Shown here: one piece after another, positions 1 through 64,000 of the stretch
Position numbering within the stretch: the first letter of the stretch is position 1
Layout of the letters: the number at the start of each line of letters is the position of its first letter
Source: a virus
IMG/VR virus record: IMGVR_UViG_3300038463_000401
Reading direction: 5' to 3' (one strand)
DNA: 64,000 bases
Program-made: the position numbers and the translations under genes
Notes under the pieces: model-generated
Told to the model about the DNA's origin: nothing
What the model saw: the letters and a program-made list of their open reading frames with translations, nothing else
Database searches by the model: none

Positions 1-387
1 GCCTCCCCTGAGTAGATTGTTGGCGTGGGCTAAGCGTTCCCCTCCGCATGTGCATTTGCACACCCAAAAAGTTCTACCGTCGCGCCCCCTTTCCTCAGAT
101 CTACCCATGACGGTCAATCTCTCAAAAACTTGTCCAGTAAGGTCACCGTGAGTTGTTGTGTTTTGCTTCCCCCTGGCACCTGGGGAGAGCCGTCGATAAC
201 AACCACAAGAGATGCGGCGCCCGCTGGTCAGGTCCTTGCCAAGGGAGGGCACTTCATTGCCGCAGTCACATTTACAGATCCAGGGACGTCTGCCAGATAG
301 ACGGAACTCTTTTCTGGTCTCCACCCGTAAAGCCACCAACTTCCCAAATCGTCTGCCGGTTAGATCGTTTTTGTCGCTTCTTCGCAT
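1..387 (-). CDS. Partial ORF (runs off left edge) with two DLTG..F..L....W.C.C.CG Cys-rich repeats; likely N-terminus of an HNH-type homing endonuclease
   Basis: Not in the ORF track. Manual translation from ATG 387 (GAGGGG upstream): MRRSDKNDLTGRRFGKLVAL...WICKCDCGNE...SCGC...DLTGQVFERLTV...WVCKCTCGGE; open to base 1. No nuclease domain visible in window. Confidence 0.7.
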   Translation of the reverse strand, partial: MRRSDKNDLTGRRFGKLVALRVETRKEFRLSGRRPWICKCDCGNEVPSLGKDLTSGRRISCGCYRRLSPGARGKQNTTTHGDLTGQVFERLTVMGRSEERGRDGRTFWVCKCTCGGERLAHANNLLRGG

Positions 388-2207
388 TTGCCCCTCTTCT
401 TCTTTTTCTTATGCCCCTTCACCTGATCCCTCAACCTCCCCCACACCTCCATCGCGTTATCGCCCACAAACTCAGGGTCGATCAAAACGGACTGTTGGTG
501 CAGCTTCAGCGCGACGGTGTCATACATGGCCTCGTCGATGGTGTCTTTCGCCAGAAGGTAGTACACAATCATAGGAAAGCGTTGGGAGTTTCTACGTATC
601 CTGTGGATGGCTTGATATTGGTCTTCGGAGCTGTGACTCATAGAATAGAACACCATGTAGTGGGCAACGGTCAGTGTGACGCCGTGTGCGCAGGATTTGG
701 GATGTAGCAAGATAATGCGAATAGCGGGGTCTTTGATGAAGGCTTCGAGATTGGCTAGCTTACGCGCGGTGGGCGTATCCCCGTAGTAGGAAACGACACC
801 GTGATCCTTATACCGTTCTTCCAGCTCCCTAAACTCAAACCGATACTCACAATAAATAATTACCTTGCTCGCGCGGTCGATCTCTTCGTTCAGGAGTTGG
901 TCGAGCATTTCAATCTTGGGGTTGACGCCCTCGATCGGGTGTGCGGCCTCCTCGGCGTCGATCATGAACCCGCCAGTGATTTGGCGAAGCTTCTGGATCT
1001 GTGCTAGTGCGATCGTCACCGCGATATGCTCGTTGTCAATCTCGGTGTGCAGCGTCTCTTCCATCTCGGCGTAGTGGGCGGCTTGAGGACGGCTCATGTC
1101 GACCATGCGCTTGATGACAGTCAGCTCGGGGAGATCTGGCAGGGCGTCTTCTATGCGTATCCGGTAGGCGAGGGGGTTGATGATGTTACCGATAGCTTCG
1201 ATGCTCTCGGGCTTGATCACGTAGGAGGTGAGTGTGTTGGGGTCAGATGGATTGCCGAAGTACACCGTGTTGGTATGCTCGGCTTTGAAATCTCTCCAGC
1301 TCGCTTCGAGGAGGAAACCGTGCGGATCTAGGAAGTGAAGCTGGGGCCACAGATCGACCGGAGAGTTTGGCGCTGGCGTGCCGCTCATAATAGCCCGACG
1401 TGGTGCGTGCTCCGCGACGTGCATCAGCGCCTTAACGAACGACCCGCCCTTAGAGCGCTCGCTGCGATACGATTTCATGACGGTGCTCTCATCACAGATA
1501 ACGAACTGGAAGCGCTTCGCTGCAAGCTCCTTCTGCATCAGCCGCAACCCGTCATGGTTTATGAGGTAGAGGTCGGCAGGATCCTCAAGAGCTTTAAGGA
1601 TCTTTTCTCTCCGCTTGTGAGCGCTTGCACCCCACAGAACGTTCGCTTTCAAATTAGTGAGGTTCTGTATGTCGCCCATCCAGCCCTGGTACATGGTTGC
1701 CAGCTTTCCGCATACGAGCGTTTTACCCCTTGGTAATAGGCCCTTTTTGATAAGCTGCTCAACAGCCTGTGCCACCATCCACGTTTTTCCGACACCACAG
1801 CTAGCGAACAATGCCGCCCTCTGTACGTTCACCAAATACACCACGCCGCGATGCTGGTACGGCCCGATCGGGGCAGTCCTATAGTCGTATTGCGGAAGGT
1901 TGGGGCTCGTCTTCGCCAGCATCGCGGTTTCTATCATCTTGTTGAACTTGTTTAGTTCGACTTTGAGGCTCTCAATGCGGCCTTGGCCCTCTTGAACAGG
2001 GATGGGGCCAAACTGTTTATAGATGCGCTGAAGGTTTTGCTTGCTGAAAGCGAGATGCCAGGCACCAAGACGTTCGCTGTACTTGGCATGTTCTCCGATA
2101 TGAACCCACGGGGCTTCGTCGGTGGGCGCGCCCACATCACGAAGTATGATTTGATTTTTCCACACCGAAAGGGAAGGCACTATGTGTTCTCCTGGGATGA
2201 TTCGCAC
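360..2207 (-). CDS. SNF2-family (SF2) helicase/ATPase
   Basis: Motif I ASCGVGKT, motif II ICDEST, motif III MSGTP, C-terminal HGVTLT and QAIHRIRRNSQ. True start may be GTG near 2181. Confidence 0.85.
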   Translation of the reverse strand: MRIIPGEHIVPSLSVWKNQIILRDVGAPTDEAPWVHIGEHAKYSERLGAWHLAFSKQNLQRIYKQFGPIPVQEGQGRIESLKVELNKFNKMIETAMLAKTSPNLPQYDYRTAPIGPYQHRGVVYLVNVQRAALFASCGVGKTWMVAQAVEQLIKKGLLPRGKTLVCGKLATMYQGWMGDIQNLTNLKANVLWGASAHKRREKILKALEDPADLYLINHDGLRLMQKELAAKRFQFVICDESTVMKSYRSERSKGGSFVKALMHVAEHAPRRAIMSGTPAPNSPVDLWPQLHFLDPHGFLLEASWRDFKAEHTNTVYFGNPSDPNTLTSYVIKPESIEAIGNIINPLAYRIRIEDALPDLPELTVIKRMVDMSRPQAAHYAEMEETLHTEIDNEHIAVTIALAQIQKLRQITGGFMIDAEEAAHPIEGVNPKIEMLDQLLNEEIDRASKVIIYCEYRFEFRELEERYKDHGVVSYYGDTPTARKLANLEAFIKDPAIRIILLHPKSCAHGVTLTVAHYMVFYSMSHSSEDQYQAIHRIRRNSQRFPMIVYYLLAKDTIDEAMYDTVALKLHQQSVLIDPEFVGDNAMEVWGRLRDQVKGHKKKKKRGKCEEATKTI

Positions 2208-2730
2208 ACGTCGTCACCGTGCACTGCCGACAGATATCCAACCCTCCCTGATCTCGGACTTGGGGATGGTCACTAAACGTGATGCATTTGTTGCAGAGTG
2301 TTTCTAGTCGGTCGCTATAGGGATCTCTGATTGTTTTGACGCAAGAAACCAAGGTACCACAGCTGGAACACTGTTCTCTACCCTTGCTCGAAATTCTCAG
2401 TCTCGACGGGTCTGTAACAACTCCATCCACGACCAAACCCTGCAAAAACCATACATTCTCGCCGTCGGTGATGTGCTCCACTACTTCATCATGAGCGACA
2501 AGTGCGTAGACTTTATCGCTATTACCTCGGAAGGTTTTCATCCCCAATAAGTCTGCTGCGTCCGCCGCCCCCTCCCGTGAGGTCGCAATCCACTTCCTCG
2601 TCGCCGCGACGATGTAGTTGAGCCAGTCATCGGGGATGGTCTCAGAGGGTATCCCCGCCTCGAGGAGTTGACGCCGCACTCCGGCCCTCATCTCCGGGCT
2701 GGGAAAGAACGAGTTTGGTTTCTGGGTCAC
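2137..2730 (-). CDS. Hypothetical protein with Cys-rich C-terminus
   Basis: CSSC, C-NKC, CRQC..C..H motifs; tiles with neighbouring minus-strand genes. Confidence 0.65.
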   Translation of the reverse strand: MTQKPNSFFPSPEMRAGVRRQLLEAGIPSETIPDDWLNYIVAATRKWIATSREGAADAADLLGMKTFRGNSDKVYALVAHDEVVEHITDGENVWFLQGLVVDGVVTDPSRLRISSKGREQCSSCGTLVSCVKTIRDPYSDRLETLCNKCITFSDHPQVRDQGGLDICRQCTVTTCANHPRRTHSAFPFGVEKSNHTS

Positions 2731-3166
2731 TGAGAGATCCTCCGTAGGTGCAGTACATTTCTAGCGACTTAGCGAGGTTGCCGATGGCGCGGCCGCGGCC
2801 GATGAGTTCTTTGATGTGGTCGCCGTCGAGCTTGCTATGCACGGCCTCTTGCAGCATGAGCTGTGCATCGACGAGTGCCGCGATCCTGTCTTTGCCCGTC
2901 AGCTCGCGGACGAACGTCCTATACGCCTTGCGAATGGCTTCGAAGCGCGTGCGTTCTGCGTCGGTTATGGGTTTCTTCTGCCGCTCGCGGTCTTCCATGG
3001 ACTGGACGTAGTCGGCCATCTGCATCGCGAGGTAGTAGGGCAACTCGAAGAATTCGTTTGTGGGGACGCTCAGCCGAACGCCGCAGCTTGGGCAGTTCTC
3101 TAAGCCTGGCGAGGGTAGCTCGTATGAGCAGCTTGGGCAAAAGGCGGCAGCTTTCACGATTGTCAT
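2642..3166 (-). CDS. Hypothetical protein with N-terminal zinc ribbon
   Basis: CPSC-x9-CPSC; GGAGG Shine-Dalgarno upstream of ATG 3166. Confidence 0.7.
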   Translation of the reverse strand: MTIVKAAAFCPSCSYELPSPGLENCPSCGVRLSVPTNEFFELPYYLAMQMADYVQSMEDRERQKKPITDAERTRFEAIRKAYRTFVRELTGKDRIAALVDAQLMLQEAVHSKLDGDHIKELIGRGRAIGNLAKSLEMYCTYGGSLSDPETKLVLSQPGDEGRSAASTPRGGDTL

Positions 3167-3193
3167 TAGTTTCCTCCGAGGTTATTATTCGTC

Positions 3194-3208
3194 CAGGTGA
3201 CTTATACC
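3194..3208 (+). promoter_or_regulatory. Candidate phage-specific promoter CAGG-TGA-CTTATACC
   Basis: In the divergent intergenic region before the tail operon; same motif at 41466 and 53399. Confidence 0.6.
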
Positions 3209-3229
3209 TAATTGGGGAACACAAAAGTT

Positions 3230-3922
3230 ATGAAGATGCCACGGCCTGCTCATCGCGGTTCTATGGGTATTCCTGAAGAAATGCACCCGGACAAGATCTT
3301 CGCGAAGCCGCCGGAGCCGGAAGATCGCCCTGAGTTGCCGCCGGACGATCTCAGCGATCTTGAGGAGCCTGGCGCCCCTGAAGAGCCCGAGGAAGACCAG
3401 GCTGCCAAGGCCGCCGCCGAGGCCGCGCTAGCGTCTGACCCGCGCGAAGTCCTTAAGCGGCTTGGCATTGAGCTCACCGACGAAGACGTGAATCGTCTGC
3501 TCTTCAAGGGCTACATCGAGAAGCCCATCAAGCTCTGCTACGATCCGCTGACGAAGAAGCCCTACGTCGCGACGTTTAAGACTCTAACTGCCCAAGAGTA
3601 TGACGAAGTCGATGAGCTTTTGTCCGAAGAGATGGACAACCTCAAGATGACCGTCAACGGCCGCGACGCGCGTCGCTCCACGTGGGTTCTCGCCTTTGCG
3701 ATGACCCACATCAATGGCATGATTCTTCAGAAGCCAGAGATGAAAAAGGTTGGCAAAGTCGAGATGATAGACACTAAGGCCACTGCGGAGAAAAGAATCA
3801 AAACCATCCGCGCGCTGGCTCCGATGATTTTGGACAAGGCTTCGCGGGTTTACGCTGCGTTCACCGCGACCATCTCGCTGATCCTTGAGGACCCCGAGCA
3901 CAACCTCATAAAAAAGCCCTAG
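3230..3922 (+). CDS. Tail assembly chaperone (G-like)
   Basis: Two genes upstream of the tape measure; ends in a slippery heptamer. ATG 3230 with GGGGA upstream preferred over TTG 3212. Confidence 0.75.
   Translation: MKMPRPAHRGSMGIPEEMHPDKIFAKPPEPEDRPELPPDDLSDLEEPGAPEEPEEDQAAKAAAEAALASDPREVLKRLGIELTDEDVNRLLFKGYIEKPIKLCYDPLTKKPYVATFKTLTAQEYDEVDELLSEEMDNLKMTVNGRDARRSTWVLAFAMTHINGMILQKPEMKKVGKVEMIDTKATAEKRIKTIRALAPMILDKASRVYAAFTATISLILEDPEHNLIKKP
3910..3916 (+). other. Programmed -1 ribosomal frameshift site A AAA AAG
   Basis: Frame 0 reads ATA AAA AAG CCC TAG; the -1 frame reads AAA AAA GCC CTA GCC TCT CCC AAA GGA GTG, open and in frame with ORF 3937. Confidence 0.8.
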
Positions 3923-3936
3923 CCTCTCCCAAAGGA

Positions 3937-4299
3937 GTGCTACGCGGCGAGCTGCTCCTGCGCGGGCTTAGCTTCCCGCCGGACTCCACGGAAGAGGTCC
4001 TAGCCGGGATAGCCCTGGAACGCCGACGGGATGCGCAGTACCTGGCGACAGTGGCAATTATCAATGCTATCATGCACGTAGGACAGGTGGTGGCGGGTGG
4101 CACGGGCGGCGATGCTATCAAGAAATCCCTTGACGAGCTCGTGAAGGTTCTTTTCCCCGGAGAAGCGGATAAACTAGCGAAACGCGCCGACGAGGTTAAA
4201 GCGCTGGTGCAGCGCGAAGTGGCTAAAGGGCCGCTTAAGATCATGCCTGTCGATGACGGTGGCAAGAAGGCCGCGAAGAGACGGAGAAGTAAACGGTAA
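3937..4299 (+). CDS. Tail assembly chaperone T-like segment (probably made as a frameshift fusion)
   Basis: In the -1 frame of the upstream slippery site; GGAG abuts/overlaps the GTG so there is no usable RBS spacing; directly precedes the tape measure. Confidence 0.7.
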   Translation: MLRGELLLRGLSFPPDSTEEVLAGIALERRRDAQYLATVAIINAIMHVGQVVAGGTGGDAIKKSLDELVKVLFPGEADKLAKRADEVKALVQREVAKGPLKIMPVDDGGKKAAKRRRSKR

Positions 4300-7200
4300 T
4301 GGCAAACGATCCAAACGACTATGCAGACGATGGATCGGGAATGCCGGCCGACCCTACTGCAGGCCTGGACAGGACCATACGCATTGCCTCGCCGCGTATG
4401 CCGCAAATGTATCCGCCGCCCGCGCCGATTCAATACACCGCGGGCACGGCGGGCATACCGAGCTACGTCTACCAGACCGGCCCGGTCATGGGTGGCTATG
4501 ATGATTCGCAAGCCTACATGACTCAGTCGCGCGCGTCTTATGGGGACCTCCCAATGATGGGGATGCGCGGGGCTTACACGGCGGGAGCTGGGGCCGCGCA
4601 GGGAATGGGGAACATGTTCTCGGCAATCGGCGCTCAGATAGCGCCGATTAGTTATACGCCGCCCGCCCGGGTGTTTACGGATTACTCGGGGAGATACGTT
4701 CAGAATACGGGCGTGCTTTCTGATCTGCGCAACATGTCGGGTCTTGGCACGCACATGCGGGCAGCCCACGCAGGGGACATTCGCTATAATGCTGCTTCTG
4801 ACCTCGGTGAGCGTATGGCGCTGGCGGCCGCGGGTCTAGGCATGGGTATGGCCAGTCTAGGAGTGACGACAGCCGGCTCGATGGCTGGCGGCGCCATGTT
4901 TGGAACTCTGGGCAGTCTGGCTGGCGGTATAGGCGCCCCTATTGCGGCAGCAGCCTTGGTGGGTGACCGAGTCCAGCAAGGCGTAGCGCAGCGTCGCGAC
5001 ATTATGAACTATCTCGAGACGACTAGTGACCGATATGTCGTCGCGGGCAGCCCTCTTGCTGACCCTCGTCATGGAGCTGGCTTTAGTTCTGCCGCGCGGA
5101 AAGAGGTTACTGAGTACATCCGGGGCCTGGACATCAAAGACCCCATGCTCAATACCGACGAGCTAACACGCATCCTGAAAGAGAGCACTCAGCAGGGCCT
5201 TTTTACCGGCACGTCGACCATGAACGACTTCAAAAAGCGGTTCAAGGACGTTGTCGACAACGTTAAGGTAGTGGCCACTACCTTACACCAGACGCTCGAA
5301 GAAGGTATTAAAACCATTCACGATTTACGTGCAGTTGGCGTTGACCCGTCGCGAGTCGCGGGTGTCGTCGGGCGCGCCGAGGCGTATGGACTGGCGGCGG
5401 GCAAGAGCGCTGGCGAAATGCTCAACCTTGGTCTACAAGGCGCGGAGATGTTCCGCGGCACTGGTGTCGGCATGACGATAGGCATGGAATCCAACATGAT
5501 GAACGCCGTCGCGATTAGGGCGGCACGCGATGCAAAGATGCTGTCCGATGAAGCCGTAGCGCAGGCCGGCGGTGAGGAATCTTTAGCGCAGCGGATGACC
5601 GCGTCGAGCCTCGGTTTTGTGCAGACTGCACAGGGCCGCGGGTTCATGGGCATGATGTTCAATAAGGGATTGCCGGGTACCGGCTTCGATGCTGGAGCCT
5701 TCAATAAGATGGTGGCTGCCGGCGGAGGTGATCTTTACGCTGGCGCGGCGCGCGCGGCGCAGAATCTATCCTCACCCGCGGCTACCGTTAAGTTTGAGGC
5801 CAACCAGGCTGGGTTCGCTACGGAGCTTGGTAAGCGTTTCGGCGGGCAGGGTCTGCAGGTTGCCCAGATGGCCGAAATCACCATGGAGGCGACCGCCCTT
5901 TCTAAAATGAGCGGCGCGTCCATGGAAGACTCCTGGGTTGACGTTGCCCTCAAGCGTGGATTAGACGACACCACCGCGCGGGCGATGCTAGCGAAGATCA
6001 GGTCTGGTGATGCTGCGTTCACGGCTGCGCAGGCCGGTGTCGAGTCCTCTCGCCAGAAGATGCAAGAAGACCAGATCTCGCAGAACCAGTTCACAACCAG
6101 GGTAGGCGCGCGTATTGGCGCTGCGGTAAAGACCGCCACTGACACGGTGTCTCGCCCGATTGCAAACGCGGTGGAGTCTGCCAAGCAAGGAGCGGCCAAC
6201 GCAGGAGACTGGATAAATAATGGCACTCAGCGCGTAAGCCTAAACGGCACCGATTACGATCTCTTTGCCGGCGAAACTGTAGGTAAGAGTGATGAGCAGC
6301 GAATAGTCGATATAGACTTTGGTGGCATCTTAAATGACAACGCAGGCCAGTCACTTGCCAAGCTTGTTGTTGCGGGGAAGACAGACTTCCTAAATCTTCG
6401 GGGTAGGGCGGGCGGCAACGTTACCCTGACGAAAGGTACTGGACTCTTTCAAGGGGCTCTAGCCGGTACCGGTATAGAGAGCGCGGCGGTTAATGTCACT
6501 CTCGAAGACTTGCGTGCCGCTGGTAAGGAAGCGAACAAGTGGGCGGAGTCCTCAAGCGATGCCGCGGCGGCAGTCAGCAAGGCAGGCCTTGCAAAGGCCA
6601 TGGACTTTAAGCTAGCCCACCTCGAAAATACGAGCGCCAAAACCATAGACGCGTTGGCTCGTCAAGTATATGGCAAGGACGCGGACAAGTTGTCGATCGA
6701 TGAGGCGCGGGCCTTACGTACCGCATATGCCAATGTTGACGAATACTCCGGTATATTTAAGGACGTGGAGGCGGGGGCTTCGGGAGTAAAGTCCGCGCTA
6801 AACGCGGTGAGCGTTTCAAAGGAAGTGGGCAACCTTGAGGCCGCTAATGCAGCGGCGAACCAGTTTTCTGAGTCCATCATGCCGCATGGCTTATTTGGCG
6901 GGCACGCGGCCATTCCAATGCCGGTGCTTGCTCGGCTGGCTAAGGTACGCTCAATCGCTGCTGCTGGCGGGGACACTAAGGCAGCAGTGCGCGCGTATGA
7001 GATGAGCATTGACGCTCTTACCGGGGAGCAGCGCGCGGCAATAGCCCCCCACACTCAAGAGATGCTGCAAGCTGCGACCGGTGCCGGCGGCTCGTCTCTT
7101 GACGTTATCGGAAGAAACTACGCTGAGCTTTCCGATGAGCAAGTGCGGCGGGGATCGGAGATCCTAGGCACAGCGCTGCAGAATGATCTTTTCTCTAAGG

Positions 7201-7700
7201 CCGGTCTGGAAAAGGTCGGCGAGGGTGATCGCAATAAGATTCTTGAGATATCCAAGACCTTGGCAGCCGGTGGCGCCCAGGCGGTTCTCGGCTTGAGCGG
7301 CAGCGACCTAGGCCTTCTGAATAAGACCAGCCTTGGTACGATCTTCGAGCAGGAGCACAAAGCCCTGTCAGGGATAAGCGCCCTGGGCAGAGACGCGTCG
7401 GCTGCGCAGATAAGCGAAGTGGTCGGAACCACCGCTGGGCCGGCAGTAGCGCAGAGGGTAACTGACGCGCTGGCCATGGCCAAACCTGGCACAAACCTAC
7501 CTGGCTTGGCAGAGAGCGTCGTCCATGCCACGGAGATGCAGCAACTTGCCGGAAATACTAACGTAGCTACTGCGGGCACTGGGGGCACTGTAGGTGCGGC
7601 GGCTGGATCTGGTGATCAGGCGGCAGCTACGCAGACCGCTATAAACCTCGAAGTTCTCAATGCCATGAGGGCCTTTGCTAAGCAGATAGGTTCGCAATAA
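4299..7700 (+). CDS. Tape measure protein
   Basis: 1133 aa, Ala/Gly-rich and predicted helical, immediately after the chaperone pair and before tail-tip genes. Confidence 0.8.
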   Translation: MANDPNDYADDGSGMPADPTAGLDRTIRIASPRMPQMYPPPAPIQYTAGTAGIPSYVYQTGPVMGGYDDSQAYMTQSRASYGDLPMMGMRGAYTAGAGAAQGMGNMFSAIGAQIAPISYTPPARVFTDYSGRYVQNTGVLSDLRNMSGLGTHMRAAHAGDIRYNAASDLGERMALAAAGLGMGMASLGVTTAGSMAGGAMFGTLGSLAGGIGAPIAAAALVGDRVQQGVAQRRDIMNYLETTSDRYVVAGSPLADPRHGAGFSSAARKEVTEYIRGLDIKDPMLNTDELTRILKESTQQGLFTGTSTMNDFKKRFKDVVDNVKVVATTLHQTLEEGIKTIHDLRAVGVDPSRVAGVVGRAEAYGLAAGKSAGEMLNLGLQGAEMFRGTGVGMTIGMESNMMNAVAIRAARDAKMLSDEAVAQAGGEESLAQRMTASSLGFVQTAQGRGFMGMMFNKGLPGTGFDAGAFNKMVAAGGGDLYAGAARAAQNLSSPAATVKFEANQAGFATELGKRFGGQGLQVAQMAEITMEATALSKMSGASMEDSWVDVALKRGLDDTTARAMLAKIRSGDAAFTAAQAGVESSRQKMQEDQISQNQFTTRVGARIGAAVKTATDTVSRPIANAVESAKQGAANAGDWINNGTQRVSLNGTDYDLFAGETVGKSDEQRIVDIDFGGILNDNAGQSLAKLVVAGKTDFLNLRGRAGGNVTLTKGTGLFQGALAGTGIESAAVNVTLEDLRAAGKEANKWAESSSDAAAAVSKAGLAKAMDFKLAHLENTSAKTIDALARQVYGKDADKLSIDEARALRTAYANVDEYSGIFKDVEAGASGVKSALNAVSVSKEVGNLEAANAAANQFSESIMPHGLFGGHAAIPMPVLARLAKVRSIAAAGGDTKAAVRAYEMSIDALTGEQRAAIAPHTQEMLQAATGAGGSSLDVIGRNYAELSDEQVRRGSEILGTALQNDLFSKAGLEKVGEGDRNKILEISKTLAAGGAQAVLGLSGSDLGLLNKTSLGTIFEQEHKALSGISALGRDASAAQISEVVGTTAGPAVAQRVTDALAMAKPGTNLPGLAESVVHATEMQQLAGNTNVATAGTGGTVGAAAGSGDQAAATQTAINLEVLNAMRAFAKQIGSQ

Positions 7701-8476
7701 TGGCTGACTCCCTTGCCCTGGGCGCGTCTGCTTCTGGTGAAGGCTATGAACGCCTTCGCCGCGCGCTCGAGTCGGTAGAAGCGTCTAACGACCCGGGCGC
7801 CGTGCAGCGGGTCACCAATGCCGTTGGGCTTTATCAGTTCATCCCTCGCTACTGGGAGGGATTCGCCCAAGAACAGACAGGCCGGTCGCTCAAGAGCTTC
7901 TTGCCAAAAGACAATTCCCCGCAAGAGCTTGCGCGCGCGGCCAAAGACCAGCGCGATATCCTTTTCCCCAAATACTATGAAAAGGAAATGGCGCCGTGGA
8001 TCGCCAAGATGCGCAAGGACGGCCTCGGCAGCGGCCGTAGTGACATCGACCTTGCGATCATGTTCCATAAGCTCGGGGATGCGGCCGCGAAGGACTTCCT
8101 TAAGAGTGGTCGTGACGCGTCAAAGGGAACTGCGGATAACACCCCAATCGAACAGTATATTCATGCGGTGGCGTCTAAGGCACGCAGCAAGAGCTTGGCC
8201 AGTGACGCAACAGCCAAGGCAAGCCGGTGGCACCAAACTCAAGATACCTTCGTCGAAAGACCAGTGCACCATAAGAGCGGTCAGCAGGTGGCGCACCACA
8301 GGACTATGCCTGCCGCCGGCGCGACGCCAGTAGCTCAGAAGGATATTCAGACGCACGACAATGCCTGGGTGCTCAGCGAGCTCAAGAAGCTGACCGTAAC
8401 CTTCAGAGAGGGTACATTCAAAGAAGGTGCCCTTGAGATGATCCTGCAAGAGGGCCACGGAAGAGGTGTTTCGTGA
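7700..8476 (+). CDS. Tail-associated lytic transglycosylase (SLT/lysozyme-like)
   Basis: ESVEASNDPGA (catalytic Glu) followed by AVGLYQFIPRYW; position after the tape measure. Confidence 0.75.
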   Translation: MADSLALGASASGEGYERLRRALESVEASNDPGAVQRVTNAVGLYQFIPRYWEGFAQEQTGRSLKSFLPKDNSPQELARAAKDQRDILFPKYYEKEMAPWIAKMRKDGLGSGRSDIDLAIMFHKLGDAAAKDFLKSGRDASKGTADNTPIEQYIHAVASKARSKSLASDATAKASRWHQTQDTFVERPVHHKSGQQVAHHRTMPAAGATPVAQKDIQTHDNAWVLSELKKLTVTFREGTFKEGALEMILQEGHGRGVS

Positions 8477-8712
8477 GTGCAATTACAAACGTGAATAGCT
8501 ACATTTTCTCAACCGACCTGGGGCCGGTGGTCGCGCAAGTTACTACGCTGGTCAACTTCGACGTGGACGACATCATCCATAACCGCGCGATGTCGCAAGC
8601 GCTCGCAGTTTCATTCTTGAATATCGGCAAGACTGTCAGCCCTAACGACCCGAAGGCGGCGCGCACGATTACTTCGGCGTTCTCTTCTAGCACCGAGGAG
8701 CTTCTCAGCTAA
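8473..8712 (+). CDS. Small hypothetical tail-region protein
   Basis: GAGGT RBS; overlaps both neighbours in typical coupling. Confidence 0.6.
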   Translation: MSAITNVNSYIFSTDLGPVVAQVTTLVNFDVDDIIHNRAMSQALAVSFLNIGKTVSPNDPKAARTITSAFSSSTEELLS

Positions 8713-9701
8713 TGCCTGGGCCAACATCACTTCTACCGACAGACTCTACGGCCCCATCCTCGTTGGGGGGCGTGCCGCTTACCAATGCGCCGGGGCCTAC
8801 CTCGTCGACTAATTACTCGGTATTGCCGGGCGGCACCGACTCCGGCAGCTTACTGAACCAGCCCATCACGCCGACCGCGCAAATGACTGCGGCCGACAAT
8901 GCAACCACGACAGCGGTAAACACCACTGTGTTCCCCGCAGCCGGCTACACACCGCCGCCCAGCCTGATCGCTCCGGACACGTTCCTTGCGGATTGGTACA
9001 GAGAGGGGAATACTGCAGAAAGCACCACTGCCGGCACGTCTACGCTGCCGCGCATGGTCGACGACTTTGAAGACGAGATCGCGCAGATCTACATCTACGG
9101 GCCGAGCACTAAGAACGGCAATACCTCGGTGGACCGGCAGATCGTCCCGCCGTTCTCCAAGTTCATCCTTGAGTCGATTCAAGAGTCACACGCGGAGCGC
9201 TCCCAGATCGTTGAGACCTTCGGAGACTTCTACGTCTTTCTCTTTGGCGAGCGGCCGCCGATCTACAACTTCTCGGGCACGCTGATCAACACGGCAAGCG
9301 TCAACTGGGTGGCAGACTTCAAGTACTACTATGACAACTACTTGCGCGGCACGAAGTGCGTTGAGAGCGGCGCGCGGCTGGTCATTACATATGGTGGCCG
9401 GCAGGTCGAGGGGTTCATGCTCGGGATGAGCACGGCCACTGAGGCGTCACTGGAGAGGGGCGTTAAGATGTCCTTCCAGTTAGTGGTTACGCGAAAGAGC
9501 TTCATCGCCTTTTCCGCGGACTTTGGCTTTGTGGTTACTGGCGGGGAAACTATTGGGAACGCCAAGATGATCGAACTGCTTAATGACATCGCAGGGGCAG
9601 AGGGGATAGGGACTTCCAGCCCGGATCAAAGTGCCGCTGGCGGCGCGGTTACTCAGGCAGTACAACAAGGGCTGGCGTCCACCACGTCTCTTGTCGCTTG
9701 A
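8712..9701 (+). CDS. Putative tail tube initiator / baseplate-associated protein
   Basis: Tube-like beta pattern FILESIQESHAERSQIVETFG...YNFSGTL...MSFQLVV; synteny. Confidence 0.5.
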   Translation: MPGPTSLLPTDSTAPSSLGGVPLTNAPGPTSSTNYSVLPGGTDSGSLLNQPITPTAQMTAADNATTTAVNTTVFPAAGYTPPPSLIAPDTFLADWYREGNTAESTTAGTSTLPRMVDDFEDEIAQIYIYGPSTKNGNTSVDRQIVPPFSKFILESIQESHAERSQIVETFGDFYVFLFGERPPIYNFSGTLINTASVNWVADFKYYYDNYLRGTKCVESGARLVITYGGRQVEGFMLGMSTATEASLERGVKMSFQLVVTRKSFIAFSADFGFVVTGGETIGNAKMIELLNDIAGAEGIGTSSPDQSAAGGAVTQAVQQGLASTTSLVA

Positions 9702-9712
9702 TTGGATGAAAC

Positions 9713-11806
9713 ATGGCTGTCGGTAGACCATTAGGCGCAAAGCTTTTCCTAGAGGGCATCGAGGTGCCTTTGCTCGGCGCCACGATTACGTCGACAGTAG
9801 ACCAAGCCTCCATCGCTTATGTAGACCTGGTGCCGCAGCAGGCGATTAACGACATCAAGCCGCGGACGCATGTCGTCTTGGCCGTGCGGGACTTCAACAA
9901 CCCGGCGCTAAATTATCCATATGTTAACGCCTGGGAAGGCGAGGTTTACGGCTTCAACTTCGGTAAGACGGTTAGTTCCCGCTCATTCAGCATTTCCTGC
10001 ATAGACACAACGAGCTACTGGGATAATGCGCTGTGCTACTTCATGAATACGCAGCAGTCCCTCGGCAGCGCAGGTATGGCGGCTTTACCGGCAGCTCTCA
10101 ACTATACAAGCGCGAAAGCGCAGGGGTTCGAGGTAATCCCGACGAACGACGGGGCGAACGTAAACTACTTCAAAACGGTTATTGATAACGCGCTAGCCCT
10201 GGTAAACAACCCGCCGCCAACGTTCCTCACTGCCTTTGTGGCGGTTATAAAAAGCATCACAAAGGTTAATGATTTTTATAACTTTGCCGAGTCTAGGCTG
10301 CGGATACAGGACCGCATCCTCCTCAACGACAGCGGCCTTCTGCCCAATCTTATTAGCAACGCACAAGGCGCGACCTGGTTCAATGGCATTATTGGACAAT
10401 CTGGCGGGTTTACGTCGTTGCGCAGTGTTATCAACGATCTTCTCGGGCTCATCTTCCATGACAACGTATCCGTTCCATTCCCTGCACGAGTGACCGCTCC
10501 TCCCCTCGCCGGCGCAAAGTTGACGGGGACTGTGGGATCAAAAAACACGACGCTGGGCAGCTATCTCTTCAAGCCAAACCTCTACATGTCCCCGCCGCCA
10601 ATGTGCAACGTCTTCTTCCCCGATGAGTACTCGCAGTTTCAGTACTCTCGCAGCTTTTTCAAAGAGCCGACGCGCCTGATCTATAGCCCGGAGCTACCGT
10701 TCTTTCAAAGCGGGGAATCCGTTGCGCTGCCCATGAACTACCAGCCCGATTCCCTTCAGGCGTTCATGTATCACTTGGATTTCAACAACCCGGTGAACTA
10801 CGTGAACAAGTCGGACACCGGTATTGCGAGCGACCCCGGTCACTACCTGGACGAGATCGTGCAAGGAGACCCCGCAGAGCCTTATGTTGCCAGCACCCCG
10901 CTCGTGCGCGAGGGTCAATTCCTCACTAACGAGGAGCGTGTTAAGGGTATCTGGATGGCGCGCGAGAGCCTGTTCCCCGCGGCGACGATGTTCAATGTCG
11001 CCGCGTCTGAGGGCTCCAATGCTATGGCATACAGCTTTACCCAGCAGATTGCGCATTATCTCTTCTACAAGAAGAGGTTCGAGACGCGGCAGTTGCAGAT
11101 CACGTCTCACCTTAAACTATCGGTGGTCCCTGGGTTCAACGTGTTGGTCTTGGATGACAGCGACGCTCAGCAAAACGTAGTTGCCTATTGCTCGTCGGTC
11201 ACGCACCGGATTTATGCTACGGAGGGTGGGTACACCAACGTGTCGCTCTCCTATGCTAGGACGCCAGACGAGGAGGCGCAGGCATCTTCTAACGGCAGCG
11301 AGCCCCCGATCCCGCCATGGTACAACCCAGACATCTTCGGGAAGATCACCGCACCGCCGGCATCGAAGTCCGCCCCCACCGAAGTAGCAAACGCGGGCGG
11401 GCTCCTAGTCTCGACCAGCAAGCTCTCTACGTTTTATCAATCCCTCCTTGGGGACAAGGGCTACCGGGCAGTTACCGACTACGCGCAGAAAGAGCCCACG
11501 CTGATCGGCGCGGTAGCCTACTTGCTCGCTGAGTATAGGACTAGGCGCGCGCTCGGGTCTGAGGATGTTCAGCAGTACATTTCTAGCCTTACCGGTCGTG
11601 ATTATGTAAGAGTGGAGGACACGATGGCCTTCCTTGGGGCCTCTCTTCCGAAGGATGTTAAGCTAGATCCGACGACGCTGGTCACGTTTACTGGCGGGGC
11701 TTTTAACCCCAAAGACGCTGTTAACGGCGCAGTGACCACCCTAAGGCAAACACCGATCCTGGCCTACGCGGCCGCGCTAAAGGCGTACCGAGGTTTCCGT
11801 GGCTGA
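9713..11806 (+). CDS. Putative baseplate hub protein
   Basis: 697 aa; N-terminal LFLEGIEV...WEGEVYGFNF..FSISCID pattern of hub-like proteins; synteny. Confidence 0.5.
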   Translation: MAVGRPLGAKLFLEGIEVPLLGATITSTVDQASIAYVDLVPQQAINDIKPRTHVVLAVRDFNNPALNYPYVNAWEGEVYGFNFGKTVSSRSFSISCIDTTSYWDNALCYFMNTQQSLGSAGMAALPAALNYTSAKAQGFEVIPTNDGANVNYFKTVIDNALALVNNPPPTFLTAFVAVIKSITKVNDFYNFAESRLRIQDRILLNDSGLLPNLISNAQGATWFNGIIGQSGGFTSLRSVINDLLGLIFHDNVSVPFPARVTAPPLAGAKLTGTVGSKNTTLGSYLFKPNLYMSPPPMCNVFFPDEYSQFQYSRSFFKEPTRLIYSPELPFFQSGESVALPMNYQPDSLQAFMYHLDFNNPVNYVNKSDTGIASDPGHYLDEIVQGDPAEPYVASTPLVREGQFLTNEERVKGIWMARESLFPAATMFNVAASEGSNAMAYSFTQQIAHYLFYKKRFETRQLQITSHLKLSVVPGFNVLVLDDSDAQQNVVAYCSSVTHRIYATEGGYTNVSLSYARTPDEEAQASSNGSEPPIPPWYNPDIFGKITAPPASKSAPTEVANAGGLLVSTSKLSTFYQSLLGDKGYRAVTDYAQKEPTLIGAVAYLLAEYRTRRALGSEDVQQYISSLTGRDYVRVEDTMAFLGASLPKDVKLDPTTLVTFTGGAFNPKDAVNGAVTTLRQTPILAYAAALKAYRGFRG

Positions 11807-12530
11807 AGACCAAAAAGCCGAAGAGATGGACATCTTCCATAAGTGGAAGCAGACTGGCGAGAAGAAACACTTCCAGGCTCTTTATAACTCCATGAAGCCG
11901 CTGATCTATAGCGCGGCGCAGAAGGCAAGCTATGGCAGCAATATTCCAGAAAGCGCGCATCGTATCTATGCTGCCCAGAACTTTCTTGAAGCTCTTCGGA
12001 CATTCAAGCCAGGCACCGGCGCCTCCCTCCAAACCCACGTCTATGGCTCGGTCCACCAGAAAGCCAAGAGGCTCAACTATACGTATGGGAACCTCGGGTT
12101 TATTACTGAACCAAGAGCGGCCAAAGTGGGCCTATTCCAAACAGAACACGCTAATCTTCGAGACAGTCTCGGTCGTGAGCCGACAACCCAGGAACTGGCT
12201 ACAAGGCTCAACTGGAGCGTCAAAGACGTAGCCAACCTGCAGAACGAAGTCCATAAGGACTTGGCGCTTGCCGAGGGGGTTGAGGAGCAAGCTACTGTCG
12301 AGGGCTCGATCGACGAAGAGAAGCTGGAGATGCTCTACTTCGACCTACTGCCAGAAGAGAAAGCAGTCTTCGATTATGTGTTCGGTAAGCATGGTAAGCC
12401 CAGGTTGCTTAAGCCAAACAACAAGATCGACTACGAGCAGCTTGGCCGGTCATCAGGTTACTCCGCGTCTAAGGCGCGCGCGATCATGATCAAGATCAAA
12501 GACAAATACTCAAAGGCTCTTAAGAGATGA
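11799..12530 (+). CDS. Sigma-70 family RNA polymerase sigma factor (group 3, FliA/SigF-like architecture)
   Basis: Region 2 EALRTFKPGTGASLQTHV, region 3 LGREPTTQELATRL, region 4 LLPEEKAVFDYVFG...EQLGRSSGYS. Confidence 0.8.
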   Translation: MAEDQKAEEMDIFHKWKQTGEKKHFQALYNSMKPLIYSAAQKASYGSNIPESAHRIYAAQNFLEALRTFKPGTGASLQTHVYGSVHQKAKRLNYTYGNLGFITEPRAAKVGLFQTEHANLRDSLGREPTTQELATRLNWSVKDVANLQNEVHKDLALAEGVEEQATVEGSIDEEKLEMLYFDLLPEEKAVFDYVFGKHGKPRLLKPNNKIDYEQLGRSSGYSASKARAIMIKIKDKYSKALKR

Positions 12531-14764
12531 GCGTTGCTGACTACTACCTGCAGAAGTGCACTGACGCAATCGCAGAAGATGCGGCACTTCTTTTGGCTAA
12601 GTTGTCCAACCCCGCTAGTCTCGTTGATGTGAACGTTACCGGCGCGCTTACGGAAGCGTCCAGTTTAGGCGACCTCGCTTCGCTAGCGGGGGATTACATC
12701 TCGAACAACGCAAGCGCACTGACGATGGCCGTGGTGGGGGCGACTAGCCTCAACAAGAACTCGCCGTTCTCAGCACTAAACGCCTTCATGAATATGCTGG
12801 CAAACTCCGTATCTGCCTACAACGACATGATTTTGATCTATGTGAAAAAGATAGCTAAGCAGATCGTTGAGGCCTTGAACAAGAAGATCGCGATCAACCA
12901 AACAGTCCAGGGCGATATCACCGCGCTGGTCAATACGTTGATCTCAATGAACCAGGGGCCAAAGGTCTTTGACGCGTATCTTACTCAGCTGCGCGCGGCA
13001 TTGATCCTCGTGGATCAGGGTAGGCGGGACATCCAGCTGACGACCAATACACTTCAGTCGCAGAGCTTTTTCCTCACGAAGACATTTCGTAAAGGCAAGA
13101 AAGAGATGGCGGCTGCCCAGAAGCTGATCAAGCCACTTGCCAAAAATCCGTACCTGAACCCTACGATTAAGTCAGTGGCTCTGAACCTAGGGATTCCCGA
13201 CAGCAGCCAGCAGATCGGCAACATCTTGGCGCTGCCAAAGCTGTGCCACAAGATCATAAGTGACGTGTCCAACTACGGCACGGTTACCCTGCTGGCAAAC
13301 GCGCAGCTGTCCTTCTATGCGTCGGCAGTTGCTATCCTTATAGATGGGTTGCCGAACATCCTTAAGCAGCAGCTCCTATCCATGCTCAACCAGACGTTGC
13401 AGCAGATCAACTCCCTTGAAGTCAGCATGGCCAATGTGCTTAATGGCAATCCTGGCGCTGTGGCTGGCCCGGTTAACGGGTTTATTCCTGTGCCGCTCAA
13501 AGTATCCGTAAATGCATACAAATGGATGATGGACATCAACCTCATCGTCAACGCACTCAAAGTCATTCCCGCAGACATCGTAGTGGTGCCGCCGCAGATA
13601 AATGGAACCGTACACCATGGCCAGCCCAACATTCTATATGCTGGGTCTGCTGGGCTGTTTAACAGCGTCAGCCTGGGCGACACGGTTTCGATTACTGGTG
13701 GCACTATCGTTACGCCGGGCGACTATATCGTTATGGTGAAGGGGGCGGGAAAGCTAACTTTGGACCGAGCTGCGTATGTGCCTAAGCCTGGGGCGCCCAT
13801 AATAAATCTGCCGCTCTCCCCAAACGACGTACAGTACTCGATCATCACTGACGGGGCGCTTTCGAAGTTCCAGCTCAGTCAAGGGCCCGTCATTGTTTAT
13901 GAGCAGTCAGTCGCGTTGATTGCGAGGGAAGGGAACCGTAGAAGCGGTTCCGGCCTACTTCTAGCGAAAGAAGGCCAGGAGAACTTTGCGTATTTCCAAG
14001 AGCAGCTTATTGGCCTCATGACAGAAGCAATGGTCGGCGTGGCATCTACGTCCGTACGCACTAGCGCGATCGCCGAGGGGCAGGCGCTGATAGAACACTG
14101 CAACCTGTCTATGGCTCAGGACAGGGAGATCATTGGCTACCTCACCACGTTCATCAATACGCCTATACCGCTTGAGGATACCCTTAACCAGATTGAGGCT
14201 GGCCTTGCGAAGCTATTGAAAGACCTCGGTCTGGATAAAGCATCCGATGCTTTGGCCAAGGGGGATTTCAAATCTCTGCTTGGGATGAACGGTAAGAACG
14301 CAACATATATTGGCGCTGCCCTGGAGACCTTGGCCTTCTTAAAGCAGTGCTTCCCGGACCAAACGAGTCTTAATAAGTTCATCCAGATAGAGAATTCCAT
14401 TAAAGGCGATCAGAACCTTTTAAATGTCAAGGTATCTTTCAATTTTGACCTAGCCATTTTTAAGAACCTGGCTGCCTGCACAGACTTCACGAACTTGGCC
14501 AATCTTTTCAACAGCAAAGAATTCCTTTGTGCACTCGCCGGAGGGGCTGGGCTCGCCGCGCAAGCAGCTGGCTCGGCTGTCGCTAGCACGGCCACTACGG
14601 CCGCGGGCGCCATCTCCTCAGGGGCTGGGTCGGCTTTCTCCGCACTAAGCGATATGCTGTCCTTTCCAGACTCCCCTCCGTCGGCGGTTAATGGGGTTCC
14701 GGCCGCGCCATCTAATGTGGTCCCGGACGCAGCTGCGGCATCCATCGCCGCCAAAGCGCTATAA
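12527..14764 (+). CDS. Large helical hypothetical protein of the tail module
   Basis: 745-aa intact ORF coupled to neighbours; small beta insert VSLGDTVSITGG..PGDYIV. Confidence 0.6.
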   Translation: MSVADYYLQKCTDAIAEDAALLLAKLSNPASLVDVNVTGALTEASSLGDLASLAGDYISNNASALTMAVVGATSLNKNSPFSALNAFMNMLANSVSAYNDMILIYVKKIAKQIVEALNKKIAINQTVQGDITALVNTLISMNQGPKVFDAYLTQLRAALILVDQGRRDIQLTTNTLQSQSFFLTKTFRKGKKEMAAAQKLIKPLAKNPYLNPTIKSVALNLGIPDSSQQIGNILALPKLCHKIISDVSNYGTVTLLANAQLSFYASAVAILIDGLPNILKQQLLSMLNQTLQQINSLEVSMANVLNGNPGAVAGPVNGFIPVPLKVSVNAYKWMMDINLIVNALKVIPADIVVVPPQINGTVHHGQPNILYAGSAGLFNSVSLGDTVSITGGTIVTPGDYIVMVKGAGKLTLDRAAYVPKPGAPIINLPLSPNDVQYSIITDGALSKFQLSQGPVIVYEQSVALIAREGNRRSGSGLLLAKEGQENFAYFQEQLIGLMTEAMVGVASTSVRTSAIAEGQALIEHCNLSMAQDREIIGYLTTFINTPIPLEDTLNQIEAGLAKLLKDLGLDKASDALAKGDFKSLLGMNGKNATYIGAALETLAFLKQCFPDQTSLNKFIQIENSIKGDQNLLNVKVSFNFDLAIFKNLAACTDFTNLANLFNSKEFLCALAGGAGLAAQAAGSAVASTATTAAGAISSGAGSAFSALSDMLSFPDSPPSAVNGVPAAPSNVVPDAAAASIAAKAL

Positions 14765-14773
14765 GGTGGTCCA

Positions 14774-15205
14774 ATGGCAGCAGGCAGCTTAAGTGGGGAC
14801 ATCCAAGTAATTACCGCAGACCCGGTAACGGGCCGAATCACGTTTGGTCTTGTCCCGCGAATCCTTACTGGTATGCCAAAGCTTATTCAAATCGTAGTAT
14901 TATCGTTACTAAACAGCCCGGGAAAGGATATACTTAAGCCGGCGGATGGTGGCGGTATTTTGAATCTGGTCGGCAGCAACATCTCGTCGACCGACTCCAC
15001 GATGATCCTGGCTGAGCTGAACCGGGCCGTGAAGAAGAGTCAGACCGAGATCATAAATTACCAGACAGGGTTAGGCGCGCCGGCGGAAGAGTCATTAAAG
15101 GAGCTTCAAGTGCTTAGCCTCACGGAGGGCGAAAACATCGACGAAGTCCTTTTAAGTATTAGGATTATCAACCAGGCTGGCCGCATCTCCGACGTGGTGC
15201 TCTAA
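14774..15205 (+). CDS. gp25-like baseplate wedge / sheath initiator
   Basis: LTGMPKLIQIVVLSLLNSPGKDILKPADGGG pattern; 143 aa; directly before baseplate J-like gene. Confidence 0.7.
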   Translation: MAAGSLSGDIQVITADPVTGRITFGLVPRILTGMPKLIQIVVLSLLNSPGKDILKPADGGGILNLVGSNISSTDSTMILAELNRAVKKSQTEIINYQTGLGAPAEESLKELQVLSLTEGENIDEVLLSIRIINQAGRISDVVL

Positions 15206-17643
15206 TGGCTACACTGCCCATCGCAGAATACCTAACCGAGCATCTTAGCGAGTTCGACCCGACGTTCGACCTTCGGCAGGGCACGGGCTTTGAGCAGCTC
15301 TTCTTCGAGCCGCTCCAGTTCTTAGTCCAGCCGCTCATCGATGAAGTCAATACGCTCATCGTTGCGCAGAGCTTCCGGCGCATTCTTCTGACCACCGATC
15401 CCGATACGTTTGACGCAGAATCGGTGGACTCCCTCGCTAATAACCTCTTCGTTTACCGGAACACCGGTTCTCTAAGCGGCGGCGTGGCGCGCGTTTACTA
15501 CAGCAACCCGGTCAACCGCGAGTGGCCAGTCAGCGGGGCACTTTTCGCCGGCAGTAACGGGGCGAGCTACTCCAACCCTGCACCGTTCCAGATCACCTCT
15601 GCCAGTATGAGCACGCAGATCGAGGGTGGTCAATACTACTACGACATCCCGGTAGCTGCGACGACCACCGGCAACAATGACCTCATCGCCGGCGGCCTTG
15701 TCTCTCTGAATAACGACCCCGACTACCTCTCAGTAACGAACAAGCTAGCTTTTGAAGGCGGCGAGCCGGCTGAGACGAACACCCAGCTAATTACCAGAAC
15801 GCAGAACTCCATTGCTGTTCGGGATATGGTTACGGGCAAGGGGTTCAACGCGATCTTCTTCGGCAACTTCCAAGCGTTTCTTTCAGAAGTGCAGCCGATC
15901 GGCTTCGGCGACCCTGAGATGATGCGCGACGTGGTTTATAACACGCACATTGGCGGGCGCGTCGACGGGTACGTGAAGACGTCTAGTATCACTCAAGGCT
16001 CAAAAACCTTTGTTGGTCTGACCTTGGACACCACGCGGCAATCTTTTGCAAGTACGAACCTGGTGATGACGGGCACCAATCCGCAAAACGTGGGCAACCC
16101 AAACATCGACGAGTCAAACAACCGCGCTCCGATTGTGCAGCAGATCAAGCTTTCGACTGGTGCTAGCTACACGAGCACTGTCACTTCCTGGCCGGTAAGC
16201 CTGGCCTCGAACTCATACCTATACCTCGGCATAGACGGGACGTTCTTCAATATCCCAGTTGCCGGTTTAAACCCCAGCGCTACCACGCTGAACGAAGTGA
16301 TCAACGCTATTAATACGGCGTTCGGCTTTACCGTTGCTAAGCCTGTTGGCGCGACGTACAAGCTCGTGTCCCCCACCATTGGCACTGGGAGCCAGATCGC
16401 CACAGGCACCCCACCTATCGGAGTTAATGCGGCCAGCACCCTTGGTCTTGGGGCTGGTGTCATCAATCAAGGCACTGGGCCGATTGTCTTCATCAAGGGC
16501 GTGGACTACACGGTTGATGATTTAAACGGAACCATCACGCGCATACCAAAGTCCCCCTCCCTAGTTCCACTGCAGTCCACCGGGGCGACCGCGGCGAACA
16601 GCAGCACGTTTACAGATGTGACCGCTGGCGTGTTTACTAGCGTAGTCGTGAACGACATCCTGACTATCTCGACCGGCCCTGATGCTGGTGATTACCGCGT
16701 GCTTTCCAACGGTGGGCCGTTTGTTACTGCAATCACGCTAGATGAAAAACTGACCACTACTGCTAGTAGCGTGCAATACTCCGTCTCTCAACCCGGCATC
16801 AAGAACAATGAGACGGTGTACGTTCAGTACTACTTCAACCCGCTCTCGATCGATATCGGCGGCTTGGTCGTGTTGGACACCTATGGCGCAGTGCGTGGCA
16901 TCCGCCCTGGGCGCGCGAGCTCTGTCATCACCGACACTGCGTTCTTGCGCATCAACTCCATCGAGCTGATTGACCCGCTAACTCTCGAGCCGATCGGGAC
17001 TGTGCTTAATGGCCTTGGCGGCTATGGCGCCGGCCCATACGGCGGCGGTCCTTACGGTATTGGCTCAGGCGCTGATTATTACCTCGTAGTGAACGTGCCC
17101 ACCGCGCGGTTCTCGGCCTTTGAGGACAGCTACATCGTCATAAGCTCGGCCTACTTGGGCTTTAGCTTTCAAGTCAATTACGACTACGTGCCGGAGATCC
17201 AAGAGCTACATGCCTTCGCGTCGTCGGATGCCGAGCGTGTCCTCGACGGCGATGTGTTGATGAAACACATGGTGCCGGCGTATGTGGCAGGGAACATAAA
17301 CTACAAGTATGACCAGACGAATACCGCTATCCCCAACCAGGCCACCCTTCAAGCCCTGGTGAACGAGTTCATCTCTGGTCGCCCATCCGGCACCGATTTA
17401 GTCTTCTCAGAGATCGAGCAGTTCATCATAAGGGTTACAGACCCCTATGACCGGTTTGGTACAGAGGTGGACAACTTCCAGCTCACCGCCACTATCTTGA
17501 ACGAAGACGGGTCAACTACTACGGTGAATGGGACGAACAAGCTAGTCATCCCGACCAACACGCCGCAGTTCACGACTAAGCCGCTATCCCCGCGGATTGC
17601 GCATTGGATTGGTGAGAACGTGACCTTAACGCTGTTGCCGTGA
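15205..17643 (+). CDS. Baseplate J-like (gp6-type) wedge protein
   Basis: FEGGEPAETNTQLITRTQNSI motif typical of the baseplate J family; follows gp25-like gene. Confidence 0.75.
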   Translation: MATLPIAEYLTEHLSEFDPTFDLRQGTGFEQLFFEPLQFLVQPLIDEVNTLIVAQSFRRILLTTDPDTFDAESVDSLANNLFVYRNTGSLSGGVARVYYSNPVNREWPVSGALFAGSNGASYSNPAPFQITSASMSTQIEGGQYYYDIPVAATTTGNNDLIAGGLVSLNNDPDYLSVTNKLAFEGGEPAETNTQLITRTQNSIAVRDMVTGKGFNAIFFGNFQAFLSEVQPIGFGDPEMMRDVVYNTHIGGRVDGYVKTSSITQGSKTFVGLTLDTTRQSFASTNLVMTGTNPQNVGNPNIDESNNRAPIVQQIKLSTGASYTSTVTSWPVSLASNSYLYLGIDGTFFNIPVAGLNPSATTLNEVINAINTAFGFTVAKPVGATYKLVSPTIGTGSQIATGTPPIGVNAASTLGLGAGVINQGTGPIVFIKGVDYTVDDLNGTITRIPKSPSLVPLQSTGATAANSSTFTDVTAGVFTSVVVNDILTISTGPDAGDYRVLSNGGPFVTAITLDEKLTTTASSVQYSVSQPGIKNNETVYVQYYFNPLSIDIGGLVVLDTYGAVRGIRPGRASSVITDTAFLRINSIELIDPLTLEPIGTVLNGLGGYGAGPYGGGPYGIGSGADYYLVVNVPTARFSAFEDSYIVISSAYLGFSFQVNYDYVPEIQELHAFASSDAERVLDGDVLMKHMVPAYVAGNINYKYDQTNTAIPNQATLQALVNEFISGRPSGTDLVFSEIEQFIIRVTDPYDRFGTEVDNFQLTATILNEDGSTTTVNGTNKLVIPTNTPQFTTKPLSPRIAHWIGENVTLTLLP

Positions 17644-17695
17644 TAGGTGTAAAATTCCATTCAAATCACAAGCCCAAAGACGGAAATTCTATGCC

Positions 17696-18487
17696 ATGGC
17701 CAACCGTGGCGAGATGTCTCCAGAGACTGTAAAGACGTGGGAAGAGCACACGCCTAAGGGCAAGAAACTCCCTGAAAGGGTAGGTATGAAGAAGAAAGCT
17801 TTCTTCGAAGGATTCGACAAGCGCGCCGACCAAGTCGCTGGCGCTCAAGGTGAGCCAGGAGAGCCGCTACCGGCAGAAGGCGCAGCGCCTGGCGGTGCCG
17901 CGGGTCCGCCGCCTAACCAGCCGGAGAAGCTTTTAAAGTGGAATCCGGCGGGCGGCGTCGACCCTCGCTCTCCGGAAGAGATGGCAGCTGCTCAGGCGGT
18001 CGATTTGATAACCCTCCCTGAGGGCGTGGACGCGGCCTCTTGTATGAACTGCCAGTTCTTCCGGATGCTTGACCCGGCGTTAGGAACAGGTTTCTGCACT
18101 AACCCGAATGTCAAGCTGGACGTCACGACGAAGATGCACTGCTCGCAATGGAACGCACCGGATACCTACCGGGCGTGGGAAGCACTCGACCCCTCGGCCG
18201 TGCCGGATGCGGGCATCATGGGTGAAGCGGGTTCGCTGCAAGACGGCACGATGCCGATGGAGCCGGGCGCGGTCGGGCCAGATGGACAACCGCTGGCTCC
18301 GGAAGGTGGCGCGCCGCCGGAAGGCGAGCCGAAGCCCAAAGCCAAGCCGAAGGCTAAGCCCAAAGAGAAGTCTGAGGGCGGTGGCGGCACCAACGTGCAC
18401 GTCCACGTCGGCGGCGCTGGCGAGAAGAAAGAGGAGAAGGGGTCGGAGAAGAAGGCCTACGCCTTCTGGAACGGGTTTGACACTTGA
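17696..18487 (+). CDS. Putative head-internal protein with FWxGF/KxA motifs and a 4-Cys domain
   Basis: KKAFFEGFDKRA near the N-terminus, KKAYAFWNGFDT at the C-terminus, CMNC-x12-C-x14-C-SQW, Pro/Gly/Glu low-complexity linkers. Confidence 0.6.
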   Translation: MANRGEMSPETVKTWEEHTPKGKKLPERVGMKKKAFFEGFDKRADQVAGAQGEPGEPLPAEGAAPGGAAGPPPNQPEKLLKWNPAGGVDPRSPEEMAAAQAVDLITLPEGVDAASCMNCQFFRMLDPALGTGFCTNPNVKLDVTTKMHCSQWNAPDTYRAWEALDPSAVPDAGIMGEAGSLQDGTMPMEPGAVGPDGQPLAPEGGAPPEGEPKPKAKPKAKPKEKSEGGGGTNVHVHVGGAGEKKEEKGSEKKAYAFWNGFDT

Positions 18488-18747
18488 GTCCTTCCTTCTG
18501 GCAATCCTTCGAGAAGCGCGCGTCCGGATCTGGATCCGGTAATGCAGCGGGCGGAGGCTTTACCGGAACGGGTAAGGGCAACCTTGGGACTGCGGAGCGC
18601 GATCACATCAATGGTACGATGCGCAGCCCCCAAGACACCAAGGTCGACACAGCACTGCTGGATCGCGACCGCACCTGCCGAACTGAAGATCCGTTCAGCA
18701 CTGGCCCTGAGTTCCAAGACGAGACCAACCCGCATATTAGGTACTAG
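18484..18747 (+). CDS. Small protein starting with FWQSFEKRA motif
   Basis: TTG start overlapping the upstream stop; carries the recurrent motif. Confidence 0.6.
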   Translation: MSPSFWQSFEKRASGSGSGNAAGGGFTGTGKGNLGTAERDHINGTMRSPQDTKVDTALLDRDRTCRTEDPFSTGPEFQDETNPHIRY

Positions 18748-18748
18748 C

Positions 18749-19678
18749 GTGGCACAGGAAGCGTCATCGCCGGGCAAGAAGCGCTTCCACAAGCGCGTCG
18801 ACGCTGCGCTTGCCAAGGGACATTCATTACTGATCCATTACAAGAAGCTGAACGGTCGCACAGTTAAGCGTAAGATAGAGCCTCGGTCGTGGCGCGGCCA
18901 CACCTTAGTCGCATACGATCACAAGAGAAAGGCCGTCCGGTCTTTTAGAATGGAAAGGGTGAAGCACATGGAGAAGGCCGCGGGTATGAATTATTACCGC
19001 CTCCCCAAGGGTCATCCCCACTACCACTTAACGACGCAGTCTGGCCCTAACGCCGGAGCAATAGCCTCCGTTCACCCCGTCAAGCAATGGGAGCAACATA
19101 AAGTGGACGAATCTTCTATGACCAGGACAGGGGGACCCTCTTTAAACAAAGAGGCGGCCGATGAACCCAAACACGACCCCGCCACCTTCAGCCATTGGGC
19201 TAGCGGACTTGGCAAGAGATTTGCCACGATAGACAATTCGCTCGAGAAGGAGCTGATTGAGAAGAAGGCGTTTTGGGTTGGGTTCTCCAAACAAGCCTCT
19301 GATAAGCACAAGACGCGCTCAAAATATATAACTGCGGGATCTGCACTAGGTGGCGCTGGCGCAGGTGCCCTAACCGGGGCCGAAGAGGGTTTTAGCCCTA
19401 AACATACGGCGTTGCTAGCCGCAGGGGGAGGGGTCCTTGGCGGCTTAGCCGGATATCTTGGTGCTAAGCGCAGCGAGAAGCACGCCTCTGCCTTCGCCCA
19501 CGCCGCCGAGCTCGGCGGCCTCGGTGTCCTCGCCGCACCGGCAATCCAGCACCTCCGCGGCAAAGAAATGAGCGAAGGGGCTAAGGCCAAGACCGAAGTT
19601 GCTGGCCTCGGCATCCTAGCGGCGCCCAGTCTCCATGCCGCGGGCAAGGGCTTGCTTGCCAAGGCGATGAAGCGCTAA
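18749..19678 (+). CDS. Multi-module protein: WYL-like domain, KxA-separated segments, glycine-zipper C-terminus
   Basis: IHYKKLNGRTVKRKIEPRSWRGHTLVAYDHKRKAVRSFRMERV fits the WYL pattern; KKAFWVGFSKQA motif. GTG 18749 right after the upstream stop preferred over 18542. Confidence 0.65.
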   Translation: MAQEASSPGKKRFHKRVDAALAKGHSLLIHYKKLNGRTVKRKIEPRSWRGHTLVAYDHKRKAVRSFRMERVKHMEKAAGMNYYRLPKGHPHYHLTTQSGPNAGAIASVHPVKQWEQHKVDESSMTRTGGPSLNKEAADEPKHDPATFSHWASGLGKRFATIDNSLEKELIEKKAFWVGFSKQASDKHKTRSKYITAGSALGGAGAGALTGAEEGFSPKHTALLAAGGGVLGGLAGYLGAKRSEKHASAFAHAAELGGLGVLAAPAIQHLRGKEMSEGAKAKTEVAGLGILAAPSLHAAGKGLLAKAMKR

Positions 19679-21252
19679 TGCCGTCTAGCCAATACCTCGA
19701 CTTTATCGGCTCAGTCTGGGAGAACCTCCCGGACGTTGATAAAGCACGTCTTGGCGAGCTCTGGTTCGGCTATGAGCGCGTGTTCGCGTCGGTCTACCAG
19801 ACGTTCATGGAGGCCCGGCTCAACATCGCCCAGCAGACGATGCTGCCGTATTCGACACAGCGCTGGCTGCCATACACGTTCGACAGCGCAACCTTCGTCA
19901 GCCAGCCCGCGGTGGTCACGTCGAATCAAGACCTATCCCTAGGGATCAACCTCGCTGTGCGCTCCTCGCTCTACATCAAGCTCAATGGCGGTGCGCCCGT
20001 CCTTGTAAATATACAAGGCCTGAACCCCGGCAGCACCAAGGTCACCGAGATCATAGCCAAGATCAACGCGGCTTTTAACTTCAAGTTCGCGGCCGGCCTT
20101 TTCAGCAATTCGATCTTGCAGCTCACGTCGAACATCTCTGGACTGTCCTCAAGCATAGAGATCCTCCCGACGCCGAACCCTATGCAGGACGCGTCAGAGT
20201 TTGTGCTTGGCGTCATGAGCCCGGCGCTATACCCGAAGTTCCCCTACATCTATTCGCTGCCCTACGGCAAAGCCGCGTCCATACCCACGATTCAGGACAA
20301 GGTCCGTGATGAGTCGGTTACTGTCTTTTTGCAAGAGACAACAGACTACGAGCTCCTGGGCAATAATCTTATTGCCTTCGCAGCCGAGCCCCCGGCGGCT
20401 ATGTGGGCGCGGCGCTCTCTTTTTGACCAAGAGAACCCGTGGAATAACTTTGGTTTTCTGATGGGCATTTACGAGACGAACTCGCCTCGTTATGTCGATG
20501 TTTTGCAGGGGTTGTGGTACGCATTCTGGACTGGGCCCACACCAAACAATGTGAGGAACTCCCTCTATCTGCTGTTTGGTTTACCAACCGCACAGCAGAA
20601 TGGGGTTGTGAGCGGCCTTACCGCGACGACGATCACGCTGACTAACGCAGACAACACCGTGTCTACGTTCTCCATTCCGGGTAACCTCGACGCAATGGTA
20701 GTTCTAGGCCAAGAGGTGAAGAAGTTTGACCCACTTGTAACCGGCATACAGGTTTTCGATAAAGTCAATTCCCCTGGGTTCATAACGGAACAGATCGGGC
20801 GTGCCGGTATACAGCGGTTCCTCTTGCCTGAGGCGACGCGCGGGCCAGGCGATACCGACGAGACCAAGGCTATGCGGATGCTCGAGGAGCACTGCTTCCT
20901 GCCGCAGATCTCAGTTAATGCTTTTATCAATCAAGATATTAACTTAGGGAATGTGACGACGTTCCTGAACGCTATCAAGCCGCTCAGCAAAACCTATCTG
21001 TTCCAGATCGTTGTCGGGAACTTCCTCGACCCGCTGGGCCTTGACGACATGGCTGATCCTTCCGTGGACATGGACATCACAGAGAACGTAGACTCCAACG
21101 AGACAACGCTCCAGCCATCCACCGTGCTGCTGCCCTATGAGACCAACCCGAACGTCGGGCTCAATCTGGACCAGAACGGTGTATTATTGGAGGAGTCCTT
21201 GGAAATCGACGTTTACAGCTTCGGCGTTTTGGTCGACTCTTTTACCGCCTGA
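19678..21252 (+). CDS. Putative baseplate wedge protein (gpI/gp7-like)
   Basis: QGLWYAFWTGPTPNNVRNSLYLLFGLP and FLNAIKPLSKTY patterns; synteny. Confidence 0.55.
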   Translation: MPSSQYLDFIGSVWENLPDVDKARLGELWFGYERVFASVYQTFMEARLNIAQQTMLPYSTQRWLPYTFDSATFVSQPAVVTSNQDLSLGINLAVRSSLYIKLNGGAPVLVNIQGLNPGSTKVTEIIAKINAAFNFKFAAGLFSNSILQLTSNISGLSSSIEILPTPNPMQDASEFVLGVMSPALYPKFPYIYSLPYGKAASIPTIQDKVRDESVTVFLQETTDYELLGNNLIAFAAEPPAAMWARRSLFDQENPWNNFGFLMGIYETNSPRYVDVLQGLWYAFWTGPTPNNVRNSLYLLFGLPTAQQNGVVSGLTATTITLTNADNTVSTFSIPGNLDAMVVLGQEVKKFDPLVTGIQVFDKVNSPGFITEQIGRAGIQRFLLPEATRGPGDTDETKAMRMLEEHCFLPQISVNAFINQDINLGNVTTFLNAIKPLSKTYLFQIVVGNFLDPLGLDDMADPSVDMDITENVDSNETTLQPSTVLLPYETNPNVGLNLDQNGVLLEESLEIDVYSFGVLVDSFTA

Positions 21253-21282
21253 TGTTACTCTGGAATCCTATTGGAGAAACGG

Positions 21283-21951
21283 ATGAAACGTGCTGCCCGG
21301 GAGTTAAAGGATAAGCTTAGCCCCAAGGGCCGCGTCGAGATCTTCATCTCGAGAGGGATGCCCGCGCTTAAGCTAGGCTTCCCGGTTGGAGATCCGTGCA
21401 ATAAGGTCTTCGAGTCCTGTGCGATTGACTTCTCTGGCGTGATGATGGTCCGCAGGCCGGAGATTTTAAACATCATCGTCAACCAGGGCAAGGATCAGGT
21501 CATCACCAACCTGACTCCTACCGGCGTAGTCTACCCGATCGTACGCATGTCGATCGGAGATCGCGGCACGATACCGTCTGACCAAACGGTGCCTAAGGTG
21601 CCAGTAGCCACGGCCACCACGCTATATGATGAAGTGTACCGGGATGACATCGACGCGACGGTTCTAAACGTCGGTACCCCGACAGTGCACCAAGTTCAGT
21701 TCGTCAAGGCATTTAGCTCTCTCGTCATTCCCCTCACATCCTTCTCAAACCAGGCCAATCCGATCGTTAATGAGGTGGGCCTGATCACCGCTAACCTCAA
21801 CATCACCCCACTGCCGCGCGCGCCTGTTGCTGCGCCGGCAACGCCGCCATCCGACGAGAAGCTCTTTGCCACGAGAACGTTTAACTCCGTCCCATTCCTG
21901 GCTGCGAACCAGATCGCAGTGACCGTCCGTTACACCATTTTCATCGAGTGA
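21283..21951 (+). CDS. Baseplate/tail-fibre attachment protein
   Basis: NIIVNQGKD...MSIGDRG...NEVGL...LFATRTF pattern seen at tail-fibre proximal genes; GGAG RBS before ATG 21283. Confidence 0.55.
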   Translation: MKRAARELKDKLSPKGRVEIFISRGMPALKLGFPVGDPCNKVFESCAIDFSGVMMVRRPEILNIIVNQGKDQVITNLTPTGVVYPIVRMSIGDRGTIPSDQTVPKVPVATATTLYDEVYRDDIDATVLNVGTPTVHQVQFVKAFSSLVIPLTSFSNQANPIVNEVGLITANLNITPLPRAPVAAPATPPSDEKLFATRTFNSVPFLAANQIAVTVRYTIFIE

Positions 21952-21958
21952 ACGAACT

Positions 21959-23497
21959 ATGTCCTCCTCAACACCAAATTTGGGCCTTGTTCTACCCGGG
22001 AACGGTGAAGACGTCGGGGATTGGGACGAGCCACTAAATACAAACTTTGGCATCATAGACACGCAGGTTGGCGATATCATCGCGGAGATCGCCGCAGCGG
22101 CGTCTGGCGTTGGCACGCTTTCCCAGTTCCTCGCAGTAAGCCTTGATCTGACTACCGGAGCCCTGCTCCCCGTGCCGGAAGTAGCCGAGGCTGAAAATAC
22201 CTTCCTCTACGGCTATCTCATAAACGGCTCTAGCACACCGAATTACAACCTTAAGCAGCAGTTGGATGCGGTGGGTACGGAGCTGTGGGGCGCGCGCGGC
22301 GGCGCGGCGTCACTCAAGGCGGCTGGAGCCTCCAGCGCTTTTGAGTTCCCTAACCAGCTGGTCTCCGGTCTATCCGGCGTGATCAGCAGCTCCCCTGTGC
22401 CTACGTTCGCCGGCTCCACCGGCCTGAACGTCCACATTGACGGCTCGACGACGCCACTCATGATGATGATCTCGGGCTATACGGCGCGCATTCGCACGCT
22501 CGCCCTTGCGACCGTCCCGTCTACGACCGGCAACGGTTATCTGGTCTGCGCGACTCAGCAGCCGAACGGCACGGTTGTGGTGGACGGCAGCGGTGGGACG
22601 AATGGCTCGACCGGCGCGGACACCCTCGGCAACATGACGTTGTTCACCGACCTCACCACAAACTTCACCACGCAGAATGTGCAGGTTGGCGACTACATCA
22701 CGCTGATCAACGGCAATGATGCGGGCACCTACCTGATCCAAGCGATCGGTGGCTCGTTGCAATCCCCTGGCAGCAACATCAACCAGCTGCAGATCGTTGG
22801 CAACTTCCCCGTGGGGCTACAGTCCGCTATCAGTTACCAAATCTTTGACCCGCTTGGCGTCGTCCTTAGCGTGGTCGCCCCCGCCGGCGCGGTGCCCGGA
22901 GCAGTCCCTTCTAACTCGCTGGCGATCGCCGAAGCGGATGTTTCAGGTGGCACCATCAGCGCGGTACGTCCTAGGAACTACAAGAACGACTTCATAGGCG
23001 CTTGGCAAGCGGTGTCCGTCGCAGGCCCGGTGATAATGCCGGAAGTGATCTATACCCACTACCTCGGCACGGACAAGCTCGATATCGCTGTGCAAATCTC
23101 CCAGGCCAATGATGGCAGCGCCCCGGTGGAAGAGATCGCACTCGGCCAGGTCTCGAACAACCTGTCAGTGGCAATCACGAATGCGCTGACCCTGACGCTC
23201 GCGACTCTGGGTCAGATCAGTCCGTCTAGCGGAACCCTGACTGGCGCGCCAAGCGGCTCCTTGGCCAACGCTCTGGCTACTGGCTCTCCGCCTGCGGCTA
23301 ACTTCGAAGCGCTCAGCGGCTCGATCTCCGCTGCCCTGTCTGGCACTGTAATCGAAACCCGCTCTCTAGCCTTAAAGTGGGATCGCAACAGTGTCCACGT
23401 CAAAGGCCTAGTGTCAGGCATCCTCTATACAGACTATACCGGGACTGCGCAGACCGCTGGCTACCTACGCGTGGTCGCTCGCAGAAGAGGATATTAA
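21959..23497 (+). CDS. Tail fibre / baseplate structural protein
   Basis: N-terminal TPNLGLVLPGNGEDVGDWDEPLNTNFGIID, typical of tail-fibre N-termini. Confidence 0.6.
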   Translation: MSSSTPNLGLVLPGNGEDVGDWDEPLNTNFGIIDTQVGDIIAEIAAAASGVGTLSQFLAVSLDLTTGALLPVPEVAEAENTFLYGYLINGSSTPNYNLKQQLDAVGTELWGARGGAASLKAAGASSAFEFPNQLVSGLSGVISSSPVPTFAGSTGLNVHIDGSTTPLMMMISGYTARIRTLALATVPSTTGNGYLVCATQQPNGTVVVDGSGGTNGSTGADTLGNMTLFTDLTTNFTTQNVQVGDYITLINGNDAGTYLIQAIGGSLQSPGSNINQLQIVGNFPVGLQSAISYQIFDPLGVVLSVVAPAGAVPGAVPSNSLAIAEADVSGGTISAVRPRNYKNDFIGAWQAVSVAGPVIMPEVIYTHYLGTDKLDIAVQISQANDGSAPVEEIALGQVSNNLSVAITNALTLTLATLGQISPSSGTLTGAPSGSLANALATGSPPAANFEALSGSISAALSGTVIETRSLALKWDRNSVHVKGLVSGILYTDYTGTAQTAGYLRVVARRRGY

Positions 23498-26400
23498 GTG
23501 ACAGCCAACAAAATAAATGGCTACGGCGCCCCGTATCGCTCCCAGACTTTTCAGGAGCAAGCGAGCTATCAGACCAACCGCAACGGTCTGCTCGCTGTGT
23601 CCGCGCCGGTAACAAGCGGCGGCGGCACAGTTACGGTGCCAGAGTTCTCCTTTATTCAGAATGGCTTGATCGTTGATACAGAAGGCACGCGCACGTTTTC
23701 CGTGCCCAGCCTTGCGGCACCCTACTACCTCGTAGTCACCGCGCCAACCCCGTCACAGCTTGATGACCTGCTGTTCTCGTTTGCAAAGACCCCGGAGGAC
23801 CTGACAACCAACGATATTATTGTCGCGGCATATGACGGCTATGAGTGGCGCTCGCCGCAGCTTTTAAGCGTCGATGGGGTTTATAAGGACATCGACCAGG
23901 CCAACATCGACTTCGGCAGAGTAGGTCCGTACTCTGGCCTTCAGACCACGCTAAGCGGGTCTAACTACCTGAATAGCCCTGGCGTCATAGTAGACCCTAA
24001 TGGTCTGCGTCAGGAGCTGCTCAACCAGGCGTCGTTTCCGGTTGTGGTTACCGATCCCGACTATCCTCGGGTAGACCGCATTGTTTACCGCAAGCCCGCG
24101 GACTCGCCAAACCGCATAGGGATCCGTGAGTTTTTGCTCGGAGGCACCTATGCTGCATCCCCGCAGTCAAGCCATGGCGCAGTAGCGCTTGCCAACACCA
24201 AGGTTCACGGGCCGACCAAAGTCCTCATCGGCACAGATAACGCCGCGCACGTTCTCTGCGCGACGGGGTATGGCGGATCATTTCAGATTTTCTACACGAA
24301 GATCAGCTCCGACCGAACGACGATGCTAGTTGCACCGATGGCCTTACAGGCCACCACTGAGAGCGGCTTTGACGCGGCGATTGATGGCTCGAACAACATC
24401 CATCTGATCACCGTCAACAGCAGCCATATCTATTATGCGAAGTATGGCCCGACCGGCTCCAACTTAGTGGCTGCGACGCTGATCGATGCGCAAGTAACAC
24501 CGAACACCAATCCGACAGTATCGATAGACCCCGCGAACACGAAGGTGTTCGTGGCCTATCAGAGCCTGCTCGGCGCGTCGAATAATCAGATCTTTTTCAC
24601 GACGCGCGACCTGAGCGGCAACCTGATTACGGCGCCCGCGAATGTGACCGGCAACGCCTCCAATTTGCAGACCCCGTCTATCTTCGTCACTGGCGACTTG
24701 ATCGTCTATATAGCCTGGTGCGATACCACACTGGCTAAGATTTACTTCCAAACGTTCACCGATATCGGCGGCGCGCTAACCTCACCGACTTACGTATCTG
24801 GGGCAGTAAACCGCATCGGCTACAGTGCACTTACCGATGGCGCACTAGCCCCCAAGGTTTGGGTCACCGACAACCAGAGCGTGTTCGTCACCTTCCTGCA
24901 GAACAAGGGCTCCTCCCTCTATGGGTTGTCCATCTGGAATGATGGCGTCTCGTTCATGCAGACGCTGCTGGCCAGCGGCGAGAACTTCACCGCTTACGCG
25001 TTGTATGTGGACTCCACGTTTAATGGTGTCGACCTAGTATTGGCGCAGGCCTCGACGACTGATTACGTCAAGCTTGCCGGTGTGAACGTTACGTTTACAC
25101 TGAACCTGGCGGGAACTGCGGCTGCCAGTGTAGCGACGGTTCGCGACGCGCGCGGCTCTATGTTCCATGCATGGGCTGATCCGCTGGCGTCGGGGTTCCA
25201 GACTGCATACACGACCGCGTCCATCAAGGATATTGGCCCTGACGTTTTAAACAACACCTATACCGTGGTGCTGACCTCCAGCCAGCTCTTGATCCTCAAG
25301 TCGCTCTTCAGCGGCGAACAACCGCAGATCGGCGACCAGGTTACGGTCAGCGGCTCCGGCGCTGGCAACAACGGTGCCAAGACGATCTCTCTAGTCGAGA
25401 CTGTAAGTTTCGTCACGACCAACGACTACTACCGTATCACCGTCACTGCGCCGTTCGCCTCGGTCGAGCACTTACCGCCGTCGACGCTTGGCGCCTTCGC
25501 TTCGCCAAATGGTAACGCGTTACATGTGCTAAAGAGCACGTCTGAGCTGACCACTAACGCATTCCAGCTAGTTACGATGGCCACGGATTTGCTGCTCGCC
25601 CGCATCAGCATGCCAGGCTCCCACATCGTTAACTACTTGCCGCCTGGCGTGACGGTCGCCCTCGATGCCACGCTATTCGTGCCGCACGGCAATAACGTCT
25701 CTATAGACTGGGGCGCGACGACTTTAGGGGACCTGACCATCTCCGGTGGTCTGCAGCTTCTGGACATGCTCCACGATCAGAACTACACGCTGGTTGATGG
25801 CTCCTATCCAATGGTAGATGACGACGCGCTGTATGTAGTTTGCGATGGCGTGGATTTTGCCCCCACCCCGCAAGTCACCGCAGTCAATACGCTTCCGTTC
25901 AGCACTCCGATCATCGTGCTTGGCGTCACCAGAGATGGGAAGTTCAACCCCGCGTTGCTCGCGGTGGCAGCTATCACCCAGCTAGACGTCGGCGAAGTAG
26001 ACGTCGTAGGCGAAGACCTCCCCCTAAGCCAGCGCGAGCGGCTCGGTATCCTGAGCGAGACCTCATACCGACCATACAGCGTCGGCACTGAGTACGTCAT
26101 CAATGAGGGCATGGACCATGCCCAAGCGATCGGCGCACTCGACACACAGATTGGCGCAATCGTAAACAACAACCCCAAAGAAGCGTACTGGATCGGCGAT
26201 GGCTCGACGACGATCTTCGACATCTCCACGGCAACGCTGACCAACGGCACGTTTGCCTGGTTGAACGATGCTACGCACCCGGACATCACTTGCGACTACG
26301 ACGGCCGTAAATTGCCGTTTGACCCTCTGTTCGCTAATGGCGGTTTCCGCAAAAACTCCACGACGGCCATCCAGCTAGCCGCGGCGCCTGACATAGGGAC

Positions 26401-27454
26401 GTTGGTCACGGTTCGTCGCGAAGGCACATCGACCGGTGGCGTGCTACCGCCAGCGCCGGGCAACCTCTGGTCCGACCAGGTCGACCACGACATCGTCCCG
26501 CCAGCGGACACTTACAAGGTTGGCACGGCCTCCTCTCCGTTTGCAGAAATGCACACGGATAACGGCTTTCTTAAACAGCTATCTATTGCCACTGCGCTCG
26601 GGAACTGCACGCTGCTTCGCACCAAGACGAACGGCGCGGGCACCACAATCGCCGCGGGCTACCCCGTCTCTCTTTATTCGGATGGGCAGATCTACCCCGG
26701 CATGGCCCTCGGTGCGCCAAACGTCACCTCATATGGTATCGCGCTCCAGGCGATTGCTCCTGCCGCCCAGGGCAAGGTTCTTCTATTCGGCCTGGCAGTT
26801 CCCGGCGTCCTTACCGGCCTGGGCTTCTCGCCTGGCGATACGGTCTATATCTCCGAGACTGGCACATACACCAATGGCTCGACCGGCCTCGGGGATACCG
26901 GCGATGTCATCGCTAGGATCGGCTGGGCTGACTGCGCGGATGCAACCGTATCTGGAACTGCAGTCGACCTCGTTCTCAATTACGAGAAAATTCTCGAAGT
27001 TGAGAATCCGGCCGAAGACCGCATCCTTACAGTCTCAGGGCAGACCGACTATAACTTGCCCACGCTGGTGCTCAGCGCCGACAACTCCATTCTGGATTGC
27101 CAGCTCTGGTACGACACTGGCTACCAACGGCTTGACGGCTCTGGTAGTGAGGGGTTCAAGAAGCTTTCGACCACGTCCATCCGACTGTCATCCGCCCCAA
27201 CTGACGACGGACGCGAGATGGTCTTCCGCAAGGAAGGCATCGCGATCACCACCTCGGGCGGGGGCTCGTTCGATATCGCTAACATTGTGGAATCCCCGCA
27301 ACCGTCCCCGTCCTTCGCGGGCTCGCTGGACATCGGCAGCCTGACCAGGCCATGGTCTGGTATCATCGTGAAGGACGATACGACCAACCAAGTCTGGCGT
27401 TTATCCATCGATAGCGGCGTGATCCAAGCCGTACAAATAGGTACGTACCCATGA
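23498..27454 (+). CDS. Large multidomain virion structural protein (propeller-like repeats, GDG.TT.F domains, beta-clip domain)
   Basis: 1318 aa, Thr/Ser/Gly-rich beta character; domains shared with ORFs 27451, 29434 and 29711. Confidence 0.6.
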   Translation: MTANKINGYGAPYRSQTFQEQASYQTNRNGLLAVSAPVTSGGGTVTVPEFSFIQNGLIVDTEGTRTFSVPSLAAPYYLVVTAPTPSQLDDLLFSFAKTPEDLTTNDIIVAAYDGYEWRSPQLLSVDGVYKDIDQANIDFGRVGPYSGLQTTLSGSNYLNSPGVIVDPNGLRQELLNQASFPVVVTDPDYPRVDRIVYRKPADSPNRIGIREFLLGGTYAASPQSSHGAVALANTKVHGPTKVLIGTDNAAHVLCATGYGGSFQIFYTKISSDRTTMLVAPMALQATTESGFDAAIDGSNNIHLITVNSSHIYYAKYGPTGSNLVAATLIDAQVTPNTNPTVSIDPANTKVFVAYQSLLGASNNQIFFTTRDLSGNLITAPANVTGNASNLQTPSIFVTGDLIVYIAWCDTTLAKIYFQTFTDIGGALTSPTYVSGAVNRIGYSALTDGALAPKVWVTDNQSVFVTFLQNKGSSLYGLSIWNDGVSFMQTLLASGENFTAYALYVDSTFNGVDLVLAQASTTDYVKLAGVNVTFTLNLAGTAAASVATVRDARGSMFHAWADPLASGFQTAYTTASIKDIGPDVLNNTYTVVLTSSQLLILKSLFSGEQPQIGDQVTVSGSGAGNNGAKTISLVETVSFVTTNDYYRITVTAPFASVEHLPPSTLGAFASPNGNALHVLKSTSELTTNAFQLVTMATDLLLARISMPGSHIVNYLPPGVTVALDATLFVPHGNNVSIDWGATTLGDLTISGGLQLLDMLHDQNYTLVDGSYPMVDDDALYVVCDGVDFAPTPQVTAVNTLPFSTPIIVLGVTRDGKFNPALLAVAAITQLDVGEVDVVGEDLPLSQRERLGILSETSYRPYSVGTEYVINEGMDHAQAIGALDTQIGAIVNNNPKEAYWIGDGSTTIFDISTATLTNGTFAWLNDATHPDITCDYDGRKLPFDPLFANGGFRKNSTTAIQLAAAPDIGTLVTVRREGTSTGGVLPPAPGNLWSDQVDHDIVPPADTYKVGTASSPFAEMHTDNGFLKQLSIATALGNCTLLRTKTNGAGTTIAAGYPVSLYSDGQIYPGMALGAPNVTSYGIALQAIAPAAQGKVLLFGLAVPGVLTGLGFSPGDTVYISETGTYTNGSTGLGDTGDVIARIGWADCADATVSGTAVDLVLNYEKILEVENPAEDRILTVSGQTDYNLPTLVLSADNSILDCQLWYDTGYQRLDGSGSEGFKKLSTTSIRLSSAPTDDGREMVFRKEGIAITTSGGGSFDIANIVESPQPSPSFAGSLDIGSLTRPWSGIIVKDDTTNQVWRLSIDSGVIQAVQIGTYP

Positions 27455-28014
27455 CAGTTTACGCAAAAATGCGCGTCGACGGGCTTATCCTCAACCCGGT
27501 GCCTGCGTCCAGCGCGGGCGACGGGGAGATGTATAACGACCAGGACAGCACCCAGATATCCGTCAAAGGATCTGGCAGTGACACAACGCCGATTGGTCCC
27601 TCAGGAAGTAGCAGCAGCCCGCTCATCAAGGTGATGGAGAATCTCTCTGGCGGCGATATCCCTGCGGGCTCTGACGTCTGCAAGCGACCCGACGGCTCAA
27701 TCGCCATGGCGAGCAGTGACACCCCGGGCTTCGAGAACGTGATCGGGATCGCGAACGTCGACATCCCAAATGCGGCCACCGGCGCGGTCGGCCTGCTCGG
27801 CCCGAATTTCCCCGCAGTGCTTACTGGCCTAGGCTTCACTCCCGGGGACATCGTTTACATGGCGGAAAGCTCTGGCCAGTACACGAATGACCTGACCACT
27901 TTTACAAACAGCGACAGAATCGTTCAGGTCGGGATCGCGGATTGTGCAGCGGGCACAGCGAGCACTACAGTAACAGATCTACTCGGCGTCCTCGTTTCGG
28001 AGGTCGTCCCTTAA
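27451..28014 (+). CDS. Beta-clip (decoration/cement-like) domain protein
   Basis: GIANVDIPNAATGAVGLLGPNFPAVLTGLGFTPGDIVYM is closely paralogous to GIALQAIAPAAQGKVLLFGLAVPGVLTGLGFSPGDTVYI in ORF 23498. Confidence 0.55.
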   Translation: MTVYAKMRVDGLILNPVPASSAGDGEMYNDQDSTQISVKGSGSDTTPIGPSGSSSSPLIKVMENLSGGDIPAGSDVCKRPDGSIAMASSDTPGFENVIGIANVDIPNAATGAVGLLGPNFPAVLTGLGFTPGDIVYMAESSGQYTNDLTTFTNSDRIVQVGIADCAAGTASTTVTDLLGVLVSEVVP

Positions 28015-28023
28015 GGAGAACAC

Positions 28024-28209
28024 ATGGCTAAGAAGAAAAAGAAGGCGGTCAAGGCGAGAGAGCCTAAAGAGGCAGTAGAGTTCCGTCGCAATATCATGCT
28101 GAAGCAGCGAGTTCAAGAGTTTACCGACGCGCTGCAAAAAGAGATCACCCAGTACGGCATCAAGGGGAAGGATCTAACGGTTACGGTGCATCTTCAAATT
28201 AAAACATAG
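28024..28209 (+). CDS. Small basic hypothetical protein
   Basis: Strong AAGGAG RBS; fills the gap between structural genes. Confidence 0.65.
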   Translation: MAKKKKKAVKAREPKEAVEFRRNIMLKQRVQEFTDALQKEITQYGIKGKDLTVTVHLQIKT

Positions 28210-28218
28210 GGGCCCTAA

Positions 28219-29373
28219 ATGTCCGCAGCGAACATCCAATACTTCACATTCGTAAACGGCGTTGGTCGCGAGCTTCAAAACTCGAAGAACCAAGAGCCGA
28301 TCTTCTTGACCGTCTCGGTGTCTTCTGATGGCACCGATCAAGGCACGAAGATTACGTGCGTGAGCGGGAAGTTCGACTTCAACGGCAAAGTGCTGTCGAA
28401 CGCTGCTGCGGGCACTGGCACGGGCCAAGTCCTAATCTGGGACCAGATCGGCGCGAATAGCGGCGTCGCGGGCCTAGACTCGGGCGGCAAGATCCCGCTG
28501 GGTCAGCTGCCTGCTTCCTTGATGGAATACAAAGGCACGTGGAACGCCACGACTAATAGCCCCAGCCTCGCTGATGGAACTGGCGTGTCGGGCTACTTCT
28601 ACCGCGTCCAGACCGCGGGCACACAAAACCTTGGCTCAGGCAGTCAGACCTTCATCGTCGGCGACTGGGTCATGTATAACGGCGCGGTCTGGCAGCTGGC
28701 GCACGCCGGCGCGGATGCGGTCGTCTCGGTCAACGGCCAATCAGGCGTCGTCAGCCTGACCACGGACAACGTTCCTGAAGGCTCGACGAACCTCTATTAC
28801 ACGGCGGCTAGGTTCAACACTGCCTTCAGTGGCAAGTCGACGACTGACCTAGCTGAAGGAGCGAACCTCTACTTCACCGGCGCGCGCGCTGTAACCGCGG
28901 TTGTCGTCTCGACGGTGACTAGCGGGGACACGACCCATGCGCCGTCCGGCGATGCAGTGTTCAACGCCATTGCCGCGGCAACTCCGACGCCTGCGGTCAG
29001 CTTGACTAACAACCAGGGTTCGACCGTGACTGTGCGTCAGTGCGCGTTCATGGATGCCTTCGGCTCAGCCAAGTTGCTAGGTGCAGGCGTCGCGGGCGTC
29101 ACCCCGGACACCCTCTTCCTCCTGGTGAAGGACGCGAGCATCGCCAACACGGTAGCAGGTAACTATTACCTTCCTGGCCAAGTCGTTTCTGGCTTCAGCG
29201 GCGGTTCGTTCACGGTTGGTCTGCCGGTCTATGCGTCGAAAGCCACGCCCGGCAGCTTCCAGCAAGACCAGACAGGCATGGGCACTGGGGACAACGTGAT
29301 CAGCCTCGGCGTCGCGACCTCCGCTACGGCCCTCTTGTTCAACCCGCAGTTCCTCTACCAGATCGGCAGCTGA
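28219..29373 (+). CDS. Fibre/decoration protein
   Basis: Fibre motifs GVAGLDSGGKIPLGQLP, VVSVNGQSGVVSL, repeated TD.L.EG..NLYF/YT; C-terminal beta-clip-like domain. Confidence 0.6.
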   Translation: MSAANIQYFTFVNGVGRELQNSKNQEPIFLTVSVSSDGTDQGTKITCVSGKFDFNGKVLSNAAAGTGTGQVLIWDQIGANSGVAGLDSGGKIPLGQLPASLMEYKGTWNATTNSPSLADGTGVSGYFYRVQTAGTQNLGSGSQTFIVGDWVMYNGAVWQLAHAGADAVVSVNGQSGVVSLTTDNVPEGSTNLYYTAARFNTAFSGKSTTDLAEGANLYFTGARAVTAVVVSTVTSGDTTHAPSGDAVFNAIAAATPTPAVSLTNNQGSTVTVRQCAFMDAFGSAKLLGAGVAGVTPDTLFLLVKDASIANTVAGNYYLPGQVVSGFSGGSFTVGLPVYASKATPGSFQQDQTGMGTGDNVISLGVATSATALLFNPQFLYQIGS

Positions 29374-29381
29374 TGCTACTG

Positions 29382-29417
29382 CCGGGGCGCCTGCATATAG
29401 CAGCGCCCCGGTTTATT
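29382..29417 (+). terminator. Intrinsic terminator
   Basis: CCGGGGCGC...GCGCCCCGG stem followed by TTTATT, just after the stop of ORF 28219. Confidence 0.75.
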
Positions 29418-29433
29418 CTAACTGGAACACAGA

Positions 29434-29703
29434 ATGACGGCACGCTACACACAGCTCTACGGCGCGGATGGCACCAAAAAAGGCGTACCTTATCCTGGGT
29501 TTAAGGATCAGACGTTTACTGGCGGCGGGGCAACGTTCACCCTTACGGAAACCTTCGATGCAGACAACTGGTTCGACGTGTGGGTAGACGGCATCTTTCA
29601 GGACCCGAGTGCGTGGTCAGTTACCGTTGGCGCGAATACAATAACCCTGGCAAGTTCCGTAGCATCCGGGAGAGCGGTTCGGGTTAGAATCTATCTGCAC
29701 TGA
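29434..29703 (+). CDS. Small single-domain virion protein (F.G.G.TF.L...V.VDG..Q domain)
   Basis: Same domain as the C-terminus of ORF 29711 and two segments of ORF 23498. Confidence 0.6.
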   Translation: MTARYTQLYGADGTKKGVPYPGFKDQTFTGGGATFTLTETFDADNWFDVWVDGIFQDPSAWSVTVGANTITLASSVASGRAVRVRIYLH

Positions 29704-29710
29704 GGGGCCT

Positions 29711-31675
29711 ATGAAGAAGTTTCTACTCTTACTTTTAGCTATGCTGGTCTGCCCGCGCGCAGATGCCGGCCTTACGATGCCCTATACCGACGAGGTGCAG
29801 AACGCCGCGGCCGACGCCAACACGGGCACCACTGCGGGCGAGCTTTTGTCGAATGACTTGACGGCCATCGGCCAGCACCTCAACGTTCCCCTAAAGCTGT
29901 ATTCAACCGGCACTGACTCAAAACTCCATGTCGGTGCTAGCATCGTTTCCGCTGGTGACGGCGCGGGCAAAGTCAGGCCGCCTCTTAGCGGTGCGCTGAA
30001 TACTGCTTGGACTGATACCACCATCGATTTTCAATCGGGTGCGGTCAGCGGCGGTACAATACATACAAACGGCAGTACGTTCGCCTTACCCACTATTACC
30101 ACTGGCCATTACATCACTATGGCTTTGGGCTGGCGCAGCGATGGTACAGTTGACACAAACTTTTCGCCGGATACGTCGACCCTCGGTGCACAGCAGGATG
30201 TCGGTCTGACGTTTCTGCCTCTCGCAGGCGAGCAGAAGCTTGGATACGTCCTGCTTCAGGCCACTGGCGCTGCGGCATACAAGACAGCTGGATCCGCCAC
30301 CGCAATCATCCAGATGGCTGTAAGCGGCTCTCCTACGATTATTAGATTGCTTGACGCGGAGGCGTCGCCACTGACTACTGCGGGCGACCTCTACTACTTC
30401 TCAACTAAAGACGACCGGCTTGCGCTCGGCGCCACCGGTACCGTGCTTCACGGAGGCAGCAGCGCCCCGTCGTACAGCCAGGTCGTGAATGCCGACGTCG
30501 CTACTGGCGCGGCGCTCGCTTGGTCGAAGCTCGCCACCGGCACAGCGAATCAGTTGGCCTATACCAACGGCTCCGGTGTCCTAACGACATCGTCGAACAT
30601 GGCCTATAACGGCTCTCAAGTCACACTCGACCTGACCGACAGCTATGGCGGGTTCAAGGTCAAGGGAGCGAGCGGTGGCGAAGCATCGTTCAGCTTGCAG
30701 CCGGATAACGTCAGCGACGGCGCCACCGGCCAGTGGATCTTCTACACCAACGGCTCAGGGCTCAATAGTCCCAACGACTTTGCCATGTATGACAGCCAGC
30801 TCAGTGCTCCAGCGCTGATACTGCAGTCCTCAACTGCCAACGTCGGTATCGGCACGAACAACCCGCTGTCCAAGCTCTCTGTGGGCGTGGGCAGCGTCGA
30901 CGGTCTTCGGGTCACGTCCTCTGGATCGGGCTATGCCCGCATTTATGGCCCTGGCACAGGCAGCTATAGGAACTATGGCTGGGCAGCAAACTATACATCT
31001 GCCGGACTCTTTGAGCTGCAGCAGTCGACGACCGCCGCCGGTGACCCAACCCTAACCATCATGGGAACGGATGGAACGCACTTCGGCTTTGGCGGTGGTG
31101 CTAGTGGGCTTAATAGCACTCTTAACGTAGACGGCAACGTCAGCGTAGGGAACGCCTACTACGGAACTGCGGCACCGGTCCATGGGATGATTATCCAGGG
31201 ATATTTGGGACTTGGTACAACAAGCCCCAATACGTCGCTCCATGTTAATGGCGGGACGACTATGCAGGGCCTTAGTTCCCCGTCGCTACCTACCGGTAGC
31301 GCGGGCAACGGCGTCCTTTACTTCGATACTGTAGCGGAGAAGTTCCTCTATTCGGAAAATAATGGAACATTCATCTACTGGGACACCCCGGCTGCCGCCT
31401 ACACACTGACCAACCACACGATCAGCGGCACTGCCAATACGCTGCAGAACCTTGCGACTGAAGATGATTTTACCGGTGATGGGACGACAACCAACTTCAC
31501 CCTAGCCGAGACCATGACGGCTACCCGCTTCGTCCAGGTCTTTGTCGACGGCCGAGTCCAACGCGAAGGCGGCAGCTACTCATGGACTCGCACCAATGCA
31601 ACACCTGGCCATATCGTCTTTAATGTGGCCCCGGACAGCGGGTCTTGGGTCGACGTAACGATCGTGAATCAGTAA
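29711..31675 (+). CDS. Fibre-like protein with Sec signal peptide
   Basis: MKKFLLLLLAMLVCPRADA; VGIGTNNP and LGLGTTSP fibre repeats; C-terminal DFTGDGTTTNFTL domain. Confidence 0.7.
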   Translation: MKKFLLLLLAMLVCPRADAGLTMPYTDEVQNAAADANTGTTAGELLSNDLTAIGQHLNVPLKLYSTGTDSKLHVGASIVSAGDGAGKVRPPLSGALNTAWTDTTIDFQSGAVSGGTIHTNGSTFALPTITTGHYITMALGWRSDGTVDTNFSPDTSTLGAQQDVGLTFLPLAGEQKLGYVLLQATGAAAYKTAGSATAIIQMAVSGSPTIIRLLDAEASPLTTAGDLYYFSTKDDRLALGATGTVLHGGSSAPSYSQVVNADVATGAALAWSKLATGTANQLAYTNGSGVLTTSSNMAYNGSQVTLDLTDSYGGFKVKGASGGEASFSLQPDNVSDGATGQWIFYTNGSGLNSPNDFAMYDSQLSAPALILQSSTANVGIGTNNPLSKLSVGVGSVDGLRVTSSGSGYARIYGPGTGSYRNYGWAANYTSAGLFELQQSTTAAGDPTLTIMGTDGTHFGFGGGASGLNSTLNVDGNVSVGNAYYGTAAPVHGMIIQGYLGLGTTSPNTSLHVNGGTTMQGLSSPSLPTGSAGNGVLYFDTVAEKFLYSENNGTFIYWDTPAAAYTLTNHTISGTANTLQNLATEDDFTGDGTTTNFTLAETMTATRFVQVFVDGRVQREGGSYSWTRTNATPGHIVFNVAPDSGSWVDVTIVNQ

Positions 31676-31697
31676 GATAGCAGCACGAGGGGAAACC

Positions 31698-32861
31698 GTG
31701 ATGAAACCATTCTTGATAGCTCTGCTAACAGCCCTGTTCGCTTCGCAAGCGCAGGCGCAAAGCTTGCAGAAGGGCCATACTACCGAGCTCCTGCACGAAA
31801 GCGCGGAAGCCCCTATCGGCGTTATCGTCGGCACGCAGCTGAACAACGTCATCCATGACATTGGGTTGACAGTTGACCAGCCTGGGAGGCTATCTCAGAC
31901 CTGGCCGACGGCCGACGCAGTGCTGCATATCCGCGCGCCGCAAACCACCGCCGGGGATACCTCGGCGCGCTCTGTCGCGGCAACTAACAACTTGGTGCCT
32001 TTGTCCACGACCGACACGACGATTAACTTCCTGACAGGCGGCACCACCGGCGCCACGGTCTATACCAACGGCGGCACGTTCACGCTGCCCACCTCGACGA
32101 TTGGCAACTACGTTCGTATGGTCGCGGTGCTTCAGAAAGACGGCACGATCAATACGAACTTCTCAACGCAGCAAACCACCGTGGCCGCGCTGACCAACCC
32201 CGGCACGCTGCTCGGCTCACTATCGGGTGATCCGCTTGGCTGGCTAGATCTGCAGGCCGTGACCACGACCACCTACAAGTCCGCTGGCGCAGGAACATCG
32301 GTGATCCAGAACTCGGTCAGCGGCACGCCGACGGTCACGAGTTTCGGCTCAGGCGGCGGTGGCGGCAGCGGCGCCGGGTCAAGCTTCATCCTCTGGCACC
32401 CGGTTGACGGCAATGCTCCGATCTATGCGGAAGAGTTCAGCGAGTTCACCTATCAGTTCCCGGCGGGCGGGGGGCAGCAGCTGCGGGGAACGCTGCAGAT
32501 TCCTGGTACGTACATCGCGGGGAATCCCGTAAAGCTGTACTTGTCCCAATATTCTCCTAGCGTTACAGGAACGAGCCTCCTGACGTGCACATCGTACCTC
32601 ATCCAAAAGTCCGCTGCGACAGCAGTCAGCTCGACCACTAACAGCAGGACCTCGACAAACACCGCGATCAACCTCGCGACGCTGGCGGTGGCTAACGGCT
32701 ACTACCAAGTTACCTGCGATGTGACGGACACAACGGGGCACATCAATTCGGTGGCAGTGAGCCCAGGAGATATCTTAGCGGTCTATGTTACTCGCGGGAC
32801 GGATACAGATACCGCGGACCTACGGTTTTTGCCGTCGGCGGTTGGCATATCCCTTCAATAA
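31698..32861 (+). CDS. Signal-peptide protein, paralogous to the N-terminal domain of ORF 29711
   Basis: MKPFLIALLTALFASQAQA; shared DTTI.F..G...G.TI/V.TNG.TF.LPT domain. Confidence 0.7.
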   Translation: MMKPFLIALLTALFASQAQAQSLQKGHTTELLHESAEAPIGVIVGTQLNNVIHDIGLTVDQPGRLSQTWPTADAVLHIRAPQTTAGDTSARSVAATNNLVPLSTTDTTINFLTGGTTGATVYTNGGTFTLPTSTIGNYVRMVAVLQKDGTINTNFSTQQTTVAALTNPGTLLGSLSGDPLGWLDLQAVTTTTYKSAGAGTSVIQNSVSGTPTVTSFGSGGGGGSGAGSSFILWHPVDGNAPIYAEEFSEFTYQFPAGGGQQLRGTLQIPGTYIAGNPVKLYLSQYSPSVTGTSLLTCTSYLIQKSAATAVSSTTNSRTSTNTAINLATLAVANGYYQVTCDVTDTTGHINSVAVSPGDILAVYVTRGTDTDTADLRFLPSAVGISLQ

Positions 32862-32871
32862 CGGTTAACTA

Positions 32872-33681
32872 GTGCAAAACATCATTTACAGCATAAAAGA
32901 CGAAACGGGGCGAGTTCGCTACATTGGGCAAACATCCTTGGGGCCATCTCGTTTTAAACGCCACATCTCTGTGGCAAAAAAGGTTAGGGGCCGCGCTCCC
33001 GCAGTTATCTGGTGGATCAGAAAGCAGCTAGATCTTGGACTTTGCCCTGTCTTTAGCATACTCTACACTGTTAGTGATTCTGAGCAGCTGAATGACCTAG
33101 AGATGATTGCCATTGCTAATTATAGGGCTACAGGGACTGATCTATTAAACCACACTGACGGCGGTGGCGGAATGCGCGGCTTTCGGCTTTCTAAAGAGCA
33201 CGTCGAGAAGATGGCCCAATCAAGGCGGGGTAAACCTAGTTGGGCCAAAGGTATACCAAAACCTCCAGAGGTGAGAGAGAAAATACGCAAGTCCCTATTA
33301 GGTAGGAAGATGCCGGAGGAACAACGACAAAAACTTGCCGTAGCTATGACCGGTACCTCTCGTGGTGTAGGAAGGAAGCATAGCCGGGAGCATTGCGAAA
33401 AATTAAGAAGGGCTGCTCTTGGCAAGAAACGTGGCCCAATGAGCGAGCAGGGTAGAAAAAATATAAGTGCGGCGAAAAAAGGCAAGCGCCTGGGCTACAA
33501 GCATAGCGAAGGGTCTAAGCGTAAGATGAGCGAGAGTCGGCGCGGCATACCCTGTGCCCTTCGCGGCAGAATCTTGCCCGAAGAGACCAAAAGAAAGATG
33601 AGCGAGGCTCGCTATAGATGGTGGGAGCGCGCTAGGATGTCAACGACTACTGACGAGGCAGCCAATGAATCAGCTAATTAA
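32872..33681 (+). mobile_element. Free-standing GIY-YIG homing endonuclease with NUMOD3-like repeats
   Basis: IIYSIK...RYIGQT N-terminal motif; repeated basic units such as HSEGSKRKMSES and LPEETKRKMSEA; visibly more AT-rich than flanks. Confidence 0.85.
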
Positions 33682-36238
33682 ACTTCTCGCGTTCATTCTA
33701 GCATTCGGCAGCAACATTGCTCTTGCGCAGTTCACGCAGGTCCAACGCCAAGAGTTTGGTCCCCAAAACCTACTTGCGCCGTACAACCCAGGTTTTGAAA
33801 ACGGCAAGGCTAGGTGGACGAACACCGGCGCAACATTCACGACGACCACGACGTCGTCGAATGTCGGCTTTGGCACGACCAGCGCTGTCTGGACACCGTC
33901 TTCGACAGGGCAAACGCTGGATAGTACCGCGGTGACGTTGCCTGCGGGCATGCTGGGGGCGAACTGCCTTGCCTCTCTATGGTACAAAGGCGGGGACGCC
34001 AACACGACCTTCGAGGTCTATGACGTCACCTCCAGCGGCATCGTCGCTGGCGCGTCGCAAGTCCTGGCCGCCCAGACCAACTATGCCCCCGTCCTGATCC
34101 CGTTTATCTGCCCAGGCACGCAAGATTCGATCAAGCTGCGCCTGACGTCGACCGCGAGCGGGGCTGCTGTCTATCTCGACCAAGCCTTCCTCGGCACGCC
34201 CATGGCGAACAGCGTCGTCCAGGCGAGCCCTGTGGTTTATAGCCAGGGTAAGACGGCGATCGTCGCGGTCGGTTCGACCGGCAACAACCAAGCCGGCCAC
34301 ATCCTGACGGCGACGGAGTGGCCGTTCACGACGGCAGGGAAACTGGCCTACTACAACTTCTCGTCATCGACGACGACCGATAACTCGGGGGCGCTGTCGT
34401 GCTCTAGCGGAACAGTGGCTTGTACGCTGACCGCGACTGGTCCGCCGACGATTGGCAGCGCCAACATTTTCAATACGGCTAGCGCAGCGCTGACGCTGAA
34501 CGGGACGTCGCAGTATGTCAGCAGCTCAGATTCATTTTTCAACCCAGGTAATGGCAAATCTTTTGATGTCGGCGGTTGGTTTGCAGCTACCAACTGGTCA
34601 TCTGGGGCCGCCCATTATTTGCTGTTCCAAGGGAACACTAGTGACGTCGCTTTCGGTATTTATCTAAATACAGACAATTCCATCAATTTTGCCGCCACCA
34701 ATACAGCTGCTTCGTTTGATACGACCATCAGTATCGCTGCTCCTGGTTTTTCGGCTAACAGTTTTCACCACTTTGCTATGGTCTATAATTATACGACCAC
34801 AACTCTTTATGCCTACATTGATGGAAAGATGGTTGGTAGCGCAATTCAAAGCAATGTGCGCGCGGCATCAAGCGCTAATTTCAAGATAGGTGCGCAAAAT
34901 TCTCAGTATTATTTTGCGGGTGCTATTGAAGATGTTTTCTTCATAAATAATACCGTCATGACGTCCGACGATATCCGCAAGACGATGGCGTTGTCGATCG
35001 CCCACAACAAGAACCTCCCAGCAGCCAGCCAGCTCTGGTCCGGCAACTGGTATCGAAGTGATGCGAACATCGCTAACCAGCTCACGTCGTCTTGGATCGT
35101 GTCAAAGACGCCGAACACGCTCTATGCCGACTTCTCTGACTTCGCTGCCGGGGCCTTCGTCGACTACTCAATGCAGACCTTCGGCATGACGGCGACGACG
35201 GCGCAGTTCACGGGGTATGACTCTGGGTGGCTATCTTCGACCCCCGGTACGACGATCGCGCACGGCCTCGGCGGGGCGCCGGACACGGTGAAGGTACAAT
35301 ACCAGTCTGGTGCGTTGACAGCCGGTGCTTATCAAGAGTTGCCTAGTGGCTCATACTGTTCGTATGACAGTACCAACCTCTATTGCGACTGGACGGGGCT
35401 GACCGTGAGCGGCTCGGCGCAAGTTCGCATCTTGGCGTGGCGCGGAAACGCCAATACTGTAGTGCCCGCCGCTAACGCGAGCACGAACGGGCTTGTCAAC
35501 ACGAGCGCGCAGACGTTTGGCGGGACGAAGACTCTAAGCGGAGGCGTATTACTCCCCATAGACACGGTGTCATCCGCAAACTATGCCATGACAAACTCTG
35601 ACGGATACGCTGAGGTTGATGTCAGCACTGGATCGTCGCAGCGCACCATTACATTGCCGAATCCGTCTCAGAACGTCGGCCGAAAGATCACGATCAAAAA
35701 GACTGACAGCGGCGCTGGCACGGTGCTGATTAATCCATACGCTTCGGAGACGATCGAGGGGGCGTCGAGCAACACGCTTAACGCGCAGAATAGCTTCGTG
35801 CGGCTCTACACCGATGGTACCAACTGGTTTAGTGAGGGATCTTGGGACTTGCTATCTGCCACAGGAGCTGGATCACCATCTAATGGCAATTACGTCAATA
35901 GTGCTAGCCTGTCTTTGCCTCCCGGTGTCTGGTCAGTATCTGGCATGGGTGAGTTCAATCAGGGTGGCACACAGCTCGGCACTCCGGGCATTCTAGCGGT
36001 CGGTATTTCTACATCATCGTCATTGCTAGATTCGACCAGTAGTGGTGGTTTCTTTGCGACATTTGGTGTCAATACCATCATTACTGCATCAAACACCGGA
36101 CGCTTCCCGGTTAACCCGCGCATCTTTAGTTTCACGTCGGCAACGACGGTCTATCTTGTTCAGCGTATCGACTACGGTACTTTAAACGGTTTCGCTTTTG
36201 GCGCTGCTACCAATATGGCAGCTATTCGGTCGAAATAA
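33665..36238 (+). CDS. Signal-peptide adhesin-like protein with LamG/concanavalin-A-like domain
   Basis: MNQLIKLLAFILAFGSNIALA; LTLNGTSQYV...FHHFAMVYN...YIDGK...FAGAIEDVFF; TITLP...IKKTD...TIEG...DGTNW domain. Confidence 0.75.
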   Translation: MNQLIKLLAFILAFGSNIALAQFTQVQRQEFGPQNLLAPYNPGFENGKARWTNTGATFTTTTTSSNVGFGTTSAVWTPSSTGQTLDSTAVTLPAGMLGANCLASLWYKGGDANTTFEVYDVTSSGIVAGASQVLAAQTNYAPVLIPFICPGTQDSIKLRLTSTASGAAVYLDQAFLGTPMANSVVQASPVVYSQGKTAIVAVGSTGNNQAGHILTATEWPFTTAGKLAYYNFSSSTTTDNSGALSCSSGTVACTLTATGPPTIGSANIFNTASAALTLNGTSQYVSSSDSFFNPGNGKSFDVGGWFAATNWSSGAAHYLLFQGNTSDVAFGIYLNTDNSINFAATNTAASFDTTISIAAPGFSANSFHHFAMVYNYTTTTLYAYIDGKMVGSAIQSNVRAASSANFKIGAQNSQYYFAGAIEDVFFINNTVMTSDDIRKTMALSIAHNKNLPAASQLWSGNWYRSDANIANQLTSSWIVSKTPNTLYADFSDFAAGAFVDYSMQTFGMTATTAQFTGYDSGWLSSTPGTTIAHGLGGAPDTVKVQYQSGALTAGAYQELPSGSYCSYDSTNLYCDWTGLTVSGSAQVRILAWRGNANTVVPAANASTNGLVNTSAQTFGGTKTLSGGVLLPIDTVSSANYAMTNSDGYAEVDVSTGSSQRTITLPNPSQNVGRKITIKKTDSGAGTVLINPYASETIEGASSNTLNAQNSFVRLYTDGTNWFSEGSWDLLSATGAGSPSNGNYVNSASLSLPPGVWSVSGMGEFNQGGTQLGTPGILAVGISTSSSLLDSTSSGGFFATFGVNTIITASNTGRFPVNPRIFSFTSATTVYLVQRIDYGTLNGFAFGAATNMAAIRSK

Positions 36239-36248
36239 GGGAGACACC

Positions 36249-36836
36249 ATGATCCGCATCCTTCTCTCCATCCTCCTCCTGCTCTCCACGACGGCCCGCG
36301 CCGACGACGTGCAGGGGATTTTCTACAACGCCGTGACTGGACAGGTTTCGGCTAAGACACGAGCAAACGGAGATAAACTTTTAGACCAGACGGCGTTGGC
36401 AGCCGACGCGATTTATACGTGCGACATCCTCTCGAATTTTGCATCTGGATGGAGCAGCAGCTCGAATACCTACAACACCAACTCTTCAACAAACAAGTAC
36501 ATAGACACGCTTAGTAGTTATAGTGGCACTACGTGGACTGCCAAAGTTGCTGGCACCTATCGCGTAACAGCAACCGGATACATCACCAAGACCTCGGGGA
36601 CGTTCACCACAGGCGATGCTATCGCTGCCGCCTTTATTAAAAATGGCTCGATTTATGGAACTGGGCAGAATGTCGATGGCTCTGGCGCCGTAGCTACCAA
36701 CCCGTACACGCTGACAGGATTTATTCCCATGGCTGTCGGTGACACGTTGATTGTCAGATTGGGCTGGAACGGCACTGGCGGACATACGTTCACTGGCACG
36801 GTAACCTATGCCTGCCTCACTGTTTCACGTCTTTAA
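36249..36836 (+). CDS. Signal-peptide protein with C1q/TNF-like domain
   Basis: Start revised to ATG 36249 (AGGGAG RBS): MIRILLSILLLLSTTARA; WTAKVAGTYRV...FIKNG...MAVGDTLIV. Confidence 0.65.
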   Translation: MIRILLSILLLLSTTARADDVQGIFYNAVTGQVSAKTRANGDKLLDQTALAADAIYTCDILSNFASGWSSSSNTYNTNSSTNKYIDTLSSYSGTTWTAKVAGTYRVTATGYITKTSGTFTTGDAIAAAFIKNGSIYGTGQNVDGSGAVATNPYTLTGFIPMAVGDTLIVRLGWNGTGGHTFTGTVTYACLTVSRL

Positions 36837-36930
36837 TTGAGGTGACTATGAACCGCATCCTAATCCTATGCCTGCCTCACTGTTTCACGTCTTTAATTAA
36901 GGAGCACCCATGAACCGCATCCTAATCCTA
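36805..36930 (+). repeat. Imperfect tandem duplication of a stop-RBS-start junction (period about 60 bp)
   Basis: CCTATGCCTGCCTCACTGTTTCACGTCTTTAATT at 36805 and 36865; ATGAACCGCATCCTAATCCTAT at 36848 and 36910; the RBS segments between them differ. Confidence 0.9.
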
Positions 36931-37503
36931 TTCCTCGCCATCCTCTCCACGTCGGCGCAGGCGACTGGTGTAGATATCCCTGCGGCAAAAAACCTCACGG
37001 GGGGAAAGAGCTGCCTCTATAGCGGATCAAGCGCCGAGGTCTGTGCCGCAACGGCCGGTACAGCGCCGAGTGGCAACGTCGTCGGGACGTCGGTGACGAT
37101 TAAAACGTCAAGCGGCGTGAACGTCACGTCCGGGACGCAGGCTTATCCGATCTTCGGATCGGCGTCGGTCCCAGCTGGTGTCTGGTTGCCTTGTGTAAAT
37201 ATACAGATTGTCGATACAGGCACCGCCACGGTCAACGAGTCAGATGCCATTGGGTTCACTACGGATAGCAGCGCGACGACATGGAGTGACCTAGATCTTA
37301 CGGGCATCACGAATTCGGTTACGCCAAGCGTCATATTGGGGGGTGCAACGCTGACAGCCACGCAGATTCGGTGGGGCGCCGGTTCGTGTTTTCCACCGAT
37401 TACAGTAGCGTCGCCGACTACTTATTATTTCAAGTCGATCAATCGTGTGACCTCTGGGACGCTGACATATAACGGATTTTTGACATTCACCCGCGTCTAC
37501 TGA
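36910..37503 (+). CDS. Signal-peptide protein with fibre-tip-like domain
   Basis: MNRILILFLAILSTSAQA; SVPAGVWL...PTTYYF resembles the C-terminal SLPPGVWS...ATTVYL domain of ORF 33665. Confidence 0.65.
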   Translation: MNRILILFLAILSTSAQATGVDIPAAKNLTGGKSCLYSGSSAEVCAATAGTAPSGNVVGTSVTIKTSSGVNVTSGTQAYPIFGSASVPAGVWLPCVNIQIVDTGTATVNESDAIGFTTDSSATTWSDLDLTGITNSVTPSVILGGATLTATQIRWGAGSCFPPITVASPTTYYFKSINRVTSGTLTYNGFLTFTRVY

Positions 37504-38336
37504 TGCGCTCTCTAGTCTTCTCCGGCGAAGGCGCCAAGGGCGGCTTCCAGGCCGCCATTGCTTTACAGCGTGCGCAGCAGCCTGATCTAGTAATCGGCAC
37601 CAGCTCGGGCGCGGTTAATGCTGTCGGCTATGCTTACCTAGGCCCGCAGGGCCTGGTAAATCTATGGAAGACGATCAATAGCACCAGCCAAGTCTTCCGG
37701 CTGAGCGTGCTGGACGCGCTGGTAGGCAATGGCCTCTACTCGTCAGCGCCGATCAACAAGATCCTTCAGGATGTGATCTACGATAACAAGCCGTCCTGCG
37801 AGGTGATCGTAACGCGCGCCAGTGACGAGACCGGCGCACTCGAATACGTCTCTAATCGTGCCGTAGGCACAGATGAATTCTATGAGGCAGTCTGCGACGC
37901 CATCGCCATCCCCGCAGTGGTCGACCATCCCGATGGATTTGTTGACGGCGTTGTCGGCACGGACTTGCCGCTCAGCTATGCAATCCAATGCGGCGCTACC
38001 GATCTGACCGCGATCATAGGTACACCGCCTATTCCGTATGCCGTTACCTCCAAGGCATGGCCGGTGTTCGACTTCATCAGCCGCGGCTACCGGTTTGTCG
38101 ACCTCCTCCTAAACCAAGTCATGTTTGGGGATCTTGCAGTTTGCACTCTGCGCCAACAGATCAACCCATCGATTACCCTACGGGTATACGGGCCGAGGGG
38201 GTATCTCTTCGAGCCACTTGACTTCGCGAGTACAGTTCATGGCGTGGAAATGGCTATGTCTGGCCAGTACGGAGAGTGGATTTACTCATCTAAAGGCTGG
38301 CAGTTCTCTGGTACACTTGGGGGGTATCCCTTCTAG
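37503..38336 (+). CDS. Patatin-like phospholipase
   Basis: LVFSGEGAKG glycine-rich loop, GTSSG nucleophile elbow, FVDGV catalytic Asp motif. Confidence 0.85.
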   Translation: MRSLVFSGEGAKGGFQAAIALQRAQQPDLVIGTSSGAVNAVGYAYLGPQGLVNLWKTINSTSQVFRLSVLDALVGNGLYSSAPINKILQDVIYDNKPSCEVIVTRASDETGALEYVSNRAVGTDEFYEAVCDAIAIPAVVDHPDGFVDGVVGTDLPLSYAIQCGATDLTAIIGTPPIPYAVTSKAWPVFDFISRGYRFVDLLLNQVMFGDLAVCTLRQQINPSITLRVYGPRGYLFEPLDFASTVHGVEMAMSGQYGEWIYSSKGWQFSGTLGGYPF

Positions 38337-38345
38337 GAGGCCCCC

Positions 38346-38750
38346 GTGCAAGACACTACCGCCTTGTCCAACGAGGCGCTTCTCGCCATTTTCGCGGCAA
38401 TCCAGGTGTTGTCCGTCGCCTTGTCAAAGGTAATCGACTATTTCGTTGACAAGAGCAGACAAGACCCTGTCGAGGCGAAGATCGATAAGCTTCTTGAAAA
38501 TGATGATGAGCGCCAGGAACATATCAAGTCCAACTACGATATGTACCGCATGATTGCCGACATGTACGCGATGCATAAAGTGATTGACGACGAAGGCCGT
38601 CCGGTATGGTACTTCCCTAAGAAAATGCTGGATATGGCGGATAAGCATCTTGAGCTGCTGCGCGACATTTCCAATGCGCAGAAGGAAACAGCCTCAAAGA
38701 TGGAATCGATTGTTAGTCAACTTATGTGCATAAAGGCGAAGCATGACTAG
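38346..38750 (+). CDS. Membrane-anchored coiled-coil protein (holin/spanin-like position)
   Basis: N-terminal hydrophobic segment ALLAIFAAIQVLSVAL followed by a charged helical region. Confidence 0.5.
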   Translation: MQDTTALSNEALLAIFAAIQVLSVALSKVIDYFVDKSRQDPVEAKIDKLLENDDERQEHIKSNYDMYRMIADMYAMHKVIDDEGRPVWYFPKKMLDMADKHLELLRDISNAQKETASKMESIVSQLMCIKAKHD

Positions 38751-39687
38751 GTTATTTTTAATTTCATTAATAATCGCCTTGGCAGGCTGCCATAAAGCAC
38801 CGTCAGCTGTGGACAGCAACGGGCTACCAGCCCCGGAAGACGTCTCCCACTTCGACAGCCAGTTTGCCACCATCGCCGGCCTAGCCATGCTCCACAACAT
38901 CGACCCTAACGGGCAGATTGCTTTAAGCACGCCGGAGGGCGGATGGGCGGACCAGGGCGATAGCTTCTTCTTTACCGGGCTGACGCTGGCCGCGTTTGAC
39001 TGCGCCCCCGGCACGCCGCTACTCGCGGTGATCCTGAAAGGCATTTACGACAACGGCGGCATGATCCCGAGCCACAACCCGCTGCTACCCAACTTCACAG
39101 TCACGTCGCGCGACCAAGTCACCGGGGTCATGCTTGGCCTTGTAGAGCGTTGGCGCCGCTGCCCTGCCGATAGGCCTGCAATCGCGGACGCTTGGCGCGC
39201 GCACATCGCGTATGTCGCCGCCAACGGCGGCAACCTCGGCCCCACCGCGGACGCGGACATGCTCAGTTTGCGCTGGCTGTGGGGCCAAGTCGGTCAATAC
39301 TTCGGCGTTGGCGGCGCCGGTGGTTCAGAGGATTCCTTTGAGGTGAGCCTCGTAGCCACGGCTGCGAGTATCAACGCAGCGCACAGTGCTTGCTACCCCG
39401 TTCATACTGGCACACTGCAGGCGATCATCGCGGCCAAGATCCATCAGCCGATCGCGGGTAAGGGTGCGTTTTGCGACGCAACCCGCGGACTTGGTTTACC
39501 ACTCACTGAGTGGATGTGCGGCCGCGCAACCGGCCAATCCTGGCTTAAGCAGTTCGAGCCGGATGTGTGGATAGACCAAAATCAGCGCTGCCCCAACTGG
39601 GAAGGCAAGCCGGATGCCGGCGGCAATATGACGCCGGGTGTTGACTTCTTCGAGGTTTACCGATTAGCCGCAGAAGGCAATAGCTGA
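38743..39687 (+). CDS. Predicted lipoprotein of unknown function
   Basis: MTRLFLISLIIALAGC lipobox; Cys-rich helical body. Confidence 0.7.
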   Translation: MTRLFLISLIIALAGCHKAPSAVDSNGLPAPEDVSHFDSQFATIAGLAMLHNIDPNGQIALSTPEGGWADQGDSFFFTGLTLAAFDCAPGTPLLAVILKGIYDNGGMIPSHNPLLPNFTVTSRDQVTGVMLGLVERWRRCPADRPAIADAWRAHIAYVAANGGNLGPTADADMLSLRWLWGQVGQYFGVGGAGGSEDSFEVSLVATAASINAAHSACYPVHTGTLQAIIAAKIHQPIAGKGAFCDATRGLGLPLTEWMCGRATGQSWLKQFEPDVWIDQNQRCPNWEGKPDAGGNMTPGVDFFEVYRLAAEGNS

Positions 39688-39712
39688 CAAGCCTTTCCAG
39701 GGAGTGTACAAT
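39684..39712 (+). promoter_or_regulatory. Host sigma70-type promoter
   Basis: CTGACA (39684-39689), 17-nt spacer, TACAAT (39707-39712). Confidence 0.55.
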
Positions 39713-39758
39713 CAGGCTCTCTGTGCCCACTTTTTACCCACTTGGGGAGGATTATCCA

Positions 39759-40082
39759 ATGGTGACGGACGTAAATAACGTGCTTATCGGCTTGAACGAA
39801 GTCGCTCTTCAACTCGTCAAAGGCATGAAAGACGGCGTGCTTGGCGATTTCGAAGCGTTCTGGTCTGCATACCAAAGCAACCCGGACTTCCAAGCGCGGC
39901 TGCAAACCGCCTATCAAAGCCTGGCCGCCTGCCCGGCCGAACTCTCCGGCCTTGGCGTCGGCGACTTCGTCACCCTCGCCGCGACGGAAGTCGGCTACAT
40001 CCCGCAGTTCATTGCCGCGCTGGCTCAGCCCGCTCCGGCCGCCGCGCCGACGCCGGCCGCTGATCCCGCTCCCGCAGCTTGA
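39759..40082 (+). CDS. Small helical hypothetical protein with Pro/Ala tail
   Basis: GGGGAGG RBS before ATG 39759; flanked by its own promoter-like element and a hairpin. Confidence 0.7.
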   Translation: MVTDVNNVLIGLNEVALQLVKGMKDGVLGDFEAFWSAYQSNPDFQARLQTAYQSLAACPAELSGLGVGDFVTLAATEVGYIPQFIAALAQPAPAAAPTPAADPAPAA

Positions 40083-40090
40083 TCGCCTAG

Positions 40091-40120
40091 CCTGCTTAGG
40101 GGTACCCTAGCCTAAGCAGG
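40091..40120 (+). terminator. Hairpin, probable terminator
   Basis: Perfect 10-bp inverted repeat CCTGCTTAGG / CCTAAGCAGG, followed by an interrupted T-rich tract. Confidence 0.55.
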
Positions 40121-40148
40121 CCATTGTTTCCTTTCAGGAGAAACGCCA

Positions 40149-40610
40149 GTGGTTCTTTCTCTCGATCAAGTGAACGCCGGCGTCCCCTTCCTCCCGGGGC
40201 GCGCTCGCTACAATATCGTGACGGATCGCAGCTCTACCTGGGTATCGCATACGATGGCCACGGGCGCTGCGCTTGACGGCACGTACACCCAGACTGCAAC
40301 TCAGTCTGACCCGACGCAGATCGACCCCGTCGTCACCGGCGGCGCCGCAGGATGGACGAACCTGACCCATGGCGGTCTCTTCACCATGCTCGCGGATACT
40401 GGCCGGGAGATCTTGATTGAGGGCTTTACTAACCAAGCAGGGGCTACATTCAGCACGGTTGACCAAAGCGGCAATGTGCTGCGGTCTACGCTAGACCTCT
40501 CGGTCTTGCCGGTTAAGCTTGCCCCCTACGAAACCATCAAAGCGACGGGCGGCGCCACCGGCGGTAAGGTCGCGTTCCTGGTCCGTTACGACTGGGCGAC
40601 GATCCTGTGA
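40149..40610 (+). CDS. Hypothetical beta-rich protein
   Basis: CAGGAG RBS; coupled to the next gene. Confidence 0.6.
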   Translation: MVLSLDQVNAGVPFLPGRARYNIVTDRSSTWVSHTMATGAALDGTYTQTATQSDPTQIDPVVTGGAAGWTNLTHGGLFTMLADTGREILIEGFTNQAGATFSTVDQSGNVLRSTLDLSVLPVKLAPYETIKATGGATGGKVAFLVRYDWATIL

Positions 40611-41215
40611 AATACCAAGGACAGCTAGCCCAAGTAGCGATCCGCCTCTTCGACACACTGGGCGTCCCCGTAACTGGGGTGCTTTACAGCGCGGTCACCG
40701 CGAAGATCTGGAAAGCCGGAACCTTGGGGTTTGTGCCCAAAACCCTAGCGTCCGCGGATTGGCTAGAACTCGGCTACGGCATCTACATCATCAACTTCTC
40801 CCCAACAGACATGAACACCCTGAGCACGTTTGCCTACTACCTGACTGGCGCGGGCTTTGTGCCATACTGGAACACCTTTGATGTTACACCGGCGCCGCTA
40901 AGCTTGCTGGCGAACACCCCCCTGTGTGTCGTCACCGGCAACGTCGTCGACCTAGGAGGCCAGTCCTTCTCGGATCAGAACCAGAACCTCGTGATCTCGT
41001 TCCGCATCGCGAACGTGCCGCAGTCGGTCGGTGGAACCAGCATCGTCTCTTCGAAGTTGCTGACGACGACTACCGACGCCTTTGGCAACTTCTCTGTCGC
41101 CATCTTGCAGGGCGCCGTGGTTATCGTGGAGATCGCCCCACTCGGTCTACGGCAGAAGATCACGATACCCGCGACGACAAGCGCAACTCTTCTTAGCCTT
41201 CTTCCCCCGTTTTGA
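40607..41215 (+). CDS. Hypothetical beta-sandwich protein, paralogous to the C-terminus of ORF 48634
   Basis: CVVTGNVVDL...GNFSVAILQGAVV.VEI versus CVVQGIVTDL...GRFNLPLLQGALV.IEI. Confidence 0.65.
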   Translation: MKYQGQLAQVAIRLFDTLGVPVTGVLYSAVTAKIWKAGTLGFVPKTLASADWLELGYGIYIINFSPTDMNTLSTFAYYLTGAGFVPYWNTFDVTPAPLSLLANTPLCVVTGNVVDLGGQSFSDQNQNLVISFRIANVPQSVGGTSIVSSKLLTTTTDAFGNFSVAILQGAVVIVEIAPLGLRQKITIPATTSATLLSLLPPF

Positions 41216-41238
41216 TAGCATGGGTACCAACCATAGCT

Positions 41239-41266
41239 AAAGAAAAACCGGGGGCCTATGCCGGTT
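41239..41266 (-). terminator. Intrinsic terminator for the minus-strand small ORF
   Basis: AACCGG/CCGGTT stem; reads TTTTTCTTT after the stem on the minus strand. Confidence 0.55.
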
Positions 41267-41290
41267 GTAAGGGTTATCGTGTGGACAGGA

Positions 41291-41434
41291 TTAGGTTGTT
41301 TGAGCAAATGTGCGGTTGACGAACAGAACGGCGAGAGCGCAAAGGCCTGCTCGCACGACATCCTTAGCAATAGCCTTAGCTGAAGGTTTGCAGGCTGAGA
41401 GCAGCGACAGGAACCAGGACCAGACCTTCTTCAT
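41291..41434 (-). CDS. Unannotated 47-aa membrane peptide / possible small lipoprotein
   Basis: Manual translation MKKVWSWFLSLLSACKPSAKAIAKDVVRAGLCALAVLFVNRTFAQTT; AAGGG RBS; downstream terminator. Confidence 0.6.
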   Translation of the reverse strand: MKKVWSWFLSLLSACKPSAKAIAKDVVRAGLCALAVLFVNRTFAQTT

Positions 41435-41465
41435 GACATGCCCTTAATTTATATGATATTCTTTC

Positions 41466-41480
41466 CAAGTTACTTATACC
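41466..41480 (+). promoter_or_regulatory. Candidate phage-specific promoter CAAG-TTA-CTTATACC
   Basis: Second copy of the motif, at a divergent junction 16 nt before ATG 41497. Confidence 0.6.
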
Positions 41481-41496
41481 CATAAAGGGACGGAAA

Positions 41497-42582
41497 ATGT
41501 TGAAGTTAGCTAATCAAGTCATCGACGCCTACGACGACGTCGAGCGCGAAGGCCTGAAGAAGCTGGCGGCGCTCGGACCGTCCATCCACTACATGACACC
41601 GGAAGAGCGCGGCGCGCTGCGCGACGGTGACTTTGCGTTATCTCTGATAACCAAGAAGGCATCGAAGCTCAACAAGTTCGCCATCGACTCCCACGACAAC
41701 ACCTGGCTGTCCAACCACTACTTCGACATGAACTGCCACAAGCTCCCCGAGACTGCCGCGAAGCTCGCGGCGGCCAACATCAAGACGGCGTGCGCGCGTC
41801 ATGGCATCGCTCCCATGCCGGCGGTTGTGATCTTTGCCGGAATGCACAAAGAGGCTGGCGCCGGCAATACCTTCTGCGAAGGCGCAGATACCAAGCTGGC
41901 CAAAGCCAACATCGTGCAAGTCGACTTGACCAAGCTCGCCAATGTCCACCAGATGGGCGAAAACTATACACACGCGCAGTACGCTATGCGCACTCCTGCT
42001 GCCGTGAAGATTGCCTCGAAGTACTTCGACGACAACCACAAGGAGATGCAAGTTGAGGCGCGCCACAAGTACGCCGCGGCCATCCAGCGAAGAGCACATG
42101 AGCTTGGGATGCCGGCTGAAAAGAGCATGGTCGGCAAATATGCCTCGGATCATTATAGTGGTCTTGTTGATGCTCATGTTCGCGCTCGGCTTTCCCTTCT
42201 TGATGAAAGCACAAATAAAGAGATTCTTTCGAAGATCGCGTCGATGCGCAGCGAGCTCAGCCCCACCGACTTCGCCCGCGCGCTCTACGGCTTCGACAAG
42301 AAGGCGGGATTGTCCCGTTATTACGGGTCGCATCTGACCGATCCGTTTCAAGCAACGTTCGCTGCCGAGCCGGACCAAAAGCCCTGGCGCGTCAAGGTCG
42401 GCTCCGCCTCGATGGGCCGGGACGACCTGAAGATGCTGGCTAACGAGAAGTACGCCAAGATCAAGGATTACTTCGGCTCAAGCGTTGCTGACGAGTTCCG
42501 CAAAGACCCTCAAAGCATCTTCGAATCTTTGCCGATGGACAGCAAAGAAGTCCTGGCGGGCATTTTCAATGGCACAGCCTGA
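41497..42582 (+). CDS. KxA-rich helical protein, putative head-internal/scaffold-type
   Basis: MLKLA start; KKLA, HKEA, TKLA (twice), VKIA, GKYA, SKIA. Confidence 0.55.
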   Translation: MLKLANQVIDAYDDVEREGLKKLAALGPSIHYMTPEERGALRDGDFALSLITKKASKLNKFAIDSHDNTWLSNHYFDMNCHKLPETAAKLAAANIKTACARHGIAPMPAVVIFAGMHKEAGAGNTFCEGADTKLAKANIVQVDLTKLANVHQMGENYTHAQYAMRTPAAVKIASKYFDDNHKEMQVEARHKYAAAIQRRAHELGMPAEKSMVGKYASDHYSGLVDAHVRARLSLLDESTNKEILSKIASMRSELSPTDFARALYGFDKKAGLSRYYGSHLTDPFQATFAAEPDQKPWRVKVGSASMGRDDLKMLANEKYAKIKDYFGSSVADEFRKDPQSIFESLPMDSKEVLAGIFNGTA

Positions 42583-43273
42583 GGTCAACGACCCCAAAGG
42601 GCTGGACGCCCTGCGCACAGCCAAGGCCGCGGTCAAGTTCGCAGAGAACCCGCAGAAGGCAGTCGTGCGCGCCATCGTCCGCTCTGCTCTTGAAAAGAAC
42701 GGTGGGCTTTCCCCGTTGAAGATATTTTCAATGTTGAACGACCACTACGGCCACGAGTGGTGGGACTGGGAGCCCGAGACCATCTGGTCAACACTCGCCG
42801 CACAGCACGGCCTGGCAATTACGCCAGAGCTGCGTAACATCGTCGGCGCCCTTCAAACTACGCTGAACACCAACTTCGCGTTCGAGCTCTGGCACGTCTT
42901 TGAAAAGACCGGGCTGGCCTTCAATCTGCATCACGTCGACCCTGACGTGGTGCAGCCGCTCGAGCCGAATGAAGCCTCGCTCACAATTTTCATCCTAAAA
43001 ATGCTGAGGCCGAAGCTTGACTTCGAGCCCGATGTGCTTGGCTATGTTGCCGCGCTGTGCCACGAGGCCGGCCTGGTCTATGCTCCGCCTGAGCTCTTCG
43101 GCCCCGTTGGCGCGCAAGGCTGGCTGGAGAAGATTGCCCCCGACCATAGCGGAGTTGGACACCAAACCGCGATGGCCTGGCCGCGCAAGCCTAGCGAAAG
43201 CGACCCGCCTGCGCTTAGAATACAGCTGGCCCGGCTCCATGAGATTAAAGACTATGTAAAAGCGAGGTTATAA
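42569..43273 (+). CDS. Hypothetical helical protein
   Basis: ATG 42569 overlapping the upstream gene end preferred over 42485; stop coupled to the next start. Confidence 0.6.
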   Translation: MAQPEVNDPKGLDALRTAKAAVKFAENPQKAVVRAIVRSALEKNGGLSPLKIFSMLNDHYGHEWWDWEPETIWSTLAAQHGLAITPELRNIVGALQTTLNTNFAFELWHVFEKTGLAFNLHHVDPDVVQPLEPNEASLTIFILKMLRPKLDFEPDVLGYVAALCHEAGLVYAPPELFGPVGAQGWLEKIAPDHSGVGHQTAMAWPRKPSESDPPALRIQLARLHEIKDYVKARL

Positions 43274-45459
43274 TGCGCAAGCTCTTACTGGCCCTGGCCA
43301 TCCTTGGCTTCGCTCCTACCGCGATGGCGGACACACCACCAGCACGAGTTATCAATGCTGAAGCATACGATGCTGCGGGTAACCCTATCGGCAGCACCAG
43401 CGGCAGCCTCAACGTCAACGTGACGAATCCGACTGGTCTGCCTGCGGGGGCGTCGACCGCCACGCTTCAGACCGCGGGGAACACCACGCTATCCTCGATT
43501 GACACCGCGCTCAGCTCGGTTTCGACCGCGGCCAATCAGGCGTCTGAAATAACCTACCTCAACGACATCAACGGTAAGATCTCGGCCTTCAACTTGAACA
43601 CGAGCGGCGCCGAATACGACCAGGGCGTGTCGCTGCGCTTCGCCTCCCCTGGTGGCTCAATCCCGGCCGGTGTCGATGCAAACCCCCTGCGCGTAGACCC
43701 CACTGGAACGACGACTCAGCCCGTAAGTGCCGATTCGCTTCCGCTGCCTACTGGAGCGGCAACGGAGTCGACGCTCTCCACCCTCAATGGGAAGCTGACG
43801 ACAACGTCGAATGGGATCAAGGTGGACGGCTCAGCGACAACCCAACCAATCTCGGCCTCCGCGCTACCTTTACCGACGGGTGCCTCAACTGATGCCACGC
43901 TCAGCGCCCTCAGCGCCAAGCTAGGCACGCTCGGGCAGAAGGCCATGGCGGGCTCGGCCCCGGTCGTGATCGCCTCTGACCAGGCACCCATCCCGGTGTC
44001 CGGTACGTTCAGTGCCACGAACCCGTCCATTGCCACGAACGGCTCGGCCATCCCGGCGAGCTCTACCCAGGTGGGCGGCAAAGACAACTCAGGCAACCTC
44101 CAGCCACTTCAGCTGACGTCCACCAAAGCCCTGATCGTGGACGCCTCGGCCACCACGCAGCCCGTCAGCGGGACGTTCTGGCAGGCCACGCAGCCTGTCT
44201 CAGGAACGATCGCCGTCTCGAACCTCCCCGTCACTCAGCCGGTGAGTGTAGCAAGTCTGCCTCTGCCAGCGGGTGCGGCAACGTCCGCCCTACAAAGCAC
44301 GGGGAACACCTCGCTCTCCGACATCGACACCAAGCTCCCTGCGCTTGTCAGCAGCCGTGTCCCCGTGGACGGATCTGGCGTAACTCAGCCAGTTAGTGGC
44401 ACGTTTTGGCAGACGACACAGCCCGTAAGTGGCACGGTCACGGTCAACCAGGGAACGGCTGGCGCCTCGGCTTGGAAGGTAGACGGGTCCGCAGTGACGC
44501 AGCCTGTCTCCGGCACCTTCTGGCAGGCCACGCAGCCCGTCAGTGGCACCGTGACGGCCAACGCCGGCACAGGGACGTTCGCGGTCAGCGCCGCGAGCCT
44601 CCCGCTTCCGACCGGTGCCTCGACGGCGGCTAAGCAGCCAGCGCTCGGCACGGCGGGTACGGCCTCCACAGATGTCATCACGGTGCAGGGCATCGCGTCC
44701 ATGACCGCTCTGAAGGTGGATGGCTCAGCTGTTACCCAGCCCGTCTCCGGTACCTTCTGGCAGTCGACCCAGCCGGTGAGCGCGGCGAGCTTGCCTCTGC
44801 CAGCCGGTGCGGCCACCAGTGCGCTGCAAACGACCGGCAATACGTCCCTCTCCGACATCGACACGAAGACGGCAACGCTCGTCAGTGGTCGCGTGCCAGT
44901 TGACGGGTCCGGTGTGACCCAGCCCGTGAGCGGGACGTTTTGGCAGGCCACCCAGCCCGTCAGCGGCTCAGTCAGCGTGTCCAATTTCCCTGGCTCGCAG
45001 GCGGTCACTGGGACCTTCTGGCAGTCCACGCAGCCGGTGAGCCTGGCAACCGTCCCACTGCCCTCGGGAGCGGCCACGTCCGCCAATCAGGCGACGGAAA
45101 TCTCGTCGCTGTCGTCGATCGCGGCCTCGGTGGCGGCGCCCCAGGCAAGTCCGGTGGGCCGGAGCTATGCCGACAGCATTAGGAACGTCTACAGTTCGAC
45201 GACGGTCGGGACGGTCAGTTGGGTGCAGGTGAGTGCCTCCACGGCCGCCACCATGAATGTCGTGTCGATCTTCGACAGCTGCGGGCAGGTCCTGGAGCTT
45301 GGTGTTGGTGCCCTGGGCAGCGAGGTGCGGAAGACGCTCATCCCGCCCGGCGGCCTCTACAACTGGCCCCTTCTGATCCCAGGAGGCTCGCGCATATCGC
45401 TGCGGGCGGTAAGCGCGACGTGCTCCAAAGGAGAATTTGACATGACGGGTCTCAATTGA
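43273..45459 (+). CDS. Signal-peptide repeat-rich fibre-like protein
   Basis: MRKLLLALAILGFAPTAMA; repeated TQPVSGTFWQ.TQPVS and LPLP.GAATSA.Q.TGNTSL units. Confidence 0.75.
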   Translation: MRKLLLALAILGFAPTAMADTPPARVINAEAYDAAGNPIGSTSGSLNVNVTNPTGLPAGASTATLQTAGNTTLSSIDTALSSVSTAANQASEITYLNDINGKISAFNLNTSGAEYDQGVSLRFASPGGSIPAGVDANPLRVDPTGTTTQPVSADSLPLPTGAATESTLSTLNGKLTTTSNGIKVDGSATTQPISASALPLPTGASTDATLSALSAKLGTLGQKAMAGSAPVVIASDQAPIPVSGTFSATNPSIATNGSAIPASSTQVGGKDNSGNLQPLQLTSTKALIVDASATTQPVSGTFWQATQPVSGTIAVSNLPVTQPVSVASLPLPAGAATSALQSTGNTSLSDIDTKLPALVSSRVPVDGSGVTQPVSGTFWQTTQPVSGTVTVNQGTAGASAWKVDGSAVTQPVSGTFWQATQPVSGTVTANAGTGTFAVSAASLPLPTGASTAAKQPALGTAGTASTDVITVQGIASMTALKVDGSAVTQPVSGTFWQSTQPVSAASLPLPAGAATSALQTTGNTSLSDIDTKTATLVSGRVPVDGSGVTQPVSGTFWQATQPVSGSVSVSNFPGSQAVTGTFWQSTQPVSLATVPLPSGAATSANQATEISSLSSIAASVAAPQASPVGRSYADSIRNVYSSTTVGTVSWVQVSASTAATMNVVSIFDSCGQVLELGVGALGSEVRKTLIPPGGLYNWPLLIPGGSRISLRAVSATCSKGEFDMTGLN

Positions 45460-47744
45460 AGAAAAATCTGCTGCTTGGCCTGATGGCGTTCTTCAGCGCG
45501 ACTGTTGCCTTGGGACAGGGCAACCCGGCCTATTACGCCGGCTCGCTCATGCAGATCTATCCGACGACAGGCATTTACCTGGACACGAGCCGCACCCTGC
45601 GGTTGGGGTCCGACAACGGCACGAACTATGTCGAGCTTGGCGCTCCGACGGGCATGTCAAGCAATTGGAGCTTAACGATGCCATCGACAGCCGGAAGCTC
45701 CGGGCTCCCATTGGTCACCGATGGTTCAGGCAATGCGTCTTGGAGCCTGGGAAATCAATCGTCGGCGTTAACAAGCGGGTACCTGTCTTCTACCGACTGG
45801 AACACGTTCAACAATAAGCAAAGCTCTCTGACTTTTGGGTCAATCAGTACGACCACAACAGGCGTGACGATCGGCAGCGGAAACAACTCTACGGTCGGGC
45901 CTAATGTCACAGTGAACATTCAAACGGCGAGCACGTCTCAGCCAGGCATTTTGGCTGCGGCAGATTGGAATACGTTTAATAATAAACAGCCATCCGGGAA
46001 CTATATCACTGCGCTGACAGGCAACGTGGTGGCGAATGGACCGGGTAGCGTGAGCGCTACCATTCAGGCCAACGTAGTTTCAAACTCGATGTTGTCGCAA
46101 ATGGCGACCAACACCATCAAGGGTAACAACACCGGATCGACCGCCAACGCTGCTGACCTGACCACGGCGCAAGTCGCGGCCATCTTACCAGCGTTTATTG
46201 GTGATAGCGGCGCCGGCGGAACACAAGGCCTTGTTCCTGCTCCTCCGACTGCCTCGCGGCAATATGCCGACTACCTATCGGCCAGCGGAAGCTGGGCATA
46301 TGTCGATCAAGCTCAGCCGATATACCCGGCGTTCAGCTTTGTAAATCAGACAGCGTCACCGCTGACAGCCACAAAATATGAAAACGTCGCTGTCTATACT
46401 GGCATTGATGGGTACAAGCAATACGCTGCGATTGTCGCTGGCGGCGGTACTGGTACTCTTTTTATCTACGACGTGACCGATCCAAATATCCCTGTGTACA
46501 TCAACAAAATTGTATTGTCGGGGGCATACAATTTATCCATTGCCACAATATCTGGATCGGTTTACGCGTTCATTCCTTCTAGTGGTGGATCGACTCTTTA
46601 CATTGAAAACATCACAAACCCATATTCGATCAGCACCTATTCGAGCCTTGCCTTAAGTGGTAGCCCAGGTGCTCTATACTCTTGCCAATACGCCAACGGG
46701 TATGTCTATGTCGCAACACAAAACAAGGGATTGACGGTCGTAGACGTTGGCGGTGGACTGGCTGGCGGCACACTTGCCGTGCCAATCCAAAGCTTCCAAG
46801 AGGGTGGCACAACCAACAAAACAGCGGGCGTCGCCGTCAGCGGAAACTACGTTTACACAACCAACTATCAAACGAGCTTTCCTGCCACCGTTCGATATTT
46901 TAAAACCTGGGAACTAGCGGCAGGCGGCGGCACTCTTGCCGTACCGTTTCTTGCCAATACGTTCACCGTCGCTGGTGGTCCGACAGGAACTTCAAGTAAG
47001 CCTCAGGGAGTTTCGATCAGTTCGAGCGGCACGACGGCCTTTGTCACCGACGGAAATCAGTCAGTTTACGATATTATTGATATCACCACGCCGACCAGCC
47101 CAGTCTATTTGACGTATGTGACACCCACTTTTCCAACGGTCCCCAACAACACGCTCGGCGTGGCCATTCAGAGCGGAAACTACCTTTATATTTCAAGTGG
47201 AGCCAATGCCACATACGGCGGCGCCATAGACTTCTTTGACATCACGAATAGATCTAGTCCGGTAAAAATCAGTACGGTTTACAACAACGACCCTTCGTCG
47301 CCATTTGGCGGCATCGCACTGGCCAATGGGTACATTTACGTTGCCGACTACGGTTCTGCAGCTGGTTTAAGTTATCTCGATATCTTCACTCAGCCTCAGA
47401 TGAGCGTTCCATTTGGCAATCAAGTCGGTTCAACACTTTCTGTAAAAGGACTCACTGAGGGAATAACTCCAGTGACGGCCTCCTATACAGCGCTTACCAC
47501 CGACACCACGATCATGGCCAACGCATCGGCGGCCGCCTACACGGTCACGCTTCCAACTGCGGTAGGAATAGCTGGTAAGATCTACAACATAAAGAAAACC
47601 GACAGCAGTGCCAACGCCGTGACTGTTGGAACGACTTCGTCTCAAAACATCGAAGGCAGCACGACATATTCATTATCTGTGCAGTATAAATATGTTGACG
47701 TGATAAGCGACGGAACGCAGTGGTGGGTGATTGGAAACAATTAA
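45456..47744 (+). CDS. Signal-peptide protein with fibre stalk and LVIVD-like beta-propeller
   Basis: MKKNLLLGLMAFFSATVALG (TTG start); two DWNTFNNKQ repeats; repeats such as LFIYDVTDP, YVYVA..GLTVVDV, YIYVAD...LSYLDI; C-terminal TLP...IKKTD...IEG...DGTQW domain. Confidence 0.75.
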   Translation: MKKNLLLGLMAFFSATVALGQGNPAYYAGSLMQIYPTTGIYLDTSRTLRLGSDNGTNYVELGAPTGMSSNWSLTMPSTAGSSGLPLVTDGSGNASWSLGNQSSALTSGYLSSTDWNTFNNKQSSLTFGSISTTTTGVTIGSGNNSTVGPNVTVNIQTASTSQPGILAAADWNTFNNKQPSGNYITALTGNVVANGPGSVSATIQANVVSNSMLSQMATNTIKGNNTGSTANAADLTTAQVAAILPAFIGDSGAGGTQGLVPAPPTASRQYADYLSASGSWAYVDQAQPIYPAFSFVNQTASPLTATKYENVAVYTGIDGYKQYAAIVAGGGTGTLFIYDVTDPNIPVYINKIVLSGAYNLSIATISGSVYAFIPSSGGSTLYIENITNPYSISTYSSLALSGSPGALYSCQYANGYVYVATQNKGLTVVDVGGGLAGGTLAVPIQSFQEGGTTNKTAGVAVSGNYVYTTNYQTSFPATVRYFKTWELAAGGGTLAVPFLANTFTVAGGPTGTSSKPQGVSISSSGTTAFVTDGNQSVYDIIDITTPTSPVYLTYVTPTFPTVPNNTLGVAIQSGNYLYISSGANATYGGAIDFFDITNRSSPVKISTVYNNDPSSPFGGIALANGYIYVADYGSAAGLSYLDIFTQPQMSVPFGNQVGSTLSVKGLTEGITPVTASYTALTTDTTIMANASAAAYTVTLPTAVGIAGKIYNIKKTDSSANAVTVGTTSSQNIEGSTTYSLSVQYKYVDVISDGTQWWVIGNN

Positions 47745-47765
47745 ATACCTTAGCAAGGGGCTAAA

Positions 47766-48365
47766 GTGCAAGTCGTACCCGCTGGAGTGCTCTTACCCTT
47801 TGAGGTGTCGTCTTATGATGACCAGGGCGATCTCTTCCCCCTGCTCATCATCTATGACACCTCAACGGGTACGCCTGTTTTCCTTGAGACGATCGCGATG
47901 ACCGCGGTGCTGGGGGGCACCTACGTCGCGTTCTTCAGCCCCGTGGGCGGCAAGAGCTACCTGCTGAGAAAGGCGTTCTACACCGACGACACCTATGCCA
48001 CCCTGGACCCGCTCCGCTCCCCCGCGAGTGAGACCATCTACGCAGAGGCGGGATCCGGCGAATCCTCCACCTACACCAACGAGATGTCAACCGCCTACAA
48101 CAACCTCACGCTCACCCAAGAGGTGATAGCTTGGGCGACTCAGGACGGGCAGAGCGTCAGCGGAACGGACTGCACAGTCACCATCAAAGACTCGGCGGGC
48201 ACAACGGTCTGGACGGCCACGTTGGCTGACCCCAATGGTGACGGGGTGTTCCTCTTCAGCAAAGTCATCGCGTTAACCGCGAACGAAGACTACTATGTCG
48301 TGGTGTCGATCACCGTTGACGGCGCGGTACGGACGAATATCAGACCCTTCATGACGGTTGGTTAA
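47766..48365 (+). CDS. Hypothetical beta-sandwich virion protein
   Basis: Tiles in the operon before the portal-like gene. Confidence 0.6.
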   Translation: MQVVPAGVLLPFEVSSYDDQGDLFPLLIIYDTSTGTPVFLETIAMTAVLGGTYVAFFSPVGGKSYLLRKAFYTDDTYATLDPLRSPASETIYAEAGSGESSTYTNEMSTAYNNLTLTQEVIAWATQDGQSVSGTDCTVTIKDSAGTTVWTATLADPNGDGVFLFSKVIALTANEDYYVVVSITVDGAVRTNIRPFMTVG

Positions 48366-48637
48366 TGAGCAACAACCTCACCCTTACGGGCGTGTCGACT
48401 TTAAAGACCACCTACGACTTCACGAGCGTACCTGGTCAGCTTACGATCACGCTTACTGATATGGCCGGCCCTACGGTCGTCGGCACAATCGTTCTAGAAA
48501 CCGAGAAGCACCGCGCGCTCATGGAGGCCCTGAGCGGCAACGCTGAATCCTTCGACGCACCCAACGACCCCATTCTGTTGAAGCGCAGGACGCTCCTCGA
48601 CCTCAACCAAGCCACGGCGACGACGGTGTTTTCATGA
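48365..48637 (+). CDS. Small hypothetical protein
   Basis: Translationally coupled on both sides. Confidence 0.6.
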   Translation: MSNNLTLTGVSTLKTTYDFTSVPGQLTITLTDMAGPTVVGTIVLETEKHRALMEALSGNAESFDAPNDPILLKRRTLLDLNQATATTVFS

Positions 48638-49632
48638 AGATTATCACACCGTGCGTTCCGCTCGTTTTTCTTGGCAATGCCAGCATTGGTAATAACCTCG
48701 GTGCACCTGGCCCGCAGCTCCAAACGTTCGACGCTTATTACTCCGATCCTCCGACGGTCGGCCTTGAGACGGTTGCCGCAACGGTCAACCTTGTCTTTGC
48801 GCCGCTGCCGCAGTACGTGGTGTCCGGTTATCGCGTGTACCGTAGCATCCTCGGCTTTGTTGCGCCGATCCCGCTGCCGTCTGCGCTGGCCGGCCTGACA
48901 CTGATGTTATCCATATCGGGCGGCCCCACCCAGACCGTGACCTTCAACGGAGTAGACGATGTCATCACCGCAATCAATCTCGCTGTCGCCGGCGGGCGCG
49001 CCATCGCCAGTGTGGCTACCCCTACAAATTTCATCTTCAGAGTTGGAGTTTCTACAGTTCCTGGATCACTGCAAATTGTCGGTGGAACAGCGCTGTCACT
49101 CCTTGGGCTTACCGCAAGAACTATTACAACACAGTCCGAGTTCGGGCTGCTCGCTGCAGTACCTGCGCCGGTAGACCCGACGGTTCTCGTTGAGTTCGAT
49201 GACCTTGATGGTATGCTGCAAGACTACTACGCGATCTCGACACTAGACTCCTCTGGCAACGAGAGCCTGAAGACCGCCTTCATCCAACCGACGACAGCGA
49301 CCGGGCCCGTCTGCGTGGTTCAGGGCATCGTCACCGACCTCCAAGGCGCGCGCCTGGTCGACGCCGAGGTGCGGTCAATCTTGAAGGTTGCGCCGACCAG
49401 CCTAGTCGACGGCTCCTTGGTTTCGTTGAGACATCACACCACGGTGCTCACCGGACCAGACGGCCGGTTTAACTTACCATTACTGCAAGGCGCGCTCGTT
49501 CAAATAGAGATCCGCGCGACGGGCTTCAGCCGCTACGTTACGATACCAGCACAGGCATTTGTTAACCTGACGGATCTTGAGGTAGATCTCCACTATCAGT
49601 TCTTACCAGATCCATTGCTCGGGGAGATCTAA
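48634..49632 (+). CDS. Multidomain virion protein (FN3-like, insert domain, beta-sandwich)
   Basis: VSGYRVYRS...YYAISTLDSSGNES FN3-like pattern; C-terminus paralogous to ORF 40607. Confidence 0.55.
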   Translation: MKIITPCVPLVFLGNASIGNNLGAPGPQLQTFDAYYSDPPTVGLETVAATVNLVFAPLPQYVVSGYRVYRSILGFVAPIPLPSALAGLTLMLSISGGPTQTVTFNGVDDVITAINLAVAGGRAIASVATPTNFIFRVGVSTVPGSLQIVGGTALSLLGLTARTITTQSEFGLLAAVPAPVDPTVLVEFDDLDGMLQDYYAISTLDSSGNESLKTAFIQPTTATGPVCVVQGIVTDLQGARLVDAEVRSILKVAPTSLVDGSLVSLRHHTTVLTGPDGRFNLPLLQGALVQIEIRATGFSRYVTIPAQAFVNLTDLEVDLHYQFLPDPLLGEI

Positions 49633-51621
49633 GTGGCCGATAGCCCCTCACAAGTTCAAAACCTGGACCCGAACCTAGAGTTGGGGTCTGGTAGTAATTC
49701 TGCGTCGCGCTACCCCAACCCGTTCTTCGATCTCGCTCAACAGTACATGCCTCCGACGATCAAGGAGCTGTTCCGTTGGTGCACGTTCTATTACTACAAC
49801 TCGCCGATCATTGGCGCGGCGATCCGCAAGGTCAGCCGCTACCCGATTACCGACCTGATCCTAGACGACGAACTCGAGTCGGTGCGCACGCTGTGGTCGA
49901 CGATCTTCAACGACTACTTGAAGATCAAGTCCAGGCTGATGGAGATCAACCTCGACTACTACGCTTACGGCAACTCGTTCGTCTCGATGCACTTGCCGTT
50001 CACGCGGTTCTTGATCTGCCGCGGCTGCAAGAAGAGCATGCCCATCCGTCAGTGGGAGTGGAGCTTCCGCTCAGCTGTGTTCGGCTTCCAAGGTGCATGC
50101 CCCGGCTGCGGCAAGACGTGCGACCTCGACGTTAAAGACGTGCCCTACAAGGATCTCCGAGGCATCCGCCTAATCAGGTGGAACCCGGAGAACATGCAGC
50201 TCAAGTTCAACGAATACACGGGCCGCTACATTTACATGTACATGGTCCCGTCGAAGCTTAAGAACGCGATCATGCGCGGGGACAAGGACATCCTTGAGGA
50301 CATCCCGCTTGTCGTGCTCGAGGCGGTGAAGAAGCGCCGCATGATCCGCTTCAATCAGGACAACCTCTTCCATCTGAAGGCGCCGACACTTGCCGAGCAG
50401 GATCAGGGCTGGGGCAAGCCACTCATCCTGAACGTCCTGAAGGACATGTACTATTTCTACACCTTGCGCCGCGCGCAGGAAGCAATCGCCAACGAGCACA
50501 TTGTGCCGTTCGACGTCATCCACCCGTTGCCAAACGGCCAGCAGGATCCGTACGTCCACACGGACCTCGGCAACTGGAAGATGAAGATCGAGGGCTTGAT
50601 CAAACGCCACCGGCGCGACCCGAACTTCAAGGCTGTCATCCCAATCCCTGTCGGGTTTGGCCGCTTAGGCGGGGATGGCAAAGCTTTGCTACTCAGCCCT
50701 GAGATGAACTTCATCACCCAGACCGTCGTTGGCGGGATGGGGCTGCCGCAGGAGTTCCTCTTCGGGGGCCTGAACTACACGGGCTCGTCAATCTCGCTTC
50801 GCACGCTTGAAAACGACTTCATTCAGAACCGCGCGCAGATGCTGGACCTCTGCATTTGGATAAAGGCCAAGATCCGCAACTGGATGGCGCTTCCCAACGT
50901 CAAGTCGATTCGGTTCGCGGACTTCCGCATGGCGGACGACGTTCAACGCAACCAGCAGCTAATTGGCCTCAACGCCCAGGGCAAGGTCTCTGACCAGACC
51001 ATGCTGACTGAACTCGGTTATGACTACGACCAAGAAGTCAAGAAGAGAATTGAGGAAATCTTCGTTGCCAACTACCTGAACGACCTGGTCGCGAAGGGTG
51101 GCGCGAAGAGCCAAGGTGAGGCGTCGCTCATCGCCTACAACTACCAGTCCAAAGTGCAAGAGCTCGCGGCGCGCGGCGCGGCCGCGGCGGATGCGCGGCT
51201 TGGCTTGCCGCCGGGGACGACCGAAGCTACCCAATCCGGCACGCCAGTTCCTGGCCAGGGAGACCCCGCACTAGAACAGGGCGCAGCTCCGTCTGGCGGG
51301 GCCGCTGGCGCATCGGAACACCCGACTGGTGGCCAGGCTGACCAAGCGACCCAGCAAGCGTCCATGGACCAGCAGATCCAATCCAAGGTCCAGGGCTGGG
51401 CAACCAAGCTCACCCAGATGCAGCCGGCGCAGGCTCAACTTACCATATCCCAGCTTAAGTCCAAGATGCCTGAGATCGGCCTGCAGGTTGAGAAGGCCTA
51501 TCGGATGCTCCTCGCGGGCGCGCAGCCTGGGGCTGGCGCTAAGGGGCCTGCGGCTGGTATGGAAGTCAACATGGATCCGATGCCTACCCAAGGCGCTCCT
51601 AGGCGTGCTGGGACGGTCTGA
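49633..51621 (+). CDS. Portal protein with zinc-ribbon insertion
   Basis: Portal-type blocks LDYYAYGNSF, IRWNPENM, LFHLKAP...GWGKPLI, GMGLPQEFLFGG.NY; long Gln/Ala/Pro tail. Confidence 0.7.
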   Translation: MADSPSQVQNLDPNLELGSGSNSASRYPNPFFDLAQQYMPPTIKELFRWCTFYYYNSPIIGAAIRKVSRYPITDLILDDELESVRTLWSTIFNDYLKIKSRLMEINLDYYAYGNSFVSMHLPFTRFLICRGCKKSMPIRQWEWSFRSAVFGFQGACPGCGKTCDLDVKDVPYKDLRGIRLIRWNPENMQLKFNEYTGRYIYMYMVPSKLKNAIMRGDKDILEDIPLVVLEAVKKRRMIRFNQDNLFHLKAPTLAEQDQGWGKPLILNVLKDMYYFYTLRRAQEAIANEHIVPFDVIHPLPNGQQDPYVHTDLGNWKMKIEGLIKRHRRDPNFKAVIPIPVGFGRLGGDGKALLLSPEMNFITQTVVGGMGLPQEFLFGGLNYTGSSISLRTLENDFIQNRAQMLDLCIWIKAKIRNWMALPNVKSIRFADFRMADDVQRNQQLIGLNAQGKVSDQTMLTELGYDYDQEVKKRIEEIFVANYLNDLVAKGGAKSQGEASLIAYNYQSKVQELAARGAAAADARLGLPPGTTEATQSGTPVPGQGDPALEQGAAPSGGAAGASEHPTGGQADQATQQASMDQQIQSKVQGWATKLTQMQPAQAQLTISQLKSKMPEIGLQVEKAYRMLLAGAQPGAGAKGPAAGMEVNMDPMPTQGAPRRAGTV

Positions 51622-51836
51622 TGAATCACAAGACCAGGAAGACCGTAAAGATAGACACTGACGACGCCGAGGACCGCGACGCGTACGACGCGATTCTTAA
51701 CGACCCCATGTGCACCATCGTTAAAGAGATCCAAGAAAAACTGACCACGATGGAATACAACGAGGATGGAAAACCATCCCACAAATCCGATAGAATAGTG
51801 CTTATCGTCACCTACGAGAAGAAGGAACTCCTATGA
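51621..51836 (+). CDS. Small acidic hypothetical protein
   Basis: Coupled to the portal stop and the next start. Confidence 0.6.
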   Translation: MNHKTRKTVKIDTDDAEDRDAYDAILNDPMCTIVKEIQEKLTTMEYNEDGKPSHKSDRIVLIVTYEKKELL

Positions 51837-52513
51837 AGCAGTTTAAAACGTTCAAGAAAACCACCGTAGGTTGGAAGCCGCAAAGCGAGTCCAGCGCGGG
51901 CCTCGGCAAGACCGCAGAAGACGCGAGCAAGGAGGAACTCCGCTCGGAACTAAAAAAGCACGAGGAGCGGGAGACCCCCGCTCAGGAGAAGGCTGAATCG
52001 GCCAAAGAACAGGAGATTGAGCGCAAAGCTGGGGTTGAGACCAAGCATGCGCATGACCTCGACGCCGCCGAGCGCAACGCGATCCCCTCCGGTGAATTTG
52101 CTGAGCCCGAAAAGCGCAAATACCCGATCGAAGACCGCGCGCACGCCGCCAACGCCAAAGCGCGAGTCTCGCAGCATGGCACGCCCGCCGAGAAGGCGAA
52201 AGTCGACGCTGCCGTCGAACGCAAATACCCCGACATGGGCGAAAAGAAAGCCGCCGACGCCAAAGCGCTAAAAGCCCTCGCCAGTAAGGTGATCAAGAAG
52301 GAGCACCCGACCTCCATGATCATGGCCGCCCAGCGCGCGCAGAAAGCCGGCATGAAAAAGAAAGCCGACGACCCGCAAACCGCCGGCGCCGCCATGCAGA
52401 ACTCGATGGTCAACGCCTTCGAAGGTAAGCCGTCGCCCTCGACCGCCTCCGCGCCGTCGATGTCCCTTGGCGCCACGATCACTGACCAGATCAACAAGCT
52501 TCGTGGCGGCTGA
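51833..52513 (+). CDS. KxA-segmented protein with RKYPI.D.AHA.NA.AR domain; putative head-internal protein
   Basis: Domain at about 52055-52237 repeated in ORF 63361; GKTA, TKHA, EKKA, KKKA at segment boundaries; AAGGA RBS. Confidence 0.6.
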   Translation: MKQFKTFKKTTVGWKPQSESSAGLGKTAEDASKEELRSELKKHEERETPAQEKAESAKEQEIERKAGVETKHAHDLDAAERNAIPSGEFAEPEKRKYPIEDRAHAANAKARVSQHGTPAEKAKVDAAVERKYPDMGEKKAADAKALKALASKVIKKEHPTSMIMAAQRAQKAGMKKKADDPQTAGAAMQNSMVNAFEGKPSPSTASAPSMSLGATITDQINKLRGG

Positions 52514-52518
52514 TAGCT

Positions 52519-52550
52519 AAAGAAACCGGGAGGATTACCCCCCGGTCTTT
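52519..52550. terminator. Bidirectional intrinsic terminator between convergent genes
   Basis: AAAGAAACCGGG...CCCGGTCTTT inverted repeat with A/T tracts on both sides. Confidence 0.7.
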
Positions 52551-52876
52551 CGGTGCGAACGCGTCCGGTGGCTCTTAAGGCCCCGGGCGCTTTTCGCAAC
52601 GAACCGACACAACGTGCACGCTAGCTCCGGATCTGGCACGTGCTTACCTGAATGTTTTGAGGGAATCAGATCGAGCTGAATGCCCGTGGTGCCCACCACA
52701 TTCTCCGCTGCGGCGAAGACCTCCTTTGTTTTCTCGACGAATCCAGGGTGACTCTTGAGGTACGCCCTCAAAGAGTCGCAATAGCGACGGCACACTTTGT
52801 ACCGATCGAAGTGAACGCAGGCAGTGGCCGGGCGCCGACCACCGAACCGCGGGCACTCGATAAAGTGATCAAGCAC
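52535..52876 (-). CDS. Cys-rich protein with C-terminal C2H2-type zinc finger
   Basis: CTLC-RFVAKSARGLKS-HRTRSH; additional Cys/His cluster at the N-terminus. Confidence 0.65.
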   Translation of the reverse strand: MLDHFIECPRFGGRRPATACVHFDRYKVCRRYCDSLRAYLKSHPGFVEKTKEVFAAAENVVGTTGIQLDLIPSKHSGKHVPDPELACTLCRFVAKSARGLKSHRTRSHRKTGG

Positions 52877-53289
52877 TAGCGGCCAAAGTTAGGCGCCAAG
52901 CCAGGCCAGGAATCCCCTGACGGCGGCGGCGCGTAGTTGCCTGATCTGTAATCATTTGGCCCTGGGCTAAACCCACGGGAAAAAGCAGTCGCTACCGGCG
53001 CCGGTGCAACGGGTAGCGGCTGTGCGCCACTTATCCCAAATCTCTCCTTGACCGCATCGACCTCTGGCCCATGCCCCTTCCCAAACTTCCTCCCCATCTC
53101 GATCATTGCGTGGCCACCAGCTACAATAGCCATCTCGCCCGCTACCCTGAAGGCTGTTTTTAGTGTGAAAACCAACAGATCCCTCCAGAAGGAGGCGGTG
53201 ACTAGCTGGCCAAACAAATCGTTGACCAGCACACCTACGGACTTGACAAGTCCCTTGTTTGCCTCAATGGCAGGTTGTGGTTTCTGCAT
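52876..53289 (-). CDS. Hypothetical protein
   Basis: GGAGG upstream; coupled to ORF 52535. Confidence 0.6.
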   Translation of the reverse strand: MQKPQPAIEANKGLVKSVGVLVNDLFGQLVTASFWRDLLVFTLKTAFRVAGEMAIVAGGHAMIEMGRKFGKGHGPEVDAVKERFGISGAQPLPVAPAPVATAFSRGFSPGPNDYRSGNYAPPPSGDSWPGLAPNFGR

Positions 53290-53398
53290 CTACCTTGGCC
53301 TCCTCTGTGCTAGACTTACGTGGGGCGGACAGGATAATTTCAATGGCGATTTCAAGTAGCTCGATCAACCAGTTCCCTCCTTGAAATTAACTTCTTCT

Positions 53399-53413
53399 CA
53401 AGGGGCTTATACC
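53399..53413 (+). promoter_or_regulatory. Candidate phage-specific promoter CAAG-GGG-CTTATACC
   Basis: Third copy of the motif, at a divergent junction 8 nt before the RNAP ATG. Confidence 0.6.
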
Positions 53414-53421
53414 AAAGGCCT

Positions 53422-56400
53422 ATGCGAAATTTTGACCCCACACAGCAGTTCGCTGCGATCAAGAAGTCGGCCACTGATGCGGTCAAAGAGATCTTCCCCG
53501 TTGAGGGCAAGCTCCGCACGATCCGCTTGGTAGACGTGACCGTCAACGACACGCTGGATCCGACCGACTATAAGTCGCAAGTCCAGTCCAAGGAGCGCGA
53601 AGGTACTTGGGGCGCCCCCGTCATGGCCGAGCTTGAGCTCGTGGATAAAACCACAAACAAAGTGATCGACAAGGCTAAGGTCAAACTCTTCACTTTGCCA
53701 AAGCTGACCAACCGTTTCAGCTACATCGTCAACGGCAACGAATACCAAGTGCACAACCAGCTTCGCTTGAAGTCTGGTGTGTACACCCTGCGTAAGCAGA
53801 ACGGAGAACTCAAGACGCAAGTAAACCTTGCGAAGGGGAAGAACTTTGACCTTGCCTTTAACGAACGTACAGGATTATTCACGATCCAAAAAGTGGGCGG
53901 CGGCCAAGCGAATATCCCTCTCTACCCTGTTCTTACTCATCTCGGTATTAGTCCTACTGGTATTGCCACTGCTTGGGGCTCTCAACTACAGCAAGCTAAC
54001 TCTAAGGCCGACCCCAAAGCCGTCGCCCGCACCGAGTCAGCATTCGGGATCAAACCGGGCGAGCTGAAAGACTACCTAGCGAAGACCGTGCTAAACCCTG
54101 AGACGACGAAGACCGTGCTAGGCCAGAGCTACGAGCGCGTCGACGGCCCGCTGCTGCTCGCCGCGGCGAAAGACCTCCTGCAAGTCCACCTCGGCCAGAA
54201 GGAGCCGACCGACCGCGACTCGCTGGCGTTCAAAGAGCTGCACTCGGTCGAGGACTTCATCCACGAGCGCATCCAAAAGAATAAACAGCCCCTGGCCTTC
54301 AAGCTTCGCCGCAACGTCGACAACCTCAAGCGTGACAAATTGTCACAAATTGTGAATCCCGGCGCGTTCCAGTCGACCGTCGAAGGCTTCTTCACCCAAG
54401 ACGATAAGAGCGCCACGCCTGAGCAGACCAACCCAGTCGAGATGCTCGCCGGCCAATACATGACGACGATCATGGGCTCGGGCGGCATTGGTTCCGACCA
54501 TGCCGTGACGGCAGGCATGCGCGAGATTCATCCGTCACATTACGGGTTTATGGACCCGATACACACGCCGGAGTGCTACGACCCCGAAACAGAAGTGCTA
54601 ACCCAAGAAGGCTGGAAGAAGTGGCCTGACGTAACCAAGAAGGATCTCTTCGCCTGCCGTATAGACGGCGAGCTGCAATTCCATAAAGCTGAGGCCCTAC
54701 ACCGCAGCCACTACGAAGGGACCATGTACGGGGCGCAGACCGGCAAGCTTGACTACTTGGTTACGCCTAATCACCGTATGCTCGTGCGCCCGCTGGACTC
54801 GAAATTAAACGCTTGGCGTATTGCCTCTGCCGAAGAGATTCACCGCAAACCCAGAACGTTCTGCACCACACATGAACCATTCAAGGGCAATAGCGACTTC
54901 ACTCGCTATGCCTTTCAGTACGTGCCCGGCAGCAACTCCATGGTCCATACAGAGAGTGTGGATATCGGGGACTGGTGTGAGTTCATGGGGTGGTTCCTGG
55001 CAGAAGGCAGCACCCACATCTCTTCGAAGGTGTCTGACTACCGCGTGCACATCTTCCAAAGCAAAGAAGCCAACCCAGAGAGCTGCGCCCGGATTGAGAG
55101 ACTCTTAAACCGGTTACCCTGGACTTGGAGCTTCAGCAGCGGGAACGCATACACCATTTGTGGCAAGGAACTCGTTTGCCAACTAAACGGTCAGGGCTAC
55201 TGCGACACTAAGTTCATACCTACTGAGCTGCTATCTGCACCCGTCGCCGCAAGAACCAGGATGCTAGAGGCCCTCTTGCGGGGGGATGGGCGCATAGACT
55301 CTGTCAGGGCAACCGGGGTTCGCTATAAGCAACAGGTGTTTACCACCACAAGCAAACGACTGGCCGAGGGCTTTGAGCAATTAGCCATAGGCCTCGGTTA
55401 CTCAGTCCGCACTGGGCAATACAAAGACAAACGGGAAGAGCGATACCTCGACACTTACGAAGTCAGGTTACTACAGCGTCTTACCCGCTCGGCGAGAAAG
55501 CACAACAATCGTCGGAAGAGCTGCGACTACTTTACTACCCAGTATTGTGGCGAGGTTCACTGCGCCACAGTGCCAGGCGGCCTCTTGTTCGTACGCAGAA
55601 ACGGCAGCGTACCCATCTGGCTAGGCAACAGCTCGCGTGTGGGTGTAAACATGCACCTACCCATGGGCATACAGAAAGACGGTAAAGACCTCAAGATGAC
55701 CGTGCTGCGCCCCGACGGCCGGACGAGCACGACGATCAACCCGACTGAAGCCTACGAAGCGCGGGTCGCGTTCCCCGGCCAAATGCCCGGCGACTCGCCG
55801 ACGGTAAAGGTCCAGTACCGCGGCAAGTCTATCGTTGTTCCACGTGGAACAGTCGACTACTACACACCCGCGCCGTCGGCGCTCTTCTCCTGGTCGACCA
55901 ACCTGATCCCGTTCTTGCCATCGACCCAGGGCAACCGGTCGATGATGGCCTCGAAGATGATCGAGCAGGCTATCGCGCTCAAGCACAGGGAAGCACCGCT
56001 GATCCAAGTGGAGTCGAAACCCGGGTCGTCGTTTGAGGAGAACATCGGCAACAGCCTGGCGATCCTGGCACCGGCCGACGGCGTGATCAAAAAGGTCACG
56101 AAGGACGCGTTAGTGCTACGCACAAGCGAAGGCGACAAGATCTTCAATCTCTATAACAACTTCACGCTCAACCGTAAGTCCTTCATGAACCACGAGCCGC
56201 TCGTGAAGGTCGGCGACCGCGTCAAGAAGGGGCAAGTCCTCGCGGATAGCAACTTCACCAAGGGCGGCACGCTCGCGCTTGGCACCAACATGCGTGTGGC
56301 CTACCTCCCCTATAAAGGTCTGAACTTCGAAGACGGGATCGTCATCACTGAGTCCGCCGCGGACAAGCTGACAAGCGAACACATCCACAAGAAGAGCAAG

Positions 56401-59400
56401 GATCTCAGCGACGCCAACATCCTTGGTCTCTCCGCCTTCCGTAGCTTCTACCCAAACACGCTATCCGCACAGAACATGGCCAAGCTTGACGAGCAGGGCA
56501 TCATCAAGAAGGGACAGACGGTCCGCCACGGCGAAGCCCTTGCGGCTATCCTCCAGCGCCGCGGTGCGTCGCCCATGATCAGCGTCGTCAACCGCGCGCT
56601 ATCCGAACGCCCCAAAGACGCGTCCATGTATTGGACGCTCGAGGACGACGGCCAGGTTATTGACGTGCAGAAGACACCGACCGGCGTCACCGTGTGCGTG
56701 AAGACCGAAGAGCGCGCCCGCATCGGGGACAAGCTCTCCGGCCGCTACGGCAACAAGGGTATCATCACCAAGATCCTGGCCGACAAGGAAGCGCCGCGCG
56801 ACGCGTCAGGAAAGCCCGTCGAGATCTTGCTCAATCCTCACGGCGTTATCACCCGTATCAACGTCAGCCAGATCTATGAAAGCGCTACCAGCAAGGCCGC
56901 GCTCAAGGCTGGCAAGCCTATCAGGGTCAGCAACTTTGACGGCGGGAACAACCTTGACCTTACGAAGGGGATTATCGACAAGGCGGGCACTCCCGACAAA
57001 GAGGAGCTTTTTGACCCAACGACCGGGAAGAGTCTCGGCAAAGTCCATGTCGGTAACCCCTATATCCTAAAATTATTCAAGCAAGGTACGGTCAACTTCT
57101 CTGTCCGTCAAGGCGGCCCCGGCAATCCTTACGATGCCACAAACCGTCAGCCACTTAAAGCCGGCGGTGAAGAGGGCGCGAAGGCTATGGACGTGCTCAC
57201 TACGTATGCCATGCTGGCCCACGGCGCACGCGCTAATCTAAGAGAAATGGGGACGATCAAGAGCGACCAGAACGACGAGTTCTGGAAGGCTTTGAAGTCC
57301 GGCCAGCCACTGCCGCCGCCCAAGTCCCCGTTTGTCTACGACAAGTTCATGGGCTACCTGCGCGCCGCGGGCATTGACGTTAAGAAAGACGGGAGCAAGC
57401 TCACGCTGGCGCCCCTGACGGATAAGCAGGTTCTTAAGCAAAGCTCCGGCGAGATTAAGAACATCCAGTTCTACCGCGGCAAAGGCGAAGGCGAGAAAGA
57501 GCCAATGAAGGGCGGCTTCTTTGACAAGACGCTCACCGGCGGCTACAAGGGCGAGAAGTGGAACCACATCGAGCTTCATGAGCCGGTGGTCAACCCTGTC
57601 TTCGAAGTCGCAGTCAGCAAGCTCACCGGCCTCGGCAAAAAGTACGACGACGTCGTCGCCGGCAAACTGCATTTGGACCCCAAAACAGGGTTGTTTAATA
57701 CCGAGGGCAAGGGCCTGACCGGCGGGCGCGCCGTTGAACATTTGTTAAAGCAAATCGACGTCGACGCCGAGATGAAGTCGCAGCTGCGCATCGCTAGCAA
57801 GGCCACCGGCGCCGCGCTCGACGACGCCAATAAGCGCATGCGCTATTTAACTGCGTTAAAAGTTAACGGCCTGAGCCCTGCGGAAGCCTACATCCGCAAG
57901 TCCGTGCCGATCCTGCCGCCGGCCTACCGGCCAATCTATCCTTTACCGGATGGGTCGATGGGCAGCTCGGACATCAACTATCTCTACCAGCACGCCGGTG
58001 TGCTCAACACCATGGCGAAGCTGCCAGTCATGGACCTCCTCGCCGAAGAGGAGAAGGCTGGAATCCGCAGCGACGTCAACCAGTCCGTCAAAGCGATTGC
58101 GGGTCTGACTGACCTGGCGATCAAGGGCCGCACGCGGGAAGGCTTCATCTCCGAGATCAAAGGCGGCACTGGCGGCCAGCCCAAAGAGGGCTTCTTCATC
58201 AGCAAGATGATCTCGAAGAAACAGGACTTCGTCGGCCGCGGCACGATCATCCCCGAGCCCGATCTCGGCATCGACGAGATGGCCATGCCCGAAGAGATGG
58301 CATGGAAGCTTTTCGAGCCATTCGTTATTCGCGAATTGAAGAACCACGGGAAGAACCCGCTGCAAGCCCAGGATGAGATTAAGAATAAAACCCCCTTGGC
58401 AAAGCGCGCGCTCGACATCGTCATGGCCCAGCGCCATGTCCTGCTCAACAGAGCGCCGTCGCTGCACAAGTTCTCAATCATGGCCTTCCGCCCCAAGATC
58501 ACTGCCGGCCGCGCGCTGAAGATTCCACCGCTAGTTTGCAAAGGATTTAATGCTGACTTCGACGGCGATGATCAACAGAATTTGATAGCGACATTCGTAA
58601 CAAATGAAGGTATAAGCAATCTGTTAAAGATTGTAAAGCCATCTTTTGTTACGGAGAGGATCATGACAGCCCGATTTAAGGTTCAACTGCCGACCATGAA
58701 TCATAAAGGTGAGATTTTATTGTTCAACTTAGAAGACTTTCCCCATGGAGAGCTTCTAGGCAGCAAAGAAGGGGAAAAGGGTAGGATAGATTTCTACAGG
58801 GCACTGCCAGGATTCCATGTTGTGGCCCACGATGCTGTCACTGGCAGGTTGGATTGGAAGCCGGTGTTTGGTTGGTCGAAGCACTACCAGCGCGAGGTAG
58901 AAGTTGTTACGCTTGCCAGCGGGCAGCAAATAATCACGGATGATGATCCGCGGGCTATTTACGGAATCGCGCGCGGTAGCCTAGAATTTAGCCGCTTCCG
59001 CCCTAAAGATGCCACAGGTGTCTTTGTTCCAAGAGCCTCCAGAATCACTTTAGACGGGGCTCCTATTTACAATGCAGTGCCTTTTGGTGATAAAGAATTG
59101 CAACCGCTCAATGAGGACTTTGGTTACTTCGTTGGCTGTTTGGTCTCCAACGGGTGGGTTGAGCATCATCTAGAAAAACCTACAGGGAGGGTTTTCCTCG
59201 CAGCTAAGACAGAGGAAGTCTCCAGAAAATACCTGCGCATAGTAAAAGAATTATTCGGCGATCGCCACATTTGTCGGCAAGAGCGCGGGGAGCCTGGGCC
59301 AGATGATAATTTCTACGGCGAGGCTGTTAAGCACTCGTTCATGTACCATGATCTGGCAGAGGCAATTGCCGCATGGATTGGCTGCGGGGCTCGCAATAAG

Positions 59401-62070
59401 CATCTGCCCGCATTCTTCTTATCGGCGCCTAAAGAATTTCAGCTTGGAATGCTTGCGGGGTTAATGGATAGCGATGGCTCAATCAGTGTAAGCCATGGCA
59501 AGAAAACCCCCCAGCTCGGAGTCCAATACTCTAGCAGCAGCCTACGTCTTCTCCAAGAGATTCAGCTGCTAACTAGAGCCTTAGGTATCAAATCTAGGAT
59601 TACACCGTTTAAAACCCCGGCTGGAGAGCCTTTCTGGTATTTAAGCTTTTCCACGCCAGATGCTAAAACTTGGAACGGGCGCGGCATGGTTCATCCTGCG
59701 AAGGTAGGAAACCTGCACAATACCTTTGTCGATGCGGAATCCAATGTGGTTGCCCGTTACGATATTGTGCCGATCTCTTCAAGTCTTGCTAGCCTTATGC
59801 GCAAAATATTGGGAGCACCGAGAGATGCCAGCCATGAGCATAAGTGCATCTACGCCATTCTTTCCAAGTCTCTGACATCGGGGAGTCTAAGCAGGCAGAC
59901 GGCTAAAAGGCTCTTCAACTATTTAGACCGCGCAAAGGTTTGCGACCACCCTGACTTAAAGGTGTGGGAGGGGATCGTCGAAAATGAGGATATCGCGTGG
60001 GATCAAGTAGAGGGGTTTGAACGGTCCCACATCAGGGAAGACGGCTACGACCTGACAGTCCCGGGCTTTGAAACCTTTATGAGTGTTGAAGGAATCATCC
60101 TCTCCAACACTATGACCGTGCATGTACCCATTAGCGAGGACGCTAACCAAGAGGCGGCTAAGCTTCTGCCATCAAGGAACCTTTTTCAACCTGGGACGGG
60201 GCGCCTCATGGTAGCCCCGTCCCAAGAGGCCCAGGTGGGCCTCTTTTACCTATCAAAGGCGCCGGCCGGCAAAGCGATCCTGGCCAAGATCATCGGCCCG
60301 AAATTTGAGTTACCTCAAATATTCGATAAGAAGGCTACCGGCGCTTTGCTGCAAAGCATGGCCAAAGGCATGACCGCGCCGGAGTTCTCCACCGCGGTCG
60401 CCGCGCTTAAGCACGCCGGCGAGACCCACGCCTACGACTCGGGGTTCACCCTCGGTATCGACGACCTGATCGGCATCCGCAAGGACCGCGACGCCATCGT
60501 GGCGGCGGCGACCACTCAGGCGGGCAAAGCCAAAGACGAGGCCGGTGTTGCCGCTGTGAACAAGTCCGCAACTGCCCTTATTGACAAGGCAATAGACAAA
60601 CGACTGAAGGGCACGAATAACCCCCTCTATGACATGGTAGAATCAGGAGCGCGCGGCGATCGGTCGCAGCTGCGAAGCATCATAGCGACCCCGCTCTTCA
60701 TGACCGACGCCCACGGCGGTACCGTCCGGACACCGATCAAGCGCTCCTATAGCGAAGGGCTCGACGTAGGGGATTACTGGACCAGCATGTACGGCGCCCG
60801 CACGGGGGCAATGGCCCGCTCGATCCAGTCAAGCCTGCCAGGCGCGTTCAACAAAGACGTTATGGCTACGACGATCGACAACGTAATCACGGCCAACGAC
60901 TGCGGGACAAAGGATGGCGTCACCCTTCCGATCACGGATACAGCTGATATCCTGGATCGCTATACAGCCGGTGGCGTTCTTGGCCAGCCGTACAACGCCT
61001 TGGTCGATCAGCGACTTCTGGCATCGCTTAGGGCGAGCGGGGCCAAAACCATCAAAGTCAGATCTCCGCTCACTTGCCACCGGCCGAAAGGAATCTGCGC
61101 ACACTGCCACGGACTCGACGCCCACAGCAAGCTCCCAGAAATCGGAGACAACGTAGGCGCGGTGGCCGGGCAGACGATCAGCGAACCACTCATTCAAATC
61201 GTCATGAATGCTAGGCACACTGGCGGCGTGGCCGGCGCAAAGGGCTCTTCTCAGGGTGGTTACCAGAGGATAGACCAACTACTAAAATTGCCAAAGATAG
61301 TAGTTGGTGCGGCAGCCTTGGCCCCCAAGGCCGGCACGGTCAAGAAGATCGAGAAGGGCTTGGCTGGAGGCTTCAACGTTACGGTTGGCGAGACTGTCAA
61401 CCACGTTGAGAGCGGGCTGGCCTTGAAGATCAAGGTCGGCGATCACGTCGCGGCAGGTGACGCGCTCTCGGATGGGGTTTTAAAACCCCAAGACCTAGTG
61501 CGCTTCAAGGGCATGCAGCCGGCGCAGCAGTACATCGTCGACGAGCTCCACAAGGCCTACCACGCTGAAGGCGTGCCGATCGCCAAGCGGATCTTTGAGA
61601 CCGTGGTGCGGTCGCTAGGGAACACCACCACTGTTTTGAATAATTCAAAAGATAGCGGGCACCTTCCCGGAGACACCGCGCCTTACACGGTCGTCCAGGA
61701 TTTCAACCGCAACCTGATCACAGGTGTACCGCTGGACGAGGCCGATGGGATGACGCTCGCCGAGGGCGTAGGGGGACTTCGGACAGGGCACGTCCTGACG
61801 CCAGATGATCTTAAATTGCTACGCGTTAAGGGCGTCGTCCAAGTCAAGATCAGCCGAGACCCGATCGTGCACGCGCCGTTCCTCAAGGGCATTACGACGC
61901 TGCCGCTTCTAAAGAAGGACTGGATGAGCGCGCTCGGCTACCGTTACCTTGCGAAGTCCCTCACTGAAGGCGCGTCGCAAGGCTGGAAGACCGACGTGGC
62001 CGCAGAGCACCCGATACCCGCGCTCGCACATGCAGCATCGTTTGGTCAGGGCAAGGGAGGGAAGTACTGA
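53422..62070 (+). CDS. rpoBC: Fused multisubunit RNA polymerase beta-beta' (RpoB-RpoC-like) with two intein-like insertions
   Basis: Beta motifs YIVNGNEYQV, REIHPSHYG..PIHTPE, LIPFLP...NRSMM, GLNFED, GDKLSGRYGNKG, LLNPHG; beta' motifs PILPP.YRP, LLNRAPSLH, NADFDGD, SGARG, DCGT, CAHC, GQTISEP, MNARHTGG. No stop at the junction (about 57382). Confidence 0.97.
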   Translation: MRNFDPTQQFAAIKKSATDAVKEIFPVEGKLRTIRLVDVTVNDTLDPTDYKSQVQSKEREGTWGAPVMAELELVDKTTNKVIDKAKVKLFTLPKLTNRFSYIVNGNEYQVHNQLRLKSGVYTLRKQNGELKTQVNLAKGKNFDLAFNERTGLFTIQKVGGGQANIPLYPVLTHLGISPTGIATAWGSQLQQANSKADPKAVARTESAFGIKPGELKDYLAKTVLNPETTKTVLGQSYERVDGPLLLAAAKDLLQVHLGQKEPTDRDSLAFKELHSVEDFIHERIQKNKQPLAFKLRRNVDNLKRDKLSQIVNPGAFQSTVEGFFTQDDKSATPEQTNPVEMLAGQYMTTIMGSGGIGSDHAVTAGMREIHPSHYGFMDPIHTPECYDPETEVLTQEGWKKWPDVTKKDLFACRIDGELQFHKAEALHRSHYEGTMYGAQTGKLDYLVTPNHRMLVRPLDSKLNAWRIASAEEIHRKPRTFCTTHEPFKGNSDFTRYAFQYVPGSNSMVHTESVDIGDWCEFMGWFLAEGSTHISSKVSDYRVHIFQSKEANPESCARIERLLNRLPWTWSFSSGNAYTICGKELVCQLNGQGYCDTKFIPTELLSAPVAARTRMLEALLRGDGRIDSVRATGVRYKQQVFTTTSKRLAEGFEQLAIGLGYSVRTGQYKDKREERYLDTYEVRLLQRLTRSARKHNNRRKSCDYFTTQYCGEVHCATVPGGLLFVRRNGSVPIWLGNSSRVGVNMHLPMGIQKDGKDLKMTVLRPDGRTSTTINPTEAYEARVAFPGQMPGDSPTVKVQYRGKSIVVPRGTVDYYTPAPSALFSWSTNLIPFLPSTQGNRSMMASKMIEQAIALKHREAPLIQVESKPGSSFEENIGNSLAILAPADGVIKKVTKDALVLRTSEGDKIFNLYNNFTLNRKSFMNHEPLVKVGDRVKKGQVLADSNFTKGGTLALGTNMRVAYLPYKGLNFEDGIVITESAADKLTSEHIHKKSKDLSDANILGLSAFRSFYPNTLSAQNMAKLDEQGIIKKGQTVRHGEALAAILQRRGASPMISVVNRALSERPKDASMYWTLEDDGQVIDVQKTPTGVTVCVKTEERARIGDKLSGRYGNKGIITKILADKEAPRDASGKPVEILLNPHGVITRINVSQIYESATSKAALKAGKPIRVSNFDGGNNLDLTKGIIDKAGTPDKEELFDPTTGKSLGKVHVGNPYILKLFKQGTVNFSVRQGGPGNPYDATNRQPLKAGGEEGAKAMDVLTTYAMLAHGARANLREMGTIKSDQNDEFWKALKSGQPLPPPKSPFVYDKFMGYLRAAGIDVKKDGSKLTLAPLTDKQVLKQSSGEIKNIQFYRGKGEGEKEPMKGGFFDKTLTGGYKGEKWNHIELHEPVVNPVFEVAVSKLTGLGKKYDDVVAGKLHLDPKTGLFNTEGKGLTGGRAVEHLLKQIDVDAEMKSQLRIASKATGAALDDANKRMRYLTALKVNGLSPAEAYIRKSVPILPPAYRPIYPLPDGSMGSSDINYLYQHAGVLNTMAKLPVMDLLAEEEKAGIRSDVNQSVKAIAGLTDLAIKGRTREGFISEIKGGTGGQPKEGFFISKMISKKQDFVGRGTIIPEPDLGIDEMAMPEEMAWKLFEPFVIRELKNHGKNPLQAQDEIKNKTPLAKRALDIVMAQRHVLLNRAPSLHKFSIMAFRPKITAGRALKIPPLVCKGFNADFDGDDQQNLIATFVTNEGISNLLKIVKPSFVTERIMTARFKVQLPTMNHKGEILLFNLEDFPHGELLGSKEGEKGRIDFYRALPGFHVVAHDAVTGRLDWKPVFGWSKHYQREVEVVTLASGQQIITDDDPRAIYGIARGSLEFSRFRPKDATGVFVPRASRITLDGAPIYNAVPFGDKELQPLNEDFGYFVGCLVSNGWVEHHLEKPTGRVFLAAKTEEVSRKYLRIVKELFGDRHICRQERGEPGPDDNFYGEAVKHSFMYHDLAEAIAAWIGCGARNKHLPAFFLSAPKEFQLGMLAGLMDSDGSISVSHGKKTPQLGVQYSSSSLRLLQEIQLLTRALGIKSRITPFKTPAGEPFWYLSFSTPDAKTWNGRGMVHPAKVGNLHNTFVDAESNVVARYDIVPISSSLASLMRKILGAPRDASHEHKCIYAILSKSLTSGSLSRQTAKRLFNYLDRAKVCDHPDLKVWEGIVENEDIAWDQVEGFERSHIREDGYDLTVPGFETFMSVEGIILSNTMTVHVPISEDANQEAAKLLPSRNLFQPGTGRLMVAPSQEAQVGLFYLSKAPAGKAILAKIIGPKFELPQIFDKKATGALLQSMAKGMTAPEFSTAVAALKHAGETHAYDSGFTLGIDDLIGIRKDRDAIVAAATTQAGKAKDEAGVAAVNKSATALIDKAIDKRLKGTNNPLYDMVESGARGDRSQLRSIIATPLFMTDAHGGTVRTPIKRSYSEGLDVGDYWTSMYGARTGAMARSIQSSLPGAFNKDVMATTIDNVITANDCGTKDGVTLPITDTADILDRYTAGGVLGQPYNALVDQRLLASLRASGAKTIKVRSPLTCHRPKGICAHCHGLDAHSKLPEIGDNVGAVAGQTISEPLIQIVMNARHTGGVAGAKGSSQGGYQRIDQLLKLPKIVVGAAALAPKAGTVKKIEKGLAGGFNVTVGETVNHVESGLALKIKVGDHVAAGDALSDGVLKPQDLVRFKGMQPAQQYIVDELHKAYHAEGVPIAKRIFETVVRSLGNTTTVLNNSKDSGHLPGDTAPYTVVQDFNRNLITGVPLDEADGMTLAEGVGGLRTGHVLTPDDLKLLRVKGVVQVKISRDPIVHAPFLKGITTLPLLKKDWMSALGYRYLAKSLTEGASQGWKTDVAAEHPIPALAHAASFGQGKGGKY
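54574..55629 (+). mobile_element. Intein 1 (352 aa, LAGLIDADG-type endonuclease) in the beta part
   Basis: Starts CYDPETEVLT, block B VTPNH, ends WLGN with Ser+1; removal restores IHTPE-SSRVGV, matching IETPE-GPNIGL of RpoB. Confidence 0.93.
58570..60108 (+). mobile_element. Intein-like insertion 2 (513 aa, LAGLIDADG endonuclease) directly after NADFDGD
   Basis: Removal gives NADFDGD-TMTVHVP (RpoC NADFDGD-QMAVHVP); GYDLTV block F, IILSN/T end, GYFVGCLVSNG and LAGLMDSDG motifs; first residue is Asp. Confidence 0.88.
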
Positions 62071-63101
62071 TGACTGCCTTCTGGGACGGCTTCGAAAAGC
62101 GCGGCTCGCTTCAGAAAGAGGCGATCTTCGGCGCGCTCGGCGCCCACCTTGCTCAGAACGTCCTCATGCAAAAACTCATTCGCAGTAAGCGGTTTGGCGG
62201 CTCTCTCGCAGGAGAGTTTCAGCACGGGCTCGCTGGCAGAAGTCCAGGCAGGATCAGCCAATTCATTAGAGGCATGGCCACTGGCGCAACCGCCCCAGAG
62301 ATAAAAATGATGAAGGATCACGCCAGAGAAATGGGCGGGCATGTCGCTCAGTCTCTTAGAGAGCAGGGCGTCACGCACCTCAAGCCGCAGGATATCTCCC
62401 TCGCCAGAAGTCTGACCCAGGGCCGGTTTAGCCGCCTCCTTGACCCGAAGCACTTCCAGGCAGATAACCCAACCCATCAAGCCATCCTAAATGTGGCAAA
62501 CAAGCATCTTGGCACAGGGATCACACCAGAGCTGCTACGCTCGTCACCAGAGCAACTGAAGCCGCATCTCGGCCGGCTGGAAGAAGCCTGGCGCAGCAAG
62601 AAGTCCCCAGTAACATCTAATCTGTTCTCCCAGCTCACGAAGAATCCAGGCAAGCCTGGGTTCATACCGAGAGCTCAGATGGCGAACGTAGCCCATGAGG
62701 TCGGGAATAAGCCGATAGACCTGCGGCACAAGTCTGGTCTTGCTGGTGGGCTCGTTGGCTCCGCAGCAACTGGGGTTATAGATCCGGCTACCGGTGCGCT
62801 AAACGCAAGCAAGATCATGACGACCAACCCGGCAGGCAGAGCGCTAGTCTCTCAAGCACCCCTGGGGCAAAAGGCCCTAGTAGCCGCGGATAAGCATTTC
62901 TTCACGCAGCCCATACAGAATGCCGCTCAACAGGGCCTCAGCGGGCAGAGGACCAGTCCGATACGGCACGCCGTCAATAGCCTCGGCCTAAATGCGGCCA
63001 CCGCAGAAATGGCACACTCTGCTAACCAGCTCGGCGCTGCGGCGTCGAATGTCGCCCCCAGACCGCTTATGCTCAAACGAGCGCTAGAGGAGGGGTACTG
63101 A
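62070..63101 (+). CDS. Putative head-internal protein starting with FWDGFEKR motif
   Basis: MTAFWDGFEKRGSLQKEA; coupled to the RNAP stop; glycine-zipper segment GLAGGLVGSAATG. Confidence 0.6.
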   Translation: MTAFWDGFEKRGSLQKEAIFGALGAHLAQNVLMQKLIRSKRFGGSLAGEFQHGLAGRSPGRISQFIRGMATGATAPEIKMMKDHAREMGGHVAQSLREQGVTHLKPQDISLARSLTQGRFSRLLDPKHFQADNPTHQAILNVANKHLGTGITPELLRSSPEQLKPHLGRLEEAWRSKKSPVTSNLFSQLTKNPGKPGFIPRAQMANVAHEVGNKPIDLRHKSGLAGGLVGSAATGVIDPATGALNASKIMTTNPAGRALVSQAPLGQKALVAADKHFFTQPIQNAAQQGLSGQRTSPIRHAVNSLGLNAATAEMAHSANQLGAAASNVAPRPLMLKRALEEGY

Positions 63102-63361
63102 TGGCCGGCGCAGCCCCAATCCTCATCGGAGGTACCTTCACCCCAACCTGGCACGTGCCCAGCTGCCCGTGCGATAGTTGTATTGCTACGCGCAAGACCC
63201 TAGACGGTCTTGGGGAGTTCCTAAAGGAACTGGAGAAGGACCCTGCCAAGAAGGCAGAGTGGCAGGCCAAGGTTCACGCTCGCTTGGATAAGCACAGACG
63301 AACTAAACCCGTAAAGCTACAGCCACGTAACTGCGATTGTTGCCACTGCAGGAGATACTAA
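63101..63361 (+). CDS. Small Cys-rich protein
   Basis: CPCDSC and CDCCHC clusters; coupled on both sides. Confidence 0.55.
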   Translation: MAGAAPILIGGTFTPTWHVPSCPCDSCIATRKTLDGLGEFLKELEKDPAKKAEWQAKVHARLDKHRRTKPVKLQPRNCDCCHCRRY

Positions 63362-64000
63362 TGTCACCAAGTGAAGAAATCAAAGCACGCTGGGCACTAC
63401 TTAAACGCGACCGCGCACCATCCCCAGAGATGATGGCTGGCGAGAAGACTGCTAAAGAGCTGACCTCCAAGTCCAGGGGCAACCTACCGGACAGCGCGTT
63501 CGTCTTCCCCAAGGAACGAAAATTTCCGATACACGACGAAGCCCACGCCAGAAACGCTTTAGCCCGTGCTCACTTCGCTTCTGATCCAGCGAAGGTCAGG
63601 GCGGCTGTGCACGCGCGTTACCCCGGCATCCAAGAGAAGGTTGCAAGCGTTGCCAAAGGCCTCCTCTCCGGCCTCCTAGGCGTCAGCGACTTCACCCCGA
63701 CAGTTCTATCCCGCCAGGCGGGCAAGGGCATCCGTCGCGCAGTCGTCCCCGTCGGAGCGGCCGGCGGTGCCGCGGCCCTCGTCAAGAAGCAAGAGCAGGA
63801 TGAAGACGACCAGGAGCCGGCCAAGGAGGCGGGCGTGCGCGACAACCTCCACCTCGGCCTTCTTGGCCTTGGTACGGTCGGAGCGCTTTCCAGTGCGCAT
63901 TCCGCGCATCGCGCCGCGACCACTCGCGAGAAGGAATACAAGCAAAAGTACGAGAAGACGGCGATGTGGGACGGGTTCGACAAAGAGGCGACCGTCTTCA
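63361..64000 (+). CDS. Partial ORF (runs off right edge): KxA-segmented protein with RKFPIHDEAHARNALAR domain
   Basis: Not in the ORF track. Manual translation open from ATG 63361 to the window end; EKTA, EKVA, AKEA, EKTAMWDGFDKEA. Confidence 0.8.
   Translation, partial: MSPSEEIKARWALLKRDRAPSPEMMAGEKTAKELTSKSRGNLPDSAFVFPKERKFPIHDEAHARNALARAHFASDPAKVRAAVHARYPGIQEKVASVAKGLLSGLLGVSDFTPTVLSRQAGKGIRRAVVPVGAAGGAAALVKKQEQDEDDQEPAKEAGVRDNLHLGLLGLGTVGALSSAHSAHRAATTREKEYKQKYEKTAMWDGFDKEATVF

Follow-up and report, generated by a model that had tools for sequence, protein, structure and literature searches.

Tailed phages, by the textbook account, assemble wholly in the cytoplasm, and the tools for host prediction and for engineering of receptor-binding proteins assume this. 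In an uncultured 177-kb phage, of which a stretch of 64 kb (the window) was read here, genes within the late structural operon encode fibre-like proteins that begin with Sec-type leaders. Are these proteins made for the virion, or for the cell that the phage has infected? The secretion signals look real and are conserved, so the proteins probably leave the cytoplasm, where phage particles are built; our best guess is that they act on the envelope rather than dock onto virions at lysis. All genes given with coordinates below lie on the plus strand.

Predicted Sec leaders in the late operon

The 44 genes of the window were scanned with a rule for Sec leaders (a positive n-region, an 8-residue window with a mean Kyte-Doolittle value of ≥2, and small residues at -3/-1) whose background is 33/15,023 internal positions, or 0.2%. 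Eight ORFs were flagged (29711, 31698, 33665, 36249, 36910, 38743, 43273 and 45456), with one additional borderline flag at ORF 48634. The original prediction had listed Sec leaders ending in ADA (29711), AQA (31698), ALA (33665), ARA (36249), AQA (36910), AMA (43273) and ALG (45456) and a LAGC lipobox on ORF 38743; all of these N-termini were confirmed at their coordinates. Leaders had been said to be absent upstream, and none of the baseplate and fibre genes at 19678-29434 was flagged. The label of a fibre region suits three of the eight poorly: 43273 and 45456 belong to a portal-adjacent mobile cassette, and 38743 is an enzyme-like lipoprotein of the lysis block.

Leader length is 18-21 aa, or 15 up to the lipobox Cys in ORF 38743; the leaders have a basic start, an uncharged core of 12-17 aa and an AxA-type end or the LAGC lipobox. 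Uncharged runs of this length are too short to span a membrane. The features of signal peptidase I substrates (a basic n-region, an h-region of ~7-15 residues, small residues at -3/-1 and a total of ~18-25 aa) were found in seven ORFs, including 45456 if its TTG start is used, and GAGG or AAGGAG-type ribosome sites precede most of the eight. The Tat twin-arginine motif (S/T-R-R-x-F-L-K) is absent from the window leaders, the basic residues being KK, RK or a single K or R. Judged by sequence, the eight N-termini are likely working Sec signals, seven of the signal-peptidase-I type and one of the lipoprotein type.

Orthologues in three related phage contigs (L001, L014 and L015) retain the leaders despite sequence divergence; in P0002, the orthologue of ORF 29711, the leader has diverged while its ADA|G end is unchanged. 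Conservation is of property, not of sequence, both in the orthologues and in the A|DTPP subfamily of ORF 43273, where 25/25 members carry a leader that ends with A, G or S right before D/E-T-P-P. Conservation among homologues had been proposed as a check on the leaders; it held for the orthologues and the DTPP subfamily but failed for the N-domain family of ORFs 29711 and 31698, in which most members are leaderless (see below). Conserved leaders, their universality in the DTPP subfamily and a sharp boundary against a leaderless paralogue support well the export of the leader-bearing proteins from the cytoplasm, which we consider likely.

Leader-bearing fibre modules and a mobile cassette

ORF 29711 (29711..31675) encodes a fibre-like protein of 654 aa with a 19-aa Sec leader, an N-domain (~aa 20-230), a fibre segment and a C-terminal GDG domain. 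Its central segment is common to the leaderless phage protein P0003, and aa 587-650 gave a weak match to PF03906 (Pfam). The GDG domain had been thought to recur in ORFs 29434 and 23498. Homology to ORF 29434 (29434..29703), a leaderless protein of 89 aa that consists of a single GDG/T7-gp17-N-like beta domain and is kept in L001, was established with hhalign (94%, E 1e-7), whereas only the motif was seen in 23498. ORF 31698 (31698..32861; 387 aa) has a 20-aa Sec leader and the same N-domain (38% identity to ORF 29711 over aa 1-210), followed by a Gly linker and, as its tip, a CBM-like jelly roll. In its AF2 model (pLDDT 86.8), the C-domain scored Z 9.0-9.6 to carbohydrate-binding modules, and residues 4-15 form a detached helix of low confidence. 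The GIY-YIG/NUMOD3 homing endonuclease gene that follows (32872..33681; Pfam NUMOD3 3e-13, GIY-YIG weak) is an insertion between leader-bearing genes and lies outside the system.

The N-domain (GxTDE...PLRLYAS) is ~190 aa long and starts the mature protein, followed by a variable distal part. Its family comprises 442 clusters at 50% identity, all from uncultured sources and encoded in fibre modules. Among the 148 best-scoring members, ~135 (~90%) are leaderless, with the domain at the extreme N-terminus; a leader is present in ~8-10%. The leader-bearing members form two clades (support 73 and 97), one of which holds both window copies, and this clustering indicates that the trait is inherited rather than noise. 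Contig L001 encodes leader-bearing and leaderless proteins with the identical type of N-domain side by side. In a natural leaderless paralogue, the first residue coincides precisely with the predicted site of cleavage, and an in-frame stop lies two codons before the ATG. Within the 64-kb window, the domain is confined to leader-bearing proteins. Because the N-domain is mostly leaderless and its leader-bearing clades are two, the leader appears to be an inherited addition to phage fibre modules that are otherwise ordinary. Apparently, fibre modules gained secretion signals at least twice and then kept them.

ORF 33665 (33665..36238; 857 aa) has a 21-aa Sec leader and a LamG/concanavalin-like domain; it also contains two closely spaced Cys pairs and shares a domain of ~65 aa with ORF 45456. 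Its domains were found again in L001 proteins, leader-bearing as well as leaderless. ORF 36249 (36249..36836; 195 aa, 18-aa Sec leader), whose ATG is preceded by an AAGGAG-type site as deduced from the translation, had no detectable relatives. ORF 36910 (36910..37503; 197 aa) has an 18-aa Sec leader and 4 Cys. Close Cys pairs had been claimed for several exported proteins; both of the pairs quoted exist, but both are in ORF 33665. The number of Cys is even in 7/8 mature leader-bearing proteins of the window. This bias is absent across the wider families; the density of Cys is ~1.8 times higher in the leader-bearing members of both families compared.

Further downstream, ORF 43273 (43273..45459) encodes 728 aa with a 19-aa Sec leader, the mature start DTPP, TQPVSG/FWQ repeats and a C-terminal beta domain with 2 Cys, and has homologues in L004, L005, L007-L010, L014 and L016. 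ORF 45456 (45456..47744; 762 aa) carries fibre-type DWNxFNxK repeats, an LVIVD/beta-propeller and a C-terminal fibre-tip domain. Its leader requires a TTG start that overlaps the preceding stop codon; in the public gene call for the identical contig, the start is an ATG nine codons downstream and the basic n-region is lost. The second cassette gene bears a leader in L004, L005, L007, L008 and L009. The repeats and the tip domain of ORF 45456 recur in a Thermocrinis virus protein annotated as 'T7 tail fiber protein'. ORF 47766 (47766..48365), a leaderless partner of 199 aa with a conserved N-domain of ~95 aa, has homologues downstream of leader-bearing genes in L007, L008, L009, L010, L014 and L016. 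ORF 48365 (48365..48637; 90 aa, leaderless) is by position a candidate for the fourth cassette gene, the partners elsewhere being ~118 aa.

ORFs 43273, 45456 and 47766 make up a mobile cassette that travels as a unit between unrelated phages. The cassette is common to phages that differ in tail and head architecture and lies after the tail-fibre gene (L005, L008, L009), after lysis genes (L007) or between portal and head genes (L010 and the window). This varied location fits an accessory module whose partner is other than one particular baseplate. Small myophages possess a complete leaderless tail-fibre gene (~365 aa), with the cassette adjacent or not. For L005_11959, the match of the mature part to a tail-fibre PHROG is confined to the distal half (positions 308-536 of 538); phrog_11393 is matched by the cassette homologue.

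The lysis block and lipoprotein 38743

A lysis-type block starts with ORF 37503 (37503..38336), a leaderless patatin-like phospholipase (Pfam PF01734, 1.9e-8) with an equivalent location in a related contig. ORF 38346 (38346..38750; 134 aa) has one hydrophobic segment and a holin-like position, and it adjoins the lipoprotein gene also in L001, L014 and L015. The lipoprotein itself, ORF 38743 (38743..39687; 314 aa), has its LAGC lipobox at residues 13-16, read against the consensus [LVI][ASTVI][GAS]C closing a short leader, its Cys being conserved. In 8/8 homologues, neither the lipobox Cys nor any of six other Cys varies. A short leader of the lipobox type is seen in six of the eight, one of which has F at -3; in the two divergent ones, the aligned Cys lies ~40 residues in, behind an insertion.

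The AF2 model of ORF 38743 (pLDDT 83.4) resembles an (alpha/alpha)6-barrel fold. Compared with GH8-, GH15- and GH65-type barrels, VIA gave Z 12-13.4 over ~250 aa, values that the arrangement of helices can by itself produce between helical folds; Foldseek on the model returned no match at E ≤0.001. A TSRDQ motif and D/E positions are conserved among the homologues. As modelled, the protein looks like an (alpha/alpha)6-barrel glycosidase lipoprotein of the lysis block. A spanin was considered for this gene. An o-spanin, the partner of an i-spanin, is a small outer-membrane lipoprotein rich in proline, and a u-spanin is a lipoprotein with a C-terminal membrane span; ORF 38743, a globular all-alpha barrel of 314 aa without a C-terminal hydrophobic span, was rejected as either.

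Possible sites of action of the probably exported proteins

The best explanation as a whole, to which we give roughly even odds (about 0.5), is that the exported fibre-like proteins and the lipoprotein act on the envelope of the infected cell. The phage would have equipped ordinary modules for fibres and receptor binding, and one enzyme, with Sec signals. Fibre modules found in leader-bearing proteins are the N-domain family, the P0003 segment, the DWNxFNxK repeats and, in L014_5436, Peptidase_S74. Late in infection, the proteins would be translated together with the structural operon and cross the inner membrane; folding would follow outside the cytoplasm, once the leader is cut off. Directly seen are the leader features, their conservation and modular boundary, and the modules of fibre and CBM type. 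We infer export, cleavage and absence from the cytoplasmic assembly line, and likewise the target: instead of joining virions in the cytoplasm, the proteins would be aimed at the envelope, where lectin-like and propeller tips may bind glycans or receptors. Masking or trimming of these could counter superinfection and the loss of progeny on debris, or the cell could be made sticky; the glycosidase-like lipoprotein may aid breakage of the envelope at lysis. Such action would make them a large class of so far unexplored phage factors that mask receptors, remodel glycans or promote cell adhesion.

Counting against action on the envelope, the C-terminus of ORF 29711 is by sequence related to the tail-binding domain of the T7 fibre and is found on leaderless neighbours too. 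The extreme N-terminus is the usual position of a fibre's virion-attachment domain, and the restriction of the N-domain in the window to leader-bearing proteins argues that 29711 and 31698 still belong on the virion. The leader-bearing fibres could be true virion parts that, after export and removal of the leader, fold in the periplasm and dock onto fibreless or partly fibred particles once lysis breaches the inner membrane, or later, a pathway that we consider unlikely although several features agree with it. A large family of leaderless phage fibres has the N-domain as its canonical N-terminal domain, the GDG domain recurs on leaderless neighbours (29434, and 23498 by motif), and the genes lie within the late structural operon. 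L014_3364 bears a leader and unites the GDG domain with a C-terminal domain that it has in common with the leaderless fibre 28219; L014_5436 joins a leader to the S74 self-chaperone domain and so could trimerise without cytoplasmic chaperones. The strictly conserved DTPP mature start could be a docking peptide exposed only after cleavage. It is slightly less probable still that these phages make some of their host-recognition apparatus outside the cytoplasm in this way, with cleavage exposing a docking end such as DTPP and with attachment to DNA-filled particles only when lysis merges the compartments. Dilution would hamper docking after lysis, and the presence of the DTPP cassette in phages of differing tail and head architecture, in differing modules, makes a common baseplate socket unlikely unless the socket moves with the cassette. 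L001, moreover, encodes adjacent leader-bearing and leaderless proteins with one N-domain. To our knowledge, such two-compartment assembly has no precedent in tailed phages, and we found no paper describing it, or exported fibres, in these phages. If docking is true, the assembly pathway of tailed phages needs revision.

The exported fibres might also be displayed on the infected cell, perhaps via a host secretion system, and tie it to neighbouring hosts or surfaces, so that progeny would be freed beside new hosts; this we hold to be quite improbable. The mosaic adhesive trimer (MAT) fibres of Bdellovibrio bacteriovorus are exported phage-fibre-like trimers (Caulton et al. 2024, PMC10769870) with a signal peptide, a conserved beta-rich N-domain, a shaft and swappable tips, S74 in some, and many paralogues per genome (PMC10769870). 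The likeness is one of layout: leader, N-domain, fibre and variable tip, with S74 in the relative L014_5436 and modular tips exchanged between phages. MAT genes, however, are chromosomal genes of a predatory bacterium that carries the fibres on its own surface, whereas ours are phage-encoded in a late operon of lytic-type phages. A Sec leader by itself reaches the periplasm only, and Pfam found no outer-membrane anchor, autotransporter or sorting domain.

Least probable, in our view, is that the hydrophobic N-termini do not direct export and are start-codon artefacts or retained helices of virion proteins assembled in the cytoplasm, serving trimerisation or membrane contact. Most homologues of the N-domain family function leaderless, the leader of ORF 45456 hinges on its TTG start, and the even-Cys bias disappears at family scale. 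Against this, the N-termini have each of the three signal-peptide regions, with A at -1/-3, a property conserved in the DTPP members and the orthologues; the segments lack the length to span a membrane, the helix of the ORF 31698 model is detached, most starts are backed by ribosome-binding sites, and the lipobox Cys of ORF 38743 does not vary.

Whether the site of action is the envelope or the virion, ordinary fibre modules have kept the leaders, and unrelated phages share a leader-bearing cassette that is mobile. In both cases, leader-bearing proteins are best expressed with export, not cytoplasmically, for study or use, and the A|DTPP family is an easy search handle for hundreds of leader-bearing genes.

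Llp of T5, Cor of T1 and phi80, and Lom and Bor of lambda carry Sec or lipoprotein signals, are encoded beside receptor-binding genes and act on the envelope of the infected or lysogenic cell, for example by receptor blocking. They are single, small, non-fibre proteins, in contrast to the seven large modular fibre-like proteins (195-857 aa) and the enzyme-like lipoprotein expressed here with the late genes. In Porphyromonas phages, genes of unknown function that carry host-adapted Sec leaders have been interpreted as modifying the envelope (Matrishin et al. 2023, PMC10367356); these are prophages of a Bacteroidota host, with no fibre or tail proteins named and no modular fibre block. WceF of Pantoea stewartii is an exported tailspike-fold glycanase, a phage-tailspike-like trimer active outside the cytoplasm on envelope polysaccharide (PMC7949094). 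It differs in being bacterial and in using a Tat leader, and hence is exported already folded (PMC7949094), whereas the window leaders are without the twin-arginine motif. The leaderless N-domain fibres resemble ORFs 29711 and 31698 in the domain at the mature start, the variable distal part and the location in fibre modules; they differ in the leader itself, the two window copies belonging to one of only two clades that bear it.

Export-type leaders in the fibre region

The window holds a densely packed late region with its genes in a single direction, from an uncultured phage with a contig of 177,025 bp. Baseplate-type genes (weak Baseplate_J match) occupy the left part, and leaderless fibre genes lie at 21959-29434, with ORF 28219 (ORFs are named by start coordinate) matching tail PHROGs at 4e-36. 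Between these fibre genes and the portal gene at 49633 is a block with the eight ORFs predicted to bear N-terminal Sec-type export leaders (29711, 31698, 33665, 36249, 36910, 38743, 43273 and 45456). A gene for a 2,882-aa RNA polymerase comes last in the left-to-right order. Among the leaderless proteins, those encoded at 40607-41215 and 48634-49632 have a ~95-aa domain in common (36% identity, E 3e-9), related to the carboxypeptidase-regulatory fold with a weak match to PF13620; both are kept in the related phage contigs L014 and L015. Residues 1039-1159 of the 1,318-aa fibre protein at 23498-27454 are an internal copy (41% identity) of the Phage_cement_2-like domain encoded by the next gene, 27451-28014, and this gene pair is also present in a third related contig, L001.

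Translations from every gene start of 44 genes were scanned with a signal-peptide rule. To be flagged, an N-terminus needed an n-region of net positive charge and an uncharged run in which some 8-residue window averaged 2 or more on the Kyte-Doolittle scale; a little further on, positions -3 and -1 had to be occupied by small residues. Exactly the eight named ORFs were flagged, with ORF 48634 as a weak ninth. When each internal position of the same proteins was taken as a start, 33 of 15,023 (0.2%) were flagged. Against this background, the original prediction of export-type leaders on eight ORFs was borne out. The leaders are 18-21 aa long with uncharged runs of 12-17 aa; in ORF 38743, a lipobox (LAGC) takes the place of the AxA-type site. 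GAGG or AAGGAG-type sites precede most of the eight genes. We rejected membrane anchors, the hydrophobic runs (12-17 aa) being too short for spans, and also Tat export, the twin-arginine motif being absent from the leaders.

ORF 45456 alone is a soft case, in which the n-region is basic only with the TTG start at 45456. A full leader results from this TTG, which overlaps the preceding stop as TTGA; a public gene call for an identical contig starts at an ATG nine codons downstream (45483), without the full leader. We kept the TTG start because the leader is clear in the equivalent gene of other phages.

Relatives with available DNA comprised three contigs, L001, L014 and L015. Of 5.8 billion proteins searched, just two proved to be real relatives of ORF 29711. 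The L001 orthologue (P0002) is 64% identical to it, with a leader that differs in sequence but keeps its properties and its ADA|G end. Three further leader-bearing ORFs and the lipoprotein are encoded in the same region of L001; in L014 and L015, leader-bearing fibre-like genes lie directly upstream of a conserved gene pair for a single-TM protein and the lipoprotein. Beyond these, none of the eight had a match in PHROGs, and in Pfam there were only matches to LamG and LVIVD and a weak one to the T7 fibre. A PDB sequence search with four of the proteins returned no match, no relative turned up in IMG/VR when scanned with ORF 29711 or in metagenomes when scanned with an alignment of ORF 28219, and tblastn against cultured phages found small common tip domains, one irrelevant match in an Aphanizomenon phage and nothing else. 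Protein-atlas look-ups led only to unnamed viral clusters and a beta-propeller.

Fibre domains with and without leaders

ORFs 29711 and 31698 have their first ~210 residues in common (38% identity), hereafter the N-domain. L001 encodes, next to a leader-bearing copy, a 949-aa paralogue (11514-14363) with the N-domain and no leader: after an initial Met-Pro-Gly, its sequence lines up with the others beginning at the residue that follows their predicted cleavage site. Its ATG has a ribosome site ahead of it and an in-frame stop two codons upstream; therefore, the absence of the leader is real. The leader is a separable module.

An N-domain profile was searched against 1.84 billion representative proteins and recovered a family of 442 clusters, of which 143 scored below 1e-30. 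Among the 148 best matches (the window's own protein and P0002 excluded), ~135 were leaderless, with the N-domain starting at residue 2-5. A leader was present in 11 by the rule and in 13 by eye, each fused exactly ahead of the domain. The homologues in this family therefore mostly lack leaders, which is one of the outcomes that the original prediction had named as refuting it. In a FastTree phylogeny of 137 N-domains, the 16 leader-bearing rows fell into two clades, the window's own (support 73) and a second one of ten (support 97), with a minimum of three changes of leader state. One member of the second clade is encoded in the fibre module of L016, a 132-kb phage contig of 41.6% GC that also encodes a leader-bearing DTPAP-type protein. 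The leader, placed ahead of a standard N-terminal fibre domain, is therefore a derived feature that has been inherited.

In the window, a GIY-YIG/NUMOD3 homing endonuclease gene (32872-33681) is located between two leader-bearing fibre genes, and L016 carries a GIY-YIG gene (6909-7595) at a comparable spot in its fibre module. Such endonucleases may help fibre cassettes pass between phages.

In the model of ORF 31698 (pLDDT 86.8, 41 sequences), residues 4-15 form a detached helix of low confidence; the N-domain is beta-rich, and a Gly linker joins it to a C-terminal jelly roll with many matches to carbohydrate-binding modules (Z 9.0-9.6). ORF 33665 has a LamG domain. ORF 45456 has repeats of fibre type and an LVIVD/propeller region, and its C-terminal tip domain recurs in annotated fibres of cultured phages. 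The stand-alone ORF 29434 is a homologue (hhalign 94%) of the C-terminal (GDG) domain of ORF 29711; this domain weakly resembles the T7 fibre N-domain. In the relatives, domains are exchanged between proteins with a leader and proteins without one. Two L014 proteins join a leader to the GDG domain plus the C-terminal domain of ORF 28219, itself leaderless (L014_3364), and to Peptidase_S74 (L014_5436).

The mature forms of the eight contain 0, 2, 6, 2, 4, 6, 2 and 1 cysteines, which is pairing-like. Leader-bearing members of the two families (N-domain and ORF 43273) showed no significant bias toward even counts (7 even/6 odd and 19/17), and their cysteine density was ~1.8 times that of leaderless members. 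These data offer weak support for periplasmic folding.

A mobile cassette with DTPP proteins

After its leader, ORF 43273 starts with DTPP and continues with TQPVSG/FWQ repeats. Its homologues number in the thousands. D/E-T-P-P starts were found in 25 of the best 119, and 25 of 25 carry a leader of 14-25 aa with A, G or S directly before this motif; other homologues that share the repeats have ordinary N-termini and are leaderless.

The gene for the DTPP protein heads a cassette, usually followed by one for a second leader-bearing protein and then by a leaderless ~120-aa relative of ORF 47766, often with another protein of ~118 aa. In three small E217/Pam3-like myophages (L005, L008 and L009), the cassette comes after a complete leaderless tail-fibre gene (~365 aa). 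It is downstream of lysis genes in L007 and directly upstream of the portal gene in the window; in L010, it separates the portal gene from the Mu-F, DUF2213, cement and major-capsid genes. GC content at the loci varies between 42% and 64%. The L010 insertion (9932-16168 in a 43-kb contig) consists of genes for a 1,280-aa leader-bearing DTPP protein and an ORF 47766-like protein, and the C-terminal domain of ORF 43273 has its match in a further ORF of 101 aa. The second cassette gene of L005 (L005_11959) matches a tail-fibre PHROG at positions 308-536 of 538 only, and its product is a predicted distal fibre half behind a leader. Since a scan with the DTPP alignment returned zero copies in 185,579 species-representative bacterial genomes, the cassette appears to be resident in lytic-type phages.

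The lipoprotein and possible fates of the leader-bearing proteins

The lysis-position block at 37503-40082 encodes a patatin phospholipase, a single-TM protein, a 314-aa lipoprotein and a 119-aa protein. No endolysin was recognisable in the window. The corresponding part of L001 (17135-19533) has no patatin at the equivalent position, and its Amidase_2 gene is the third one downstream of that for the single-TM protein. Eight homologues of ORF 38743 all retain the lipobox Cys, along with six other Cys. The ORF 38743 model is all-alpha (pLDDT 83.4) and aligns with (alpha/alpha)6-barrel glycosidases over ~250 residues at Z 12-13.4, values that helical folds reach easily. On this model, ORF 38743 is probably an envelope-degrading lipoprotein, and it may serve as a wall- or envelope-degrading enzyme of the lysis block. 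Spanin or Llp/Cor-type identity was rejected on size and fold.

Export is the simplest reading of the leaders because they are textbook in form, conserved in properties, exactly bounded and inherited in clades, and we consider it quite probable that they drive export. We rank last, as improbable, the reading that they are non-export segments. As to what the exported proteins do, we rank first, at a probability of about 0.5, an action on the envelope of the infected cell, outside the virion. This role is favoured because the cassette has moved between phages of different virion architecture and between gene modules, because complete leaderless fibres stand alongside it, because one member is a leader plus a distal fibre half, and because the tips are lectin-like and the lipoprotein enzyme-like.

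The original prediction had offered two other fates, docking onto virions and display on the cell surface as adhesins. Docking, ranked second and judged rather unlikely, draws on three features. Nine of ten relatives are leaderless fibres with the N-domain at their extreme N-terminus, the usual attachment end; within the window, it occurs on leader-bearing proteins only; and the C-terminal domain of ORF 29711 is common to leaderless neighbours. Display as adhesins, ranked third, is unlikelier still.

A literature search for leader-bearing fibre modules of tailed phages found no report. The closest published system in layout is that of the Bdellovibrio MAT fibres, in which a signal peptide precedes a conserved beta-rich N-domain and a phage-like fibre carries variable tips, S74 being present in a subset (PMC10769870); MAT fibres are bacterial, whereas the proteins described here are phage-encoded. 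WceF exemplifies a tailspike fold that is functional after export, by the Tat route (PMC7949094). Sec leaders have also been described on genes of Porphyromonas phages (Matrishin et al., PMC10367356), but there they are not on tail parts, whereas here they are on fibre-like modules.

Follow-up and report, generated by a model that had tools for sequence, protein, structure and literature searches.

A mobile intein family in the catalytic loop of phage single-chain RNA polymerases that very probably splices without a residue-1 nucleophile

The window analysed here, a stretch of 64,000 nucleotides from the virus record IMGVR_UViG_3300038463_000401, contains an open reading frame (ORF) of 2882 amino acids on the plus strand (53422..62070). 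The Pfam domains Rpb2_6, Rpb2_3, Rpb1_1, Rpb1_2, Rpb1_4 and Rpb1_5 are found all along this ORF and, judged by this domain content, its product is a single-chain (fused) beta-beta' RNA polymerase of the multisubunit type from an uncultivated tailed phage. ORFs flanking the polymerase gene match PHROG portal, baseplate and tail families, and most of the 19 neighbouring ORFs that were scanned have no PHROG match. A tblastn search of 50,697 phage records revealed no close relative of the polymerase or its intein, the hits being confined to inteins of unrelated terminases and helicases and to short beta' matches. To judge from these sequence searches, metagenomes are the sole known source of the lineage.

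The beta part of the polymerase is interrupted after ...DPIHTPE by an intein of 352 amino acids (intein 1; 54574..55629, plus strand), which was recognised in the translation. Motifs read directly from its sequence, namely Cys1, a TPNH block B and a GN/S end (slashes denote splice junctions throughout), mark it as class 1-like, and it offers an internal contrast to the insert described below. Its GC content is lower than that of the exteins.

A further in-frame insert of 513 amino acids (58570..60108; residues 1717-2229 of the ORF; this and all features below are on the plus strand) separates NADFDGD (58549..58569), which carries the catalytic Mg-binding Asp triad, from TMTVHVP (60109..60129). 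The translation of positions 58450-60230 reads ...KGFNADFDGD/DQQNLIATF...GYDLTVPGFETFMSVEGIILSN/TMTVHVP. The codon of the last residue before the insert, Asp(-1), lies at 58567-58569, and those of intein residues Asp1 and Gln2 at 58570..58575. Residues 54-59, LEDFPH (58729..58746), fall inside a segment of about 22 residues that is found only in the family introduced below. WSKH (residues 102-105; 58873..58884) ends in His105, the NX-motif His. A variant block B, TDDDPR (residues 123-128; 58936..58953), has Thr at B:7 and Asp126 in place of the B:10 His. The first of two LAGLIDADG motifs is GYFVGCLVSNGW (residues 185-196; 59122..59157); the second, LAGLMDSDGS (residues 295-304; 59452..59481), retains its catalytic Asp302. 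Blocks F and G span residues 492-513 (60043..60108), with Asp494 at F:4, Glu501 read from the sequence at the position of the class 1 block-F His, Ser512 as the penultimate and Asn513 as the terminal residue, followed by Thr+1 (60109-60111).

An earlier note, made from the letters of this DNA, had reported the insert, its Asp start, the TDDDPR segment, the GYDLTV...SN/T end and the LAGLIDADG pair, and the translation agrees with each of these at its position. The note had also pointed to the absence of Cys or Ser at residue 1, of a His in block B and of the block-F Cys of class 3, and all three are indeed missing. His105, which matches the NX motif (PMC10189870), went unmentioned there.

The insert has a GC content of 0.50, compared with 0.58-0.61 for the exteins. 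In Pfam, it matches LAGLIDADG_3 (E = 8.9e-12), and its C-terminal end matches Intein_splicing weakly, under the cutoff. Profile matches to bacterial beta' structures in the PDB, a search dominated by the RNA polymerase flanks, end at ...NADFDGD and restart at M-x-VHVP, which places Thr+1 at the position of E. coli Gln465. A single-sequence search of the PDB with the insert gave a weak match to PI-PkoII, in which ...IRH of PI-PkoII is paired with ...SKH of the insert and the block-B His with Asp126.

An AlphaFold2 model of the insert (pLDDT 78.6, pTM 0.74) is predicted to adopt a HINT splicing fold combined with a LAGLIDADG endonuclease domain, as the earlier note had proposed to check, and in this model the insert termini meet at the splice site. 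Foldseek retrieves inteins with homing endonucleases (TliVMA at E = 1.5e-20, also PI-PfuI and PI-PkoII), and VIA-align gives Z = 21 to whole inteins. For the mini-intein PabCDC21-1, Z is 19.4 at an rmsd of 1.9 Å over 156 residues; mini-inteins in general align with the model from the N-junction to Asn513 (rmsd 1.8-2.9 Å), and its C-terminus aligns to the terminal Asn of known inteins. I-DmoI and I-Tsp061I are structural matches to the endonuclease domain (Z = 15-18). At the first LAGLIDADG catalytic position, residue 194, the window has Asn, as does about one third of the family (D 79, N 40), so the endonuclease encoded in the window may be a nickase or inactive.

The insert belongs to a large family, which we term Q-type to denote nucleophile-less inteins at the NADFDGD/T site. 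In all of the best 120 of more than 1000 matches, the insert is present and occupies this position. With more than 100 full-length homologues, and 229 sequence clusters found at E < 1e-30 in an exhaustive search, recurrence at this site is far beyond chance. These numbers and the conserved alignment led us to reject a lone degenerate allele. The earlier note had asked whether homologues keep such starts and TDDDPR; throughout the family, TDDDPR and a non-nucleophilic residue 1 are indeed conserved. Among the sequences collected, Q-type inteins are confined to the NADFDGD/T site of phage single-chain RNA polymerases, and the -1 residue is always Asp. Some intein-bearing relatives have DFNGD in place of DFDGD. 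Our literature search, which left out many subscription journals, found no published description of the family.

Residue conservation was taken from an alignment of 121 sequences and the counts at positions 1 and 2 from 108 full-length members. His105, Asp126, Arg128, Asp494 and Asn513 are invariant (121/121), as are Leu54 and Pro58 of LEDFPH; Ser512 and Thr+1 are each kept in 120 of the 121 sequences and Ser103 in 119, and Thr123, Thr496 and Thr502 are also strongly conserved. On this alignment, Thr+1 is the sole conserved nucleophile at the junction. Position 1, by contrast, is occupied by 15 residue types (Q 41, E 21, A 10, D 8, C 6 and ten others), with Cys or Ser in just 9 of the 108 members, and by these counts it is unconstrained. 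Position 2 is Gln in 76 of 108. One natural Q-type version of 372 amino acids (P0046) has lost both LAGLIDADG motifs and kept every HINT motif, and the splicing domain is therefore selected independently of the endonuclease.

Alleles without the insert read, as predicted in the earlier note, straight through the target site, in which GATGGGGAT is followed directly by ACCATGACC. All 82 intein-free relatives are contiguous here (D.DGD/[TAS]M.VH.P), and close ones read NADFDGD/TMTVHVP. The residue after DGD is T in 70, A in 11 and S in 1 of the intein-free alleles, compared with T in 108/108 Q-type members (Fisher p = 6e-5, on sequences that are phylogenetically non-independent). Since the intein-free polymerases tolerate Ala, Thr+1 appears to be required by the intein rather than by the enzyme.

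The insert is a mobile intein, with presence/absence polymorphism and co-conversion. The extein tree (80 rows) requires at least 11 changes in Q-type state. P0017, which carries the intein, and the intein-free P0273 differ at 4 of 2007 extein residues; at the DNA level they are told apart by an indel of exactly 1536 nt, which falls between the codons for Asp and Thr. Mismatches between P0017 and P0273 number 25 in the first 600 nt downstream of the indel, about 1 per 200 nt beyond, and 0.4% upstream; the mismatch-rich stretch is a co-conversion tract. Between P0018 and P0239, 4 of 10 differences lie no more than 12 residues from the junction. Exteins of the window and of its closest relative, P0011, are 85% identical, compared with 52% for their inteins. 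Intein-plus and intein-free alleles are found together in runs of adjacent accessions that probably derive from one sample series.

The polymerase has remained under strong purifying selection in alleles that carry the intein. P0009 and P0003, both Q-type-plus, show an extein pN of 0.035-0.040 and a pS of 0.69-0.73, and dN/dS in the exteins of intein-carrying alleles is about 0.01-0.02, with synonymous divergence saturated. The host gene must therefore be functional while carrying the intein. Intact ORFs of 2000-3000 amino acids are kept across hundreds of Q-type lineages.

From mobility and from purifying selection on intein-bearing exteins, we infer that the Q-type insert is spliced, and very probably so without a nucleophile at residue 1. 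The chemistry is probably one without an earlier description. Without a residue-1 nucleophile, the acyl shift of class 1 cannot start the reaction. We consider direct attack by Thr+1 the leading candidate, although we rate this route at a little short of an even chance. Here, the Q-type intein would be translated within the polymerase, and its excision and the ligation of the exteins would be required before the enzyme works. The hydroxyl of Thr+1, activated by block-F Asp494 and/or NX-motif His105, would directly attack the peptide bond between Asp(-1) and residue 1, and three residues of the changed block B (Thr123, Asp126 and Arg128) may put strain on the scissile bond and donate a proton to the leaving amine. 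This would yield the usual branched ester; cyclisation of Asn513 would then free the intein, and an O-to-N shift would restore NADFDGD-TMTVHVP. The element would have spread by homing via its LAGLIDADG domain. The statement as a whole, an active mobile Q-type intein that splices by a class 2-like oxyester route through Thr+1, strikes us as nearly as probable as its negation.

In favour of direct Thr+1 attack, the F:4 Asp is invariant in the Q-type family, and a role in activating the +1 nucleophile has been suggested for this residue in KlbA, a class 2 intein (PMC2807308). The homologous Cys1/Ser1 inteins at the same site, which read TDDH at the position of the Q-type TDDD, also count towards it. 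Against it, none of the three histidines that usually assist splicing is present, whether at B:10, in block F or at the penultimate position. We also know of no precedent for a Thr hydroxyl attacking an unactivated amide directly; the known class 2 inteins rely on Cys+1 and retain the block-B His. An intein without an N-terminal nucleophile, Arsp-FB24 Arth_1007 with a WDT triplet, is reported to be inactive (PMC3196547).

Direct Thr+1 attack does not account for the confinement of the Q-type family to sites with Asp at -1. This is explained by the main alternative, in which Asp(-1) itself breaks the N-junction. In this scenario, the third catalytic Asp uses its side-chain carboxylate to attack the carbonyl of its own backbone, and the resulting succinic anhydride frees the intein N-terminus and replaces the (thio)ester as acyl donor. 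Thr+1 would then attack the anhydride to give the branched ester, followed by Asn513 cyclisation and the O-to-N shift. Position 1 would be a mere leaving group here, in line with its lack of constraint, and invariant Asp126, which stands in for the block-B His, and Arg128 could act as acid and counter-ion. Autoprocessing through an Asp anhydride with subsequent ester formation occurs outside inteins, in the GDPH motif of MUC2 and of the inter-alpha-inhibitor heavy chains, and Asp at -1 favours N-cleavage in class 1 inteins. However, no intein is known to use such a route, attack at the wrong carbonyl would leave an isoAsp link in the polymerase active site, and the site itself does not impose the chemistry, since Cys1/Ser1 inteins work there next to the same Asp(-1).

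The structural register is of limited help in this respect. Residue 1 of canonical inteins falls on model residues 29-30 for Q-type and 30-31 for the same-site Cys1 control, a mean shift of less than one residue that is within the ±1 end noise of the aligner. In paired structural-alignment rows, 12 are shifted by +1/+2 toward the extein, 8 by 0 and 1 by -1, again with an end noise of ±1 residue. A register about one residue toward the extein would suit the Asp(-1) anhydride, as well as the idea of the earlier note that the extein FDGD might supply the block A strand, but the Cys1 control likewise often places residue 1 on Asp(-1). On balance, we regard the anhydride route as possible but unlikely.

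A more general version would define a fourth mechanistic class, in which no intein side chain starts the reaction and the polymerase Asp(-1) becomes the activated acyl donor, via the anhydride or via a metal held by the Asp-rich block B. In that case, the intein would exploit the very Mg loop that it interrupts, and perhaps gate it. Precursors with DFNGD would be consistent with this, provided that the catalytic triad is completed post-translationally by conversion of Asn to Asp. We put this forward as a tentative and rather doubtful proposal.

Less probable still is a cryptic or assisted route resembling class 1 or class 3, in which another hydroxyl takes over from the residue-1 nucleophile, or a bound metal or a phage or host factor is required. 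The conserved Ser103, Thr123, Thr496, Thr502 and Ser512 are candidates for carrying the first branched ester, and a metal could be accommodated by the acid-rich site (Asp124-126, Asp494, Glu501 and the extein Asp triad), in which the usual His are missing and to which the Mg-binding loop is adjacent. Yet Ser/Thr103, Thr123 and Thr/Ser496 are common to the Cys1/Ser1 relatives and therefore not specific to the loss of residue 1. A class 3-like reaction depends on a Cys at F:4; in the class 3 prototype, the C320S substitution abolishes activity (PMC2807308). A cryptic N-junction further downstream was rejected, as at least 30 extra residues would remain after NADFDGD that are missing in intein-free alleles.

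The earlier note had also considered that the element only cleaves at its C-terminus. Cyclisation of the invariant Asn513 would cut the chain, and a two-piece RNA polymerase would function, with the intein remaining on the N-piece or removed by an unrelated hydrolysis of the N-junction; the non-nucleophilic residue 1 would agree with this. Asn cyclisation, however, needs no +1 nucleophile, yet Thr+1 is nearly invariant in a polymerase that tolerates Ala. Intein-free alleles are contiguous at the site, and the N-terminal HINT motifs are as well conserved as the C-terminal ones, including in P0046. In addition, the catalytic loop of RNA polymerase lies buried within the active centre, and an extra 55 kDa on the N-piece would clash there. 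We therefore disfavour C-terminal cleavage alone and consider it very improbable.

The least probable explanation is that the insert is never removed from the protein. It would then be a dead allele complemented by a helper phage, a permanent domain that has been domesticated, or a stretch taken out of the RNA. The missing canonical catalytic residues and the co-occurrence of intein-plus and intein-free alleles would suit this explanation, but the low extein dN/dS and the intact ORFs argue against it, presence/absence polymorphism speaks against an indispensable domain, and conservation is at the protein level, with the end of blocks F and G coinciding with the junction. Removal at the RNA level was rejected, as Rfam gave no match to an intron or any other RNA family between 53000 and 62500.

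To our knowledge, just three mechanisms of protein splicing are recognised. Each relies on a Cys, Ser or Thr as the first residue, a Cys as residue +1 or a Cys in block F. The Q-type inteins form a large, diverse and mobile family in an essential and strongly constrained gene, without the nucleophiles of the recognised classes or the three helper His. As all of these are missing, a new route for breaking the N-junction can be tested directly. If true, an intein that is free of Cys, independent of its first residue and able to ligate an Asp/Thr junction would be a useful tool for protein engineering. Its position in the Mg-binding loop could make phage transcription depend on splicing, and the three related intein types that compete for this one site represent a natural system for studying the evolution of splicing chemistry.

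How do Q-type inteins relate to the known classes? The features of inteins in general are present: contiguous intein-free alleles, the terminal Asn and a hydroxyl residue at +1. The earlier note had stated that the element fits no class, which stands for classes 1 and 3. Class 1 has Cys, Ser or Thr at position 1, where the window has Asp, and a block B of Thr(7)-x-x-His(10), of which the Thr is present as Thr123 and the His is replaced by Asp126. Class 3, with MP-Be DnaB as the prototype, shares with Q-type a non-nucleophilic residue 1, Thr or Ser at +1 and an association with phages, but it requires the WCT triplet, and Q-type inteins instead have Arg128 (B:12), Asp494 (F:4) and Leu511 (G:5), all invariant or nearly so.

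For class 2, the claim needs to be modified. Class 2 is formally defined by the absence of both an N-terminal nucleophile and a WCT triplet (Tori et al. 2010, PMC2807308), and on this definition Q-type inteins belong to it by default, although they have Thr rather than Cys at +1 and Asp rather than His at B:10. With KlbA (PMC2807308) they share the lack of an N-terminal Cys, Ser or Thr and of WCT, the F:4 Asp, the terminal Asn, the HINT fold and a presumed mechanism in which the +1 residue directly attacks the N-junction. KlbA inteins, in contrast, have Ala1, Cys+1 and a block B with Thr7 and His10, whereas Q-type inteins have a variable residue 1, would form an oxyester through Thr+1, and carry Asp at B:10 followed by Pro-Arg. 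Q-type inteins also lack the penultimate His and have Glu at the position of the class 1 block-F His. KlbA inteins are archaeal, and Q-type inteins reside in phage RNA polymerase and possess a LAGLIDADG domain.

Closer in architecture are the Cys-less class 1 oxyester inteins with an NX-motif His, namely PolB16 OarG, Psp Pol-1 and PI-PkoII (PMC10189870). They share with Q-type Thr or Ser at +1, an invariant His located some 20 residues upstream of block B, and the combination of HINT and LAGLIDADG domains; PI-PkoII (2cw7) matches the Q-type model at Z = 21. However, these inteins have Ser1 and a block-B His, the latter absolutely conserved in the 58 Ser1 inteins examined (PMC10189870), and Q-type inteins lack both. 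A Lys or Arg always precedes the NX His in oxyester inteins (PMC10189870), compared with about 43% of Q-type members.

The closest relatives are the Cys1/Ser1 inteins at the same site (P0234 and P0262; also P0236 and others), which are homologous to Q-type over the whole length. Both types share the insertion point, the NX His, the TDD start of block B and blocks F/G of the form [MG]YDL[ST]VP..ETF...LS(K)N/T. The same-site relatives differ in their Cys or Ser start, in a block-B His (TDDH or TEHH) whose place is taken by Asp126, and in the absence of the LxDFPH segment of about 22 residues. By this comparison, Q-type inteins appear to be derivatives of the same-site Cys1/Ser1 inteins that no longer have the nucleophile at residue 1 or the His at B:10.

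The intein-like insert lies at 58570-60108 on the plus strand, exactly where the earlier note had placed it, and its translation reads ...FNADFDGD/DQQNLIATF...(513 aa)...GYDLTVPGFETFMSVEGIILSN/TMTVHVP (slashes mark junctions), with TDDDPR at 58936-58953 as the note had also stated. With the flanks included, a profile matches bacterial beta' chains of known structure up to NADFDGD and again from M-x-VHVP, which puts the first residue after the insert, Thr+1, in the place of E. coli Gln465. In Pfam, the insert matches LAGLIDADG_3 (E = 8.9e-12) and, below threshold, the C-terminal end of Intein_splicing. Modelled in AlphaFold2 together with 30-aa flanks (pLDDT 78.6, pTM 0.74), the insert retrieved the homing-endonuclease inteins TliVMA (E = 1.5e-20), PI-PfuI and PI-PkoII in Foldseek, and VIA-align superposed it on all three with Z ~21. 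Mini-inteins align with the model from junction to junction, for example PabCDC21-1 (Z = 19.4, rmsd 1.9 Å, 156 residues). The insert is thus predicted to be a HINT domain carrying an inserted LAGLIDADG domain, a fold consistent with the intein-like character proposed in the earlier note. Its GC content is 0.50, against 0.58-0.61 in the exteins, the flanking parts of the polymerase. The first LAGLIDADG catalytic residue is Asn (Asn194, 59149-59151) in the window, in almost every one of its closest relatives and in 40/121 members of its family; the second, Asp302, is retained in the window, whose endonuclease may consequently be a nickase. The relative P0018 has the same Asn/Asp arrangement, yet its near-identical intein-free partner shows a cluster of differences resembling co-conversion.

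The interrupted gene is an ORF of 2882 aa at 53422-62070 (+), in which the Pfam beta domains Rpb2_3 and Rpb2_6 precede the beta' domains Rpb1_1, 1_2, 1_4 and 1_5, indicating a fusion of beta and beta' into a single chain. It carries two in-frame insertions, and subtracting both inteins leaves a single-chain polymerase of ~2017 aa. The other insertion (54574-55629, +, 352 aa) sits in the beta part after ...DPIHTPE and looks like a class 1 intein, with Cys1 (HTPE/CYDPETEV), a TPNH block B and a ...WLGN/S end; it has two LAGLIDADG-like motifs and a GC content below that of the exteins. Close relatives are ~2355-2373 aa or ~2005-2010 aa long, which suggests that some of them also possess, and others lack, this intein or a different one in beta. 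The gene adjoins structural genes, including a portal-like ORF at 49633-51621; the ORFs scanned near it yielded no alpha or omega homologue. Since surrounding ORFs match phage portal, baseplate and tail families while the majority lack a PHROG match, the window is a piece of a divergent, uncultivated tailed phage. No close relative was found in 50,697 deposited phage records.

The insert belongs to a large family of nucleophile-less inteins, here called Q-type. Searching with the insert plus flanks gave more than 1000 matches, the best 120 of which all carry it at the identical site. Run exhaustively against 1.84 billion representatives, phmmer returned 229 clusters at E < 1e-30, and among the clusters listed the insert is located in RNAP-sized proteins or their fragments. 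Leu54, Pro58, His105, Asp126, Arg128, Gly132, Asp494, Phe503, Gly508 and Asn513 (intein numbering) are invariant in an alignment of 121 members; Asp124, Ser512 and Thr+1 are each kept in 120, and position 123 holds mostly Thr (107), with Ser in 12. Position 1, counted in the 108 full-length members, is unconstrained (Q 41, E 21, A 10, D 8, C 6 and ten other residues), and position 2 is mostly Gln. The 229 clusters and the 121-member alignment rule out a lone degenerate allele among relatives with Cys1 and TxxH.

A search with the N-extein alone recovered many close relatives of ~2000 aa, 59-78% identical, that lack the insert. They run uninterrupted through NADFDGD/TMTVHVP, the arrangement that the earlier note had proposed looking for. 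Residue +1 is T in 70, A in 11 and S in 1 of these intein-free alleles and Thr in 108/108 Q-type alleles (Fisher p = 6e-5, from rows that are not phylogenetically independent). The polymerase thus accepts Ala here, and the requirement for Thr is the intein's. The same insertion point also holds canonical inteins, in P0234 (L004:5625-6974; DFDGD/CFANDY...SKN/T) and P0262 (L005:4569-5912; DFDGD/SILGTH...SKN/T), and a third group with a Ser start and a THN/T end. At least three homologous types, namely Cys/Ser1 with an SKN/T end, Ser1 with a THN/T end and Q-type, share the site, and they can be aligned over their full length. Blocks F and G are near-identical across the canonical types and Q-type; block B reads TDDH or TEHH in the former and TDDD in the latter, which has an extra segment of ~22 aa containing an invariant LxDFP. 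Q-type thus seems to descend from a Ser/Cys1 oxyester intein at NADFDGD/T, with loss of both the residue-1 nucleophile and the B:10 His. In an alignment with PI-PkoII, His105 (WSKH) falls on the R-H, and it corresponds to the NX-motif His of Pasch et al. (PMC10189870).

In the exteins at this site, the second catalytic Asp is replaced by Asn (D-x-N-G-D) in 6/8 Cys/Ser-start inteins, all with Ser (P0236, P0243, P0265, P0267, P0293, P0297), and in 11/149 Q-type alleles (P0173, P0174, P0184, P0192, P0195, P0201, P0204, P0209, P0212, P0229, P0230). It occurs in 0/82 intein-free alleles, and the window itself has DFDGD. P0265, an intein-bearing DFNGD allele, and P0275, an intein-free DFDGD one, have exteins that are 98% identical, with differences that cluster at the junction and include N>D at -3. 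A polymerase with DFNGD should be inactive. Because no sequence deamidates more readily than Asn-Gly, the active site of such alleles may mature after translation.

Several lines of evidence indicate that the element is mobile and that the polymerase functions despite it. In the extein tree the three intein types and the intein-free alleles are intermixed, which requires 19 state changes across 80 rows, and the Q-type state changes at least 11 times on well-supported branches of a maximum-likelihood tree (600 extein columns, 80 relatives). P0017 (2519 aa, Q-type) and P0273 (2007 aa, intein-free) differ at 4/2007 extein residues; the accession numbers of their runs are adjacent, and the genes that flank them are the same. 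At the DNA level, the two are separated by an indel of exactly 1536 nt, placed between the Asp codon and ACC (Thr). The sequences upstream of it are 99.6% identical; in the first 600 nt downstream there are 25 mismatches, and beyond that ~1 per 200 nt, a co-conversion tract of the kind that homing would leave. Of the 10 differences between P0018 and P0239, 4 are no more than 12 residues from the junction. Inteins and exteins are not co-inherited: the window and P0011 are 85% identical in the exteins but only 52% in the intein, and P0009 and P0003 have a pN of 0.035-0.040 in the exteins and 0.34 in the intein. In this latter pair, both intein-bearing, extein pS is ~0.7 (near saturation) with 3.5-4% nonsynonymous change, and the dN/dS of ~0.01-0.02 points to strong purifying selection on the polymerase while interrupted. 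A natural mini-version of 372 aa, P0046, has lost both LAGLIDADG motifs and retained every HINT motif, as would be expected if splicing and not the endonuclease were indispensable. Together with the lack of any RNA family match in the polymerase region, these observations make it unlikely that the element is a dead allele, a permanent domain or a segment removed from the RNA, and imply its excision at the protein level.

Most Q-type members cannot follow class 1 chemistry, as they lack a residue-1 nucleophile, and class 3 is excluded by the absence of the WCT triplet (F:4 is Asp, B:12 Arg and G:5 Leu; PMC2807308). Under the formal definition of Tori et al. (PMC2807308) Q-type would fall into class 2, but it lacks the Cys+1 and block-B His that class 2 uses. 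The penultimate His is absent and, on direct reading, so apparently is the block-F His (ETF where class 1 has HNF). Thr+1 is the sole conserved nucleophile at the junctions. We tentatively favour, at somewhat under an even chance, a route in which Thr+1 would attack the Asp(-1)-X1 bond directly, helped by Asp494, His105 and Thr123, Asp126 and Arg128; Asn513 cyclisation and an O-to-N shift would follow. In KlbA, the F:4 Asp has been proposed to activate Cys+1 (PMC2807308). The main rival, in which Asp(-1) forms an anhydride and is itself the acyl donor, would account for both the restriction of the family to NADFDGD/T and the free residue 1; we rate it as less likely than direct attack. To see whether Asp(-1) stands where Cys1 does in the fold, we used the Cys1 intein of P0234, modelled with the same flanks, as control. 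Canonical residue 1 aligned with model residues 29-30 in Q-type (30 being Asp(-1)) and 30-31 in the control (31 being Cys1); of the paired rows, 12 shifted by +1 or +2, 8 did not shift and 1 shifted by -1, a suggestive difference that stays within the aligner's end noise. Cleavage at the C-terminus alone, which the earlier note had offered as an option, is unlikely given the invariance of Thr+1 and the conserved N-terminal HINT motifs.

Neither an intein at NADFDGD nor the Q-type family was found described in full-text literature searches; Weinheimer and Aylward 2020 (PMC7481178) describe Caudovirales with deep-branching RNAP in a paper from which the word 'intein' is absent. We regard Q-type as an intein, probably with a new mechanism. 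Among its closest known systems, it has the logic of +1 attack in common with the class 2 KlbA inteins, ancestry and His105 with the cysteine-less oxyester inteins that carry the NX His, and its insertion site with the canonical inteins at NADFDGD/T in sister phages.
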